Program-made: the position numbers and the translations under genes
The notes under the pieces: model-generated
The model's database searches: none
What the model was told of the DNA's origin: nothing
Seen by the model: the letters and a program-made list of their open reading frames with translations, nothing else
NCBI GenBank assembly: GCA_048213135.1
Contig: PS015208.1
Coordinates: 67,291-118,532, forward strand
Length of the DNA: 51,242 bases
Source of the DNA: Reclinomonas americana ATCC 50394
Taxonomy: Eukaryota
Reading direction: 5' to 3'
Part shown: positions 1-51,242 of the stretch, piece by piece
How the letters are laid out: every line of letters begins with the position of its first letter
Position numbering within the stretch: position 1 is the first letter of the stretch

Positions 1-540
1 GTGGACGGCGCAGCTGGGGCGGCAGCCGTTGCGGCTACCATCACTGGTGGCGTTCCTGGAGGCCCAGTTGGCGGTGATGTGGATGACGGCGACGACGAGG
101 TCTTTGAAGACGATGGCGACGCGGGCTTTGCCTTTGTCGACGACCGGGGAGACGATGACCTCGACCGTGATCACGATGCCGACGACGACGACGATGATGA
201 TGATGGGGATGGGGATGCAGGTGGCGACCGGATGCGTGGCGATCGGCGCCCCGTGTTCCCTTTTCTTGCAGATGACGAGGATGTGGCAGGGATCGAGGAA
301 GTGGAAGATGAAGGCGATGATGATGACGACGACGACGATGGCGATGCTGAGGACGAGGACGAAGACTATGATGACGACGAAGACTACCTTGACGAGCTGG
401 ACAGCTACGCTGCCGATGGTGCGTATGAGATTGGAAGCAAGTTGGGAAGTGACTTGCGGCAGCTGCGCCTCATACGTGTTTGTGTGTGTGTGTGTGTGTG
501 TACGATTGCAGTCGAGTGGCGTCGCATGTTTTCGAATCCC
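1..540 (+). CDS. Partial gene with a long Asp/Glu-rich region; runs off the window start and into an N gap
   Basis: Open acidic frame 1-418. A plausible intron 419-511 (G|GTGCGT...TTGCAG) joins it to give ...DELDSYAADVEWRRMFSNP. No family recognised. Confidence 0.5.
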
Positions 541-907
541 NNNNNNNNNNNNNNNNNNNNNNNNNNNNNNNNNNNNNNNNNNNNNNNNNNNNNNNNNNNN
601 NNNNNNNNNNNNNNNNNNNNNNNNNNNNNNNNNNNNNNNNNNNNNNNNNNNNNNNNNNNNNNNNNNNNNNNNNNNNNNNNNNNNNNNNNNNNNNNNNNNN
701 NNNNNNNNNNNNNNNNNNNNNNNNNNNNNNNNNNNNNNNNNNNNNNNNNNNNNNNNNNNNNNNNNNNNNNNNNNNNNNNNNNNNNNNNNNNNNNNNNNNN
801 NNNNNNNNNNNNNNNNNNNNNNNNNNNNNNNNNNNNNNNNNNNNNNNNNNNNNNNNNNNNNNNNNNNNNNNNNNNNNNNNNNNNNNNNNNNNNNNNNNNN
901 NNNNNNN

Positions 908-2632
908 CCGAATGCCGGCTGCAGTCAGCGCGGCCAGATTACGCATCAACATCTCACGCTGCTGCTGCAGCACGGCTTGCGGTAGCATGGCTGGATCCAT
1001 GAATCCGGCACGTGCACGGAATACGGTAGGCCAAGCGCCCCCGGTGCCACCAATACGTGTTCTGCCCATCAGATCCTCCAAGTGCCCCGCTGGCACGGGC
1101 TCCATTCCCGAGCCGAACGGTAGCCTGCACGTGGAATGCGCAAGATGAGAAGGGAAGGGGGAGAGACACGGCGGTGGCGCGGGAAAGGGGGAGAAGGCTG
1201 ACTGACCTTCGTTGCAGGGAGAGGTCGGTCAAACTCGGCAGGCGACGCAGAGCGGCGGCCAACGGACGGAGTCTGGCCAGCCGTGCTCCGCATATCGACA
1301 GCACTCGCAGGTTCACCAAGGCACCTGCAGCAGATCCGACTCTTCGAGTCAGAAGTGCATTCATCATTGCAAAACGAAAAAGGAAACGCCAGTAACTGAA
1401 GCACTCGGGGTCAATCGTGGTCACGGGGTTCGAGTCCTGTGTGATAGGCGGGGATTGAGCACACACGAGCAGAGGGGAGCGCACGCTGCTGGGCGGCGGC
1501 GACGCACCAGCACGAGGATTTCAAGGTTGACGAGCGTCGACAGGTTCTCCACCACCGTGATCTGCGGTATGCGCACATCGACTTGTCACATGGACGAACA
1601 ATCGATTATGGACCCAAATCTGGTCGCACATGCACGCAACATGATTGCCGGCGAGCCACAGTCGCCGCAGCTTCGTACACTTTTCGAGACTGCACGCACA
1701 CAGTCACATAATCACACACGCACAAGAGATGAGAGAAGTGTGAGAAAGCGAGGGACGCCAGACAAACTAGCTGGGAAATACCACACTGGCCGTGAGATGA
1801 ACTCTCACGCCCTCTGCTGGTTGCATAACTTTTCTATCTTGGTCGCTCCCACACGCGCGTGCAGCACGGCCAGATTGGGCAGCAGACGCAGGAATTCCGG
1901 CAGACAACCTGTGTGTGACAAGAGAAACGGGGCGTAAAAATAAACTCCTCGACACCGCCGCCGCTGACTCTCCGACAGAATCAGGAGAGGGAGATAAAGA
2001 GGAGAAGGAGAAGAGGAGAAGGAGAAGCGACTGTGCGTGTGCGCGCGCGCGCGAGAGAGCGTAGACAGTGTGCTTGTCGTCGATCGAGTTGTGAGCATGA
2101 GTCTTCTCACTCTCCCTTGCTCATCCACATGCGCGCGCGTAAGCATCCAACAGCACATGCAGTCCACCAGTGTGAGCATGCAAGTACGTGTGCGTATGTG
2201 CAGATGCGCCAAGATCGATGATGATGATGATAAGTGAGAGAAAACCGCACACACAGGCACACACACTCAATCAAGCAAAGAACTGATCGTGTGCGCACAT
2301 AGAGAGAAAAGACGCACACATATGCGCACAGAGAGAGAAAGAGAGGGAGACAGGGGAAGGAGCACTTGCTCCAACTCACTGACGACAATTCAACCGCGAC
2401 CTCCCACACACGCGCGCGCGCGCACATTGACGGACTCAGCAAAGCATCCATGTGCGCACCTCTCACAGCACACACATACAGATACACTGACACTGACAGA
2501 CAAGGGCGCGCGCGTGTGTGAGCGTGGTCGTGATGGCTCACCATAGTCCTTTTGCAAGTGCAGCTCAATGACCTCCTCAGGTGCGCATGTCAGGCGGTTG
2601 TCGCGAAGTGCTTCAGCAAGGGCGGCGTCCAT
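908..2632 (-). CDS. Leucine-rich repeat protein (SDS22/LRRC9-like repeats); 3' end lies in a gap
   Basis: Spliced model MDAALAEALRDN...QKDYG|CLPEFLRLLPNLAVLHARVGATKIEN|LEKCTKLRRLWLAGNH|ITVVENLSTLVNLEILVL|DSNPVTTIDPECFS|ALVNLRVLSICG... shows LxxLxLxxNxI periodicity. Six GT-AG introns keep the frame. Confidence 0.75.
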
Positions 2633-2925
2633 CAGAGAACACACACGCGCACGCCACTCACACACAACGCTCCACCGCCTGAAACAGCGGCGCTTTGTGA
2701 GCGTGTCCCACGACTGTGATCCCAGCTGATGTCCGGCGACGTCTTTGACGGGATGTGGACCTTTGCCTGACAGTGTCGAGTTCACGGCCAGCTGATGGTC
2801 AGACTAGACGCCCTCTACCCGTATAGGCGACGGGTAGATCGCGTTGCTGATGTCCGCAGACTTCCGGTGGGTCCGAATTCGAACTGTCGATCAGGTGGTG
2901 GCAGCGCAACGCTTTCATGATTTAA

Positions 2926-5092
2926 TTAGTCGCACCACCAGTACCTCTGGTCGACGCCGAGTGCCTCCCACATGGCGCACGTGTCGGCCTTGTAGTTTTC
3001 GACGGCTTGCGGCGGATCGCGCATGACCATGGTGGTGAAGGAGGACGAGGTTGAGGAGCGGAAGAAGGGCGGCCAGACGGCCTGGTCCAGCTGCCCGTCG
3101 GTCATCAGCTGGGCCCACATGGTGCGCAGGAATTGCGAGTGGCGCTCGTCGGTGGGCGTGGGCATGTAGCCGCTGTCGGGACCCCACAGCTGCACGTGGA
3201 CAGAGGAGGATGTCAGTGTCTCGCAATTTGTGTCGCACAGCGCAGCGGGCGGAGCTTACCTGCAGCCCATTCACTTGATCCCACGTGTGGAAGGCGTACC
3301 GCGCATAATAACTATCAGAGACGAAAATGGGCGTTCCCGGGTTCCAGTCTGCCCGAGAGACAACATACGGTAGTGAGGGTGGTGGCGAGAGCAGGATCGC
3401 ACCATCCACCACTCAACTGTTGACAAAGACGTAGATCGGACTCTTGTATGCGCCCGTGGCGTGTGCACGTCGCACGAGAGCGATGCTGGCACACGACAGG
3501 CCATAGTCGGACACAATGGCCTGCACGGCGACAGTGAGAACTGGTGAGAGGAGTGGGAGGGGTGATCCGTCAGCGACCAGCGCGCAACATCGAACGCCAT
3601 CTGGGGATCGCTGTTCGCCTCGGCGCTGTACTGTGCCAACACGGTGGTCGCCACACCGCTCGGATTCTTGTATGCGGCAAACGACTTGGTGATAAAGTCC
3701 TTCCACTGTGCCGAAGTGTAGCCAGCCACCCGCACCTCTGGTCCGTAGTCCTGCTCAACGCGAAAAAGGTGAGTGCTGCGACTTGTGGTTGGACGACATG
3801 GCGCGCAACGCACCGACTCGTAGCCCATGTTGCCAAACATGAACGGCACATCGACGAGTCCAGTGGCGAGGGCGTCGCCAAACGGCATCGTGATGACACG
3901 CCTGTCGACCACCGGCAGACCGGCGTAGTGCATGCCGTTGGCGCTCTTTGGCATGTTCCACATGCCCGGCGTGTCCCACGAGTGCGGAATGGCGTGCGTG
4001 AGCTGCGTGGTACCGTCATGAGTGCGGAAAAAAAGAGAAAATATGTTGCAGGTTTGTGCACACTCACCGTCTTGATCGACGCTCGTCGCATGCACGTCAG
4101 CCGCGCCGACCACGAGCTCAACGAGCCACAGCCGGCCGCATCGAGAATGCCCGCGTTCTGCTTCTCCGCGTCGTGCATCGAAATGGTAATGTTTGGCGAC
4201 CCCGACAAGGAGATGGCGCGGTGGAAGAGACCACGAGAGGCAGCACTCGACATGAGCGCGAAGATGGACGTGCCACCGCTGGACTGGCCGTACACGGTGA
4301 CACGCGACGGATCGCCGCCAAAGTTGGCAATGTTGTCGCGAATCCACCGCAACGCCAGCTGCTGGTCGAGACTGCGCACGAGGCATGAGCATGACTGACA
4401 GGCACACTCACACTCACACTCACACGCAAAGTACACGCAACATGCCGTAATTTCCCGAGGTGCCTCCCTGCTCCTCGCTGAGCTCCGACACGGCAAGGAA
4501 GCCAAAGATATTCAAGCGATAGTTGATGGTCACGCCCACGCAGGGGGTGGTGGCCACAAAGTTCTGCACGTACTCGTCCACCGCGGAGCCATCCATCAGG
4601 CCTCCTCCGTGAATGTCGACCAGCACCGGCAGCAGGCCGGCACTCGTGGCATTGCTACTTGTCGCGGGCATGTAGACATTGAGCTGTAGACAGTCCTCGC
4701 TCCCATCAGAACCGTCGCTCTGTACGCAGCGCGGTCCCAGTCGCGTGGCATCGAGAATGCGCGTGGGACCCCAACAATCCGCCGACTCGGGTGCGCGCCA
4801 TCTGAGGTCGCCCACAGGCGCCTTGCCGTACGGGATGTTCTCAAAGGAGGCCACTGAGTGCCCTCCCACTACTGTGCTCTGCAGACGACCCTGTGTGGCA
4901 CCACCCGCAGCGCGTGTGAGCAAAAATGGAGAGAAGGAGTGTGGCAGTGTATCTCTCAACTTGCACGAGTCCGCACGTGGTGTTGACGAGCAGTGAGGGC
5001 GCTGTTGACACGTGGGCAGACGATAGAGGCCATGTGCATACCAGCACGGCCAGTGTGCACACGCACACGAGTAATGCGTGGCGCTTTTGCAT
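2926..5092 (-). CDS. Secreted type-B carboxylesterase/lipase (alpha/beta hydrolase)
   Basis: Hydrophobic signal peptide and motifs IPYGKAPVGDLRW, SEDCLQLNVY, IHGGG, NYRLNIFGFL, GNYGILDQQLAL and FGGDPSRVTVYGQSSGG (nucleophile elbow). Seven introns. Confidence 0.92.
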
Positions 5093-5106
5093 GTTATTGC
5101 GTTGTA

Positions 5107-7695
5107 TTAAAGATCGGGACGGGCGGCAGAGGACGCCGAGTCCGTGTTCGCGTATCTCTTCAGGGGTATGATGCGGGGGAAGAGCAACTGGAGGCCCTCG
5201 TTGGGATCCTCCTGTTGCATGAGCTGGCGTCGGTACCACCAGCGGACGAGAGCGTAGGCCACCACCGACAGGCACACGAGCACCAGTCCGCAAATGTGCA
5301 TGGGCGACGGCGAGAAGTTCTGTCCATCGCCAACGAGATGAGAGACGCGATCGCGAGGGGTGGGTGGAGTGGGTGTCGTACGTGCAGCACGCAACAACAA
5401 TCATCAGCTTCTTCGGCAGCACATGGGAGAGCGAGGCGAAAAAGACAATCTGCGGCACAATATCGGCGTCTTGGATGACTCCGACGGCCGTGGAGCGGAA
5501 CACGGCAGTCAGCGCCACTGTCAGCGACTGGAACCTGCGGGAATACCACATTGTCAGTGAAAGGGGATGTACACGCAGGGAGAGAGGGAGAGAGAGGGCG
5601 CCCNNNNNNNNNNNNNNNNNNNNNNNNNNNNNNNNNNNNNNNNNNNNNNNNNNNNNNNNNNNNNNNNNNNNNNNNNNNNNNNNNNNNNNNNNNNNNNNNN
5701 NNNNNNNNNNNNNNNNNNNNNNNNNNNNNNNNNNNNNNNNNNNNNNNNNNNNNNNNNNNNNNNNNNNNNNNNNNNNNNNNNNNNNNNNNNNNNNNNNNNN
5801 NNNNNNNNNNNNNNNNNNNNNNNNNNNNNNNNNGTTGCGCGCAACGTCAGGGTGAGGACAACACCGCCGAGGAGCACGGGCACGACGTACGCCGTGTGCC
5901 GGAGAACTTCGGTGGCGGGCGGGTTTCGCACTCCGACCTCGTACGCAAATGCGGGTGTGATCAAGAAGAGAAGCGCCATGACCATCTTGAAGAGTGTGAT
6001 CTGCACGATGCATGAGGGAGGCGAGGAGCCCCGATGCACCACCGAACACACATGCAACGCACCTCCAGAATGCTCATGTTGTGGGGTGGCGCACACAACT
6101 CGATGCACACTTGCCGAAGCAGCACAATCATGAGGCCGGTGGCCAGCGCAGACACGAGGTTGAAGGCAAACGCCAGCGCGGGCGGACCTTGAATGCCCTG
6201 TTGCNNNNNNNNNNNNNNNNNNNNNNNNNNNNNNNNNNNNNNNNNNNNNNNNNNNNNNNNNNNNNNNNNNNNNNNNNNNNNNNNNNNNNNNNNNNNNNNN
6301 NNNNNNNNNNNNNNNNNNNNNNNNNNNNNNNNNNNNNNNNNNNNNNNNNNNNNNNNNNNNNNNNNNNNNNNNNNNNNNNNNNNNNNNNNNNNNNNNNNNN
6401 NNNNNNNNNNNNNNNNNNNNNNNNNNNNNNNNNNNNNNNNNNNNNNNNNNNNNNNNNNNNNNNNNNNNNNNNNNNNNNNNNNNNNNNNNNNNNNNNNNNN
6501 NNNNNNNNNNNNNNNNNNNNNNNNNNNNNNNNNNNNNNNNNNNNNNNNNNNNNNNNNNNNNNNNNNNNNNNNNNNNNNNNNNNNNNNNNNNNNNNNNNNN
6601 NNNNNNNNNNNNNNNNNNNNNNNNNNNNNNNNNNNNNNNNNNNNNNNNNNNNNNNNNNNNNNNNNNNNNNNNNNNNNNNNNNNNNNNNNNNNNNNNNNNN
6701 NNNNNNNNNNNNNNNNNNNNNNNNNNNNNNNNNNNNNNNNNNNNNNNNTCATCGTGAATACCATCGGAGGAACAAGAGCACCGTCTCACGCTCGCACACA
6801 CACACGCACCTCGGTGGAGTCGAACGAGACAAGCACCACTCCCGCCGCGAGTGACACGCACAGTAGCACCTCGGGCCACCGCGGGCGCTCGTTCTTGACA
6901 AAGAGGAACGTAAAGATCACAATCCACAGCAACTGTAGGCGCACACTTGTCAGCAACACGAAGGGCGGATCCGAAGCCCGCACACACAACGCACCGTGGT
7001 CGAGCGCAGAATGAGGTGCAAGTTGGCCGGCACCTGCTTGAGGCCGAGATTGCCGAGCGCCATCACACAAGCGTACAAGAACGAGACCAGAACCAGCTTC
7101 CGCCTGCGCCGCACATCAGCTCCACTACGACTACCAACACAGAGACAAGCGACCTCTCTCCGCGCGCACGCAACGTCTTGAACCAGAAGCCCGGCCCACC
7201 AAACCAGCTCCGCCCGTCCCCCTCGTCGCCCCCATCATAGTCATACTCATCGTCGTCGATCCCATCATAGTACGTGCTATCGTTCTCCCCTCGCCGTCGC
7301 CGACAACAGCAACAGCACGAGTAGCGCAAGCGCTGCCACCATCGCCACCGCTCACCCGCGTTCCACAACAGCAACACCAGGACAACTCCACTCAACTCAA
7401 GCACACTGGCCATTAGCGGAAACTCAAACCCGGCGTACTCGCCAATGCCCGAGAACGTGATTTTGTTGTACAATGGAAGCACAATGTCAGCCTACACAAT
7501 GCACGTGCGTATGTGAGACAGGAGAGCAAGGCAAGGCAGCAGGAGGGGGCGAGAGAGAGAGACCAGAATGTAGAGCACAAGAAACACGGCATTGCGAGTG
7601 GTGACAGGTTGCAGATTGGTGGTGGCGGCCTGTTGCCGCGGATCAGTGGCCGCGGATGACTCGTCGCCGTTGATGGCATGTCGCGCAGTCTTCAT
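5107..7695 (-). CDS. Nucleotide-sugar / triose-phosphate transporter family (SLC35/DMT) membrane protein, interrupted by two gaps
   Basis: Many hydrophobic helices, plus LYNKITFS...FEFPL, ALGNLGLKQVP...HLILRSTT and LLWIVIFTFLFVKNERP, which are typical of TPT/SLC35 transporters. Confidence 0.75.
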
Positions 7696-7765
7696 CTTGT
7701 CAGCACAGCAGTGACAGACAGAGACTATTCCGCTCGCCTTTCCCCACCTTCTTTCTCACTCAATC

Positions 7766-8957
7766 ATGGAGCTGCTCGTCGCCCTTGGCACACTCGTGTT
7801 CCCCGGTGACATTGTCGGTCGACTCAGCGACGCGCAAGGCACAGAAGAGGATGGCGAGTATGAAGAGGAAGAAGACGAGGAAGACGAGGGTGCGTCTGCA
7901 TCGACAAAGACCACACTGGCCATGTTGAGACTGGGTGCTGGCCTCATTCAGGATCGTGAGGTGGTCGTGGCCACGCGTGCAGGCGTGTTGAGGCGACTGG
8001 CAGCTGCAGCTGCGCACTTGTATACAGTGGATACTCCGGGATTGCGTTGTGTTGCGTCTCTCTCACTCGCACACACACACGCACACACACACATGCACAC
8101 ACACACACACACACACACTTGCACACACACACACACACACACGCACACACGCACACACATGCACAAGACAATGCATTGAGTGCATTCATTCTCTCCACTC
8201 GCTCTCCCTCTCACCATCTCCGTGCACACTGGTGGCCACATGCACTCCCTTGCACACACGTTCACTCACTCAAATGCACGCGCATGGAGCGCGCGCACGT
8301 TGAGGTGCGGCATGTCTCTCTCTCTTACACACTCACGCGCATTCACAGTACGTTCCCTCGCTGGAGGACCCTGTGATTGGAGTGGTGACGGATGCAGGTG
8401 GCGAGAACTACAAGGTCGATTTGGGGTGTCATCGGCAGGGAACGCTGTCGGTGTTGGCCTTTGATGGAGCAAGCAAGCGCAATCGACCGCGATTGGAGGT
8501 CGGTGCACTCGTGTACTGCCGTGTGGTGCTGGCCAGTCGTGATGTGGAGCCGGAGCTGTCGTGTGTGAGTCCGACGAGTCGCAAGGAGTGGATGACGGGC
8601 GAGAGTGTGTTTAATGAGCTCAAGAGCGGCACGCTGTTTGAGTGCTCGTCGACGCTGTGTCGCCAGTTGCGTTTTTTTTTTGTTGGGGTGGCAAGGCGGC
8701 TGCTGCTGCGTTCGTGCTCTGAACACTGTGTGCGGGGCTGCAGGTTGCTGGATCCCGAATGCACGGTGTTGAAGCAGGTGGGAGCGCGCATTCCGTTTGA
8801 GATCGCCGTCGGTGTCAATGGTCGTGTGTGGGTCAATGCTGCCTCGTATCGGCATCTGGCGCTCGTCTGCAACGCCATTCAGAATTCGGAGTTCCTCACG
8901 GCGGCGCAGATCAAGCTGATGGTGCGGAAGTTGGTGGAGGGCGCCGGTGGCAAGTGA
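7766..8957 (+). CDS. RRP40: Exosome complex subunit RRP40 (EXOSC3)
   Basis: YVPSLEDPVIGVV, YKVDLG, LAFDGASKRNRPRLEVGALVYCRV, EPELSC and FEIAVGVNGRVWV. Introns at 8051-8348 and 8666-8743. Confidence 0.93.
8068..8165 (+). repeat. Imperfect (CA)n microsatellite inside RRP40 intron 1
   Basis: Directly visible CA dinucleotide run. Confidence 0.9.
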
Positions 8958-9079
8958 AAAAAGTGAAGCCATAATATATATATAGATAATGTTTTTCTCC
9001 AACAAAAAGTGCCCTCTCATTCATTCTATCAAGTGTGTGTGTGCGTGATTCACAGGCTGGGTATCTTGCCTGTTGCTGT

Positions 9080-11338
9080 CTACAATTCGTCGTGCTTCTT
9101 CTCCTCTGGCAAGACCGGAGCTGGTCCCGTTGTTTTCCTGCCCACCAACACACACACAGTCAGGTGACAAGTGAGTGCACACTGACACAGAGATCACTCA
9201 CCGGTTGGCCTGGATAAAGGTGACCAGACTCTCAAAGTCCAGCTTGCGGCCCTTGTACTGAATGGGCCGGGCGGCTTTGGTGGCCGGGAACAGCATGATG
9301 GTCGGGAAGCCCTTGACCTCGACGCCGTCCGGCAAATCGTTGTCGTCCAAGTTGTAGCGGGCAATGGTGATGCCCTGGTCGGCCGCGTACATGTTGGCGA
9401 GCTGGCGAGGGGAGAGAGAGAGAGGTGAGGTGACAGCAGTGAAGGAGGATATGATGCAGAGAGTCACGCACCAGCTTGTAGGTGGGTGCCAGCGTCTTGC
9501 AGTGTGTGCACCAGCCGGTGTAGAACTCGACCACCACATCGCGCCCCACGTCCTGCGTGCGCTGCGCAAAGGACGAGCGCACAAACTGCAGACACACACA
9601 CCACATTTGTTAGAGGAGACGTGCAGACTGCACATGCGTGTGCGTGCACGTAACGTCCTTCAGGTTGCTGCGCGCATTCGTGGTCGGCTCGGCCGCACTC
9701 TTGTACGTCGGGCGCAGTTTGCCCTTGGCGAAGCCTTCCATGAACGCCGCAATCCTCGCCGGGTCGTTCACATCATCGGTCGGCAACACATACTTGGTGA
9801 CCTGCGGCAGCACACACGGTGAGTCCTGGCCGGCAAGCACACGCATCGACAGGGTGGGTAGGTGGTCAACGCACCAGATCCTTGTCCAAAATGTGCACCT
9901 CCGGCAGCGCATTGAGGTCGACCTTGTGGCGCGCGGCAAACGTGTCGAACTCGACAGTGTCGAGCACCACGGCCATGAACTGCTGGTTCACCTTTTTGTT
10001 CACGTGCTTGCTGCGGGCGTCCCAGATGGCGCCAATCACATTGCTGGTCTCCCGACTCTCCGACGGGTTCACATACGCAATCAGCAACGGGTGCGTGCCA
10101 CTCAGGGCCTCTGCATAATGCACAGGTGAGCGCGGCCCGCTGCATTTGGCAGAAAGAGGAGATGATGACGTTTGAAGAAGAAAACGCACCGGGACTCCAT
10201 CCGGCCGACAGGGAAATCACATAATCGGTCGACACCGTGTGCAGCCACTCCAGCACCTGTCCAGCGTCAAACTTCTCGGCCATGGCCGAAGGCATGTCGA
10301 CAGCCACCGTCTTGGAGAAAGGTGCAAACACTCGAAGCGCCGGCGACGACTTGCCGAGACCAAACGGACGCGCAGTCTTCTTGTCGGTCACAAACGCAAA
10401 GTTCATCTCGTTCTGGAAGACGCGACCCACGGACTCGAACTGCTCCAGCACTACACAAGCACGCCTGCTGGTAAGCACGCGCGAACGGTGCAGTCGGAGA
10501 GAGAGAGAGAGACACCACGCAACGCTTACGACTCGGCTTGCCCTCAAAGTACGCAATGACACGTGGCTTGGACGAGACACTGGCCCACTTGGTCTTCTTG
10601 CTCTTGTTGTCAATGTTGGTCAGCGGCGAGCGATCGTACGTCTGCAGGTACGCCACCAGCGACTTGGCCGAACCGCCCATGCCCAGCGGGCGAATGACTC
10701 CCTCACTGCGTCGTCGGCATGATGCATGAGAAAGACAACAGGAAGGAAGGATCGACTCTTACTCGAGAAGGTGACGCACCGTCCGACCAAGTACGACGGC
10801 ACCTCAGGCTCAAACGACGGCATGAGCGTGGGACTCTCTCGCAACAGCTCCATGAGAGCCTCCATGTTGGCCTCGTCGCCCACATTCAACTTGGCCACAG
10901 TGATGCGCGTCGATCCAATCGTCGCCTGCAACGCCTGCGATGCACGCTCTGCCGACTCGCATTCCTTGCACTCTTCCGCGTCACGCAGACTATCACACAC
11001 ACACGCATGAGCGCACGATGCAGAGAGAGTGTATTTCACAGTGCGAGTGCGCGCAACAGCAAGAGAATGGGGGTCGGCGCAGTGCGCGGGTCCAGTGGGA
11101 ACATGAACTTGGCCACGTCACTGGCCGTCACTAGCTGCAACGGAGGCAACATCTGCCCAAGTCGCTGTCGCGCAGCATGCACCGCCTGCAATACGTGTCA
11201 GAGCGACTCTCCCTCACACGCACACACACAACACAACACACGCACAGCTGGGTCCTGCCGCTCAGCAGCCATCACACCACCACCAGCACTGATGCACACC
11301 AGCAGTGCAACAACCACAAGCAAAACGCGTGCAAGCAT
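9080..11338 (-). CDS. Protein disulfide isomerase family protein, ER-resident
   Basis: Signal peptide, C-terminal thioredoxin domain (DVVVEFYTGWCTHCKTLAPTY...VKGFPTIMLFPA), and a last exon ending EEKKHDEL-stop. Confidence 0.9.
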
Positions 11339-11414
11339 GTGTGTATGTGACTCGGAAAAACCAAAGGACGACGTGCGGGACACAGACTGACTCTCTCTCG
11401 TCTCTTCTCGTTGC

Positions 11415-13483
11415 ATGTGCGCAGCAGTGGCGTATCGTGTTGTGCGTGGTCCTGGCGCCAGTGCGGCCTCTGCACGTCGCAATCGCGCAGACCAAGAGGA
11501 AGACGAAGAGGAACGAGTGGAGGACCGATTGTGGCGCGCAGAGGTCCTCTCTCTTTTTCTTCGTTCTCCTCTGCATCGCCTCTGTGCTCACGCGCTTGTT
11601 GTGCAGGCACAGTACCAGCAGCGCAGAGACGTGCGGCGTCGCGAGGAAGACGAGCGCGTGTTGGAGGAGGTCACTGGGCGACCAGTGATCACTCGACGTG
11701 CAGCACAGGCGGTGCGCACGGAGCCTGTGGAGGAGCGACTGTACAGGCAAGCACTGGAGCAGAAGAGGCGATCGCAGCAAAAACGTACGCGCTCGACCCC
11801 AAGCTTTGCCATGCCATTTGCGAACATGACTGATATCTTTTGTTGTATGTACTATAGTGGAGCATACTCGATCATTGTCGCCGCGATCGCCGGCCAGTGG
11901 GTCGCTATCGGTGGAGGAACGACTGTTGATTGCAGGCGCGCGTCATGCGCAGCACTTGGATGAGCTGCGGCTGCAGCGGGAGCAGGAGGAGATGCGGCAG
12001 GTGACGGGCGTGCCGGTGTTGAGTGAGCTGTCGGAGCGCATGGTGGCCACCACGCGGACGGCGACGTCGGTGCCACCGCATCAGAGGCTGTATGAGCAGG
12101 GTGTGCGACGTGATCGCACGCCTCCGGCTCTTCAGCAGCAGCAGCAGCAGAAGAGTCCGCGCCCGAGTCACAGGAGCGTGCAAATGGCGAGTCCGCGCAC
12201 GGCGGGTGGTGAGCGTGTGGAGGATCGCTTGCTCAAGGCCGGCGAGCGACAGAGTCAACGTCAAGCAAAGCTGCAGAAGGAGTCGACGGCGGAATTGAGT
12301 TGCGTTTGGATATGGAAGGCCTGGCGTTGCGGAGTCGCTGACCCCCATTGCTGCCTCGCAGCGTTCCGACCTCAACTGCGACCGCACGTGGCCAACATGA
12401 AGCGCGACGGCAAGATCGAGGACCGCCTGCTGAAGCAGGTCGAATTCATGGAGCGCCGGCGGCAAGTACTCGTTCGTGACGTGATGCGGGATGAGATCGC
12501 AAAGGCCGAGCTGAAGAATGGCCAGGTGCGGAACGGGAGATGCTGATTGACGCTCCCTTCTTCTTGCTCCTCATCGATATTTGTTGTTCTGCGCAGCAAC
12601 TCTTCACTCCTGTCATCCACCCGCGGTCGGCGGCACTGCAAGACAGACCGCCGTTGGAGGAGCGAACTCGTAAACACTCGACGGCCAAGGAGCAGTGGCT
12701 GAAGCAGCAGAAAGCACGTCGTTTGCAGGAGGAGATGGCCGAGTGCACGTTTGCGCCGCAGGTGCGCCAGGCACGGCGACCGGCTCTGAGTCCACCAAAA
12801 TCCACTCCGCCGTCGGCTCCTTCAGCAGCACCACCACCACCACAAACCACGTCGTCTGCTGCCACGTTGCGTAGACGAGAGTTGAGGAGGGGAAGAGGAG
12901 ATACTTTGACGCGCTCACTTTTGCTGCTGCTGATTACAGCGACGGATACGCGCGAAGCGCCCAGCGCCAACCCGCTGCCGACCAGAGGTACGGCCAGAGG
13001 CGCCCGCCTGACATACAGGCACATGACGACGAGGAGGACGAGGACGACGGCAGTGATCCATACGATGTGCCGATCTCCGACAGCGACGAGTACGACGTTC
13101 CGACCGATACCGAAGACGAAGTACCTCAGCGTCATCAGCAACAGCCGCCAATGCCGCCGCCGCCTCCTCCTCCTCCTCCTCCACCACAAATGCCCACACC
13201 ACCACCACCGCCACCGCCACCACCGCCACCAGTAGTCGTACCTCCAGTGGCAGTGCCAGCGGCAGAGGAATCGCCGCCTTCAGGCGACAAGACAAAATGG
13301 AGACGACGGCGGAGGGAGCTCTCCAGTCACGCGTCGCCGCATTCCTCCGCCTCCGCACCCCGCACGCCCGGCAGAACTCCCACCTCTGCCCGGTCGGTAC
13401 GCATGTCGAGTCGACACGACGAGGAGCTCGCAGAGGTGCGACAGCTGCTCGAAGAATTGTTGGCGGAGGAACGCCAAGTGTAA
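11415..13483 (+). CDS. Uncharacterised repeat protein (V/I-E-E/D-R-L and TFxP repeats) with a Pro-rich, coiled C-terminus
   Basis: Spliced frames contain RVEDRLW, VEERLY, VEERLL, HQRLY, RVEDRLL, IEDRLL and TFRPQ, LFTPVI, ECTFAPQ. Five introns placed; the start codon is uncertain. Confidence 0.65.
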
Positions 13484-13636
13484 GGGAACGAGTGCATGCA
13501 TGCTTCAAGTACAAAGAGGGCATTTTTCAGGGTTGTTCAATAAGGAAGTGGAGGCTTGCTGAAAGCAGCACGATGGTGCACAATCGCGATTCACAGGCAC
13601 GGGTAGGACGAGCGCACGTGTTTCTCTTCGTCCACA

Positions 13637-15360
13637 TCAACGCCAGTCTGTGCAACGTCCACAACGTGTGTGAGCAACGGTGTGCGCCTTGCAAGCAGGA
13701 CCACGTTAACGCAACGGCCGTGGTGGTGACGGAAGTGCTCCTTGATGCGGTGCTTGACGGCCTTGTCCCAGAGGAATCCGCTGCAGGTGCGTAGAGATGA
13801 GATGGGAGTGAGGCAGTAAGTGGCAAGGACATGCGATCTCACCGCAGGCGACACTCTGCATCACAAAGCACCGTCAGCGTTCTTATTGAGCATGTCAACA
13901 AGGGGGGCAGACAACAACGCACCTCGCTTGATCTGCTTGAGCACTCGGCGAGCCTCGTGATGACTCTGCGTGCACCGCGCATGTGAGATGCAAAAAGAAA
14001 ATGCAGGCTGCTTACCAAATGAGACAAACCATGCACGACAAGTCGCCGTACGCCTCTGTGTTTCAGTAGAACATGCGAGTGAGACACGTGTCGCGGTAGT
14101 TCGAGCGGAGGAGAGACAGTCACTCACCAAAGCCCGGCTGTTCAAAGGCAGCGAGACACACACAGACAACAGGTAAGTAACACACGCACAGAGCATCACA
14201 CGTGGCTCGTCATTTCCTGCGCAACATAGTACAGGCCACCACGCTGCATCGATGTAAAACGGATGAGCACAATTTCACGACCAAGACAAGCGAAGCGACG
14301 ACTCTCACCGACACCGGTCGAGTCTCCACCACCACCACTGGCTGTGGCGGCGGTGCGTAATACACGGGCTGCGTCGGTGGCGGATAGTACTGCGGCTGCG
14401 GCGGTGGATAGTACTGCGGCTGTGGCGGTGGGTAGTACGACGACGGAGCGGGAGCCACCTGCGGATGCGCCGGGGCGGCGTACTGTGGCTGCGGAGGCGG
14501 GTAGTACTGCTGCTGCTGTGGCGGTGGATAGTACTGTTGCTGCTGCTGCGGCGGCGGCGGCGGCGCATACTGCTGCGAGTAATCATACTGCGGTTGCGCC
14601 GGAGCATACTGCGGCTGCGCGGGTGCGTATTGCGGCGGCGGCGGCTGCTGCTGTTGTGGCGGCGGTGGCGGCGGCGCATAGTGCTGCGAGTAGTCGTACT
14701 GCGGCGCCACAGGAGTCTGCTGTTGCGGCTGCTCACAGTCGGCGATCAGAAAACGGAACCCACAGTAGTCATGCAAGAACTGATCGAGACCTGATAGTAC
14801 CCAGACGCCGGCTGATGCGCCGAGTCGTATGCCGGTGGCGGCGGCAGTGGTGCCGGCGGCTGACTCACCGCAGGCGCAGCCGGAGCCGGAGCCGGAGCCG
14901 CCGGTGCCGTGTTGTACACAATCACAGTCGGCGCGGCCGCCGGCAGAGCCGGTGCCGGTGTGGCGGCTGCTGCGGCCACTGCTGGCGCCGAGGGAGCCTG
15001 TATTGGAAACAGCATATGAGACACACAAAGTCGTGGGTGAACCGTACGTGTCTCTCACCATTCGCATCGGTGTCAACTGGCAGTCAGATGATGATTGATT
15101 TTGAGTGAGAGGATTGATTGCACAATTTGAACTCTCTGTTTTACACACCGTGCTTGGCTCTGGGGCTGCTGCGGCGCTTGCACTGCCATTGATCACATAG
15201 GCAGCGGCTGCAGTTGGCGAGGGATTGGGTGTGGTGGTTGTCTGGCCCTGCAACACAAGAGGTCATGACGTGCGCGCGCGTGCGAAGGGGGTGAGAGGGA
15301 GAGAGGGGGACAGCGCGCAACTCCGCCACCGACAGCCGCGAGGAAGTTGCCGCCGCTCAT
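13637..15360 (-). CDS. Pro/Gln/Tyr-rich protein with a small His-rich C-terminal domain
   Basis: MSGGNFLAAVGGG|GQTTT..., YYPPPQPQ repeats, then RGGLYYVAQEMTSH|PGFE|AYGDLSCM|SHHEARRVLKQIKRE|CRLR|GFLWDKAVKHRIKEHFRHHHGH|WR-stop via short exons. Confidence 0.6.
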
Positions 15361-15467
15361 GAGGAAAAGTGATTGTGCTCGGGTTACCGGGTTGCACCGT
15401 CCCCAACTGGCGGCACGGGTTACGCGACACACGCACTTTTGTTACAGACGCTCTCAGTGCACACTCT

Positions 15468-18400
15468 ATGGACGTGGTTGCTGCAGCTGCTGCGGCCGGT
15501 GCAGTGCCGCTGAGCAGTGGGCCACTAACCACCTTTGAAACGTGGTCTGAGGAGGTGCGAGTGATTAACGACTCTCTCTTGTGCACACGCACGCACTCTC
15601 TCTCACACACACACACACACCTCTGCAGGCAACATCATTGCGTGAAGTCGTCGACACACTTGCGCATGTGCTGCGTGCGATTCATGAGGCGATTGAGTCG
15701 CCTTCGTCGGCACTGTCGACCTCGTCGGCAGCTGTGGCCGAACTGAGTGTCACCAATCAGGCGACGGCACAGGGCGTGCCCACTGGCGAGCAGATTGACG
15801 AGTTGTTTGCCATGGTCGACACGCTGTTGCTCAGCGACACGACGGCCGCGCGGTTGCGGTACTTGGTGTTTGACTCGAACCCCGGTCTCCTGCCCGTGCT
15901 CTTCTCCTACATTTGCACCACCATTGCCTCGCCGCTGTCGCAAATGTCGGTGACGGAGGGCGCGGATGAGTCGAGCAGTGCGACGAGTTTGGAGAACCAT
16001 GTGCTGTTTCGATTGCTGACGCAGGCGCGATTGCGGGCCCTCTCGGTGCTCATTGAGCTCCTGTTGCTGTGCTCTGGGCGCTACGGGCGTCAGCACGTGC
16101 TGCACGTGGAGTTGCGTGTGCGCGTAGCACACACTTACACATATTGATCTGCGTCTCACACGCTGTGTGCACACAGCGACGAGTATGTGCATTTGGCCCG
16201 ATTGTCGGTGCAAAAAATTGTCGACGAGGAGGGAGTGTATGCGTTGCTCGAGTGCTCTCAGGCCGACATTGTGGACGAAGTGCGCCTGCAGTGTGCGCAG
16301 TCGCTGCATCTCATCGCGTCGTCGGGTGAAATGGGTCGCCTGGCGTTGGTGGTGCAAAAGGGACTCGAGTACTTTTTGCGTTCGCTCGATCTGGAGACGG
16401 TGCCGCTGGTGCGCGTGCACGTGGCGCAGGCGCTCGCCTTTATGAGCCGCTCGTGTGTGGATGAGATTGTGCATGGCGACACGGTCAAGGTACGCGACAT
16501 GCTCGGCGATTGTATTTGTGTTTGTGTGCGAGCTCGCACTTACCATGCGGTGTGTGGGGGTGTTAGACGATTCTGCGATTTTGGAAGTTGGACTCGCTGC
16601 CAGCAGTTCGCGCATCTTCTGCTCGCGTCCTCTGCAAGGTGGCCGAGGTGTACACGGAGGCGTTCCCGTTCCTCATTCGCCAGGACGCCACTTTCCTCAC
16701 CGACTTGCAGACGCAACTCGGCACGGAGACCAATCTCGAGGTGCGCGGAGAACGACTTATCTTTTTCCCCTTTTTTCCGTTGCGTGCTGTGCTGACACTG
16801 TAGCGGCAGGTCTTGGAGGCCACACTGGAGTTGGTAACGACGCTGCTGCGTGGCGGTCGCGGTCAGACCGTGGCCACCTCGCTGGTCTCGGTCGGCATGT
16901 GGCAGCAGGTTGCAGACTGGTGCGTGCTGTCTCCAGAATCGATCTGCACAAGTTGCTTGCTTCCGCTCACACTTCGTCTCCATCTCAGCATCTCGCTGGA
17001 ACCCGCCACGGCGGTGGTGGCTGTGCGTGCACTGCGCTCTCTGCTGGATGTGTCGCCGCCAGATTTGGAGCTCGGCAACCGCATCTTCCAGCATTTCCAG
17101 GTGTTCTCCACGCTGCTGCAAGCCGTCATGGAGGAGGATGTTGACGACCCAGTTGCGCACTCTTTCTTGTTGATGAGAGATTGTTGATTATCTCGCCCTG
17201 TTCCGCTCACTGCTCCCGTGCAGGAGTTGGTGTTGCTGCAGCGCACACTGCGCACCGAGCTCGCCGTGTGCATTGGCATTTTGCTGGTGCAGTACCCGTC
17301 ATGCCGCATCCACTTGCGAAAGGAGTTGGCGGTGCTGCCGACGTGGATGGTCAGTGTGCGCAAGTCACTGCTGCACACGCTGTCGTTTGCGCAAGTGGAC
17401 CAGTTCCGAGGGGTTGTTATTGTCGACTGCACGGGAGCGCCGGTGAATGTGGTACCGACGGCGCCGGGCATGGACGATGTGGCCACCAAGGCTCGCCTCG
17501 TCATTCTCGCACAGGAGAAGCGTGTCGGTTTCTCCACGGGTGTGGTGGCCATGGATGACAAATCGCCGCGTTCCACGAGTGGTGAGTGGTGCAGAGCTGC
17601 GTCGCCCCATGTGTTTTCGCTCATCGCGTCGGAGGGAACAGGCCGCTCTGCGTCGTCCATCGTCATCTCGGAGATGTCCGAGGGTGCAAGTGACGCCGGC
17701 TATGAGGCCTACGTGCCGCCTTCCTCAGCTCGCAAGCTGTCGCAAGAGGAGGAGCAGGCTGCGTTCACGCTGGGTCTTTTGCGATGTTTCGTACAACTGG
17801 CAGTTGATCCCCTTCCCCCAGGCGATTTGTGGTTTGCTTACGTTGCTGTCGCAGGGACCATTGGACGCACACTGCGTTCGTCGACCGCCGATCAGCCGCA
17901 TCCAGATCTGGGCGCCAGCCCGGCACCGCGGTACGATCCTCACCAGCATGGTCCGCGCCCACTCGGCAGCGCACCATACCACCCACAGAACGAACCCGGA
18001 AGCCCCACCGGTGAGTGACAGCCGGAGAGAAAGGGTCAAGAGAGACGCTAGACGTAGTCCCTTGCTGTTGTGCTCTCTCTCCCCTTCTTCTTCTTCCTCT
18101 CTTCCTGTTCGTGTTCTTCCTGCTCTCTTTTATTGGTGCCAACACAAGTGATTGTTGCGTTGCAGACGGCGAGGATCCGGTCGCGGCTCTGTCGCTGAGT
18201 GCACGCTCCAGCATGCGGCAAACATCGCCCATGTCCAGCGCATCTCGCCCGCAAGACTTCCGTCGCAAGCACACGGGCACTGGAGGCGCTGCCGTGTCGA
18301 TGCTTCTGACCTCACCGCAGCCGCCGCCGCGCATTGTGCACTCGGAGGCACCGCCGTCTGCGAGTTCCACGCCACCACCCATTCGCATTCAGCGGAGTGT

Positions 18401-21400
18401 CGGCGGGCGCAGTGAGAACGGTGGCGCTGGTGTGCGCTACCTGAACGGCAGTGGCCTTCAGGGGGCGCATTCTGAGCCGCAAAGCGCACGCTCACTGGAG
18501 GTGTCGATGACAGAGGAGGTTTGTGTGCGGCTGTGGGGAAAGACAAAGACAAACGGAAACACAGAGAGGGTGTGCTGACGGCCCTGCGATGTGTAGGGTG
18601 TGTCGGCTCCTCACACAGAGGTCTCGTCGCTCGCGCCGGTGACGCACTTGGTGGCCGACGATGGCTCCAGTCCGCGTCTGTCGGAGAGCAATGCCGGTGA
18701 CGTGTTGGATGAGTACCATGCGGAGTTGGAGCAGTATCAGCAGGATGAGCGATTCGGGGCTGATTTGGCGGCGCTGAGGTTTGTGTGCAGACGTGCGTGA
18801 GAAAGACAGCGTTGGTGCGTGCCACTCAACAATAGAAACAGCTCTGGATCGCGACCGCTGTACTCGCCGGGTGAGCCCATCGAGTCGGAGGCCGAGTTGC
18901 GTGCCCGCCTAAAGGCGCTGCTGGAAAAGGAGCGCGAGGAGGACATGCGCTTCGAGGAGACACGCATCACGCTGCGCAAGCTCCTGCTGTACGATCCTGC
19001 CATCTCGGCGAACGAGCGCGCGGCCATTGGCACTGCGCTTGCCAATGCCACGCCTGGTGAGTGCCATTCACGCGTGTGCGTGGACGATCTATTGTGGCTG
19101 AAACGTTGATGGTGTTGCAGTTCCGGAGATTGGTCAAGTGTCGTTCTCCGAGTTTGTGCGCACCGAGATGCACCGCTCGGGCAACCTGCAGCGCATCGAC
19201 CCCATGGTGCATTTCGCGATTGTGCTTTTTTTATTTTAGTTGACAGCTTCTCACGGCGCTGCCCTTCTTTTTCCGTGGCAGATGTACACGTACGACCTGA
19301 CAGAGGATGGTCTCGTGCGACGCACCCGATCGCCTGCTCGTGGACCCGACAGCGGCGCTGCTGCTGGGCGAGCGAATCTCGGCGTGCAACGTCGACGGAG
19401 GGATCAGAGGCCGCAGCAGGTGATTATCAAGGGCAAGCCACAGCGGTGGACGGCAGCAGATGTGCGCACCGGTGACTACTTGGATCTCAACATGCCGTAC
19501 ACGGAGTTGACGGAGAGCAAGGCGGAGCTGCTGCACAAGCGCTACTCGAAGCACATGATTCGCATTCAGAAGGAGATCACCATCTGTCCGGGCACGCAGA
19601 AGGGTCGGCGAGCGTTCCTCACCTACTTGAAGGGCGAGCAGGCCAAGTTTCGCGACCCTGTTGATTGTCTTACTGTTGATGCGTTGTGGAGGGCATGCTT
19701 GCTGATTCTGTGTGCGCAGATTGGTGGAAGCCATGGCCGCTCTGGTGCAGCTGGTGAACAAGGTCGGCGCGCAGGCAGTCATCGATGTGTTCCCGTCGCT
19801 GTTCCCGCACCAGCCGTGCTTCACGCACGACAACATGATCGACGTGGTTGCCGTGCTCTCCACATGTTGCGTTTTTTTTTTCCTGCGGCTTCTTCATTCG
19901 TCGGCATCCGTGCTCACCGCACTTGCGCAGATGAACCGTTTGCGAAACCGAAAGAGGAGGAAGTGGTGGTGGTGGAACCAGAGCAGCAGGAGGAGAAGAG
20001 CTCCTCGAATGACGAAAGCGCAGCGGCACCGGCAGCCAACGGCGACAGCAACGCACCGACAAGTGCCGCCGCTGATGGTGAGCACAGTGCACCATAGTCG
20101 TCATCGCATGCATGTGTGTTTGTGTTCTCCTGCCTCGCCAGTGTAGTTGGGGTAGTTTTGCATTTTTCTCTCGATCGCTCGTTCTCATTGTGCGTGCCCG
20201 CAATTTTACACTCAGCTGCATCCACAATCGGGCCACCGCCGCCCCTGGTAGACGGGCCGCACCCGCCGCCGACGGCAACCGAGACGCAGGCGCAGTCGCC
20301 ACATTCACCGCAGTCGCCCTCGGCAACCGGCGCTCCGCCAATCACGGACATCCCGCTGCAGCCGACGGCGGCAGTGCACATCCCGCCGCTGCAACTGCAG
20401 CAGCAGACGTCGCCGCCACCGATGCGTCAGCCATCGCCGCAATCGGCAGNNNNNNNNNNNNNNNNNNNNNNNNNNNNNNNNNNNNNNNNNNNNNNNNNNN
20501 NNNNNNNNNNNNNNNNNNNNNNNNNNNNNNNNNNNNNNNNNNNNNNNNNNNNNNNNNNNNNNNNNNNNNNNNNNNNNNNNNNNNNNNNNNNNNNNNNNNN
20601 NNNNNNNNNNNNNNNNNNNNNNNNNNNNNNNNNNNNNNNNNNNNNNNNNNNNNNNNNNNNNNNNNNNNNNNNNNNNNNNNNNNNNNNNNNNNNNNNNNNN
20701 NNNNNNNNNNNNNNNNNNNNNNNNNNNNNNNNNNNNNNNNNNNNNNNNNNNNNNNNNNNNNNNNNNNNNNNNNNNNNNNNNNNNNNNNNNNNNNNNNNNN
20801 NNNNNNNNNNNNNNNNNNNNNNNNNNNNNNNNNNNNNNNNNNNNNNNNNNNNNNNNNNNNNNNNNNNNNNNGCCGCACTGAACTGCTGTGCCTGCTTGGC
20901 GGGTTCTGCGGCGACCACGACATGTTGCTGCTGCTGCTGTTGAGCTGCTGCTGCTGCTGCCACTGGCTTGGCTTCCACTGGTGCTGGTGCTGGTGCAGGT
21001 GCTGGCGCCGCAGCAGGCTTGACCTCGACTGGCGCTGGTGCGGGTGCGGGCGCTGGTGCCTTGACTTCCACAGGTGCCGGCGCGGGTGCTGGCGCCTTGA
21101 CTTCCACAGGTGCCGGCGAAGGCTGCCGGACTGGCGACTGGGGTACAGTCGCAGCCGCAGCAGCCGCAGCAGCGGCACCTCCAACCGGCGACGGCTGCCG
21201 AATCGGCGAAGACATGGCCAGCTGGGCCGCCTGAGCCGNNNNNNNNNNNNNNNNNNNNGCACGCAGCACCGGCCGCCGTTGTGGTGCAACAGCAGCTGCA
21301 GGCGGCAGCAGAGGAGGAAGAAGAGGAGTTGGTGGCCATCGAGGCATCACAGCCACCGGCTGCTGCGCCTGGACCGGCTGCGGTCTCGCCCAACTCGGAG

Positions 21401-24239
21401 TCATCTGCGCGGTCAGTCTTTGGTGTCAGGTGTTTCTTCTGCACTTCTCACTCAACTGCGTTCCTTTTTTTGTGACAGTCGTCTGAGCGAGGGCAGCTTG
21501 CCGGAACCAGAGAGTCTCCAGTCGGGTGTTCCTCGCATTCAACACGTTTGTCACCATCACCTTGTGTGCTTGCATAGCCGTGATGCGTGAATTCGCTGAC
21601 TCTGTTGATGTTGATGTGCGATTAGTCGCCGGCCATGCCGAGTGTTCCATCGACGCCAATCGTGATGGCTGGCGCCGACGATCGGAATGGAGAAAGCTCT
21701 CCCCCGAGCTCGTCGGCCGCAAGTCCGGCAGCGTCGCCGCGCGACAATGAATCCGATCAGGACAAGGTGCGCTGCTTCTGTCTCTCTCGTTGTTCGTTGG
21801 TGATGTCGACCTCACTCTTGTGCTGCAGATCAAGCAACGTATCCGCGAGAAACTCGAGGCTCGCAAGCGTCTGCGCAACAGTGGCTCGGCGTCTCCATCC
21901 GATTCGCCAACCCCGGAACCGTCCAGCAGTCCGATTGTGCTCGACGCGTCTGCTGCTCGGAAGGTGAGAGAGAGACAGAGTCAGGGCGGGTGCTGCATCG
22001 TGGATGGTCTGCTGACACACCCACGCCACAGCCGTTCGGTGACGATTCCACTGGCACGGCGTCGGAGATGACACCGGATCCGAGCCCGCGACCGGACGGA
22101 GCGAGTGGCTCAGCAGCGGGAGGCTTTGAGATTGTCTCGGGTGTGTGTCATGGACGGCTGAAGATCCCGCGTGGATTTAATCGAGGTGCGACGCACGCAA
22201 CAAGGCCGGATTTTTTTTGCGATCACTTAAGTCTCACATCTCCTGTGACAGATGTGCCGCCTGCCTTGCGTGAGGTGCTGGCGGAGAATCTCGACGTGTT
22301 GTGCGAGGGCGAGACGGACGGCTGGAGGCATGTGTTCCTCTCCTACGACAGTCCCTTTGACGACATTTCTAGCAAGTTGCGTACATCAGTGTACCCCGCC
22401 ACGCCGATGCATTCTCCGGCACACGCTCACTCAACTCACTCCTCTCGTGTGTCTGCGTGCAGGTTGACGGCGCAGTTGAAGAAGGACATGTGGCGCAACA
22501 AGAGTGACCGCGAGGCGCCGCTGCCTGGCCCACAAGGAACCGTGCGTCGCTTCTCCTTGTGTGCCGTGTTTGTTACAACGCTGACGTTCGATGCCTGCAG
22601 CTGAGGTGTCGTACTATTATGACGACAAAGCGTGACGTGGACGCCCAGATTACACTGCTCGGTTCGGAGACGGCAGTGGCTCTCTCGGTGGTGCAAATCC
22701 CGCCATCCAAGGTCGATTTTGTGCCGTCGGAGGGCATGCAGATTGTGTGTGCAACCAAGGCTGCGGTGGCCAAGATGCAAACCTTGATGGAGAACCACGC
22801 CGCTAGCGCCGGCGCTCGGACCGTGCAATTCACGTATCAGTGCGACGACGACTATTTCGCCACGGCGCGAAAGCTGCACTGGGTGCAGCGTCTGGGCGTG
22901 CCAACGTCAATCACCTCGCTCGCTCCCATTGCCAGTCTGGTCAACCTGCGAGTGTTGCAGGTGGCGTCGCGTCGAATCACCTCCCTGACACCTGTGGCTG
23001 GCCTCGGTGAGAGCGTTGTAGTGGTGGCTAGAGTACTTGTCAACTGAACTCACTCACATGCGCACTTGCCTGCGTGTGTGCAGCCAATCTCGAGGAACTG
23101 GAGCTGCGATCTGTGTGCGCCCAACCTGGAACCCCGCCCATGGACCTGGCACCACTGGCCTCGTTGCGGCGGTTGACAGTGCTGAGGCTCGATGGCTGCA
23201 ACATTTGCAATGCCGATGCTGGTCTCGCCAACAAGCCTGCGCTGACGGCGCTGTCAATGCGCGGCACAAATGTCACCTCGGTGGACGCACTGCGCTCCAT
23301 CCCGACGATGAGAGACTTGGATCTGTCGGAGTGCACACAACTCACCGACCTGGGTCCACTGCTGGAGTTGGCCAATCTGGTGCGTCTGTGCTTGGCCGGA
23401 ACCGCTGTACCCGCGTCCTTTGTCAACAGCATGGAGAGCATGGCTGGTTCGTCTATCGTCTGTCTTTGTTAGATTTGTGTGGATGAGTGAGTTAATAATG
23501 CGTGGTGCGCAGGGTCGGCATTCCCGTTGCTGGAGGAGCTCGACGTGTCGGCCGACCCGAAGAAGCTGGTGCCGAATGCGGTGCGTGACTTGTCAATGGT
23601 GTCGGGCTCGACGTCGATGAAGAAGCTGTCGCTGTGCCACTGCGCGTCGCTGCAAGGTACACCTGTTTGCTGTACGAGTGTCTTTTTTTCACATACTCAC
23701 GGGGGTGGTCGACGCAGACATTCGTGAGATTGTGAATCTGGCCAACCTCATCGAGTTGCACTTGGACCACACACGACTGGCAGACGTGGGCGCGCTCGGC
23801 TCGCTGCAGCATCTGCAGGTGCTGTCGTTGCTGGGATGCACCTCTGTTGACAATGTTCGCATGCTGGCGCGATCGGCCAAGCTCGTCGACCTGGACGTGT
23901 CGTTGACGGCCACGAGCGATTTGAGTCCTCTCACTGGTGCGTCTTGCACTTGTCCGCCACCTCTTGTGAGCATGGCCACTCATGTATTGTACAGGTCTGA
24001 AGATGCTGAAGCGTCTGGCGTTCCACGGCACACCGGTGCGCTCGCTGGAGGCACTGGGCGAGCTGACGAAGCTGACCACCATTGACGCCCGTGGCACGGC
24101 AATCACTGAGGGCGATCTGGAGTTGTTGAAGCCGCTGATGCGCACGTTGACGGAGCTGAAACTGCCGGCACGGCTGCGCGAACACGTCTCTTCGGTGCAG
24201 TCGGCGTCGCCGCGACTCAAGATCGAGTTCGACGAGTGA
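15468..24239 (+). CDS. Large protein: N-terminal ARM/HEAT-like helical repeats, low-complexity middle, C-terminal LRRs (may be two genes)
   Basis: More than 20 GT-AG introns link frames from MDVVAAAA to LKIEFDE-stop. ARM-like segments (IVDEEGVYALLECS, VVQKGLEYFLRSL) and internalin-like LRRs (LTDLGPLLELANLVRLCLAGT, LADVGALGSLQHLQVLSL). Continuity across the two gaps (20450-20871 and 21239-21258) is unproven. Confidence 0.65.
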
Positions 24240-24338
24240 GACACTCCCCTATTTTACGACCAGCCCCGTCATCATGTTTTGAAAAAATCGCAGTGTACCA
24301 TGTGTCCGTTTCTTCTTTTAAAGTACCGCAGTTGTCCA

Positions 24339-26049
24339 TCACACAACAGCATCCTTCGCGAGCTCGGGGAACACTCTCATCACCTTGCCAAGAATGTAGC
24401 GGCCGTACACAATGCCCTCCTTGCCTGCATCCGAGTCCTTGGCTTGCTCGCGCAACAGCTCGGCTGCCTCGGCCAGTTCCTCGGCCGTCAGCGTCACGTT
24501 GCGCGACGCAGCTGCAGTGGCCAGATCCAGAAGTTGCTGCGGCAGCGGGCGCACGACACAGCTGTGTGAAGGCGTCGGTGGTGAGTGTGATAGCCACCAG
24601 AGTGGATGCGGGGCAAACCGGCTCGCAACTCAAATGGCGGATCAAAGAAGAGTGGCATGCTCACTCGGTGGCGGTCCGACCGGTTCCGCACACGGTGCGG
24701 AGTGGCCTTGTAGAGGCCACGAGTCCACGTCTCCAGCATGTCACCTGTCACGAAAAAATGAGACGACTCGTTCCACAGCTGACGTACTACGATTGCAGTG
24801 GCGCACCAATGTTGATGACAAAAGTGCCGTCGATCGGCGGTGCGGCAATCCATTCACCAGTGGAACGGTGCTGCACCTCCAATCCACCAACCTCGTCCTG
24901 TGCACATACGCAGCGAGTCAGACGTGTGAGCAGCACAGGAGGCGTCGATTAAATTTCGACACAGCGCAACTTGCGCGAGAATGGTCAGCTGCAAGAAAGA
25001 CACACACATGCACACGCGCGTGTCAGCAACAGGAGAAGCAAGTTACACTTCCTTCTTCAATAGAGTCGCCACGCACCACTCCATAGTCAGTGTGCACTCC
25101 GCACGACAGTCGCTCGCCGTCCTCCTTGGCGCCGGGCTCGTACTTGCCCTCTGGATCACCCGGGTAGCCAAAGATACGGAACGGAGTGAAAGGCTCTGTG
25201 CGTGTTTGCACCCATGAGCTTGCATGCCACTACCGCCTCGCACTGCCAGAGACAGAACAGCCAGACCAGCTGTGAACGCATCGCGGAAGAATGTTGCCGG
25301 CAGTCCGAGTGACTCGCCAATGTGTTGCATGATCACGTGGCCGAGTCTGCAGCACTCGTGAATCGCCGCGACGGTGGGGGCGAAGGGGGAGCGACAGTCG
25401 ATAGCGCAACTCTGTCATGTCGTGCATGTAGCCCAAAACATCTTGCTTCATCGTCGGGAATTCGTCATCCTTGTCACGCTATGAGGGAAAGAGCACACGA
25501 CAAGGGAGGAGAACAAAGGTCCACTCAACTGGCCACTGATTCGGTCCGTGCATGGGTGTACCGGCAAGCACCAGTGGATGATCCTCCGGCAACTCCGCAC
25601 CATAGTACAGACCTCTGTGCGCCCGCAGTCAACAACAACAACAACCAATCCGAAGATCAGTGTGAAAGACGGAACTGTTTCCAGTCGCGTCGCCCCGATG
25701 TCAGCTCCCCACCAACTTGAAAGTACCCCTGAGAGACAGACAATGAGAGAGAGAGAGAGAGAGCAGCGATCACTGGCGAGTCTCTCTNNNNNNNNNNNNN
25801 NNNNNNNNNNNNNNNNNNNNNNNNNNNNNNNNNNNNNNNNNNNNNNNNNNNNNNNNNNNNNNNNNNNNNNNNNNNNNNNNNNNNNNNNNNNNNNNNNNNN
25901 NNNNNNNNNNNNNNNNNNNNNNNGTGTGTGTGTGTGGTGGGGGGGGGGGGGGGGTTGAGGACACACAGTGAGACATGCAGTGGACGCACTTGTGCGTGCT
26001 CTTCAGCAGTGCACTGGCGATCATGCAGGTCGATCACGGGAAGACTCAT
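24339..26049 (-). CDS. 2-oxoglutarate/Fe(II)-dependent dioxygenase (IPNS/DIOX_N-like)
   Basis: [34 protein letters not shown] (HxD), [23 protein letters not shown] and TPHRV...[10 protein letters not shown]. Confidence 0.92.
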
Positions 26050-26122
26050 GCTTGCGCGTGCGAGTGGAAAGCTTAAGAGTCCTGATAATATGTCCTCTCC
26101 GCGCGTCTGTCACTCTCACACA

Positions 26123-27754
26123 ATGTCTCTTCGGAGCAGTGCGATTGTGCCGCTCTGCGCACTGCTGCTGGTCATTGTCTGCTGCAGCAGGTGAGCACAA
26201 CTTTGCCCGCGTGTGTGTGTGAATGCGCGCGTGTGCTCACAATGTCGCGCGCGCGTGTGTGTGCACACACAGCGGAGCCCTTGCACAACAGTCGGCCACT
26301 TGTTACAACGAGCTCGATGACTCCTTCCTCAACAAGTGCCGCTACCAGGACCCCGGCTTCTTCACGATTATGGCCTCATACATCATGCAGGTGTGTGCAT
26401 GTGCATTGACAGACAGACATCACAAGCCATGGTGCTCACACTGTGCGTGCATTAGTTCATCAACCCACGAACTGTGGTGATCATCGTAATGGCTCTGATT
26501 ATGGTGCTTCCGGTGCTCATGTTGGTTCCGGCGCACGCGGGAACGGGACCGAGTGGAGCGCCACTGAATACGTTTGGGCGGCTGGAGGCCACGCTGGAGC
26601 AGTATCGCGTCACGCGCTGGAAGCTGTTGCATTTCTTGCACCGTTTGTGCTTCCCGCTGGTGCTCGCGGTGGCGCTGTATGGTGCGTTCCGTCAGTCGCG
26701 CCCGTGCCGGTGTATCATTGGGGGACAGTTGCAGCATGTTGCGTCTGTTTGCACGAAATGCAGGTGTGTTGTGTTGCTGACTGTGTGCTGTGTGTAGATT
26801 GGCAGCATCTACGGCATGCCGTCGGGTGATGCCATGAGTGCAGCGGTGTTTGCGGCCTATTTGTTTGAGGCGGCGCCGTACAGCAAGTGGGGGTGTGTGT
26901 ACTTTGTTGTTTTTCGATTTCATCGCCGCTGACGACAACACCACGCAGATCACGCATCACCGCGGTTCTGGCTCTTGCACTCGTGTGCATGGAGCGCGCT
27001 GTGCTCGGCTACCACTCCATTGCGCAGGTACTGCTTCCCCGTGTGCTTGCTTGTTGTGCCGGCTGTCCAACTCATGTCCACGCACACACAGGTCACGGTT
27101 GGCTCGTGCGTCGGAATTTTGTTGCACATTTACTCGACCCGAGCGCCGCAGTGGATGGTGTTTGTCGACGGCGTGGTTTCTGTTGCGTCTCACGACTCTG
27201 CTCTGTGCGCATGTGTCACGTTGGTGTCCACTCACGTGGCTGGCAGCTCATTCTCGGCTGCGTGCTGCTGCAAGTCGATCCCGCCATGGTGTACACGCAG
27301 GGCTCCTCGAGTTGCGCTCCCCCCGCTCTCTTTCTCTCTCTCGCTACCGTCTCACCTCACAACCAGACAACCTGTTTGCGTGGCTGTGGTGGGGCATCTC
27401 GGTCGAGGCGTTCGCCTGCATCCTGCTAGCACGGCACTACTGGACAAGTGGAGCCCGCTCGCTCAGTCGCAACATGCTGGACGTGTACAAGCCCGACGCC
27501 GAGTATGGCGTGCTTCTCAACCCGCTGGATACCCAGGCCACAACCACGGTAGGTGTCGCGTTTCTCCTCACACTTCACGTACCACGCTGCTGCTAACCAT
27601 GCCCCGTACGTAGTCCGACCCGACGGACAAGCAGACATTCCGACGCATCTCCGACGCCTGGTGGACATTGTTGGCGTTCGGCGTCTTCTCCGCCATCAAC
27701 ATCTTCTCGTGGTGCATCGGCCAGTGGAACATTCTCACCAAGTCCGCCAACTAG
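26123..27754 (+). CDS. PAP2 (phosphatidic acid phosphatase type 2) superfamily membrane protein
   Basis: FRQSRPC, YGMPSGDAMSA and ERAVLGYHSIAQV correspond to PAP2 motifs C1-C3. Multiple transmembrane helices; eight introns. Confidence 0.8.
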
Positions 27755-29378
27755 ATATTTAACATTGATGAATCACGAACAACGTTTTCAGATTTTTTGT
27801 CTTCTCATTCATTAACACGCCAGCACAACATCGTCGTCATCGTCGGGCATCACCATTCCGTGCGAGAGCTCAGCCATTCACAAACAGGCCAGGAGATCTC
27901 TTCTCACACGCTGATGCACACACAAACCACTAAACCACGAAATTATGGCGATTTAAGACGCCAACCACAACAACACACATACAAACGACGACGACGACAA
28001 CAGCGGCCACGGCCAGACCATTGGAAAAAGGATCAGGGGGGTAGGGGGGGAAGAGTNNNNNNNNNNNNNNNNNNNNNNNNNNNNNNNNNNNNNNNNNNNN
28101 NNNNNNNNNNNNNNNNNNNNNNNNNNNNNNNNNNNNNNNNNNNNNNNNNNNNNNNNNNNNNNNNNNNNNNNNNNNNNNNNNNNNNNNNNNNNNNNNNNNN
28201 NNNNNNNNNNNNNNNNNNNNNNNNNNNNNNNNNNNNNNNNNNNNNNNNNNNNNNNNNNNNNNNNNNNNNNNNNNNNNNNNNNNNNNNNNNNNNNNNNNNN
28301 NNNNNNNNNNNNNNNNNNNNNNNNNNNNNNNNNNNNNNNNNNNNNNNNNNNNNNNNNNNNNNNNNNNNNNNNNNNNNNNNNNNNNNNNNNNNNNNNNNNN
28401 NNNNNNNNNNNNNNNNNNNNNNNNNNNNNNNNNNNNNNAGTGTGCGACCGTGCATTTTGTGTTGGCACGGACGCGCGCCTCGATTGTGTTGTTTGTTGTT
28501 GTTGTTTATGGAGGATGGCTGCTTGGTGGCCCCTCTCTTTCTATCTCTCGTGTTATGTGTGTGTGTGTGTGTTGCGCTACCTAATGTTTTTATTCCCCTA
28601 ATGATTCGAGAAGGGAGGCAAGGAAGGAGCTCGCCGTCGGTTAGTGCGAAGCTCCCACTCCTCCCCCTTTCACCTCATGGGTGCGCATGTTAAGTGATCA
28701 CTGGTGTGCAATTTTTGTGTCTTGTTGCACTGGTGGCGACAGAAAAAATCTCTCTGTTTTGGTTCGTGTTATCGTTTCGGCGTAATTCTGTATCCCCCCA
28801 TCTCTATTCTATTTTCGTACCGGCGGCCGCAGTTTGTGTGGCGGCTGCTGAGATTTAGTGTCACACTTGAGTCGCGCGGAGTGGTTTAAGCAGCCATCTC
28901 CTGCGCGACACGCATCATCGTTTCTGCGTTTGTGTGACTCCACACCGCCGGTGCTGGCCGCGTTTGTGGCGGCCTTCATTATCGTCTCCACCGCACAGTT
29001 CTTTTTTCCCTCGTGGCTGTGCGGGTTGTGGAGAGGTTTGAGGCGCGTGTGTTTTGCTTGTATGTTTGTGTGTTTCGCTCTATGTATTCATCCTCGCAAT
29101 ACCTCTTCGTTTTCTTCCTTTTCAATCTTGAGCGAAAAAATNNNNNNNNNNNNNNNNNNNNCCCGTTGCTGGTCTCCAATACTCTCTCACACACAGAAGA
29201 GGGAGGGAGAGAGAGAGACACACACACACACACAGCTCGCCAACGATGAAGGGCGGAAATAGAACACGACCCAAAAGCGGCAACACCAACAACAGCGGAA
29301 GCCACAAAGACACAGGGGAGAAAGCGAGAATCAAACACTGTGTGACACAACACACACGCCCAAGAAGCGCGTACGCGA

Positions 29379-31798
29379 CTACTCCAAGCTGCCATCCGAC
29401 ACCCCAATCTCAAACGCGGGTGACGCAAACAGCACGCGTTGCGTGTGGCCGGGCAGCGCAAAGCTGCACATCAGCTCGGCGCGCGGACACGCCCACTTGC
29501 CCACCAGCGAAAAATCAACCGTGACAATCACGAATCTGTGGGGTGGGAGAAGACGAAGTCAGCGCCACGCGATTGCGTACAGCGCGGTGGGCACGAGTGT
29601 GTGTTTTACGCAACGCTTCGCTGCCGCGGACGAGTCGTGACGCAGAGAATTCGGCATCGACAATGCGCACTCGGCTGGAACCCACAGGACCAGCGAGGCG
29701 AAGCAGACCCTGCATTTCCGCATCCCGCACGCGTCCCTGGCATGGCGGTCCGTACGGCAGTGACGACTCGCGGTACACAATTCTGCGAGTGGATGGCGAT
29801 GATAAGCATGCAAGCACTCGGGTGAACAAACAAACCATGGCAGAACGAAACTTGAGACCCACACGCTGGGAGCGCACGGCGGCGCTGGTCATGGCAGCAG
29901 AGGCGCCAACCATACGCATCATTCCATTGGTGTAGTCTACGGCGCGGCTGTTGCCCGCCTTAATGCGGCTCCACAGCACCGCCACTTCCGACTGCATGGC
30001 GCCCGCCTCAAATCGCATAGCCTGCTCCTCGTCCGCATAGCGCAACACATCCGGAGCCGAGGACGCAGGGCGCTTCAACCCGCGCTTTCCACTCCTCGCT
30101 GCTGCTGCCACACCGTTCATGCCACTGTAGCCACTCATCGGCGACACACTCTCCAACGGAGACGCGCTCGACATTGGTGAAGCGGTTCCCATTGGCGACG
30201 CAGTTCCCATGGGCGACAGCGACGGCGTCAGCGATGAAGGTGGTTGCGAAAGACCGCCAAACGGAGACGCCGACGACGCTGACGCTGCATGCACCGCCGT
30301 GTACGGCGACGTCTCGACTTGCAAGCCGGCCGTCGCTGGTGACGATGAAAGCATGGAAGCGGTGGTGGTCGTCATGGTCGTCGTCGTCATTGCGGGCGAC
30401 GGCGCCGGTGACACTGCAGCACTCGGGAGCACGCCATTGGCGGCAAGTGCGGCGGCCAGGGCCAGCTGCTGCTCGCGGCTCATGGAGCGCACCAGGCTCA
30501 ACGGGTCTGCCATCATCGATGCTGACGACATACTCGGTGCAGCTGGCACAACTGGCGCGGATGGCACAATCGGCATCAGAAGCTGCTGTTGCGGCTGCGG
30601 AGCGTGGTAGAGTGGCTGCTGCTGCTGCTGCTGCGGCTTGGGCTGAAGAGGCGCAAACTGCAGGGCGGTTGATCACAAATGAGCATTTCATCAGCACCTC
30701 AGCGGAACAACAACAGCACAGCACTCACCGCAGACGACAGCGCAGGGACCACGGGGAAAGCAGAGGATGGCGGCGGTGTCGGCGGGGGCGGCATGGCGTG
30801 GTGCACCGGCTGCTGCTGCTGCAATGCCCGAGCCTGAGAGCACACACACATTTTACACAACACAATGAGAATCTCATATTGAACTCCCCTCGTTGATGAA
30901 CCGTCACCACCCCCCACAGCGGCTACAGATGCACACACATACGGGCAGACAGACAGAGAGAGAGAGCACGTGCCAACGACATGGCCAGTAACTGACGCTT
31001 GCACACACACACATGAGAAACCAAACAGTGCGCAGCGACATGACACAAGCCGGAGACACGCGCACGCGCAAGTGAGCAGTCACAGAAGAAAGCAAGCAAG
31101 CAAGAGAAGGGCGAGGAAAGTGAGCAAAAGTGCATATGCAACATGCCTCAGCAACTGACGCGACGAGACACACAAACAGCCTCACAAAGAGAGCACACAC
31201 ATTCAACACAAGAGCGTGCACGTGCGTGTGTGTGTGTGCTGCTGCTGCGGTGGCCANNNNNNNNNNNNNNNNNNNNTGTCCCGATCAAACTCACCAACAA
31301 ACTCGCCGTGCTGAACTGCTGCTGCTGCGGAGGTGGCGGCGGCGACATCATCAAGTGCGCTGGCGGTGGTGGCGGAGGTGGTGGCGGAGGCGGTGGTGGT
31401 GGTGGCGCCATCATCTCCAGCGACACAAACGACGAGGGCGGAAGCTCAAGATTTTGTGGTGGGTGCGGAAATGGCTGCTGCTGCGGAGGTTGAGGAGATG
31501 GCGCCCACGCGCTCGACGCCCACGCTGACGACGATGATGAATAGGAGGATGCAGGCTGCGGGGAGTAGCATGGCGAGCATGATGGCTGGAGGAACAGAGC
31601 GTGGCTNNNNNNNNNNNNNNNNNNNNNNNNNNNNNNNNNNNNNNNNNNNNNGCTGCTGCTGCTGTGGTGCTGGTGGTGGTGGTGGTGGTGGTGCGATGGT
31701 GGAGTCATGAGCGACTCGCGAGGCGAGCTGGGCTCAAACCATTCCGGGGGCACATGCAGCTCCTCGTGGGTGGCGGAGGAGCCGGTGCTCTCGGTCAT
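29379..31798 (-). CDS. Low-complexity (His/Pro/Gln/Ser-rich) protein with a basic NLS-like patch and a beta-rich C-terminal domain; putative regulator
   Basis: Spliced frames through MTESTGSS..., KRGLKRP, VGLK|IVYRESSLPYG...GSEA|FVIVTVDFSLVGKW...LFASPAFEIGVSDGSLE-stop. The 5' end is uncertain. Confidence 0.55.
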
Positions 31799-32721
31799 AA
31801 GCAATAAAGGGGAGTCTCGATCACAACCTCCGAAGAACAAGGCCATGCGAGGACTCAAAACAAGGTTAAAAAGGGGTTGGGGGACAAAGTATTATTTCTT
31901 TTGGGACCGGCATTTTTTCTTTTGGCCTGGCATTATAACTTTTCGGCCCCTGCTGCCCAAGCGACCGCTACACTCGTCCGCATGCGTCTGCCACCAGCGT
32001 AGGCTGGTTTCGCGACACGAATTTCACATTGCGACGTCGACGTCGTATAGATCCAATCATAGATCCGGCTGCATCCCTCGATCCTGAATCCCTCACGCAT
32101 GTTCATTCATTAACACGCGGGAGGAAGAGAAGAAAACAATGCAAGCGGAAGACCCATCTCTCTGATCATCCTCGCAAAACACACACACACACAGGCACCC
32201 CAATCGAATCATCACATCACAACAACTATTAAAAAAACACGCTGGACAGCAGAGAGGCAGAACCACACGCCACTTGCTCATCATGACACACAGACTCTGT
32301 TGCAACAGAGCGCGCGCACGACAAAGCATAAAGGAGTGTGATGTGTGTGACAGGCCATATTCGGTCCCTCGTCTGCCGCCAACAACAACAACAATGATGA
32401 TCCACAAGGAGTGTGCGGGTGAGCAAGAAAGAGAAAGAGAGAGAGAGTCAACACCGCCCACTGCCACTCACATGCGGGGAGAAAAAGCGTCCCCACCACA
32501 CACACAACAAAAAAACACACATAATTTTTCAAAAACTCAACACACACAAAGTACAAACACACACACACAGAGATGGAGAGGGAGAAAGAGCGAGGAGGGA
32601 CTTGGGGGCCGCTCGCGAATCATCACAAGGCGNNNNNNNNNNNNNNNNNNNNNNNNNNNNNNNNNNNNNNNNNNNNNNNNNNNNNNNNNNNNNNNNNNNN
32701 NNNNNNNNNNNNNNNNNNNNN

Positions 32722-33047
32722 CACAAGTCGGCCTGACGAGTGAGCCGTCGTTGGACGAGCCGTTCCCGACGTTGCAAGGCGAACTTGAGTGCTTGTTCCA
32801 CTGCTTCTGGTTGCTCCTCCACACCGACATAGACACGACGCGCAGAGAAGGCCGCACTGGCTCCAAACGCAGACCCCGACGCTGACGACATTACAACAGT
32901 GGTCGTCGTTGTTGTTGTTGTTGTTGAGGAGGAGGAGCCACTGCCACCGGCTGTGGCGGCGACAGTGGAGGCGTCGCTACCAGGCACACTGCTGGCATAT
33001 GACGAGACTTCGAGAACGGTGGAGCGGGCGCGCAAGGTGGTGGCCAT
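32722..33047 (-). CDS. Coding-like exon (MATTLRARS...EQALKFALQRRERLVQRRL); possibly the first exon of the 29379-31798 gene
   Basis: ATG-initiated, GC3-rich open frame running into an N gap. Confidence 0.4.
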
Positions 33048-34670
33048 GTTGTGATGGGAGCGATGGGGCTGTGTCGCACAAAAAAAAAGATCAACACACG
33101 CGAATACTAACGTCTCAGTGACAGCGTGTGCAAGTGGAACACACACAAACAGGGAAAAGAATAACACGTGAAGTGCAGGCAAAAGTGAATTGACTGAGTG
33201 AAATGCAGAGAGCGCGCGCACCGCAGAGAGGCAGTTGGACATCTTTGTGTGTGAGAGATGTCACGCCCCACCTCTCAACTCCACACTGCGTCGCGCTCAC
33301 ACATGCACAGAGACACACACCACAACGCATACCCCGCTCTCATTTCGCGTCTTCCCATCACCACTCACCAAAGAAAAATCAATCACACAATAATTGGTCT
33401 GGGGTAATGGAGACAGAGAGAAAGGGGGTATGATAGAGAACAATCACACACACACACACACAGAGAATACACAAAGGAGGAGAAGAGAGAATGGGAGAGA
33501 GAGGAGCACGCGTTTCGTTCGCACGCGGCGATTTGATTGAATGGTTTGAGTGCGGGACGCCGGTATAAGAATAGCCNNNNNNNNNNNNNNNNNNNNNNNN
33601 NNNNNNNNNNNNNNNNNNNNNNNNNNNNNNNNNNNNNNNNNNNNNNNNNNNNNNNNNNNNNNNNNNNNNNNNNNNNNNNNNNNNNNNNNNNNNNNNNNNN
33701 NNNNNNNNNNNNNNNNNNNNNNNNNNNNNNNNNNNNNNNNNNNNNNNNNNNNNNNNNNNNNNNNNNNNNNNNNNNNNNNNNNNNNNNNNNNNNNNNNNNN
33801 NNNNNNNNNNNNNNNNNNNNNNNNNNNNNNNNNNNNNNNNNNNNNNNNNNNNNNNNNNNNNNNNNNNNNNNNNNNNNNNNNNNNNNNNNNNNNNNNNNNN
33901 NNNNNNNNNNNNNNNNNNNNNNNNNNNNNNNNNNNNNNNNNNNNNNNNNNNNNNNNNNNNNNNNNNNNNNNNNNNNNNNNNNNNNNNNNNNNNNNNNNNN
34001 NNNNNNNNNNNNNNNNNNNNNNNNNNNNNNNNNNNNNNNNNNNNNNNNNNNNNNNNNNNNNNNNNNNNNNNNNNNNNNNNNNNNNNNNNNNNNNNNNNNN
34101 NNNNNNNNNNNNNNNNNNNNNNNNNNNNNNNNNNNNNNNNNNNNNNNNNNNNNNNNNNNNNNNNNNNNNNNNNNNNNNNNNNNNNNNNNNNNNNNNNNNN
34201 NNNNNNNNNNNNNNNNNNNNNNNNNNNNNNNNNNNNNNNNNNNNNNNNNNNNNNNNNNNNNNNNNNNNNNNNNNNNNNNNNNNNNNNNNNNNNNNNNNNN
34301 NNNNNNNNNNNNNNNNNNNNNNNNNNNNNNNNNNNNNNNNNNNNNNNNNNNNNNNNNNNNNNNNNNNNNNNNNNNNNNNNNNNNNNNNNNNNNNNNNNNN
34401 NNNNNNNNNNNNNNNNNNNNNNNNNNNNNNNNNNNNNNNNNNNNNNNNNNNNNNNNNNNNNNNNNNNNNNNNNNNNNNNNNNNNNNNNNNNNNTACGACG
34501 TCGATTGGCCCGTGTCGTCATCTTCGGCCGTTGCACGACGATAGTGCATACGCAACAGTAGTTCATTATGTTGCAGAGTTGCGGCAGTGAAAAGAATTCA
34601 CCGCGAGGTCGAATCACAAAATGTCCTGCAGCTGACTTCGACTTTGATCGCACCTCGGAGACAGCGCCAA

Positions 34671-37600
34671 ATGCTGAGCAGCGTTCTGCGATGGAGCGCA
34701 CAACAGCTCTCCACGCCATCCTCGACGTCGAAAGCATCGTCAGCGATGATGACGACACTGATGACGCAACCACTTCGATGGCATCTCTCTCGGCGAGGAT
34801 TCATCGAAATGAGAACCACACTGCCCGACAACCCCGGTAGGAGCAGCAGGCACCTTACTCACACACAGACACATTCTCTTCTCTCACACACGCACACACA
34901 TGCACGCAGGCGATGCACTGAAAAAATACGGCAAGGATCTGACCGAAGTTGCATACTTCTCTCTCTCTCTTCCCCCACCTTCTCTCTCCCGCCACTCACA
35001 CCTCCACTCACTCAGTTGGCGGAGAACGGCAAACTCGATCCGGTGGTTGGTCGCGACGAAGAGATTCGCCGCACTCTGCAGGTGCTCGCCCGTCGCACCA
35101 AGAACAACCCGGTTCTCATCGGGGAGCCGGGCGTGGGCAAGACGGCGATCATCGAGGGCCTCGCGCAGCGCATTGTCAAGGGCGAGGTACCGGACAGCAT
35201 TAAGAACCGGCGAGTGATTGCGCTGGATTTGGGCTCGTTGGTCGCCGGCGCCAGCTACCGCGGAGAGTTTGAGCAGCGACTCAAGTCGGTGCTGCGCGAT
35301 GTGCAGCAGGCCGAGGGCAAGATGCTGCTGTTCATCGACGAGTTGCACACGCTTGTGGGCGCTGGAGTGCGTTGCTGCCGAGTTGTCGCGATTGGTTCCG
35401 GTGAGGGAAACTGACTGTGCATGCAGGCTGCTGAAGGATCAATGGATGCGTCAAACATGCTAAAGCCGGCACTGGCACGTGGCGACTTGCACTGCATCGG
35501 TGCGACGACGCTCAACGAGTATCGCAAGGTTCGACCGTTCGCGGTGTGTCAAGGGTGGAACCTGTCTCCTAACGACCACCACGCACACAGTACATTGAGA
35601 AAGATGCCGCGCTGGCGCGGCGATTCCAGACCGTGTTCGTGCCAGAGCCGTCGGTGGAGGCCACTATTAGCATCTTGCGTGGATGTTGCGCCTCTTTCCT
35701 CTGCGCCTTCGTCACAACTTCTGCCATCCCGAAGTGACGATGCTCGTGTGCAGTGAAGGAGCGCTACGAAGTGCACCATGGCGTGCGAATCGCCGATGGA
35801 GCACTGGTGGCCGCCGCTGTGCATTCGCACAAGTACCTGTCGGAGCGCAAGTTGCCTGACAAGGCCATTGACTTGGTGGACGAGGCAGCCAGTCGCCTGC
35901 GTCTGCAGTTACGTGGATCTTTATCATCGATCATGCTCGCTCTCCCTCACTCCACACACACACACCCCAGGCAAGAGAGCAAGCCAGAGGACATTGATCA
36001 GCTGGATCAGGCCATCATCACGCTGAAGATTGAGCGCGAGGCGCTGAAGAAGGAGAGTGATCGAGCGTCGCTGGAGCGTCGCGAGCGTGTCAATTCCGAA
36101 CTGCGCCAGAAGCAAAACGAAATGGACCGCCTCATGAAAGTGTGGCAGGAGGAGAAGTTGCGTGGAGAGATCCTCGTCGCTTCTTGTTGTTCTATCCCTG
36201 TTCTCACGCATATGCACAGGAAGCGCATCAACGAACTGAAGGAGTCCAAGGCGGCACTGGAACGCGCCAAGGCCGAACTGGAACGAGTGCAACGCACCGG
36301 CAACTGGCAGCGAGCCGGCGAGCTCAAGTACTCCGAGATTCCCAAGCTGGAGCAGGCGCTGAAGCATGAGTTGCGTGCGAATCAACTACACGAGGAGCAT
36401 GTTTCTCTGTGGTCTCACAGGATTCGCAGAGAATCGGATGAGCTCCGCATGCTGAGCGACGTGGTGACGGAAAAGGACGTGCTGCGCGTGATTGGCAAGG
36501 CCACGGGCATTCCAGTCGAGGTGTGTGCGAGAGAGACGGCCGGCCATGTCAACCGTTTCCTTTCTCGTCGCTTATCAAAATGCACGGTGACGCACAGAAT
36601 TTGATGATGGGCGAGAAGGAGCGCTTGTTGCAAATGGAAAGCATGCTCAGCAAGCGCGTCGTGGGGCAAGACGAGGCCATCAAGGCGATCAGGTGAGGCT
36701 CACTACCGAATTGTTATTTATTGCGTCTCCAGTTTTTTTCTGTGGTCTCATCGCCGTCGTCCCAGCAATGCAATTCGCGTTTCGCGTGCCGGTTTGCATG
36801 CGCACAATCGCCCGCTGGGCTCCTTCTTGTTCCTCGGCCCAACGGGTGTCGGCAAGACCGAATTGTGCAAGGCGCTGGCGCAGTTCCTCTTCAACGACGA
36901 CAACGCCATGGTCCGCATCGACATGAGCGAGTACATGGAGCGCTTCTCCGTGTCGCGCCTTGTCGGTGCACCACCGGTGCGCAATGTGTTTGCGCAGTGC
37001 GTCAGCAGTGGATTGTCGTCACTCACACGCCAACAAAACTTGCAGGGCTACGTCGGCTACGAGGAGGGTGGCACACTGACCGAGGCAGTGCGTCGCCGAC
37101 CGTACCAACTGGTGCTGTTTGACGAGTTCGAAAAGGCGCACCGCGAGGTCTCCAACATTCTGCTGCAAGTCATGGACGAAGGCCACTTGACCGACAGTCA
37201 GGGCCGGCGAGTCGACTTCAAGAACACCCTCATCATTCTCACCAGCAACATTGGCGCACAGTCGCTAACTCCCGACTTGTCGGTACGCATTCTTCTTCTT
37301 CTTTCGCTAAGTTCACTGGCACTGACTGAACGGTGTTGTGGCGATCGATGACAGGATGCGGAAGTAAAGTCGACGCTGATGGATGCCGCGCGCAACTTCA
37401 TGGCCCCCGAATTCTTCAACCGTCTCGACGAAGTGGTCGTCTTCAATCGCCTAAAGTTCGAGCACATGGATCGCATCATCGACGTTCAAATGCGCAGTTG
37501 CGATACTCACTGTGGCCGATGCTGGGCATGTTTACTGATGGAGACCGTGCGTGAACAGATATTCGCGGAATGCTGGCTGATCGACACATTGACGTGGAGC

Positions 37601-37976
37601 TGGACAAGCCCGCTCGCGAATTCCTGGCTCGCGTTGGCTTTGAGCCAGCATATGGCGCCCGGCCACTGAAGCGCGCCATTCAGGTACACACTGCTGCTGT
37701 GGAAGTTGACCTTGGTCGGTCTTGTCTCTCGCTCACACGCCGCCGTCGCTGTGACACCAGGAACACCTGCTGAATCCGCTCGCGGCTCGCCTGCTGCAAG
37801 GCGATGTGCTGGAGAACGATCTGGTGCGCGTCCTGGTGGACCCTGTTGACCGCAAGCAGCTGACGTTTGAGATTGAGCACCGCGGTGAGCCTGCCGGCAA
37901 GGCCGACGGCAAGTCCGCGTCGAGCTCGTCCACCAAATCGAATGGCTCCGTCCAGGAGGCCGAGATCGTGTCTTGA
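34671..37976 (+). CDS. clpB: ClpB/Hsp100 disaggregase, mitochondrial Hsp78-like
   Basis: Walker A motifs GEPGVGKT and [15 protein letters not shown], middle coiled coil, [30 protein letters not shown] and YGARPLKR. It lacks the N-domain and begins with an Arg/Ser/Thr-rich presequence. Fourteen introns. Confidence 0.96.
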
Positions 37977-38038
37977 TCGGCATCGACACCCGCAACACGC
38001 ATAGAATGAGAAAACCATCGTCGTGAATGACAATGCAC

Positions 38039-40389
38039 TCATGACGGATTTGTGGAGGTGGCTGGCGTGGGTGCGGGTGCGGGACGACGGCTGAGATACT
38101 TGGCGTGTTGTGGCGCCATGACCGCACAGTCAATGTTGAGCAGGGCACAGGCGCACGAGGTGGCGCGCTCCAGTACACCACGCTTCAGTGCACATGTCTC
38201 CCACACGCCTGCTGGTTTCTCGACAGCGATCAGTTCGCACATGCAAGGAGGCGAGGTGAGGTCACTCGTTCAAACGAACCAGACTCGCGCATGTCGCCAA
38301 CGGTGCCTGCCACCACATCAATGCCAGTCCACCACTCCCCGCGCCGGTGCGCGACTCGGAGGCCTTGCAGGGTGCTGCATGAAGAGTGCAGCGTCAGTGG
38401 TCGGCGAAGAGAAAGGAATTGTAGTTGTTAGGTTGCTCACCTCGGCCAATCCATGCCGGCCGATTCGGCAAGCAGACGCACGTGGTCTTCAAGAGCCGCA
38501 ACAAACACATCCACCGCCCCGTCAACGACTTCGGAACGCTGCAGGAGTGGCGAGTGAGAACCTGGAGAACAGACATGGACTGACTGTCACTTTGTCAACG
38601 CGAACCAGTGCATCCTCGCGACCCAATCGCGTCACCAGTGCCATTTCTGCACTGCCACCACCAGTGATGCACTGCAGACGCGGAGCATGTCAACATTGAA
38701 AGGGACCACAGTTCGTGCGATGGCAGGTGCAAGTGTACCTGAAAACCACCGGTGCGGCGCTCAAACATGACCAGCGACAGCGCATCATGCATGGCACGAC
38801 GGACCTCGGCGGTCGCGCTGTCGGTGGGGGCGCAGAGCACCAGTGTCGAAAACACTGGTGCGCGGCCGTCGCTGACTTGCTCCACCTCCACGCGCCACTG
38901 CGACTCCTCAACACGCATCACTCGGATACACACCGGCGTCAGCTTGGACTCGAGACGATCGCCGGCGTCGGTGAGTGCACTCTGTGTTTTGAAAATGAGA
39001 AGACAGTTGCCATCCGCGACAAGTGCCGTGAGCGCCAGACCTCGGTGAGTATCACACCCGCGGTGCACAGGAGTGCCAGCCGATCCAGCTCGGCATGGGA
39101 CACACCGCCAAACACGTGAATGCCGTGCGCCTCGAACACTGCATGCGTCTCGGCGGTGATCACCTGCGCCACACATGACCACCTATCAGCAACTCCTCCT
39201 CGCACCCACAGGCTGAGCAAGCGCCGCAACAGAGCCCACAAAAGCCGCAGCGACACCGAGTTCCGCCAGCCGTGCACACACGCTACGCAGTGCTTCTGTT
39301 CTCACACCACTGCCGAGGATAGAATTAAGGTGGGCATCAGCATCTTGTGGTCATGCATGCATGGGGATCCCCAACCTGTCAGGCGCACTGGCACTCTCCC
39401 ATATGCGCCGCTCCGATCGCGCCGACGGCGCCGCGATGGAGGCACTCAGGCTTCGAATGACAACAGCGTGACTCGGTTCGGTGGCCAGGCTGCTGGCACG
39501 TGTCAGCGCGATGATCGTGGTATCTTAAACGAGATAAACGCAACGCCACCACGGCTGCGCCTGCCTTCACGCGGTCGATGCAAACGCCGTGAAACACACG
39601 CGACTCGTCCACCTGCCCGCCCACACGCTGCGCAAGAAACACACAATCACTGTCGTCCACATCGTCCAGCTCGAGAAGCGGGCACACCGCCTCGCACAGC
39701 AATGCCGCCAGATGCACACGCCACGGCGCAGCGACCTTGGTGGCCAGACACGACATGGCCAGTCGCTCGACCGCCGATCGTGCACCAGCCTTTGAGGAAG
39801 ATGAGGAAGCAGTGGCTGGAGTCAGTGTCTCGCAGGCACACAGTCGACGACACAGTTCCCACAGCGAAGCAATCACTCGTGCCGGGCGCCACGAGTCGCG
39901 GCGGATGAGCTCCTTCCCGCCCATGCACAGTGCAATGGCCAACAACGCCACCGAGGTTGTTCCGTCACCCACTGCATGCATGCATCGTCAGCCAGATTGC
40001 AATGAGTGTGCCTCCCCCAGCGATCGATGCACACCTTCGCGTTCCTGTGCGAGCGCTGCCTCGCGTACGAGTTGCGATGCCGGGTGACGCAGATCGATTG
40101 AACGCAACACCGTCGCACCGTCGCTGGTGAACACCACCGAGCCAAGTGGATCTGAGAGTGACAAAACGAGGATTAGCTGCAGTCTCCTTCTGTGTGTGTT
40201 ACATGCAAGAGACAACGTGCCGGTAAGTGCTTTGAGCATGGCGTGCGGGCCGAGGAGCGTCCACAGCACTTGTCGCACGCGTCGCAACTCTCGCTCCATC
40301 CACTCATCGAGATCGGCCACTGCAGCGCCCTCACTGGTGGTGCCGACCGCGGGGAGGAGTAGGCGCGCGTCGGGATGCACGAGCTCCAT
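38039..40389 (-). CDS. Divergent group II (CCT/TCP-1-like) chaperonin; candidate BBS6/BBS10/BBS12-type
   Basis: TLLGPHAMLKAL, FTSDGATVLRSIDLRHP, EVGDGTTSVALLA and C-terminal GVWETCALKRGVLERATSCACALLNID. The apical region is very divergent. Confidence 0.75.
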
Positions 40390-40464
40390 TTTCGACGCAG
40401 CGCGGATTCACTTTGTTACTTTTGTTTTTCGTTGATTCATTGACTGTCTGACGGTTCGTTTTCT

Positions 40465-42419
40465 TCACGACGATGGTTGGGCGGCGGTGCTGCGCGGGAG
40501 ACGAATGTCGGTGGGTGAGCGGACAGCAACACCTCGCTGCTGGCAGGCGGCAGTCAGGCGGCGTTTGATTACGGTTAGATCACGCTCGCCGACCGCCGCT
40601 GCGTCTTCGACATCGCTGCCACTCACGGCCACCACCAGCAGAGGACCGCTCGAGCGCGTGAGAGAGACCTGCAGGTCGGCAGCCGAGGGCGGCTCGTCCT
40701 CCACTCCTCCTATCGATCGCACACACACACACGCGCAGCGTCAGCGCCATCAGCAAGGGGGAGTGGTTGCGGCCAAGCAAGACAACGCAACCCTCGGACA
40801 AGATGACCACGGCGGCGCCACAGTCGCGCTCGTGCAAATGGTGAGGCGGAACAATGTCGACGTCGGTGGGCACATTCGGAGAGGTGACGAGCTCTTGCGC
40901 CACGCAGTCCTCGTGTACCATCACCGCCACCTCCGTGGCCGCATGCACCTCGAGCAGACGCTCAATGCACTGTTCCACCGTCACGACGACTGCCACACGG
41001 ATTGTCAGCAAATCGACGCACATCTCCAGCCAAGGACGTACACAAAGCACTCAACGATCAGAGCGATTCGTGTCAATCAGCCACACACTGCTGGTGCCCT
41101 CTGGCCGGTCGGCATCGTCCTCGGCATCAGCAGCGGGCGGCGGTGCGGGAATCTCCTCAAACACCTCGTGAAGCACGTGAGCTGTGCTCGTCGTCAGCAT
41201 CGATGAAGAAGAAGTCAGCTAGGGGGGACGCAGACAACCGCACCGACTGTAGGATCCAGCCGATACTGCTGCTGCAGGTGACATTGCGAGGCGACACCAG
41301 ACAAGCACCAGTCCAGCACACTCTCCGACAGAGCCGACACCAGATCGATCTGCGACTGCGGTATGCCACTCGACGGTACCAGTCGCGGTCGGGGACCTTG
41401 CACAGAACCCGCGCACACAAATTGCACCACTGTTTGTTTGCAGAGGAAGGAGATTAGTGAGGTCGTCGAGGATGATTCGAAAAAACACCACACCGAGCGC
41501 ACCATCGTGTCCGGCAGAAAGCTGCCAGCAATTATTGCGCAAGTTGAGCATGGTGTGCGAGAATGACTACATCGACATAGAGAGTTCTACGCACCGGTAC
41601 CATGCCCAGCGGCACGCTGCATTGCGAGGCGCCGTCGAGAATCACACGGTACACGGTGCCGGACTGAGGCAGCTGACGCGCCATGTGTCCGAGGTCGGCC
41701 AGAGTGACAAAGAAGATGCGAGCGGTGGCCAGCGCACGGTCCAGCTGATCGTCATGACGACGCTGCGCGACGATAGCAGATAATGTCAGCTACTCCTATC
41801 AACAGGAAGACCACCGATCTCGCGTCACACCTGTCGCAGCGCTCCGGTCGACAACACACGACCTCCGCGGTAAAGAGACTCTGCACCAATCAATAAAAAA
41901 AGTAACACTGAGTTAGCGTGCGACTGCGAGTGCTCTACGAATGGGACTGGTCACGCACCAAAGTACGACATGTGGGCGTCGGAGAGTGTGTCGTGCACGA
42001 GGCGCACCACATGCAGCTTGGAGGCAGCATCGGGAGCCTCTTTGAAGAACATGCTCGCCAAGTTGTCCACAGTGGCATTGGTCGGGCCAGTGACAATGAC
42101 GCGGTCGTGATGGAACGCCCAGGTGAACAGCGACAGGATCGCCGTCAGGACCGACGACTTGCCTGGCGATACACACGCACACGCCTGTGAGTGAGCAACA
42201 CATTGCACTTGCACCACATCTCTGGCACACGCACCTGTGCCTGGCGGTCCAGTGATGGCGACCAGGTTGTGCATGAGGGCCGCCTCCAACGCACCCAGCT
42301 GCGACTCATCAAACACGGCTTGATCGATCGAACTCGCAGACGCCGGCTCCACCACGGCCGCCGACTCGCCAAGTGCTACAGCGTCCAGAGAACCAGTGAG
42401 TGCGGGGTCACCAGCAGCA

Positions 42420-42456
<37 letters not shown>

Positions 42457-45404
42457 GACGCAACGAGTAGTTCGGAAGCGCGTTAACAGGCGCCACGGAA
42501 CATCGGCCGAGTCAATGGCGAGCGACAGCAGCTCGCGCAACGGCGTATCAGCTGCCAGTCCACTGGATCCGCTGACGTGGAGTCGGAGGCGCCTTTCGGC
42601 AGCCTCACGCGCCAACGTGCTCAATGATTTGGTCTTTGTTGGAGAAGCACGGGGCATATTAACACAAGGCAATGAACACCCCCGGAGGGGGATAGAAGCT
42701 GACACTAGCTCACCTGGCCGCTGATAATGTTGCGAGTGTTGGTCGGCAGGTCGAGGTGCAGAATGTTGCGAATGGCGAACAGCATGGCCACCGTCTCGTG
42801 ACGGTCCGTGTTGATCAAGCGACGCTCGTGAACCGGGTAGCGGCCACAGCGAGCGGCCACATTTGCCGCCTGCGTGTTTCCACACAGACAGTCAGCAACA
42901 ATGACATCAACGCGGTGGAATAGACTCGACGCACCTCTGGGGGCATTCCGTTTCCAATGTCAATGTGCAACTCGAGTGTGCGCAGACTGGCCACGTATCG
43001 ACACAAATGCTGTGCAGTGGCGGGTGAGCGACATGGGATGAGAAACAAGGGTGATTGTTGGCGCTGCTGCCTGTCACCTTGAAGCACACGTTGCGCGCCA
43101 CGGTGGTCAGTCGCGCCTCACTGTCGCGGAACACAACATCACGCGGCAGTCCACGGCGAACAAACTCCTCGTGCACCCACGTGAGCGGCTGCACGTCCTC
43201 CGAGGCGTACACAATGAGATCGCGCGACAGTGGTCGGTGTTGCCAGAGATTGCTGCGGCGCACAAGATGGGTAAGGGGCTGCGAGAGAGACCGACGACTG
43301 CGCTGCACACACCGGTCCTGATTCATCATGCTGCGCACTTGGCTTTTGAGGTCGGTCGCCGACTTGAACCCGAGCTGAATCAACAGACTCGTGAAGCCAA
43401 TCTCCCGCGAGGGCTTGTGCTGCGAGTCGCCACATCTCTCAGCACTTCAAGCAACATCGCACTGTGCGTCTGAATGGATGGTCACGACGTACCTGTCGCT
43501 GCATCAAGTGCTGCCACGCCACCTGCGTGTCGAACACGGATCGCAGAACAATTCTGTACTGCTCCAGCAGTGCACCTGCGTCAGCACGGCAGTCGTGAAT
43601 GACCTGTGGGGGGTCACATGTGCGCGCGGTCAGCTTGTATGCACTCACAACACGAGCTCATGAGCACTGACCTTGGTGTACGCCGGACTCTCCAACAGCC
43701 ACCGCAGAGTGCTGGTGGGCTCGGACAGCATGCGCGGCTCAGTGGAAATGTCAAACAGGTACACGTTGCCACGCGGATCCGACAGTTGCAGCAGACAGAG
43801 TGCGCCGCTGGTCGTGGAAATAGTACACCAGCAAGAAATCAACACCGATGCATGATTGTGCACACCAGATGCATGTGACGACTCACGTGTACGACAGATT
43901 GACTCCCTCGCAGTCCCACCCGAGCACGTCGTACTGCTGCAGATGTGAAGCCACAATCTCACATCGCGCGTATGAGTCCACCAGGAACAGCTTCCCGTAG
44001 ATCCCTGACATTGGTTGCGACAGGTTGTCCACCAGCATCTTCTCCCACTCCTGTCGATCGTCCTCCGGCTGTACACAAACAAAATGAGTGTCGATAGCAC
44101 TGCCACCAACACAAAGCACAACGCACTCTCGGTGGCGACGACAGAGACGATACGACTGAAGCGGCTGTCATCATGCCGGAATTCAACGGCGCCGGCACAC
44201 TGTGAGGTCGCGACTGTGCCGACACGCCACCACCACCACCACCGCTGCCGCCATTGACGCCGCGCGGCGAGTGCGAGAGTGGAGAGGGACCGCCGCCAGA
44301 GCCACCACCAGCACCAGCACCACCGCTGCCCGGCGGCGAGCCCATGGGATTGAACGAGTACATGGGTGGCGACGGTTGCGGCGGCGGCCTGCCCATCATC
44401 ATGCCCGGCGGTCCAGCTCCTGCGGGATAGTACGGCGCTGGCAGATGCATTGGCTGGCGCGAGGGCGACGGCATACCACCGGGCATGCCGTACGGCATGT
44501 GACCGAAGGAGCCGGGGGGCGAGAACGCCATGGGCACGTACAGCGGCTGCCCCGGATTGTAGCCGGGAAACCAGAGTGGCGAGCCGACCGACGGTCGCAT
44601 GGAGGAGGCCCCCGGCGACGACGGCATGTGCATCGGCATGGATGGCGAATACACAAAGTCAGTCGGCGTACGCGCGGCCGGTGAACCCACAGCCGGACCC
44701 CGCGGTGACGGCGACTGCTGCTGAGTCGGCATCGGAAGCTGCGACGGTGCACGCGAATACACTTGTCGCGGCTGCTGCTGCTGCTGCTGCTGCTGTGGCT
44801 GCGACGGAGGCGCACGCTGCTCCTGTGGCTGCTTCACCACCTGCAGCGACACAGCAGCTGGTGGAGGCGACGCTGGCGGCAGCGGCGACGGAGAAGCCGC
44901 AGGAGGAGGAGGAGACGCCGGCGGTCCGGGCGACGTTGGCGGCCGCGGACTCACCGACACCATCCACGCCGGCGTCCGTCCCTGCGACCACACCGACTGC
45001 ACCTTACTGCACCCACACACATCATAAGCCATCACCGCCACACACACATAGCTCATCGTGTATACACAGAGTGAGTCGCACGCACCCACGCGCTGGCACC
45101 GGCTGCACCGGCTCATCCTCTCCATTCTCACCATCCTCATCAGCATCATCGTCCCCGCCACTGCCCGCGGTTGCAGCAGCAGCAGCTGCAGCAGTTGCTG
45201 CTACGCTCGCCGCATGTGCACTGGCATGCGCAGCAGCACGCAGGTTGCGGCGACGCGATCGTCGGCGACCTGCGCAAAAAGAGGGAAGCCATCGTCAGTC
45301 ACATTCTCGCATCTCTCTCTCTATCTCTGTCTCACTTGCTGTTGTCTGTGACACTACGTGTGTGCTTGTGGGTGAGAGAGAGAGAGAGCCCTGACGCAAC
45401 CCAT
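40465..45404 (-). CDS. Fusion of an EXD1/Egalitarian-like DEDDy 3'-5' exonuclease and a degenerate UPF1-like SF1 helicase, with a Pro-rich N-terminus
   Basis: Exonuclease motifs VLGWDCEG, LCLLQLS, KVIHDCRAD, VFDTQVA and WQHRPLS...YASEDV. Helicase motifs DESQLGAL, ITGPPGTGKS, GPTNATVDNL, VILDGASQ, QQYRL and VSLTRS. GT-AG splicing links the two domains in frame. Confidence 0.8.
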
Positions 45405-45636
45405 ATGTGCTGTCTGCGAGTGTGCAGGTGCGCGCGCGCGTCAGCAAAACGCACACGCACACACAGACACAGACAGGCTTTCTCCTCTCGTCACGCTCTG
45501 CTCACGCGCACTGTGCACACACACAGAGAGAGACAGAGACAGACAGACGGAGAGAGAGACAGGCGCACACACGCAGGTGAAAGTCGATGAGAGAATTTCA
45601 CATCCTGTCGGATTGATTGGTGTGGTGTGTGTTAAG

Positions 45637-46555
45637 ATGGCGGGTGCGAGCGGAAATCGCACTCTGGTGCCCTCCTTTGACTTGCACCTCAATCATAACA
45701 TTCTTGAGGGACTCGCCGTCGTTGGCAAATGTTACGCACACAAGCAAAACACTAAACAAACTGACTGATTGACACGACAAAACGCACACACACTCTGTCT
45801 CTCTGTCTTGCACTGTCACTCGCAGCGTGCGTGTGTGTTGTGTGCTCTCTCTCTCGCGCACCTCTTTTCTCTGTGTGTTGTGTTGGATCTCTCTCTGATC
45901 ACTCACATGTCAAGTTTGTTTTTTTCGCGCGCAGATGATGGAACTCACCCGATCCTCACTTGCGCCACCTCCGGCTGCAAGGTGTTCATGCACAACCCGC
46001 ATGCGCAACCCGACAAGACCACTTTCCTCACCAATGCCAGTTGAGTCCGTGCGAGAGAGACAACTTGAAAGACACACTTCTCTCAATCACTCTTCCTCCT
46101 TCTCCTTATCCTCCTCCTCCTCCATCTTCTTGTCTTGCTCTTCTTGTTCTTGTTCTTCTTCTTCTTCTTCTTCTTCTTCGTCTTCTCCTTGTTGTTGTAG
46201 TTGTTGTTGTTGTTGTTCTTCTTCCTACACCTCCTTCTCCTCCACCTCCTCCTCCATCTTGTTGTCTTGTTCTTCTTCTTCTCCTTCTTNNNNNNNNNNN
46301 NNNNNNNNNNNNNNNNNNNNNNNNNNNNNNNNNNNNNNNNNNNNNNNNNNNNNNNNNNNNNNNNNNNNNNNNNNNNNNNNNNNNNNNNNNNNNNNNNNNN
46401 NNNNNNNNNNNNNNNNNNNNNNNNNNNNNNNNNNNNNNNNNNNNNNNNNNNNNNNNNNNNNNNNNNNNNNNNNNNNNNNNNNNNNNNNNNNNNNNNNNNN
46501 NNNNNNNNNNNNNNNNNNNNNNNNNNNNNNNNNNNNNNNNNNNNNNNNNNNNNNN

Positions 46556-46644
<89 letters not shown>

Positions 46645-49380
46645 TCTCTCTTCTTCTTCTTCTTTTCCTCCTCCTTCTCCTCCTTCTCCTCCCTTCTCCC
46701 TTGCCCTCGTCTCACTCTTGCGCCACAGTTCAATACCTCAACATCAACAGACCTGTGACGGCGATGGCTGTCGGCGCACCCAACGTGAACTCGTCACACG
46801 ATGCACTCTTTGTGGGCATGGGCACCAACTTAATGGCGTTGCGTGGTCTTTCCCCACACATACTCTCCATTGCTGTCGCCAAGTGGTGCTCAAACGTCTT
46901 GCTCGCAGGTACGACGTGGAGCGCAATCAGGATTTGTTCTATCGCGATGTGCAGGATGGCGTCGGCGGCCTGGTGTTTGGGCGCATTGGCAATCGGCCGA
47001 TTCCGCTCATCATTGCCGGCGGCAACTGCTCGGTGCAGGGGTTCGACTACTCCGGCAACGAGTCGTACTGGACGGTGACGGGCGACAATGCCTCGGCGCT
47101 GACGCTTATTGACGTGAATCGCGATGGCGAGAACGAGCTGGTCGTCGGCACCGACGACTTTGTCATTCGTATCTTCCAGAACGACGATGTGGTGGCGGAG
47201 ACGGTGCGCGAATGACCCCCGACATTAGCGTTGTGCACACGCGTCGTCGCCTGAAGAAAAGAATGCTGTACAGGTGGAAACCGATCGCGTGGTGGATCTG
47301 TGCTCCATCCAGGGACCACGATACGGCTACGCGCTGGCCAACGGCACCGTGGGTATCTACGAGGCCGATCACCGCGTGTGGCGTGTGAAATCCAAGAGCA
47401 GTGTGCTGTCGGTGGTCGGCTTTGACCTCGACGGCGATGGCGTGCCGGAGATCATCTCCGGCTGGAAGAGCGGCAAGTTCGAAGTGCGCAACCAGGGCAC
47501 TGGCGAAGTGGTCTACAAGGATCACTTTTCACGAGCCGTCGTCAAGGTGCTCACTGCCGACTACCGAATGGACGGCAACTTTGCCGTCATTTGCTGCACC
47601 TCCGAGGGAGAGAGTTGCGTGGCGAAAGTTGCCGCAGTGATATCGAGGTGCGGCAGCTCAACTCTGTTGCGTTGCAGTCAAGGGCTTCCTGCCGGCCACC
47701 GAGGAGCAGGCTGCCGAGCTCATGGACAATGCACAAGAAGAGGAGCAGCTCAAGGCTCTCAACCAGCACAAGCAGGTGCGCTTATTATGCAGAGGGACTG
47801 GAGACGACTCACCTGCTCACCTTCCTCTCTCTCTCTCTCTCTCTCTCTGTGTGCGTGTGCAGGAACTCATGTACGAGCTGCGTTCGTACGAGGAGAATCT
47901 GCGGAAACTCAAGGCCGGCGAGAGGAGTGCTGGCCTGGTCCCGCACGACACTCACGTTGGCTGTGCTCTCGTCGTTGCGTGCATCAGCGGCTCGTGTTTT
48001 CTTTCTATTCCCTATCTCACCATCCGTGTGCACACAGGGCGATCCATCGAGACGCATTGTCGAGGCGGTGATTGAGAGCACACCGGGCACGGTGATCAAG
48101 GCAGCCGTGTTGTTTGCGGAGGGATTGTTTACGGGCGAGAGCTTCTTCTCTTGTCCGCGGGAGCCGACGAACCAGCTGCGCATTCCCATCAAGCCGGAGC
48201 GTGATGTGGGATGCACCATGTTTATTCAGGCCATGGTCGGCACGCGCATGGGAACGCAGTTCCACGTGTTTGAGTTGGCCTTGCTGGTTCCCAAATTCTG
48301 TGTGTACGTGTTGGAGCCGCGCGAGGCCGTCAAGAGGCCACGCTCGTCGGTTGCATTCAGGCTCACGCAGCGGAATCAACGAGTTTCGTGTGTTGTCGCC
48401 CGCCGTCTACTCCCTTTGAACGAGTGACACGCTCAACCAATTGTTGCAGATTGGCTTGTGGTTGGAGCGCAGCTTTGGTGTGCCTGCTGCTTCACTCCCG
48501 GACTCAGACGCAATCGACATTTCGCTGCGATCGATGCGAGACGGCACCGTCGTCGTCATGCAGTTCACCACCGACCGCCTGACCATCTATGTGGATCGCA
48601 TGGATGTGGCCGCCGATATTGTGCAAGACATGTGTGAGGCGTTTGAGATTGATGAGCTGGAGAGCGAAGTCGATTTCCCCGAGGAAATGGAGCGCTTCCG
48701 CACTCTGCTGCAGGAGGTCTGTATATTTGTGCCAGGTACGGCATTCTTTCTACTTGCTGACTCGTGTTCGATGGCAGGTGGACGAGTTCAACGCGGCGCG
48801 CCTGAAGATGAATGCCGAAATGGCCGACAGCTCACAACTCATCAAGACGCTCGTCATCAAGGCCGAAGACGCACGCATTCTCGGCGACATGAAGCTGATG
48901 AAGCAGATGTACGGCGACTTGCACGACCTCAACCGCGAACTCATGGGCGAGTACCAGAAGCGAGCCAACAACCATGCCGAGCTGCTGCGTCAGNNNNNNN
49001 NNNNNNNNNNNNNNNNNNNNNNNNNNNNNNNNNNNNNNNNNNNNNNNNNNNNNNNNNNNNNNNNNNNNNNNNNNNNNNNNNNNNNNNNNNNNNNNNNNNN
49101 NNNNNNNNNNNNNNNNNNNNNNNNNNNNNNNNNNNNNNNNNNNNNNNNNNNNNNNNNNNNNNNNNNNNNNNNCTCAAGGAGGTCAACAATGTCATTCAGC
49201 GAGCGAGCAAGCTGCGAGGTGAGTGGTGGAAGACGGCAGGGGTTGATGGTGCTTGCCACTCAGATGATGGTTGCAGTCGGCGAAAGCAAGGCTCGTGTGG
49301 TCAGCGAGTGCCGCAAGGCCATCAAGAGCAACAATATCGCCGCCCTCTTCAGCATCATCCGCTACGGTCGAAGCAACTGA
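45637..49380 (+). CDS. BBS2: Bardet-Biedl syndrome 2 protein (BBSome subunit)
   Basis: [51 protein letters not shown]...WTVTGDN, YALANGTVGIY, WRVKSK, QFHVFEL, AEMADSS...KAEDARILGD and IQRASKLRVG. Confidence 0.96.
46090..46700 (+). repeat. Pyrimidine-rich simple repeats ((TTC)n, (TTG)n, (CT)n) filling BBS2 intron 2
   Basis: Directly visible; pure (CT)n at about 46556-46640 next to a gap. Confidence 0.9.
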
Positions 49381-49986
49381 GACTGCACTCGTCAGCGTCG
49401 TCGTCGTCCTCCTCGCCAGCAAGTGTACTCTCTCCCCTCGCGCTCACACGTGTCGAATGCAAGCATGTAGCGGTTCTTATTCCTTTTCATACGCGACACA
49501 CATCAAAGCAGGACGGGAAGGAAAGGTGGCGTCAGGGGGGGAAAAGAAAGCGACACTAACTCATTTTCTTAGACAGGAGCGAGCGGATGTCTGTCCAAAC
49601 AACCAGGCGAAACAACAGAGAAGCGAGACATGGGAAAACACCCCCGGCGAGGCAAACAAGAGCGCCGACAGCGGAGGAGGAAAGGAGAAAAGAGTGGGAG
49701 GGGGATTATAGCCATCCAAAAATGAAAAGCGCATTGGAGTGGAGGGGGGAAAACACAAGGTGGACGGCCGTTGGCGCGACACCCAGCAGGCATCACACCA
49801 GATGCAGCTTCTACGCAACAGCGACGTACAGATAACAGAAAACACGAAACACAGNNNNNNNNNNNNNNNNNNNNAGGAGGAGGAGGAGGTGGTGGGAGGG
49901 GAGAAATCGTACAAGGTACACAACAAGGACACGGACGGCACAAGCTGGCGGTCACGTGCCCCTTATTTTTTGGCCAGTAGCGTCTT

Positions 49987-51242
49987 TTAGAGGAAGTAGA
50001 TGGGACGTGACGGCGCGTACTGCGTGTGTGCCTCCTCGTCCCACTTGAAGATCTTGAAGTCGCGCTCCAACGTCTCGTTGAAGGCCAGAATCGAAGCGAG
50101 GTTACCGCAGCGCTGCAATGACGATACTCGTGAGAAATGCGAGGGAGACGAGGGTGAGACGATGCAAGACAGTACTCACCGACTGCACCAAAGGAAGAAG
50201 GCAAGTCGAAGAGGCACAGAGCGAGTGAGTCACCGAAGTGCGATGAAGGTAAGGGAGCAGCGACGAAAGCAGATGATGGGGTACGCAACGCACTAGAATC
50301 CGGAAAGAGGGTGCGTACGGAAGCAGTCAGAAGCACACACAAACAGTTAGTTGTCACGCATATACAGACGCCACAAGCGACAGGACTCACGTACTGCGCA
50401 AACAAAGCAACAACTGTTGTGAGCAAACAACAGAGACAGATGTCGCAACAACAAAGAAAGAGACGCAACGTTGGGGGCACTCCACACAGTGACCAGGTTC
50501 TGCACACAAAAAAGAAGCACGTCTCTCACTCAGCCACAAAACAACACTCAGACAAACCGAGGGCAGCAAGCACGCACCCTCTCCTTGAACATGTACTTGT
50601 ACCCCTCTTGCACGAGCTGGTGAGCGCGGCAAATCAACTCGAGATTGTTGATGTGTGCAAACTGCACAGTCACCACCACGTCAGTCACCGTTTGTCATCG
50701 CAGGGAGGACTGGATNNNNNNNNNNNNNNNNNNNNNNNNNNNNNNNNNNNNNNNNNNNNNNNNNNNNNNNNNNNNNNNNNNNNNNNNNNNNNNNNNNNNN
50801 NNNNNAGACAGACATACGCGCCTCGGTGGTCACACGGTTGCCAAAGATCCAGCCGGCACCGCGCGGGCTCAACGCCCACGTCTCAATGTCCTCCGGATCG
50901 CTCCACATCATGTCGCAGAAGGAGCCCTCGTGTGGGATCTCCTGCTTGCGGTCAATGAGACGAATCTGATCCAGGGTCTTGACCTCGGGTGACAGGCCAC
51001 CGTGCACACACAGAATGCGTCCGTCAATGACCTGCACGCAAACGACATGAGAGTGTTGGAAGGCGGCAGAAAGAGAGAGAGCAAGCGAGCGACAGCAGCA
51101 CGCAACAGCCGCAATGTTAAAGTAGTCGCACACTTCCATGCAGTACTTCCACGCGTTGCCGGAGCCGTACTTGGACTCGCACTCGTCGTAGAAACCATAG
51201 ACCTTGGTGATCTGGCGCGACTCGTGGTTGCCGCGCAACAGC
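49987..51242 (-). CDS. PPP6C: Ser/Thr protein phosphatase 6 catalytic subunit (PPP6C/SIT4-like); 5' part lies outside the window
   Basis: [89 protein letters not shown] and C-terminal YFL-stop. Confidence 0.93.

Follow-up and report, generated by a model that had tools for sequence, protein, structure and literature searches.

Two one-base-offset classes of 5' splice site in a draft eukaryotic scaffold, possibly read in a single recognition register

The shifted register is an established mode of recognition for human 5' splice sites (Tan et al. 2016, PMC4856993, citing Roca and Krainer 2009), and the excerpts of that paper used here put the validated noncanonical registers combined at 1.5% of human sites. 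According to the same excerpts, human shifted-register sites resemble the donors described below in that an extra pyrimidine comes after GU, the consensus downstream lies one base over, and a +1 G replaces the -1 G opposite U1. The human model oligonucleotide has A at -1, as is often the case here (20 of 45 donors), and the human cut is fixed later than U1 docking, as we propose here. The two cases differ in that the class found here makes up 45 of 147 modelled introns, has a GCGU core rather than AAGU, and is known from sequence alone. The bulge +2/+3 register (Roca et al. 2012, as cited in the excerpts of PMC4856993) likewise combines an extra U after GU with tolerance of a one-base irregularity by U1; however, it keeps the exon bases in the normal register, whereas the exon preferences here shift by one base. 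Excerpts of a study of Micromonas (Mamiellophyceae; Verhelst et al. 2013, PMC3879977) describe GC richness, short introns, an AG/GTGCGT consensus (a slash marks the cut throughout) and a CTGAC-type branch site, all of which recur here, but they describe no second, shifted donor class, and here CTCAC is the prevailing branch site. A literature search returned no published account of a GTTGCGT donor class, donor logos often being confined to figures or supplements outside the reach of such a search. Judged by titles and abstracts, the literature likewise held no U1 shifted register in a protist genome, the excerpt of one tunicate paper merely mentioning the idea. Should the genome-wide version of the reading given below hold, a shifted register would here, for the first time in any genome, be a main class and not a rarity.

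The window analyzed is a single 51-kb stretch of a draft eukaryotic scaffold that contains 16 N gaps (3747 N in sum), about 20 genes, and short, densely packed introns. Introns were called with our own self-trained gene model, together with protein-homology checks in three genes, and are thus predicted rather than observed in RNA. The model yielded 147 introns in 31 gene pieces, all with GT-AG ends by construction, and its donor score used positions +3 to +9 only, ignoring exon bases. Donors with G at +5, typically G/GTGCGT, were classed as canonical register; those that start with GTT and have G at +6 and a base other than G at +5, typically /GTTGCGT, were classed as shifted. By these definitions, 90 of the 147 donors were canonical, 45 (31%) were shifted, and an ill-defined 12 fell into neither class. 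The heptamer GTTGCGT occurs 39 times in the window against 12.4 expected, a count attained in 0 of 100 shuffles. Two other approaches were discarded: gene finding with untrained signals and without a donor model gave 28 and 26 introns, mostly spurious, and a donor-hexamer screen through a loose downstream branch and acceptor pattern was overpermissive, with a 30% background.

The introns of both classes are ordinary U2-type GT-AG spliceosomal introns. A CTCAC or CTGAC branch site 18 to 20 nt from a CAG acceptor is common to the two classes, the median length is 69 nt in either, and both occur together in 15 of the 16 gene pieces that have at least 2 introns. U12-type introns have the donor RTATCCTT and a branch motif of their own. 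A U12-type identity of the shifted introns was rejected, their donors reading GTT[G/A/T][C/A]G and their branch and acceptor signals being the same as those of the canonical class. Introner elements were rejected as well; an all-against-all blastn of the 147 introns gave 185 non-self matches, and the 30 listed were 13 to 24 nt long and mostly at repeated offsets, as simple repeats would be.

The original prediction held that shifted donors follow exonic A, C or T and that canonical donors mostly follow G. This was confirmed across the 147 modelled introns: exon G stood at -1 in 72 of 90 canonical donors versus 2 of 45 shifted donors (A, 20; C, 11; T, 12; G, 2; Fisher P = 2.4e-18), and in 6 of the 12 other donors. 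All of the examples it had cited were recovered, namely, the shifted donors gaa/GTTGCA at 34948, ggat/GTTGCG at 35685, ggc/GTTGCG at 46838 and aat/GTTACG at 45731, the canonical donors ccg/GTGCGC at 36977 and cag/GTGAGG at 36693, and, for its statement that some canonical donors follow a base other than G, gga/GTGCGT at 35367, the junction of which is gap-free against homologs. The rule tracks the register and not the T at +3, since -1 G stands in 7 of the 11 GTT donors whose core G lies at +5, compared with 2 of the 45 that have it at +6.

That the classes or the -1 rule are products of the gene model, of codon phase or of chance is the least probable of the explanations considered. The calls are predictions, 1 of 14 donors in the ClpB gene described below was misplaced, and the 12 other donors are ill defined. 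Against this, the donor model was blind to exon bases, and a donor-blind rerun, in which 117 of 150 introns were the same as in the first set, gave the same table (-1 G in 64 of 78 canonical versus 2 of 38 shifted donors; P = 3.6e-16). A phase-aware null, built from the base ahead of exonic non-donor GT, set the expected number of shifted donors with -1 G at 11.2 of 45, against 2 observed (P = 3e-4). Controls showed no such pattern: uncalled look-alike motifs had -1 G in 16% (n = 786) versus 21% (n = 104), with no split by class, and introns from rejected gene models had it in 12 of 44 canonical-like and 1 of 10 shifted-like cases. G stood before 3 of the 39 raw GTTGCGT sites, compared with 21% for any GT. 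Finally, at homology-checked junctions in three genes, -1 G was found in 0 of 12 shifted and 9 of 10 canonical donors (P = 2e-5), and all 22 of these junctions restore conserved protein sequence. The two donor classes and the -1 base rule are thus confirmed for the predicted introns of this window.

A single exception to the rule had been predicted. That donor, atgg/GTTGCGTCA at 45400 on the minus strand (intron 45339..45400), was recovered, but a second predicted shifted donor after G was found as well, gagg/GTTGCGTTG at 40791 on the minus strand (intron 40710..40791). Both come from the model only. The first sits at the doubtful 5' end of a helicase gene model, among exons of 1 codon and 0 codons, and the second lies in a nonconserved 3' part of the same gene; homology is uninformative on both because both are in nonconserved parts of that gene.

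The homology-checked introns come from three gene pieces. The BBS2 piece (46764..48993, plus strand; an exon has 64% identity to its top homolog) contains 7 modelled introns, 4 shifted and 3 canonical, before it enters an N gap at 48994, and none of its 7 junctions opens a gap in the alignment to the homologs shown. Model and homology agree on its shifted introns ggc/GTTGCGTGG (46838..46908), aga/GTTGCGTGG (47614..47677), gtc/GTTGCGTGC (47974..48037) and cga/GTTTCGTGT (48383..48449), the last of which has T at +4 and is the shifted counterpart of G/GTTCGT, and also on the canonical intron acg/GTGCGCGAA (47204..47273), all on the plus strand. The first BBS2 intron, a shifted one of 204 nt with the donor aat/GTTACGCAC (45731..45934, plus strand), is outside the 147-intron set and was placed by homology: exon 1 was located at 45664-45729 by tblastn, and splicing 45730 to 45935 yields ...GKYDGTHP where homologs have GKYDGKHP. 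One scan of metagenome contigs returned no BBS2 relatives, and a tree built by a quick method placed the query outside the sampled green algae on a long unresolved branch.

The second piece (34809..37973, plus strand) encodes a ClpB/Hsp104-type chaperone for which homologs were found; its N-terminal part is missing, inside the gap at 33577-34493. When its 14 modelled introns were checked against homologs, 10 junctions were clean, 3 were unclear and 1 was wrong. The homology-checked shifted introns here are gat/GTTGCGCCT (35685..35753), with the gap-free junction ...ILRG/LKERY, gca/GTTACGTGG (35908..35970), gaa/GTTGCGTGG (36157..36219) and gca/GTTGCGATA (37497..37558), and the cited canonical intron that follows a base other than G is gga/GTGCGTTGC (35367..35426, gap-free junction), all on the plus strand. 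The donor of the canonical-register intron aag/GTTCGACC (35529..35590, plus strand) was moved from the modelled 35544, 15 nt downstream, because the modelled protein has an insertion of 5 residues that is absent from every homolog shown and the move removes exactly 15 nt. A minor donor type with G at neither +5 nor +6 is represented by cag/GTACACAC (37684..37760, plus strand), which has a gap-free junction; two further cases lie at 23657 (plus strand) and 38738 (minus strand).

The third piece, a carboxylesterase gene on the minus strand (2929..5083; Pfam COesterase, E = 1.9e-36), has 8 modelled introns, 4 shifted and 4 canonical. Homologs were found, the nearest of which aligns cleanly across 5 junctions. 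Its checked shifted introns, all on the minus strand, are cat/GTTGCGTGT (4372..4441), the junction of which falls within a conserved SGNYG..LDQ block, gat/GTTGCGCGC (3521..3588) and aca/GTTGAGTGG (3349..3417).

The two donor types had been expected to align as one motif, and this was borne out: base preferences at canonical +3 to +7 match those at shifted +4 to +8, sliding one intron-side profile by a single base brings it into line with the other, and the intron consensus of the shifted class is thus displaced one base downstream. The exon side slides as well. Composition at shifted -1 is like that at canonical -2 (chi-square P = 0.63) and unlike that at canonical -1 (P = 1e-15), such that -1 adopts the -2 preference without the G, and composition at shifted -2 is closer to that at canonical -3 (P = 0.13) than at canonical -2 (P = 0.003). 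The log-likelihood of the exon flank of shifted donors was -176.3 in the slid register, -191.1 under exon background and -243.1 in the same register. In addition, the base aligned to canonical +4 is C in 41 of 45 shifted versus 43 of 90 canonical donors (P = 5e-7). Such a stricter GCGT core is what would be expected if a lost pair must be compensated, although part of the strictness may be due to ascertainment by the gene model.

These comparisons bear on a reading in which U1 pairs in its normal register, with the +1 G opposite C8 and the +2 U opposite A7, and one U loops out so that GCGU can pair, the cut being unchanged relative to U1. We consider such a bulged U unlikely, though it has points in its favor: bulge +2/+3 is among the human noncanonical registers, with 68 predicted sites in the excerpts of PMC4856993, it is preferred by 5 of 45 shifted donors in a what-if duplex model, both -1 G exceptions included, and some such accommodation is probably needed at the U6 stage in any case. 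It predicts, however, that the -1 G and -2 A stay put, whereas the -1 G was seen in 2 of 45 donors and the exon side did not keep its normal register; the same-register likelihood is far worse than the slid one. A slid flank is also exactly what descent would leave if shifted donors arose when the +1 G of canonical ones changed to T, the old exon flank lying one base over through inheritance and not through recognition, and a single substitution does convert AG/GTGCGT to A/GTTGCGT. That history is nonetheless very improbable. The change costs the mRNA one base, and the coding frame is intact around each of the 12 shifted introns checked by homology; by our reasoning, the frame could not be mended by moving the AG acceptor one base, as this would require two AG dinucleotides to share a base.

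We favor, with a probability of roughly 0.55, the reading that shifted donors are recognized in the same register as canonical ones and cut before the first GU, which would put a shifted-register mode at 31% of the modelled introns. The 5' splice signal would then be a single motif of approximately (C)-A-G-[G or U]-U-G-C-G-U-(G) with two possible cut places. A reader, most likely the U1 snRNA 5' end with its proteins, would dock in a constant register on U-G-C-G-U, the invariant core, together with the two or three bases that precede it, and the catalytic spliceosome would cut ahead of the first GU within the docked stretch. With G at the variable position, the first GU would begin there and the preceding G would be left in the exon (AG/GUGCGU); with U, the preceding G and that U would make the GU, and the cut would fall one base upstream (A/GUUGCGU). 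Shifted donors would have A, C or T and almost never G at -1 because the base left there is the canonical -2 base. A constant register with cleavage one base upstream was part of the original prediction, and the sliding of the exon-side preferences agrees with it; the support is partial overall, textbook U1 pairing poorly with shifted donors.

Pairing was evaluated with the textbook U1 5' end, AUACUUACCUG (from PMC4856993), as a stand-in for that of the host. Mean duplex energy was -1.7 kcal/mol for shifted versus -6.2 kcal/mol for canonical donors, and shifted donors took no consistent register, with +1 opposite C9 in 9 of 45 and opposite C4 in 15 of 45. For the one-register model to hold, U1 must therefore be altered or the reader must be something else. 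The U1 5' end may be retuned to the GCGU core, or there may be a second U1 isoform with A replacing C opposite the extra U; U6 would accommodate the extra U at a later stage. With a computed guide complementary to the canonical consensus, the core paired in one register in 37 to 40 of 45 shifted donors, and the shifted +1 was at position 9 (shifted register) in 20 of 45, at position 8 (bulged register) in 5 of 45, and unpaired (core only) in 20 of 45. Pairing alone is insufficient to explain the depletion of G, since G is scarcer than C or T at shifted -1 and canonical -2 though G-U pairing should be tolerated.

The poor fit of textbook U1 also favors a reader of a different kind, a second snRNA or a protein that takes GUUGCGU as its own signal in a register unrelated to the canonical one, for example, a U1 variant with an inserted base; judged by titles and abstracts, variant U1 genes occur in other organisms. 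We hold this to be doubtful. On this view it would be a coincidence that positions -1, -2 and +4 to +8 of shifted donors resemble positions -2, -3 and +3 to +7, respectively, of canonical ones, and the 3' signals, lengths and host genes are alike in both classes. An Rfam scan and a tRNA scan of the 51-kb window gave no matches, and no snRNA was found in the window.

Returning to the one-register reading, a wider version of it would have this lineage uncouple 5' splice-site docking from cleavage-site choice genome-wide, with U1 retuned to the UGCGU core or present as an isoform pair, one docking register, a cut at the first GU, and about one-third of introns in the shifted register. We advance this tentatively, as a possibility somewhat short of an even chance. 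Most of what is known about how the cut site is fixed relative to U1 docking comes from a small number of human sites that are engineered or rare; if one-third of introns are shifted, natural paired examples would number in the hundreds to thousands in this genome, and they would come with a clean rule in the sequence, set by the G-or-U position together with the -1 base. The coevolution of the U1 and U6 interactions at the 5' splice site with a GC-rich consensus could also be approached, and in gene prediction one-third of sites would be blurred or missed by donor models that use only one weight matrix. Moreover, the -1 G requirement on intron position within codons would relax, with a bearing on where introns persist. 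The original prediction had held that intron placement would be freed from coding constraint in this way, and the phase distribution lends it weak backing: introns in phases 0, 1 and 2 numbered 50, 24 and 16 in the canonical class and 16, 13 and 16 in the shifted class (P = 0.039).

Introns were predicted with a semi-Markov gene finder that combined coding (3-periodic, second-order) and length models with matrices for branch sites and acceptors. Donors were scored by a three-component mixture over positions +3 to +9 that excluded exon bases. A permissive rule covering both donor types seeded the gene finder, which was then retrained for five rounds. This gave 31 gene pieces and 147 introns in the window, with donor mixture weights of 0.51 (GTGcGT), 0.33 (GTTGCGT), and 0.16 (third component). 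Donors were classed by the place of the core G, those with G at +5 being canonical and those with GTT and G at +6 but not +5 being shifted; a slash marks the exon-intron boundary below.

The original prediction held that the donor class tracks the last exon base (-1), and within the window this observation was confirmed. Among the modelled introns, G preceded 72 of 90 canonical donors (A 5, C 9, T 4) versus 2 of 45 shifted donors (A 20, C 11, T 12; Fisher P = 2.4e-18), and 6 of the 12 donors fitting neither class followed G. At the shifted -1 position G is actively depleted, with 2 observed versus 11.2 expected among 45 (P = 3e-4) from the bases that precede non-donor GT in exons at the same codon position. 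The same was seen at raw GTTGCGT sites, where G preceded 3 of 39 versus 21% before any GT. Both motifs were enriched in the window (GTTGCGT, 39 occurrences versus 12.4 expected; GTGCGT, 92 versus 63.5), and none of 100 shuffles reached either count. A single exception had been claimed; the predicted G-preceded shifted donor at 45400 (minus strand) stands, but it is joined by a second predicted one at 40791 (minus strand). When all GT were scored equally, 150 introns resulted, 117 of them identical to the first set, and G preceded 64 of 78 canonical versus 2 of 38 shifted donors (P = 3.6e-16). In introns of rejected, mostly antisense, models, -1 G was found in 12 of 44 canonical-like and 1 of 10 shifted-like donors, and uncalled look-alike motifs were preceded by G in 16% (canonical-like, n = 786) and 21% (shifted-like, n = 104) of cases; from these controls, the -1 pattern was not created by the gene-finding pipeline.

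Modelled junctions were also compared with homologous proteins. In BBS2 (46764 to 48993, plus strand), 7 of 7 were gap-free. In the ClpB/Hsp104-type gene (34809 to 37973, plus strand), whose 35000-37500 part showed by eye many 60- to 77-nt introns with G/GTGCGT-like and N/GTTGCGT-like starts, 10 of 14 were clean, 3 fell within regions of variable sequence, and 1 had its donor 15 nt out of place; homologs indicated aag/GTTCGACC at 35529, and this position was adopted. In the carboxylesterase gene (2929 to 5083, minus strand), 5 of 8 were clean against the nearest homolog and the other 3 were unclear. The donor aat/GTTACG quoted in the original prediction, located at 45731, proved to be that of the first BBS2 intron, outside the gene models, as established by tblastn and an exact splice product (...GKYDGTHP). 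In the homology-checked subset, G preceded 0 of 12 shifted versus 9 of 10 canonical-register donors (P = 2e-5).

The intron-side preferences of the two classes were equal after a one-base slide. G was present in 69 of 90 canonical donors at +3 and 39 of 45 shifted donors at +4; C followed in 43/90 (+4) and 41/45 (+5), T occurred in 52/90 (+6) and 33/45 (+7), and G in 37/90 (+7) and 24/45 (+8). The decisive test, not anticipated by the original prediction, was whether the exon side slides as well, and the single-register interpretation passed it. Frequencies at shifted -1 (A.44, C.24, G.04, T.27) were not distinguishable from those at canonical -2 (A.37, C.28, G.10, T.26; P = 0.63) but differed from those at canonical -1 (P = 1e-15), and shifted -2 was nearer canonical -3 (P = 0.13) than canonical -2 (P = 0.003). 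For the three exon positions of shifted donors, the log-likelihood was -176.3 in the slid register, -243.1 in the same register, and -191.1 under exon background. Were the donor instead read with one U looped out and the exon side in normal register, the -1 G would be retained, but shifted donors show no such preference. Moreover, since 7 of 11 donors with T at +3 but the core G at +5 (GTTTGT, GTTCGT) followed G, the -1 rule is tied to the core register and not to the +3 T. A perfect GCGT core was present in 25 of 45 shifted versus 23 of 90 canonical donors, a difference to which a model favoring consensus-like shifted donors may contribute, and this stricter core fits compensation for a lost pair. 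Intron phases 0/1/2 (canonical 50/24/16 versus shifted 16/13/16; P = 0.039) hint weakly at the proposed freeing of intron placement by the shift. Among variants, the shifted donor gaa/GTTGCATAC of 34948-35015 (plus strand), supported by the ClpB alignment, has A replacing the core G, and the predicted ggt/GTCGCGTTT of 27555-27613 (plus strand) has C replacing the extra T; both follow non-G. A minor donor, GTACAC, without G at +5 or +6, begins three introns (23657-23717 and 37684-37760, plus strand; 38672-38738, minus strand), each preceded by AG, the ClpB one (37684) being backed by a gap-free junction.

These results partly support an interpretation to which we give slightly better than even odds (about 0.55), namely, that a single motif, (C)AG[G/U]UGCGU(G), would dock in one register and be cleaved before its first GU, as AG/GUGCGU or A/GUUGCGU. 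The constant recognition register originally proposed agrees with preferences that slide together on both sides of the junction, and U1 would be the presumed reader of the motif. With the textbook U1 end, pairing of canonical donors followed the normal register and averaged -6.2 kcal/mol, and shifted donors paired weakly (mean, -1.7 kcal/mol) in an inconsistent register. A what-if guide was also computed as the complement of the canonical consensus, and positions 2, 5, and 6 set it apart from the textbook end. Under this guide the core paired in a constant register for 37 to 40 of 45 shifted donors; their +1 G paired with position 9 in 20/45 and with position 8 in 5/45, both -1 G exceptions being among the latter. 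Compatible readers would be a retuned U1 or an additional isoform carrying A across from the extra U. Pairing alone does not account for the scarcity of G at canonical -2 and shifted -1, where it is less frequent than C and T.

The shifted register has been described for rare human sites, beside a bulge +2/+3 register, in Tan et al. (2016, PMC4856993), where validated noncanonical registers combined make up 1.5% of sites, whereas the shifted class makes up ~31% of modelled introns in the window. The canonical consensus of Mamiellophyceae, AG/GTGCGT (PMC3879977), equals that of the window, but the accessible portion of that paper does not mention a shifted class. A search of literature text, outside figures and supplements, returned no relevant description of a GTTGCGT, GUUGCGU, or GUUGCG donor, and for "shifted register" it returned human work plus a tunicate paper merely raising the idea; an earlier description in some genome paper is possible. 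The mechanism is already known, and what is new, as far as we found, is its use by ~31% of introns and the clean -1 rule.

The window is a draft eukaryotic scaffold with 3747 N across 16 gaps and ~55 to 61% G+C in coding parts; Rfam and tRNA scans of its whole length found no families or tRNAs. Pfam searches of single exons identified carboxylesterase, RRP40, and metallophosphoesterase, with weak matches to a chaperonin-like protein and an AAA_11 helicase, and homology searches named BBS2 and ClpB. BBS2 (identity to homologs, ≤64%, with no named sequence close to it) spans at least 45664-48993, broken by two assembly gaps, with exons 1 and 2 (45664-46017, plus strand) upstream of gap 46290-46555 and absent from the gene model; in a quick tree it fell outside the green algae sampled, on a long branch that was not resolved. 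Near BBS2 lies a chaperonin-like gene (38042-40389, minus strand), two exons of which match Cpn60_TCP1 weakly (E = 9e-5 and 4e-3). Several of its predicted donors are unusual (GTGATT, GTGATA); the gene may encode a divergent BBS-type chaperonin, or it may be poorly modelled. A long gene at 40468-45404 (minus strand; 20 modelled introns) has a 293-residue proline-rich exon at 44127-45005, and its exons resemble a 3'-5' exonuclease part (by eye) and, after that part, a helicase (weak Pfam AAA_11, E = 5.7e-4); the 5' end of its model is doubtful, with exons of 1 and 0 codons. At 11908-13404, the final run gave five intronless minus-strand fragments, the largest without a Pfam match, in conflict with a plus-strand gene over 10556-13232 in an earlier pass.

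Canonical and shifted introns shared a CTCAC/CTGAC branch motif 18 to 20 nt from the acceptor, C at acceptor -3, and lengths with a median of 69 nt; of the 16 gene pieces containing more than one intron, 15 had both donor classes. The 30 matches inspected among 185 blastn matches between introns were 13 to 24 nt and simple-repeat-like, and they gave no indication of a family of mobile introns. Across all 147 modelled introns, the best branch sites were CTCAC (57) and CTGAC (28), giving the consensus CTCAC rather than the usual CTRAC; the acceptor is CAG almost without exception, and the branch A is ~18 to 23 nt away from it. Much longer than the median is a predicted 298-nt RRP40 intron with a GTTGCGT donor (8051-8348, plus strand).

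Follow-up and report, generated by a model that had tools for sequence, protein, structure and literature searches.

We analyzed the 5′ splice sites of an intron-rich stretch of Reclinomonas americana ATCC 50394 DNA (contig PS015208.1; 51,242 nt, hereafter the window), which carries genes for ClpB, BBS2, RRP40, an esterase, a 2OG-Fe(II) oxygenase and a phosphatase, among others (Table 1). Donors were placed by protein-to-genome spliced alignment of intron-free or foreign homologues of ClpB (6 references), BBS2 (8, and a second set of 12) and RRP40 (10), and by an ab initio gene finder whose donor model was GT with no further donor preference; in a control run, the first 12 intron bases were excluded from scoring and training. 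The basis of all junctions is homology and reading frame. Where genes were modelled on the right strand, the gene finder matched 14 of 17 homology-fixed donors exactly, and about one-fifth of ab initio donors are likely misplaced. The homology-fixed set comprises 22 donors with at least 70% reference support, 10 of them belonging to the shift class described below.

The introns are best explained as ordinary GT-AG (U2-type) introns whose donors take two forms. The canonical form is (A)G/GTGCGY (slash, exon-intron boundary), or GTACGY or GTGAGW, with G at both −1 and +5. The second form, here termed shift-class, is N/GTTGCGY, or GTTACGY, GTTGAGT or GTTTCGY, without G at −1 and with G at +6; it accounts for about 22–25% of introns. 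Like U12-type introns, these form a minority donor class alongside GT-AG, but no RTATCCTY was found at any donor, the single copy of that word in the window sitting inside an intron.

Table 1. Donor sites in the window, by position; donors are shift-class unless marked, and fractions are references supporting the donor by spliced alignment.
Gene	Donor	Position	Strand	Support
	GTTGCGT, T at −1	1634..1640	-	ab initio runs 3, 4
Esterase	GTTGAGT	3411..3417	-	ab initio runs 3, 4
Esterase	GTTGCGC	3582..3588	-	ab initio runs 3, 4
Esterase	GTTGCGT	4435..4441	-	ab initio; Pfam COesterase continuous over junction
	GTTGCGT	7168..7174	-	ab initio runs 3, 4
RRP40, intron 1	GTTGCGT	8051..8057	+	7/10
RRP40, intron 2	GTTGCGT	8666..8672	+	10/10
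Thioredoxin/PDI-like	GTTACGT	9648..9654	-	ab initio runs 3, 4
PDI-like	GTTGCGT	10517..10523	-	ab initio run 3 only
PDI-like	GTTGCGC	11051..11057	-	ab initio runs 3, 4
	GTTGCGT	12299..12305	+	ab initio runs 3, 4
	GTTGCGT	12866..12872	+	ab initio runs 3, 4
	GTTGCGT	16111..16117	+	ab initio runs 3, 4
	GTTGCGC	17152..17158	+	ab initio run 3 only
	GTTTCGC	19647..19653	+	ab initio runs 3, 4
	GTTGCGT	19866..19872	+	ab initio runs 3, 4
LRR protein	GTTGCGT	22376..22382	+	ab initio runs 3, 4
2OG-Fe(II) oxygenase	GTTGCGA	24623..24629	-	ab initio runs 3, 4
2OG-Fe(II) oxygenase	GTTGCGC	24964..24970	-	ab initio runs 3, 4
2OG-Fe(II) oxygenase	GTTGCGC	25404..25410	-	ab initio runs 3, 4
2OG-Fe(II) oxygenase	GTTGAGT	25523..25529	-	ab initio runs 3, 4
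2OG-Fe(II) oxygenase	GTTCCGT	25669..25675	-	ab initio runs 3, 4
	GTTGCGC	27311..27317	+	ab initio runs 3, 4
	GTTGCGT	29608..29614	-	ab initio runs 3, 4
	GTTTCGT	29845..29851	-	ab initio runs 3, 4
ClpB	GTTGCAT, variant with A at +6	34948..34954	+	5/5 references reaching site; ab initio
ClpB	GTGCGT (canonical example)	35367..35372	+	6/6
ClpB	GTTGCGC	35685..35691	+	6/6; ab initio picked in-frame site 6 nt upstream
ClpB	GTTACGT (candidate)	35908..35914	+	0/6; both ab initio runs
ClpB	GTTGCGT	36157..36163	+	6/6; ab initio
ClpB	GTTGCGT (candidate)	36370..36376	+	1/6; both ab initio runs
ClpB	GTTGCGA	37497..37503	+	5/6 (1/6 prefers GC at 37500); ab initio
Cpn60_TCP1-like	GTTGCGT	39538..39544	-	ab initio runs 3, 4
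	GTTGCGT, sole shift-class donor with G at −1	40785..40791	-	ab initio runs 3, 4
	GTTGAGT	41049..41055	-	ab initio runs 3, 4
	GTTGCGT	42458..42464	-	ab initio runs 3, 4
BBS2	GTTACGC	45731..45737	+	7/8 and 10/12
BBS2	GTTGAGT, intron to 46728 across masked run	46040..46046	+	11/12
BBS2	GTTGCGT	46838..46844	+	8/8 and 12/12; ab initio
BBS2	G/GTGCGC (canonical example)	47204..47209	+	8/8
BBS2	GTTGCGT	47614..47620	+	8/8; ab initio
BBS2	GTTGCGT (candidate)	47974..47980	+	2/8; ab initio picked 47956
BBS2	GTTTCGT	48383..48389	+	8/8; ab initio
Phosphatase gene region	GTTGCGT	50463..50469	-	ab initio runs 3, 4
Metallophos (PP2A/PP6-type) phosphatase	GTTGCGT	51100..51106	-	ab initio runs 3, 4; Pfam on next exon

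An earlier note on this DNA had claimed, from heptamers read at individual introns, that donors are routinely read in a second register whose G falls at +6 rather than +5; all 14 of the heptamers it cited begin at their coordinates with the given word. Spliced alignment made 13 ClpB introns visible. Four of the six GTT donors proposed in ClpB were borne out by alignment; the one at 36370, in a poorly conserved, variable coiled-coil region, had the support of one reference in six and the one at 35908 of none, and both were chosen ab initio. At 35908, all six references took an equal-length alternative (35913/35975); the choice of both ab initio runs leads to the first AG past the pyrimidine tract as acceptor. 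Five of the BBS2 donors held, but the sixth, at 47974, is weak, with two of eight references taking GC at 47977 and four going elsewhere. Both RRP40 introns began with GTT as described, and the five oxygenase donors were recovered ab initio. Three of four proposed esterase donors are clear and the fourth is ambiguous (5398 vs. 5395). The esterase junction at 4441 is exact: the COesterase profile runs from position 27 to 160 at the exon end and resumes at 162 with the first residue of the next exon, position 161 being the split codon. Two of three introns proposed in the PP6-type gene were recovered ab initio, and the third was not found.

Ab initio prediction yielded 153 introns in the window, of which 48 (31%) have T at +3. 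These occur, as the earlier note had held, in all phases (15/12/21) and on both strands (21 plus, 27 minus). Its estimate of about 50 such donors, or a third of introns, matches this T-at-+3 class, but the donors that are truly shifted come closer to a quarter. Among the 48, 38 carry G at +6 and 5 carry it at +5; 35 have C at +5, and 41 have T or C at +7. In the 105 non-T donors the preference is reversed, with 63 having G at +5 and 16 at +6. The pattern GTT-N-[CA]-G is present at 36 of 153 predicted donors (23.5%) and at 141 of the 6284 remaining GT sites of the window (odds ratio 13.4, p 1.7e-24); in the control run, 34 of 156 donors have it. The second register is thus backed by homology and by donor-agnostic statistics, and the earlier interpretation as a whole is partly supported. 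The extra base is T only: of 65 GTTGCGY words, 25 are predicted donors, whereas the words with GT followed by C, A or G and then GCGY are so in 1/32, 0/8 and 0/46 cases. Outside the donor, introns of the shift and canonical classes are alike in median length (68 vs. 71), in use of a CAG acceptor (24/30 vs. 31/36) and in a CTNAY word ~18–20 nt 5′ of the acceptor (24/30 vs. 26/36).

Could +3 merely be degenerate, with G at +6 a product of chance or composition? Some GTT donors do retain G at +5 (GTTCGA at 35529, GTTCGT at 23447, GTTTGT at 18519 and 18779). However, 38/48 of the T class have G at +6 against 5/48 with G at +5, the odds ratio is 13.4, and +5G in GTT donors goes with −1G: of the four T-at-+3 donors with −1G, three show G at +5 only, and of the 44 without it, 37 show G at +6 only. 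This explanation, to which we give virtually no credence, is refuted within the window.

We likewise consider it very improbable that the GTT class is a model artefact in which the true intron starts at the GC 3 nt downstream (GTT/GCGY, a GC-AG intron) or at another canonical GT. In every GTTGCG word, a GC lying 3 nt further on could indeed serve as an in-frame donor, and GC was preferred by 1/6 references at 37497, 2/8 at 47974 and 2/6 at 36370. However, at the seven well-aligned GTTGCG donors (35685, 36157, 37497, 46838, 47614, 8051 and 8666), 50 of 54 reference decisions were for GT, one was for GC and three placed no intron there. GTTACG, GTTTCG and GTTGAG donors, which lack such a GC, had equal support (10/12 at 45731, 8/8 at 48383, 11/12 at 46040), and the Pfam coordinates are continuous at 4441. 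GC-AG introns are also a minority class alongside GT-AG, but the dinucleotide here is GT.

A new result, missed by the earlier note and bearing on the choice of register, is the depletion of G at −1. It is present at 1 of 36 shift-class and 47 of 63 canonical donors, a difference seen in each phase, at 1/30 vs. 28/36 in strict word sets (p 2.5e-10), and at 0/10 vs. 10/12 in the homology-only set. The shift-class −1 profile (n = 30: A 13, C 10, T 6, G 1) is similar to the canonical −2 profile (n = 36: A 10, C 13, T 8, G 5) and unlike canonical −1, although the exon-side mirror is imperfect, with C at canonical −3 in 18/36 and at shift-class −2 in only 6/30. Given the −1G counts, one fixed word, G-[G/T]-T-G-C-G-Y, fits both classes. 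The data therefore favour a one-base-shifted U1 register over a simple bulge. In the bulge register, U1 and later U6 would pair canonically at −1, +1 and +2, one U of +2/+3 would be flipped out, and GCGY would pair as +3 to +6 usually do. Such a +2/+3 register has been described (Roca 2012; Tan 2016, PMC4856993) and is listed for human 5′ splice sites (Tan 2016, PMC4856993); as here, it has UU at +2/+3 and a downstream consensus displaced by one base. In its favor, the extra base is always T, beside the obligatory T at +2, so that the position of the bulge would be degenerate, and any model needs some bulge or extra spacer at the U6/catalytic stage. However, a bulge preserves the −1:C9 pair, as in the human register, so the frequency of −1G should equal that of the canonical class rather than fall to 1/36, or 0/10 among homology-fixed donors. 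In humans, only 68 of 201,541 sites were predicted to use this register, and curation left 54 (PMC4856993). On balance, we regard the bulge as unlikely.

The class itself, its frequency, its T specificity and its coupling with −1 are demonstrated; which RNA reads the shifted donors, and how, we infer. Our best explanation, held with modest confidence, is that the two donor forms share one word, read by U1 in a one-base-shifted register. Both forms would be versions of a single eight-base word, (A)-G-K-T-G-C-G-Y, in which K alone varies. With K as G, cleavage would occur just before K; with K as T, the sole GT lies one base upstream and cleavage would occur there. A single U1 5′ end would pair with both forms at the same place on the word, so that the second would be read one base shifted relative to the cleavage site: intron G+1 would occupy the partner of exon G−1, U+2, facing the partner of G+1, would be the only mismatch, and positions +3 to +7 would pair as +2 to +6 usually do. 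If the cleavage point is set by the tri-snRNP on the GU, then U6 and the active site must tolerate an extra nucleotide between this GU and the G that pairs, a spacing of six bases where five is usual. For the textbook U1 5′ end, pairing with the shift-class consensus is predicted at −0.3 to −2.8 kcal/mol in any register, compared with −8.6 for the canonical class, and such weak predicted pairing means that standard U1 alone does not account for efficient use of these donors. When a hypothetical U1 was matched to GUGCGU, predicted pairing was −9.9 kcal/mol with −1G and −9.8 with −1A; avoidance of −1G is not explained by U1 duplex stability. The poor fit to textbook U1 would also suit a separate reader for each class, with an additional U1, U6 or U5 variant matching GUUGCGU, and so would the sharp definition of the shift class, which equals that of the canonical class (25/65 occurrences of GTTGCGY are predicted donors, 23/192 of GTGCGY). 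However, the fixed-frame word common to both classes is simpler with a single reader, and we think a dedicated snRNA quite improbable. No snRNA gene was found within the 51-kb window.

In human cells, U1 pairing is proven both in shifted registers and in bulged ones (Tan 2016, PMC4856993), and validated non-canonical registers of all kinds account for 1.5% of 201,541 sites (PMC4856993). At human shifted-register sites, U1 is reported to pair one nucleotide downstream of the canonical register (Roca and Krainer 2009, via PMC4856993 and PMC11162779). As here, GU is kept at +1/+2 with the rest of the consensus one base downstream, and A, not G, precedes GU in the model oligonucleotide of Tan 2016 (PMC4856993). 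In contrast, such sites are a rare oddity with an AAGU consensus in humans, whereas here they make up roughly a quarter of introns with a GCGY consensus and −1G almost excluded. For U6, an off-by-one register has been proposed for the STAT3 tandem donor (Kramarek 2024, PMC11162779), in which the distance from the cleavage site to the U6-paired G also departs by one from the usual five. There, however, the distance is one shorter (four), at a single site that relies on a helper region further downstream, whereas in our case it would be one longer (six) across a whole intron class. Two major classes of 5′ splice site, the U5-favoured AG//GU and the U6-favoured //GURAG (Open Biol 2025, PMC11732430), resemble ours in that a strong exon side (−1G) is anticorrelated with a strong intron side. 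That split keeps one register, however, and in this window −1G persists in 28/36 canonical donors whose intron side is perfect, against 1/30 for shifted donors; compensation between exon and intron sides alone does not explain the −1G pattern. The second donor class is confirmed as a real pattern at the level of the sequence, which suggests that two donor alignments are in routine use by the splicing machinery.

Routine use of two donor registers in the window is supported. Introns were predicted with a gene finder that combines a 3-periodic Markov coding model, an intron composition model, an acceptor matrix and an intron length distribution, is trained wholly on the window and allows any GT as donor. 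It placed 153 introns, with G at +3 in 75, T in 48, C in 17 and A in 13 (+1 being the first intron base and -1 the last exon base). Among the 105 donors without T at +3, position +4 is C in 44 and A in 28, +5 is G in 63, +6 is T in 53, C in 27 and G in 16, and -1 is G in 60. The 48 donors with T at +3, hereafter the T class, carry G at +4 in 34, C at +5 in 35, and T (31) or C (10) at +7, with A (24), C (12), T (8) or G (4) at -1. The second class is the first class with one T inserted after GT. An earlier note had proposed such a class, and the observation is confirmed more sharply than it was put there: G lies at +6 in 38/48 T-class donors and at +5 in 5/48, and homology agrees. The T class occurs in all three phases (15/12/21) and on both strands (21/27), with a median intron length of 68 as compared with 71 for the other introns. 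That position +3 is merely degenerate, with no second register involved, is hardly credible, being contradicted by the G peak at +6.

Within the T class, the displaced pattern GTT-N-[CA]-G (mostly GTTGCGY), which defines our shift class, is found in 36 of the 153 predicted donors vs. 141 of the 6,284 other GT sites in the window (odds ratio 13.4, p = 1.7e-24). The word GTTGCGY predicts donors in the window better than GTGCGY, being used in 25 of 65 occurrences vs. 23 of 192, and the only extra base tolerated is T, since GTCGCGY (1/32), GTAGCGY (0/8) and GTGGCGY (0/46) are scarcely or never used. The bare count of GTTGCG is mildly informative (90 vs. 49.8 expected). As a control for circularity, the first 12 intron bases were left out of both scoring and training; 156 introns were then predicted, 49 of them with T at +3 (G at +6 in 35, at +5 in 8) and 34 with the shifted pattern, leaving the outcome unchanged. 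In genes modelled on the right strand, the gene finder placed 14 of 17 homology-fixed donors exactly. It missed RRP40 and the 5' part of BBS2 entirely, so that the shift class is more likely to be under- than overcounted. All lines of evidence together yield 42 shift-class candidates (41 plus one in BBS2 at 46040), in addition to a variant GTTGCAT at 34948.

The 14 donor heptamers quoted in the earlier note all proved to lie where it had placed them. Junctions were fixed with a protein-to-genome spliced aligner (dynamic programming, BLOSUM62) in which introns start with GT or GC and end with AG, every such intron incurs an equal penalty and no donor matrix is used. The six ClpB references are mostly bacterial and hence intron-free, and 13 introns are visible in the ClpB alignment; BBS2 was aligned to 8 and to 12 references. 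Removal of GT/GC..AG introns restores continuous homology in ClpB, BBS2 and RRP40. Donors backed by at least 70% of references number 22, of which 10 belong to the GTT class.

Donors with GTT and other features of the window; fractions give the reference proteins whose spliced alignment picks the donor
Feature	Position	Strand	Support or content
ClpB GTT donor	34948	+	5/5
ClpB GTT donor	35685	+	6/6
ClpB GTT donor	36157	+	6/6
ClpB GTT donor	37497	+	5/6
ClpB candidate GTT donor	36370	+	1/6, variable coiled-coil; picked by both ab initio runs
ClpB candidate GTT donor	35908	+	no reference; picked by both ab initio runs; equal-length alternative 35913/35975 scores the same or better in spliced alignment
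BBS2 GTT donor	45731	+	7/8 and 10/12
BBS2 GTT donor	46040	+	11/12
BBS2 GTT donor	46838	+	8/8 and 12/12
BBS2 GTT donor	47614	+	8/8
BBS2 GTT donor	48383	+	8/8
BBS2 candidate GTT donor	47974	+	only 2/8
RRP40 GTT donor	8666	+	10/10
RRP40 GTT donor	8051	+	7/10
Esterase junction	4441		COesterase (Pfam) 27-160 up to last residue of one exon, 162 on from first residue of next; 161 from split codon
GTT donors with G at +5	35529, 23447, 18519, 18779	+	GTTCGA, GTTCGT, GTTTGT; G at -1 in all four
Predicted shift-class donor with G at -1	40785-40791	-	gagg/GTTGCGT; gene poorly conserved
RTATCCTY word	9445-9452	-	inside intron of PDI-like gene, not at its 5' end
RRP40 N-terminal exon	7818-7930	+	acidic low-complexity insertion
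BBS2 intron 2	46040-46728	+	about 690 nt; masked run 46290-46555, then long (CT)n tract from 46556
Cpn60_TCP1-like gene, divergent	38437-40389	-	one 38-aa exon at 32.3 bits (cut-off 34.3)

Every GTTGCG word contains an in-frame GC three bases downstream of its GT, and the junctions could on that account be misplaced, the real donors being those of GC-AG introns. Some references do prefer the GC (1/6 at 37497-37503, 2/8 at 47974-47980 and 2/6 at 36370-36376). However, at seven well-aligned GTTGCG sites the GT was picked in 50 of 54 reference decisions, the GC in one, and in three the intron was not placed there, making misplacement a very improbable explanation. With its GT and the GC three bases on, each GTTGCG donor doubles as a tandem donor, such that one-codon alternative splicing is conceivable.

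The window (51,242 bases, G+C about 55-60%; 16 masked runs account for 3,747 N) is gene-dense eukaryotic DNA. It holds about 21 gene models, and its introns have a median length of 70 nt (5th-95th percentile 49-214). Genes named through Pfam or homologues are ClpB, BBS2, RRP40, a carboxylesterase, a 2OG-Fe(II) oxygenase, a Metallophos phosphatase, a thioredoxin/PDI-like protein, an LRR protein and a Cpn60_TCP1-like protein. The closest protein matches, at ~60-66% identity, come from scattered protists (Euglena, Rhodelphis, Cryptomonas, Pharyngomonas, Cyanophora and Pavlovales), and one metagenome scan with a BBS2 exon returned no relative. An Rfam search of the window gave no match at the gathering threshold, and thus no snRNA gene; its sole match at E<=1 was SCARNA2 (E 0.91, chance level). 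The Cpn60_TCP1-like gene lies between ClpB and a large helicase-like gene, ~5 kb from BBS2, and could encode a BBS-type chaperonin (MKKS/BBS10/BBS12-like). The insertion in the RRP40 N-terminal exon is skipped by several references as spurious short 'introns', which are not to be counted as introns, and intron 2 of BBS2 is 10 times the median length. Across the window, dinucleotide repeats of the (CT)n/(GA)n and (GT)n/(CA)n types are far commoner than expected, many of these microsatellites being intronic or intergenic; TCTCTCT occurs 130 times vs. 12.6 expected.

Introns of the shift class and of the canonical class (GTGCGY, GTACGY or GTGAGW donors, with G at +5) are both U2-type GT-AG spliceosomal introns. 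The branch-site-like word CTNAY lies within the last 50 nt of 24/30 shift-class and 26/36 canonical introns, at a median distance of 18 and 19.5 nt from the intron end, respectively, and C precedes the acceptor AG (position -3) in 24/30 and 31/36. A U12-type identity of the shift class was considered and rejected, as the U12-type donor /RTATCCTY is found at no donor in the window; the word occurs there once, where ~1 is expected by chance.

The two classes are sharply separated by the last exon base, a coupling that is new relative to the earlier note. G occupies -1 in 47 of 63 canonical donors with G at +5 vs. 1 of 36 shifted donors, a difference kept in each phase; strict word sets give 28/36 vs. 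1/30 (p = 2.5e-10), and donors fixed by homology only give 10/12 vs. 0/10. Across all 153 donors, those with G at -1 have G at +5 only in 44 cases and at +6 only in three, and those with another base at -1 have it at +6 only in 43 and at +5 only in 16. The same holds within the T class, where 37 of the 44 donors lacking G at -1 have G at +6 only, and three of the four possessing it keep G at +5 (GTTTGT, GTTCGT). The -1 profile of shifted donors (A 13, C 10, T 6, G 1; n = 30) is similar to the canonical -2 profile (A 10, C 13, T 8, G 5; n = 36), although the mirror is imperfect one base further out, with C at -2 in 6/30 shifted vs. at -3 in 18/36 canonical donors. This coupling means that both classes fit a single fixed-frame word, G-K-T-G-C-G-Y (K = G or T), often preceded by A: where K is G the cut falls before K (AG/GT), and where K is T it falls one base upstream (A/GTT). 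Four GTT donors with G at both +5 and -1 (see table) indicate that T at +3 is tolerated in the canonical register too. A single predicted shift-class donor carries G at -1; it may be a genuine exception, or else its junction is misplaced.

The earlier note was right that donors are routinely read in two registers, but the data speak against the bulge it favoured to explain them. A bulge at +2/+3 in otherwise canonical U1 pairing would keep the pair of G at -1 with C9 of U1; G is therefore expected at -1 as often as in canonical donors, and yet it is found there in 1 of 36 shift-class donors and in none of the 10 fixed by homology. We thus regard a bulge as unlikely, and the evidence favours a shifted register. 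On balance, it seems probable that one U1 reads the same word in both classes, the second in a register shifted by one. In the second class, G+1 would pair with the usual partner of G-1, U+2 would stand as the lone mismatch opposite the partner of G+1, and +3 to +7 would take the pairing normally made by +2 to +6. The tri-snRNP would then make the cut on GU, whatever U1 does, and, should U6 make its usual pairing with the GY of the motif, six bases rather than five would have to fit in the active site between the cut and that G. That a dedicated second U1 or U6 reads the shift class appears quite unlikely to us.

Modelled duplex energies do not discriminate between the registers. With the textbook U1 end, the duplex predicted for the shifted consensus is very weak (-0.3 to -2.8 kcal/mol) vs. 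-8.6 for the canonical consensus. If a hypothetical U1 complementary to GUGCGU is assumed instead, the predicted values are -9.8 for the shifted (-1A) and -9.9 for the bulged (-1G) duplex, so close that U1 stability offers no explanation for the avoidance of G at -1. One possibility is that such a G could seed pairing in the canonical register, leaving the cut ambiguous. Taken as a whole, we tentatively propose, at somewhat short of an even chance, a dual-offset spliceosome, in which the identity of K (G or U) in a fixed U1-bound (A)G-K-U-G-C-G-Y would decide which of two neighbouring phosphates is cut, the presence or absence of G at -1 being the switch, and in which ~1/4 of introns would need a U6 ACAGAGA/Prp8 site that accepts a six-base spacer. 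A co-evolved U1 5' end (GC replacing the two pseudouridines) or a second snRNA variant may go with such a spliceosome.

The G at +5, and the constant spacing between it and the cut, rank with the best-conserved traits of 5' splice sites, and the geometry that sets this spacing at the U6 ACAGAGA/Prp8 active site is regarded as nearly invariant. According to the excerpts of the human survey considered here, validated non-canonical U1 registers together account for 1.5% of 201,541 sites, and the +2/+3 bulge is predicted for 68 (Tan 2016, PMC4856993). While the shift class makes up ~1/4 of introns here, human shifted or bulged registers stand, by the same excerpts, at the per-cent level or below (Tan 2016, PMC4856993). 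Genetic proof of the shifted register is cited for a few human sites in the excerpts considered (via Tan 2016, PMC4856993; Kramarek 2024, PMC11162779). Alternative U6 registers had not been described before the STAT3 study, per its authors; in the excerpted portions of that paper, the distance from cut to G is always five in prior work, STAT3 gives the first hint of four, and six is not mentioned (Kramarek 2024, PMC11162779). The open-access main text searched reports no lineage in which shifted or bulged donors form a large class. GTTGCGT, GUUGCGU, GUUGCG and GTTGCGY are not used as splice-site words in the open-access text searched, the single match being unrelated, and a search for shifted or bulged registers in protists, eukaryotes or genome annotation returned only human, tunicate and review papers. 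The proposed mechanism has precedent; for the scale, the sharp consensus and the switch at -1, the literature searched offers none.

For annotation, gene finders that have been trained on just one donor matrix will wrongly place or overlook ~1/4 of introns in this genome and its relatives. If true, the dual-offset reading would mean a lineage-wide relaxation or remodelling of the geometry at the U6 ACAGAGA/Prp8 active site. An organism with ~1/4 of its donors displaced would be a natural system for the choice of cleavage site after U1 leaves, and would inform on the slack tolerated by the catalytic core and on the co-evolution of snRNA 5' ends with the donor consensus.

What the first reader, a model, noticed from the sequence alone, without database searches (positions are those of the whole stretch)
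50113..50469. Three consecutive 3-nt, single-codon microexons in the PP6 SAPNY loop
Seen on the minus strand: the exon ending ...WSAPN at 50470 and the exon starting RCGN at 50112 are separated by 357 nt. This interval holds three AG|NNN|GT units: gcag|TAC|GTGAGT (50391-50393), ctag|TGC|GTTGCGT (50290-50292) and gcag|TCG|GTGAGT (50180-50182). The four introns are 76, 98, 107 and 67 nt, normal for this genome. Known: PP2A/PP4/PP6 have SAPNYCYRCGN, so exactly three residues are missing, and the microexons supply Y, C and S in the right order. Inference: pure intron-definition splicing, probably ordered, with possible in-frame skipping isoforms that would alter the beta12-beta13 loop.
Basis: partly seen in the sequence, partly recalled or inferred. 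Interest (0 to 1): 0.86.

Follow-up and report, generated by a model that had tools for sequence, protein, structure and literature searches.

The report
Three single-codon exons in a row
A PP6-type protein phosphatase gene of an unidentified, intron-dense flagellated eukaryote very probably encodes three neighbouring amino acids of its catalytic loop on three separate 3-base exons, an extreme gene layout that ordinary annotation would miss.

Summary
On the minus strand, the 357 nt between the exon ending in WSAPN (50470) and the exon starting with RCGN (50112) hold exactly three AG-NNN-GT units: TAC, TGC and TCG, at the stated coordinates.

They are the only canonical way to insert Tyr-Cys-Ser. 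Chance predicts about 2e-6 such ordered triples.

All 3 members of the closest relative cluster, about 90% identical and derived from spliced RNA, read SAPNYCSRCGN. That includes the unusual Ser the third microexon supplies.

The four proposed introns carry the splice signals of 15 reference introns I mapped in this window. Two of them (98 and 107 nt) are longer than that set (60-78 nt).

No RNA run of this organism could be listed. Splicing itself, its order and any skipped isoforms are therefore untested.

Single 1-3-nt exons and pairs or mixed runs of microexons are published. I found no paper describing three consecutive 3-nt exons.

This scan earlier noted single 2-nt and 3-nt exons in other genomes (unchecked notes), but not a run.

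Verdict: real with about 85% confidence, and a new variant of a known kind.

The parts
51107..51241 (-). PP6-type gene, exon cut by the window end (LLRGNHES...YFNIAA)
   Evidence: Translation; tblastn to P0125; Pfam Metallophos.
51032..51106 (-). Intron i1, 75 nt, donor GTTGCGT, acceptor CAG
   Evidence: The relative P0010 shows an intron-like read-through ending at the same point, before VIDGR.
50822..51031 (-). Exon, 210 nt, VIDGR...VTTE (P0004)
   Evidence: Pfam Metallophos E 2.1e-09; 91-94% identical to P0011 and P0010.
50662..50821 (-). Intron i2. It starts GCGCGT (probable GC-AG intron) and holds the N run 50716-50805, so its true length is unknown
   Evidence: No GT donor keeps the frame with the only acceptor (my reading).
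50578..50661 (-). Exon, 84 nt, FAHINN...KER
50500..50577 (-). Intron i3, 78 nt, donor GTGCGT, acceptor CAG
   Evidence: The relative P0126 carries an intron-like read-through ending in Q just before NLVTVW, the same position.
50470..50499 (-). 30-nt exon [10 protein letters not shown]
50394..50469 (-). Intron A, 76 nt, phase 0, donor GTTGCGT, acceptor CAG, CTNAY motif 26 nt before the 3' end
50391..50393 (-). Microexon 1, TAC = Tyr (equivalent to PP2Ac Tyr265)
   Evidence: Numbering counted from the alignment printed.
50293..50390 (-). Intron B, 98 nt, phase 0, donor GTGAGT, acceptor TAG, CTNAY motifs 34 and 54 nt before the 3' end
50290..50292 (-). Microexon 2, TGC = Cys (equivalent to PP2Ac Cys266)
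50183..50289 (-). Intron C, 107 nt, phase 0, donor GTTGCGT, acceptor CAG, CTNAY motif 43 nt before the 3' end, pyrimidine share 0.80 in the last 20 nt
50180..50182 (-). Microexon 3, TCG = Ser (position of PP2Ac Tyr267). The same Ser is found in the closest relatives
50113..50179 (-). Intron D, 67 nt, phase 0, donor GTGAGT, acceptor CAG, CTNAY motif 18 nt before the 3' end
49987..50112 (-). Last coding exon, RCGN...PIYFL plus stop

Best explanation
The 357-nt interval is not one intron. It is four short phase-0 spliceosomal introns (76, 98, 107 and 67 nt) separated by three constitutive single-codon exons, TAC, TGC and TCG. Together these encode Tyr-Cys-Ser in the SAPN-YCS-RCGN active-site loop of a PP6-type phosphatase catalytic subunit. 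This loop is called beta12-beta13 in PP1 and PP2A; that name is recalled, not taken from a call.

Shown:
- the sequence anatomy;
- the uniqueness of the parse;
- the match of the splice signals to this genome's introns;
- the presence of exactly YCS in relatives' spliced sequences.

Inferred:
- Each intron is recognised as a unit by its own donor, branch-like motif, pyrimidine tract and YAG (intron definition).
- A 3-nt exon leaves no room for factors on an acceptor and on the next donor at the same time. Neighbouring introns must therefore be removed one after another, each step joining one codon to the growing exon, much as in recursive splicing.
- The order of removal is unknown.
For: 1. 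Exactly 3 AG-NNN-GT units lie in the interval, in the order Y, C, S.

2. I enumerated every GT/GC-AG parse with introns of at least 40 nt and at most 30 inserted nt. There are 223 in-frame parses, 9 insert three residues, and only 1 gives YCS. With GT donors only there are 73 parses, 3 insert three residues (FAT, FR-stop, YCS).

3. The chance expectation for such an ordered triple is 1.9e-6.

4. All 3 of 3 members of the closest relative cluster (P0011, P0125, P0126) read SAPNYCSRCGN. Ser here is unusual: 45 of 50 motif-bearing loci from other eukaryotes read SAPNYCYRCGN.

5. The spliced model is 594 nt with no internal stop. It is 180 of 197 residues identical to P0011 and 177 of 197 to P0125. 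Without the microexons the alignment needs a gap at exactly P0125 residues 259-261.

6. P0011 and P0125 lack the introns i1-i3 that this window has, and P0010 shows intron flanks at the i1 and i2 positions. P0011 and P0126 each begin with an intron-like read-through at different sites of the same sequence. They are therefore best read as spliced or partly spliced RNA (inference).

7. Reference introns come from a 13-intron model of the mitochondrial ClpB/Hsp78 gene, which gives a 687-aa open frame 70.9% identical to P0127, plus i1 and i3.
   - They are 60-78 nt long.
   - Their donors include GTTGCG (4 of 13 ClpB introns, plus i1) and GTGAG (1 of 13).
   - The acceptor is CAG in 13 of 13 ClpB introns.
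   - A CTNAY motif lies 12-29 nt before the 3' end in 12 of 13.
   - Introns A-D have donors GTTGCGT or GTGAGT, a YAG acceptor, a CTNAY motif at 18-43 nt and pyrimidine shares of 0.60-0.80.

8. The three residues align with Y265-C266-Y267 of PP2Ac in solved structures (numbering counted from the printed alignment).

9. For the mechanism: the authors of the 1-nt exon paper argue that flanking introns cannot be spliced at the same time and propose intron definition combined with stepwise removal (PMC4674806, passages read).
Against: - There is no RNA evidence from this organism; no run could be listed.
- Introns B (98 nt) and C (107 nt) are longer than all 15 reference introns (60-78 nt). Their CTNAY motifs sit further from the acceptor (34 and 43 nt) than in the reference set (12-29 nt).
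- Intron B uses TAG, the only non-CAG acceptor among the 19 introns examined.
- The gene is cut by the window end and has an assembly gap in intron i2, so I cannot show that the whole gene is intact.
- The genomic structure of the relatives at this site is unknown. They may lack these introns.
- No other eukaryote locus examined has an intron inside the motif: 67 of 71 loci cover it and all are contiguous.
Confidence: 0.85

Rival explanations
1. The interval is a single 357-nt intron and the three units are decoys. The protein then joins SAPN directly to RCGN and lacks three loop residues.
For: The parse with no inserted exon is canonical (donor GTTGCGT at 50469, acceptor CAG at 50113) and is one of the 223 in-frame parses. 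Plain AG-NNN-GT units are common in the window, 387 on both strands.
Against: - A 357-nt intron would be more than four times the 60-78 nt of the 15 reference introns.
- The chance of an ordered Y, C, S triple with splice flanks is about 2e-6.
- All 3 of 3 relatives keep YCS.
- Every one of 67 other eukaryote loci that cover the motif keeps these positions.
- The residues align with Y265-C266-Y267 of PP2Ac next to the active site.
Confidence: 0.03
2. The splice units are real, but another parse is used for part of the loop. One candidate is the single 9-nt stretch TACTGTCTT (50174-50166), with a GAG acceptor and a GC donor, giving Y-C-L. Another is a 6-nt second exon (50292-50287) with a GC donor, giving Y-C-V.
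For: Both are among the 9 parses that insert three residues when GC donors are allowed. This gene probably has one GC-AG intron, i2.
Against: - The relatives read Ser at the third position, not Leu or Val.
- The 9-nt parse leaves a 53-nt last intron, shorter than all 15 reference introns. It also uses a GAG acceptor, which none of the 19 introns examined has.
- Both need GC donors that do not resemble the genome's donor types.
Confidence: 0.03
3. This copy is a silent or decaying gene copy, or the region is misassembled. The splice-like units would then have no present function.
For: The assembly is a draft with 16 N runs in the window, one of them inside this gene. The gene's 5' part lies outside the window. 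No whole genome is held, so paralogues could not be sought.
Against: - The modelled 594-nt coding part has no internal stop and is 91% identical to an expressed relative.
- All seven introns keep intact signals.
- No repeats or duplicated segments occur in or around the interval.
Confidence: 0.05
4. The microexons are real but regulated. Some or all are skipped in part of the transcripts, giving in-frame loop variants. This could hold alongside the best explanation.
For: All four introns are phase 0 and each exon is 3 nt, so any subset can be skipped without a frameshift (arithmetic). The sub-parses Y, C, S, YC, YS and CS are all canonical.
Against: All 3 of 3 relative sequences covering the site carry all three residues. 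The Tyr and Cys are kept in nearly all PPP loci examined. No isoform data exist for this organism.
Confidence: 0.1

Closest known systems
Ultra-short constitutive microexons of plants: 1-nt exons of APC11 and VPS55, and adjacent 5-nt and 12-nt exons in Peptidase M1 genes (PMC4674806, abstract and passages; PMC8831610, passages; PMC11096116, passages)
   Same: These are coding exons far below the size at which exon definition can work. They are flanked by ordinary introns, are routinely missed by annotation, and can lie next to each other. Stepwise removal of the flanking introns has been proposed for them.
   Different: The plant cases are single exons or one pair of unequal size, and they are confirmed by RNA-seq or RT-PCR. 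Here there are three equal single-codon exons in a row, preceded by a 30-nt exon, in a protist, and without RNA evidence.
Human RPS24, with three consecutive microexons of 3, 18 and 22 bp (PMC12207440, PMC11162997 and PMC12686416; I saw only the search listings and abstract starts)
   Same: It is a run of three neighbouring microexons, one of them 3 bp.
   Different: The RPS24 exons are alternatively spliced, lie at the 3' end of the coding region, are of mixed sizes and sit between long vertebrate introns. Here all three are 3 nt, lie in a conserved catalytic loop and are probably constitutive.
Single 3-nt exons of animals: Drosophila homothorax micro-Ex8 (PMC7392893) and human MAP4K5 (PMC8632122); I saw only search listings and abstract starts
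   Same: Each is a one-codon exon inserted in frame.
   Different: They are solitary and at least partly alternative, and they sit in genomes where exon definition dominates.
Recursive splicing at ratchet points in Drosophila and vertebrates (PMC6110457 and PMC8605326, abstract starts; older papers only as cited in PMC4674806)
   Same: An acceptor is juxtaposed with a donor, so one splice regenerates or exposes the next donor and removal proceeds in steps.
   Different: Ratchet points are zero-length exons used to subdivide very long introns and leave nothing in the mRNA. Here each step would leave one codon, and the introns are short.

Membership tests
Spliceosomal GT-AG intron of this genome's type (for each of A, B, C, D) | GT donor of a type used elsewhere in this genome | tested here: met
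   A and C start GTTGCGT. GTTGCG occurs in 4 of 13 ClpB introns and in i1. B and D start GTGAGT. GTGAG occurs in 1 of 13 ClpB introns.
Spliceosomal GT-AG intron of this genome's type (for each of A, B, C, D) | YAG acceptor preceded by a pyrimidine-rich stretch and a branch-like CTNAY motif | tested here: met
   The acceptor is CAG in A, C and D, and TAG in B. A CTNAY motif lies 26, 34, 43 and 18 nt before the 3' end. Pyrimidine shares are 0.65, 0.75, 0.80 and 0.60. The reference set has CAG in 13 of 13 and the motif at 12-29 nt in 12 of 13. The B and C motifs lie further out than in any reference intron.
Spliceosomal GT-AG intron of this genome's type (for each of A, B, C, D) | Length within the genome's range | tested here: inconclusive
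   The 15 reference introns are 60-78 nt. A (76) and D (67) fit. B (98) and C (107) exceed the range. One further intron near 22380 looked to be about 87 nt by eye.
Spliceosomal GT-AG intron of this genome's type (for each of A, B, C, D) | Removal from the transcript | not testable with these tools
   No RNA run could be listed, so no reads could be laid on the region.
Coding microexon (30 nt or less; ultra-short class 15 nt or less) | An internal exon of that size, flanked by introns on both sides, that restores a conserved protein sequence | tested here: met
   Three 3-nt units restore YCS. The model is 91.4% identical to P0011 and needs no gap at this site. Without them there is a 3-residue gap at P0125 residues 259-261.
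Coding microexon (30 nt or less; ultra-short class 15 nt or less) | Junction reads or cDNA from the same organism | not testable with these tools
   One search listed no run. Only relatives' spliced sequences are available.
PP6-type catalytic subunit (PPP family, PP2A/PP4/PP6 branch) | Metallophosphatase domain with the PPP motifs and the C-terminal YFL tail | tested here: met
   Pfam Metallophos matches two exons. LRGNHE, SAPN, RCGN and the terminal YFL appear. The relative P0125 matches PP2Ac at E 6.4e-124.
PP6-type catalytic subunit (PPP family, PP2A/PP4/PP6 branch) | Closer to PP6 than to PP2A or PP4 | tested here: inconclusive
   The best named hits of the 70-aa exon are PP6 or the plant 'phytochrome-associated' phosphatase. 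P0125 is 67% identical (203 of 302) to a protein that JGI names PP6 catalytic subunit. No tree with PP4 and PP2A was built.
Recursive splicing | Stepwise removal shown by intermediates or lariats | not testable with these tools
   This needs nascent-RNA or lariat data. It is only an inference from the 3-nt spacing and the argument in PMC4674806.
Introner or duplicated-intron origin | Introns similar to each other, to other copies, or to the neighbouring coding sequence | tested here: not met
   In pairwise local alignments, 7 or more of 200 shuffles reached the observed score for every pair of the six aligned stretches. For i1 and i3 those stretches were set a few bases off the boundaries fixed. 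There are no other copies in the window and no repeats. Similarity to the coding context is not above shuffles, 112 or more of 1000.

The most novel reading that the evidence does not exclude
The run is the visible tip of a lineage-specific process that plants new introns directly beside existing ones, for instance by reverse splicing of an excised intron one codon away. If so, this genome holds many runs of one-codon exons. Its spliceosome would then remove abutting introns in a fixed, ratchet-like order with no exon context at all. That would make this organism a natural test bed for the lower limit of exon size and for the mechanism of intron gain.
Probability: 0.15. Interest if true: 0.8.

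Novelty: new variant of a known kind. Interest (0 to 1): 0.6.

Why it matters
If transcripts confirm it, this would be the tightest run of exons I could find described: three one-codon exons back to back inside a conserved catalytic loop.

It matters for three reasons:
- It shows that intron recognition can work with essentially no exon between introns, three times in succession. It gives a simple natural substrate for asking in which order abutting introns are removed.
- Four phase-0 introns at four consecutive codon boundaries are hard to explain by independent random gains. The site therefore bears on how introns are gained.
- Gene predictors and spliced aligners will drop these codons and output a phosphatase that lacks active-site loop residues. 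An 18-nt exon in another gene of the same window suggests such errors may be frequent in this genome.

Tried and rejected
- **RNA evidence.** The search for sequencing runs with 49875-50715 listed no RNA holder, so none was listed and no reads could be laid on the region.
- **Whole genome.** None is held for this window, so I could not look for paralogues or run a genome-wide microexon scan.
- **Relatives' genomic DNA.**
  - The metagenome scan with P0125 gave 71 loci, but the best is only 76% identical and none has an intron in the motif.
  - The scan of prokaryote genome contigs gave nothing.
  - A search with the last exon for short read-through ORFs of relatives found no candidate.
  - The tool that would fetch the contigs encoding P0010, P0011 and P0126 is closed.
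- **Origin by duplication, introner or tandem copy of coding sequence.** Not supported. A resemblance I saw by eye between the 5' ends of introns B and D and the coding sequence did not exceed shuffles.
- **Other coding on either strand.** The long open frames across the interval have no Pfam match.
- **Structured RNA.** No Rfam family was found in the window.
- **Organism.** BBS2 and a mitochondrial ClpB/Hsp78 gene show a flagellated eukaryote. Neither the ClpB hits (47% at best to the 288-residue open frame queried; P0127 is 70.9% identical to the spliced model) nor the protein atlas placed it further. I did not pursue this.
- **Literature.** Six searches turned up no report of three consecutive 3-nt exons. 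Supplementary tables, for example microexon lists, could not be seen and might hold such a case.

Full report
**What is there**

The last 1.3 kb of the window carries, on the minus strand, the 3' two-thirds of a PPP-family phosphatase gene. Translations give these exons:
- LLRGNHES...YFNIAA (51241-51107);
- VIDGR...VTTE (51031-50822);
- FAHINN...KER (50661-50578);
- [10 protein letters not shown] (50499-50470);
- RCGN...PIYFL plus stop (50112-49987).

Two exons match Pfam Metallophos. The best named hits of the 70-residue exon are PP6 catalytic subunits and the plant 'phytochrome-associated' phosphatase.

**The observation**

A script found exactly three AG-NNN-GT units in the 357 nt between the SAPN and RCGN exons. 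They are TAC (50393-50391), TGC (50292-50290) and TCG (50182-50180), which split the interval into stretches of 76, 98, 107 and 67 nt.

**Is it more than chance?**

- Plain AG-NNN-GT units are frequent: 181 on the + strand and 206 on the - strand of the window. The count alone says nothing.
- With the interval's own base composition, and introns of at least 40 nt, the expected number of ordered Tyr, Cys, Ser triples with AG and GT flanks is 1.9e-6.
- Only 6 units in the window (both strands) combine a YAG acceptor with one of this genome's donor hexamers, and 3 of the 6 are these.
- Of the other three, the one I inspected is an ordinary donor at the end of a long exon.
- I enumerated all canonical parses of the interval. 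With GT or GC donors there are 223 in-frame parses, 9 insert three residues, and one gives YCS.
- With GT donors only there are 73 parses, 3 insert three residues, and one gives YCS.

**Independent support from relatives**

The closest sequences in the protein collection form one cluster: P0011, P0125 (full length, 303 aa) and P0126. All three read SAPNYCSRCGN.

The third residue is informative. Among 71 loci of other eukaryotes fetched with P0125, 45 of the 50 that match the motif pattern read SAPNYCYRCGN. The relatives, and the third microexon here, have Ser instead.

The spliced model with the three microexons is 594 nt, has no internal stop, and is identical to P0011 at 180 of 197 positions and to P0125 at 177 of 197. 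Leaving the microexons out forces a gap at exactly P0125 residues 259-261.

P0011 and P0125 run straight through the positions where this window has introns i1-i3; a second relative, P0010, shows intron flanks at the i1 and i2 positions. P0011 and P0126 each start with a short intron-like read-through at different places of otherwise identical sequence. I read them as spliced and partly spliced RNA. That is an inference, because the contigs themselves could not be fetched.

**Do the four stretches look like this genome's introns?**

I modelled the mitochondrial ClpB/Hsp78 gene of the window (34909-37844, + strand) against P0127. With 13 introns it gives a 687-residue open frame that is 70.9% identical to P0127.

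Those 13 introns, plus i1 and i3 of the phosphatase gene, have these features:
- length 60-78 nt;
- donors dominated by GTTGCG (4 of 13 ClpB introns, plus i1) and GTGCG, with GTGAG once;
- CAG acceptors in 13 of 13 ClpB introns;
- a CTNAY motif 12-29 nt before the 3' end in 12 of 13.

Introns A-D compare as follows:
- donors GTTGCGT (A, C) or GTGAGT (B, D);
- acceptors CAG, TAG, CAG, CAG;
- CTNAY motifs at 26, 34, 43 and 18 nt;
- pyrimidine shares of 0.65-0.80 before the three microexons.

Against the reading: B and C are longer than every reference intron, their branch-like motifs lie further out, and B has the only TAG among 19 acceptors.

**What the residues are**

In the alignment of P0125 to PP2A catalytic subunits of solved structures (E 6.4e-124), the three residues fall on Y265, C266 and Y267, by my count from the printed alignment. 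The name beta12-beta13 loop, and its role beside the active site, are recalled knowledge and not a tool result.

P0125 is 67% identical, without gaps, to a protein that JGI names PP6 catalytic subunit. No tree against PP4 and PP2A was built.

**How it most likely works**

Each intron has its own full set of signals and a size typical of intron definition. A 3-nt exon cannot hold factors on the upstream acceptor and on the downstream donor together. I therefore infer that neighbouring introns are removed in turn, each splice adding one codon to the growing exon.

The same argument was made for the 1-nt exon of Arabidopsis APC11. Its authors note that for the 9-nt exon of potato invertase the downstream intron goes first (PMC4674806, passages). 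The order here is unknown. Skipped isoforms are possible by arithmetic but have no support.

**Origin**

Four phase-0 introns sit at four consecutive codon boundaries, which is odd. I found no sign of the following:
- recent duplication or a mobile intron family;
- copying from the coding sequence;
- an intron inside this motif in other eukaryotes; 67 of 71 loci cover it and all are contiguous.

**Comparison with what is known**

- 1-nt exons, and an adjacent 5-nt plus 12-nt pair, are documented in plants (PMC8831610; PMC11096116; PMC4674806).
- Single 3-nt exons are documented in animals, and RPS24 has a mixed 3/18/22-bp run (listings and abstract starts).
- Six literature searches found no report of three consecutive 3-nt exons. 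Supplements were closed.
- Earlier notes of this scan mention single 2-nt and 3-nt exons in heterolobosean genomes. These are unchecked leads.

**Limits**

- No RNA run could be listed.
- No whole genome is held.
- No close relative's genomic DNA was reachable.
- The gene is cut by the window end and has an assembly gap in i2.

**Verdict**

The three-microexon reading is about 85% likely. The mechanism is inferred. I rate it a new variant of a known kind, with interest 0.6.

Noticed in passing
window 24971-24988 (-), flanked by introns 25076-24989 and 24970-24898: This is a probable 18-nt microexon encoding LTILAQ in a 2OG-Fe(II) oxygenase gene. The upstream exon ends ...HTDYGV. The downstream exon (DEVGGLEVQ...) matches Pfam 2OG-FeII_Oxy profile positions 37-64 (E 2.7e-4, just under the curated cut-off). 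The microexon has a CAG acceptor and a GTTGCG donor. That the six residues fill the family's conserved stretch after HxD is recalled, not tested.
   Followed up: partly
window 50821-50662 (-): Intron i2 of the phosphatase gene begins GCGCGT. No GT donor keeps the frame with the only acceptor, so it looks like a GC-AG intron. It also holds a 90-N gap (50716-50805), so something could be hidden there.
   Followed up: partly
window 34909-37844 (+) and the phosphatase gene: The commonest donor in this genome is GTTGCG(T). It occurs in 4 of 13 ClpB introns plus i1, A and C, with GTTGCA and GTTACG as variants. It differs from the usual GTRAGT at positions 3-5. The organism's U1 snRNA was not available for comparison.
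   Followed up: partly
window 34909-37844 (+): A mitochondrial ClpB/Hsp78-type gene has 13 introns of 60-77 nt in under 3 kb, about one intron per 160 nt of coding sequence.
   Followed up: yes
window 14128-14137 (-) and 45401-45413 (-): A strict signal scan picked out two more candidate microexons, of 10 and 13 nt. The second contains an ATG and could be a first coding exon. No homology was available to test either.
   Followed up: partly
window 50174-50166 (-): Right after the donor of intron D lies TACTGTCTT, which would read Y-C-L as a single 9-nt exon with a GAG acceptor and a GC donor. I judged it a coincidence because the relatives have Ser and the remaining intron would be only 53 nt.
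   Followed up: yes
window 47426-48424 (+): An open frame has a BBS2 GAE domain (Pfam E 2.5e-24), so the organism builds cilia or flagella.
   Followed up: partly
L062 near 762 and L070 near 950: Two metagenome contigs encoding calcineurin-like phosphatases have an in-frame TGA at the conserved Cys of SAPNYC. This would fit a genetic code that reads TGA as Cys, as in euplotid ciliates (that code assignment is recalled).
   Followed up: partly
proteins P0011 and P0126 (relatives): Both start with a short intron-like read-through ending in Q. In P0011 it comes before GDYLDRG and in P0126 before NLVTVW. This suggests partly spliced transcripts, and that intron i3's position is shared with this window.
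   Followed up: partly
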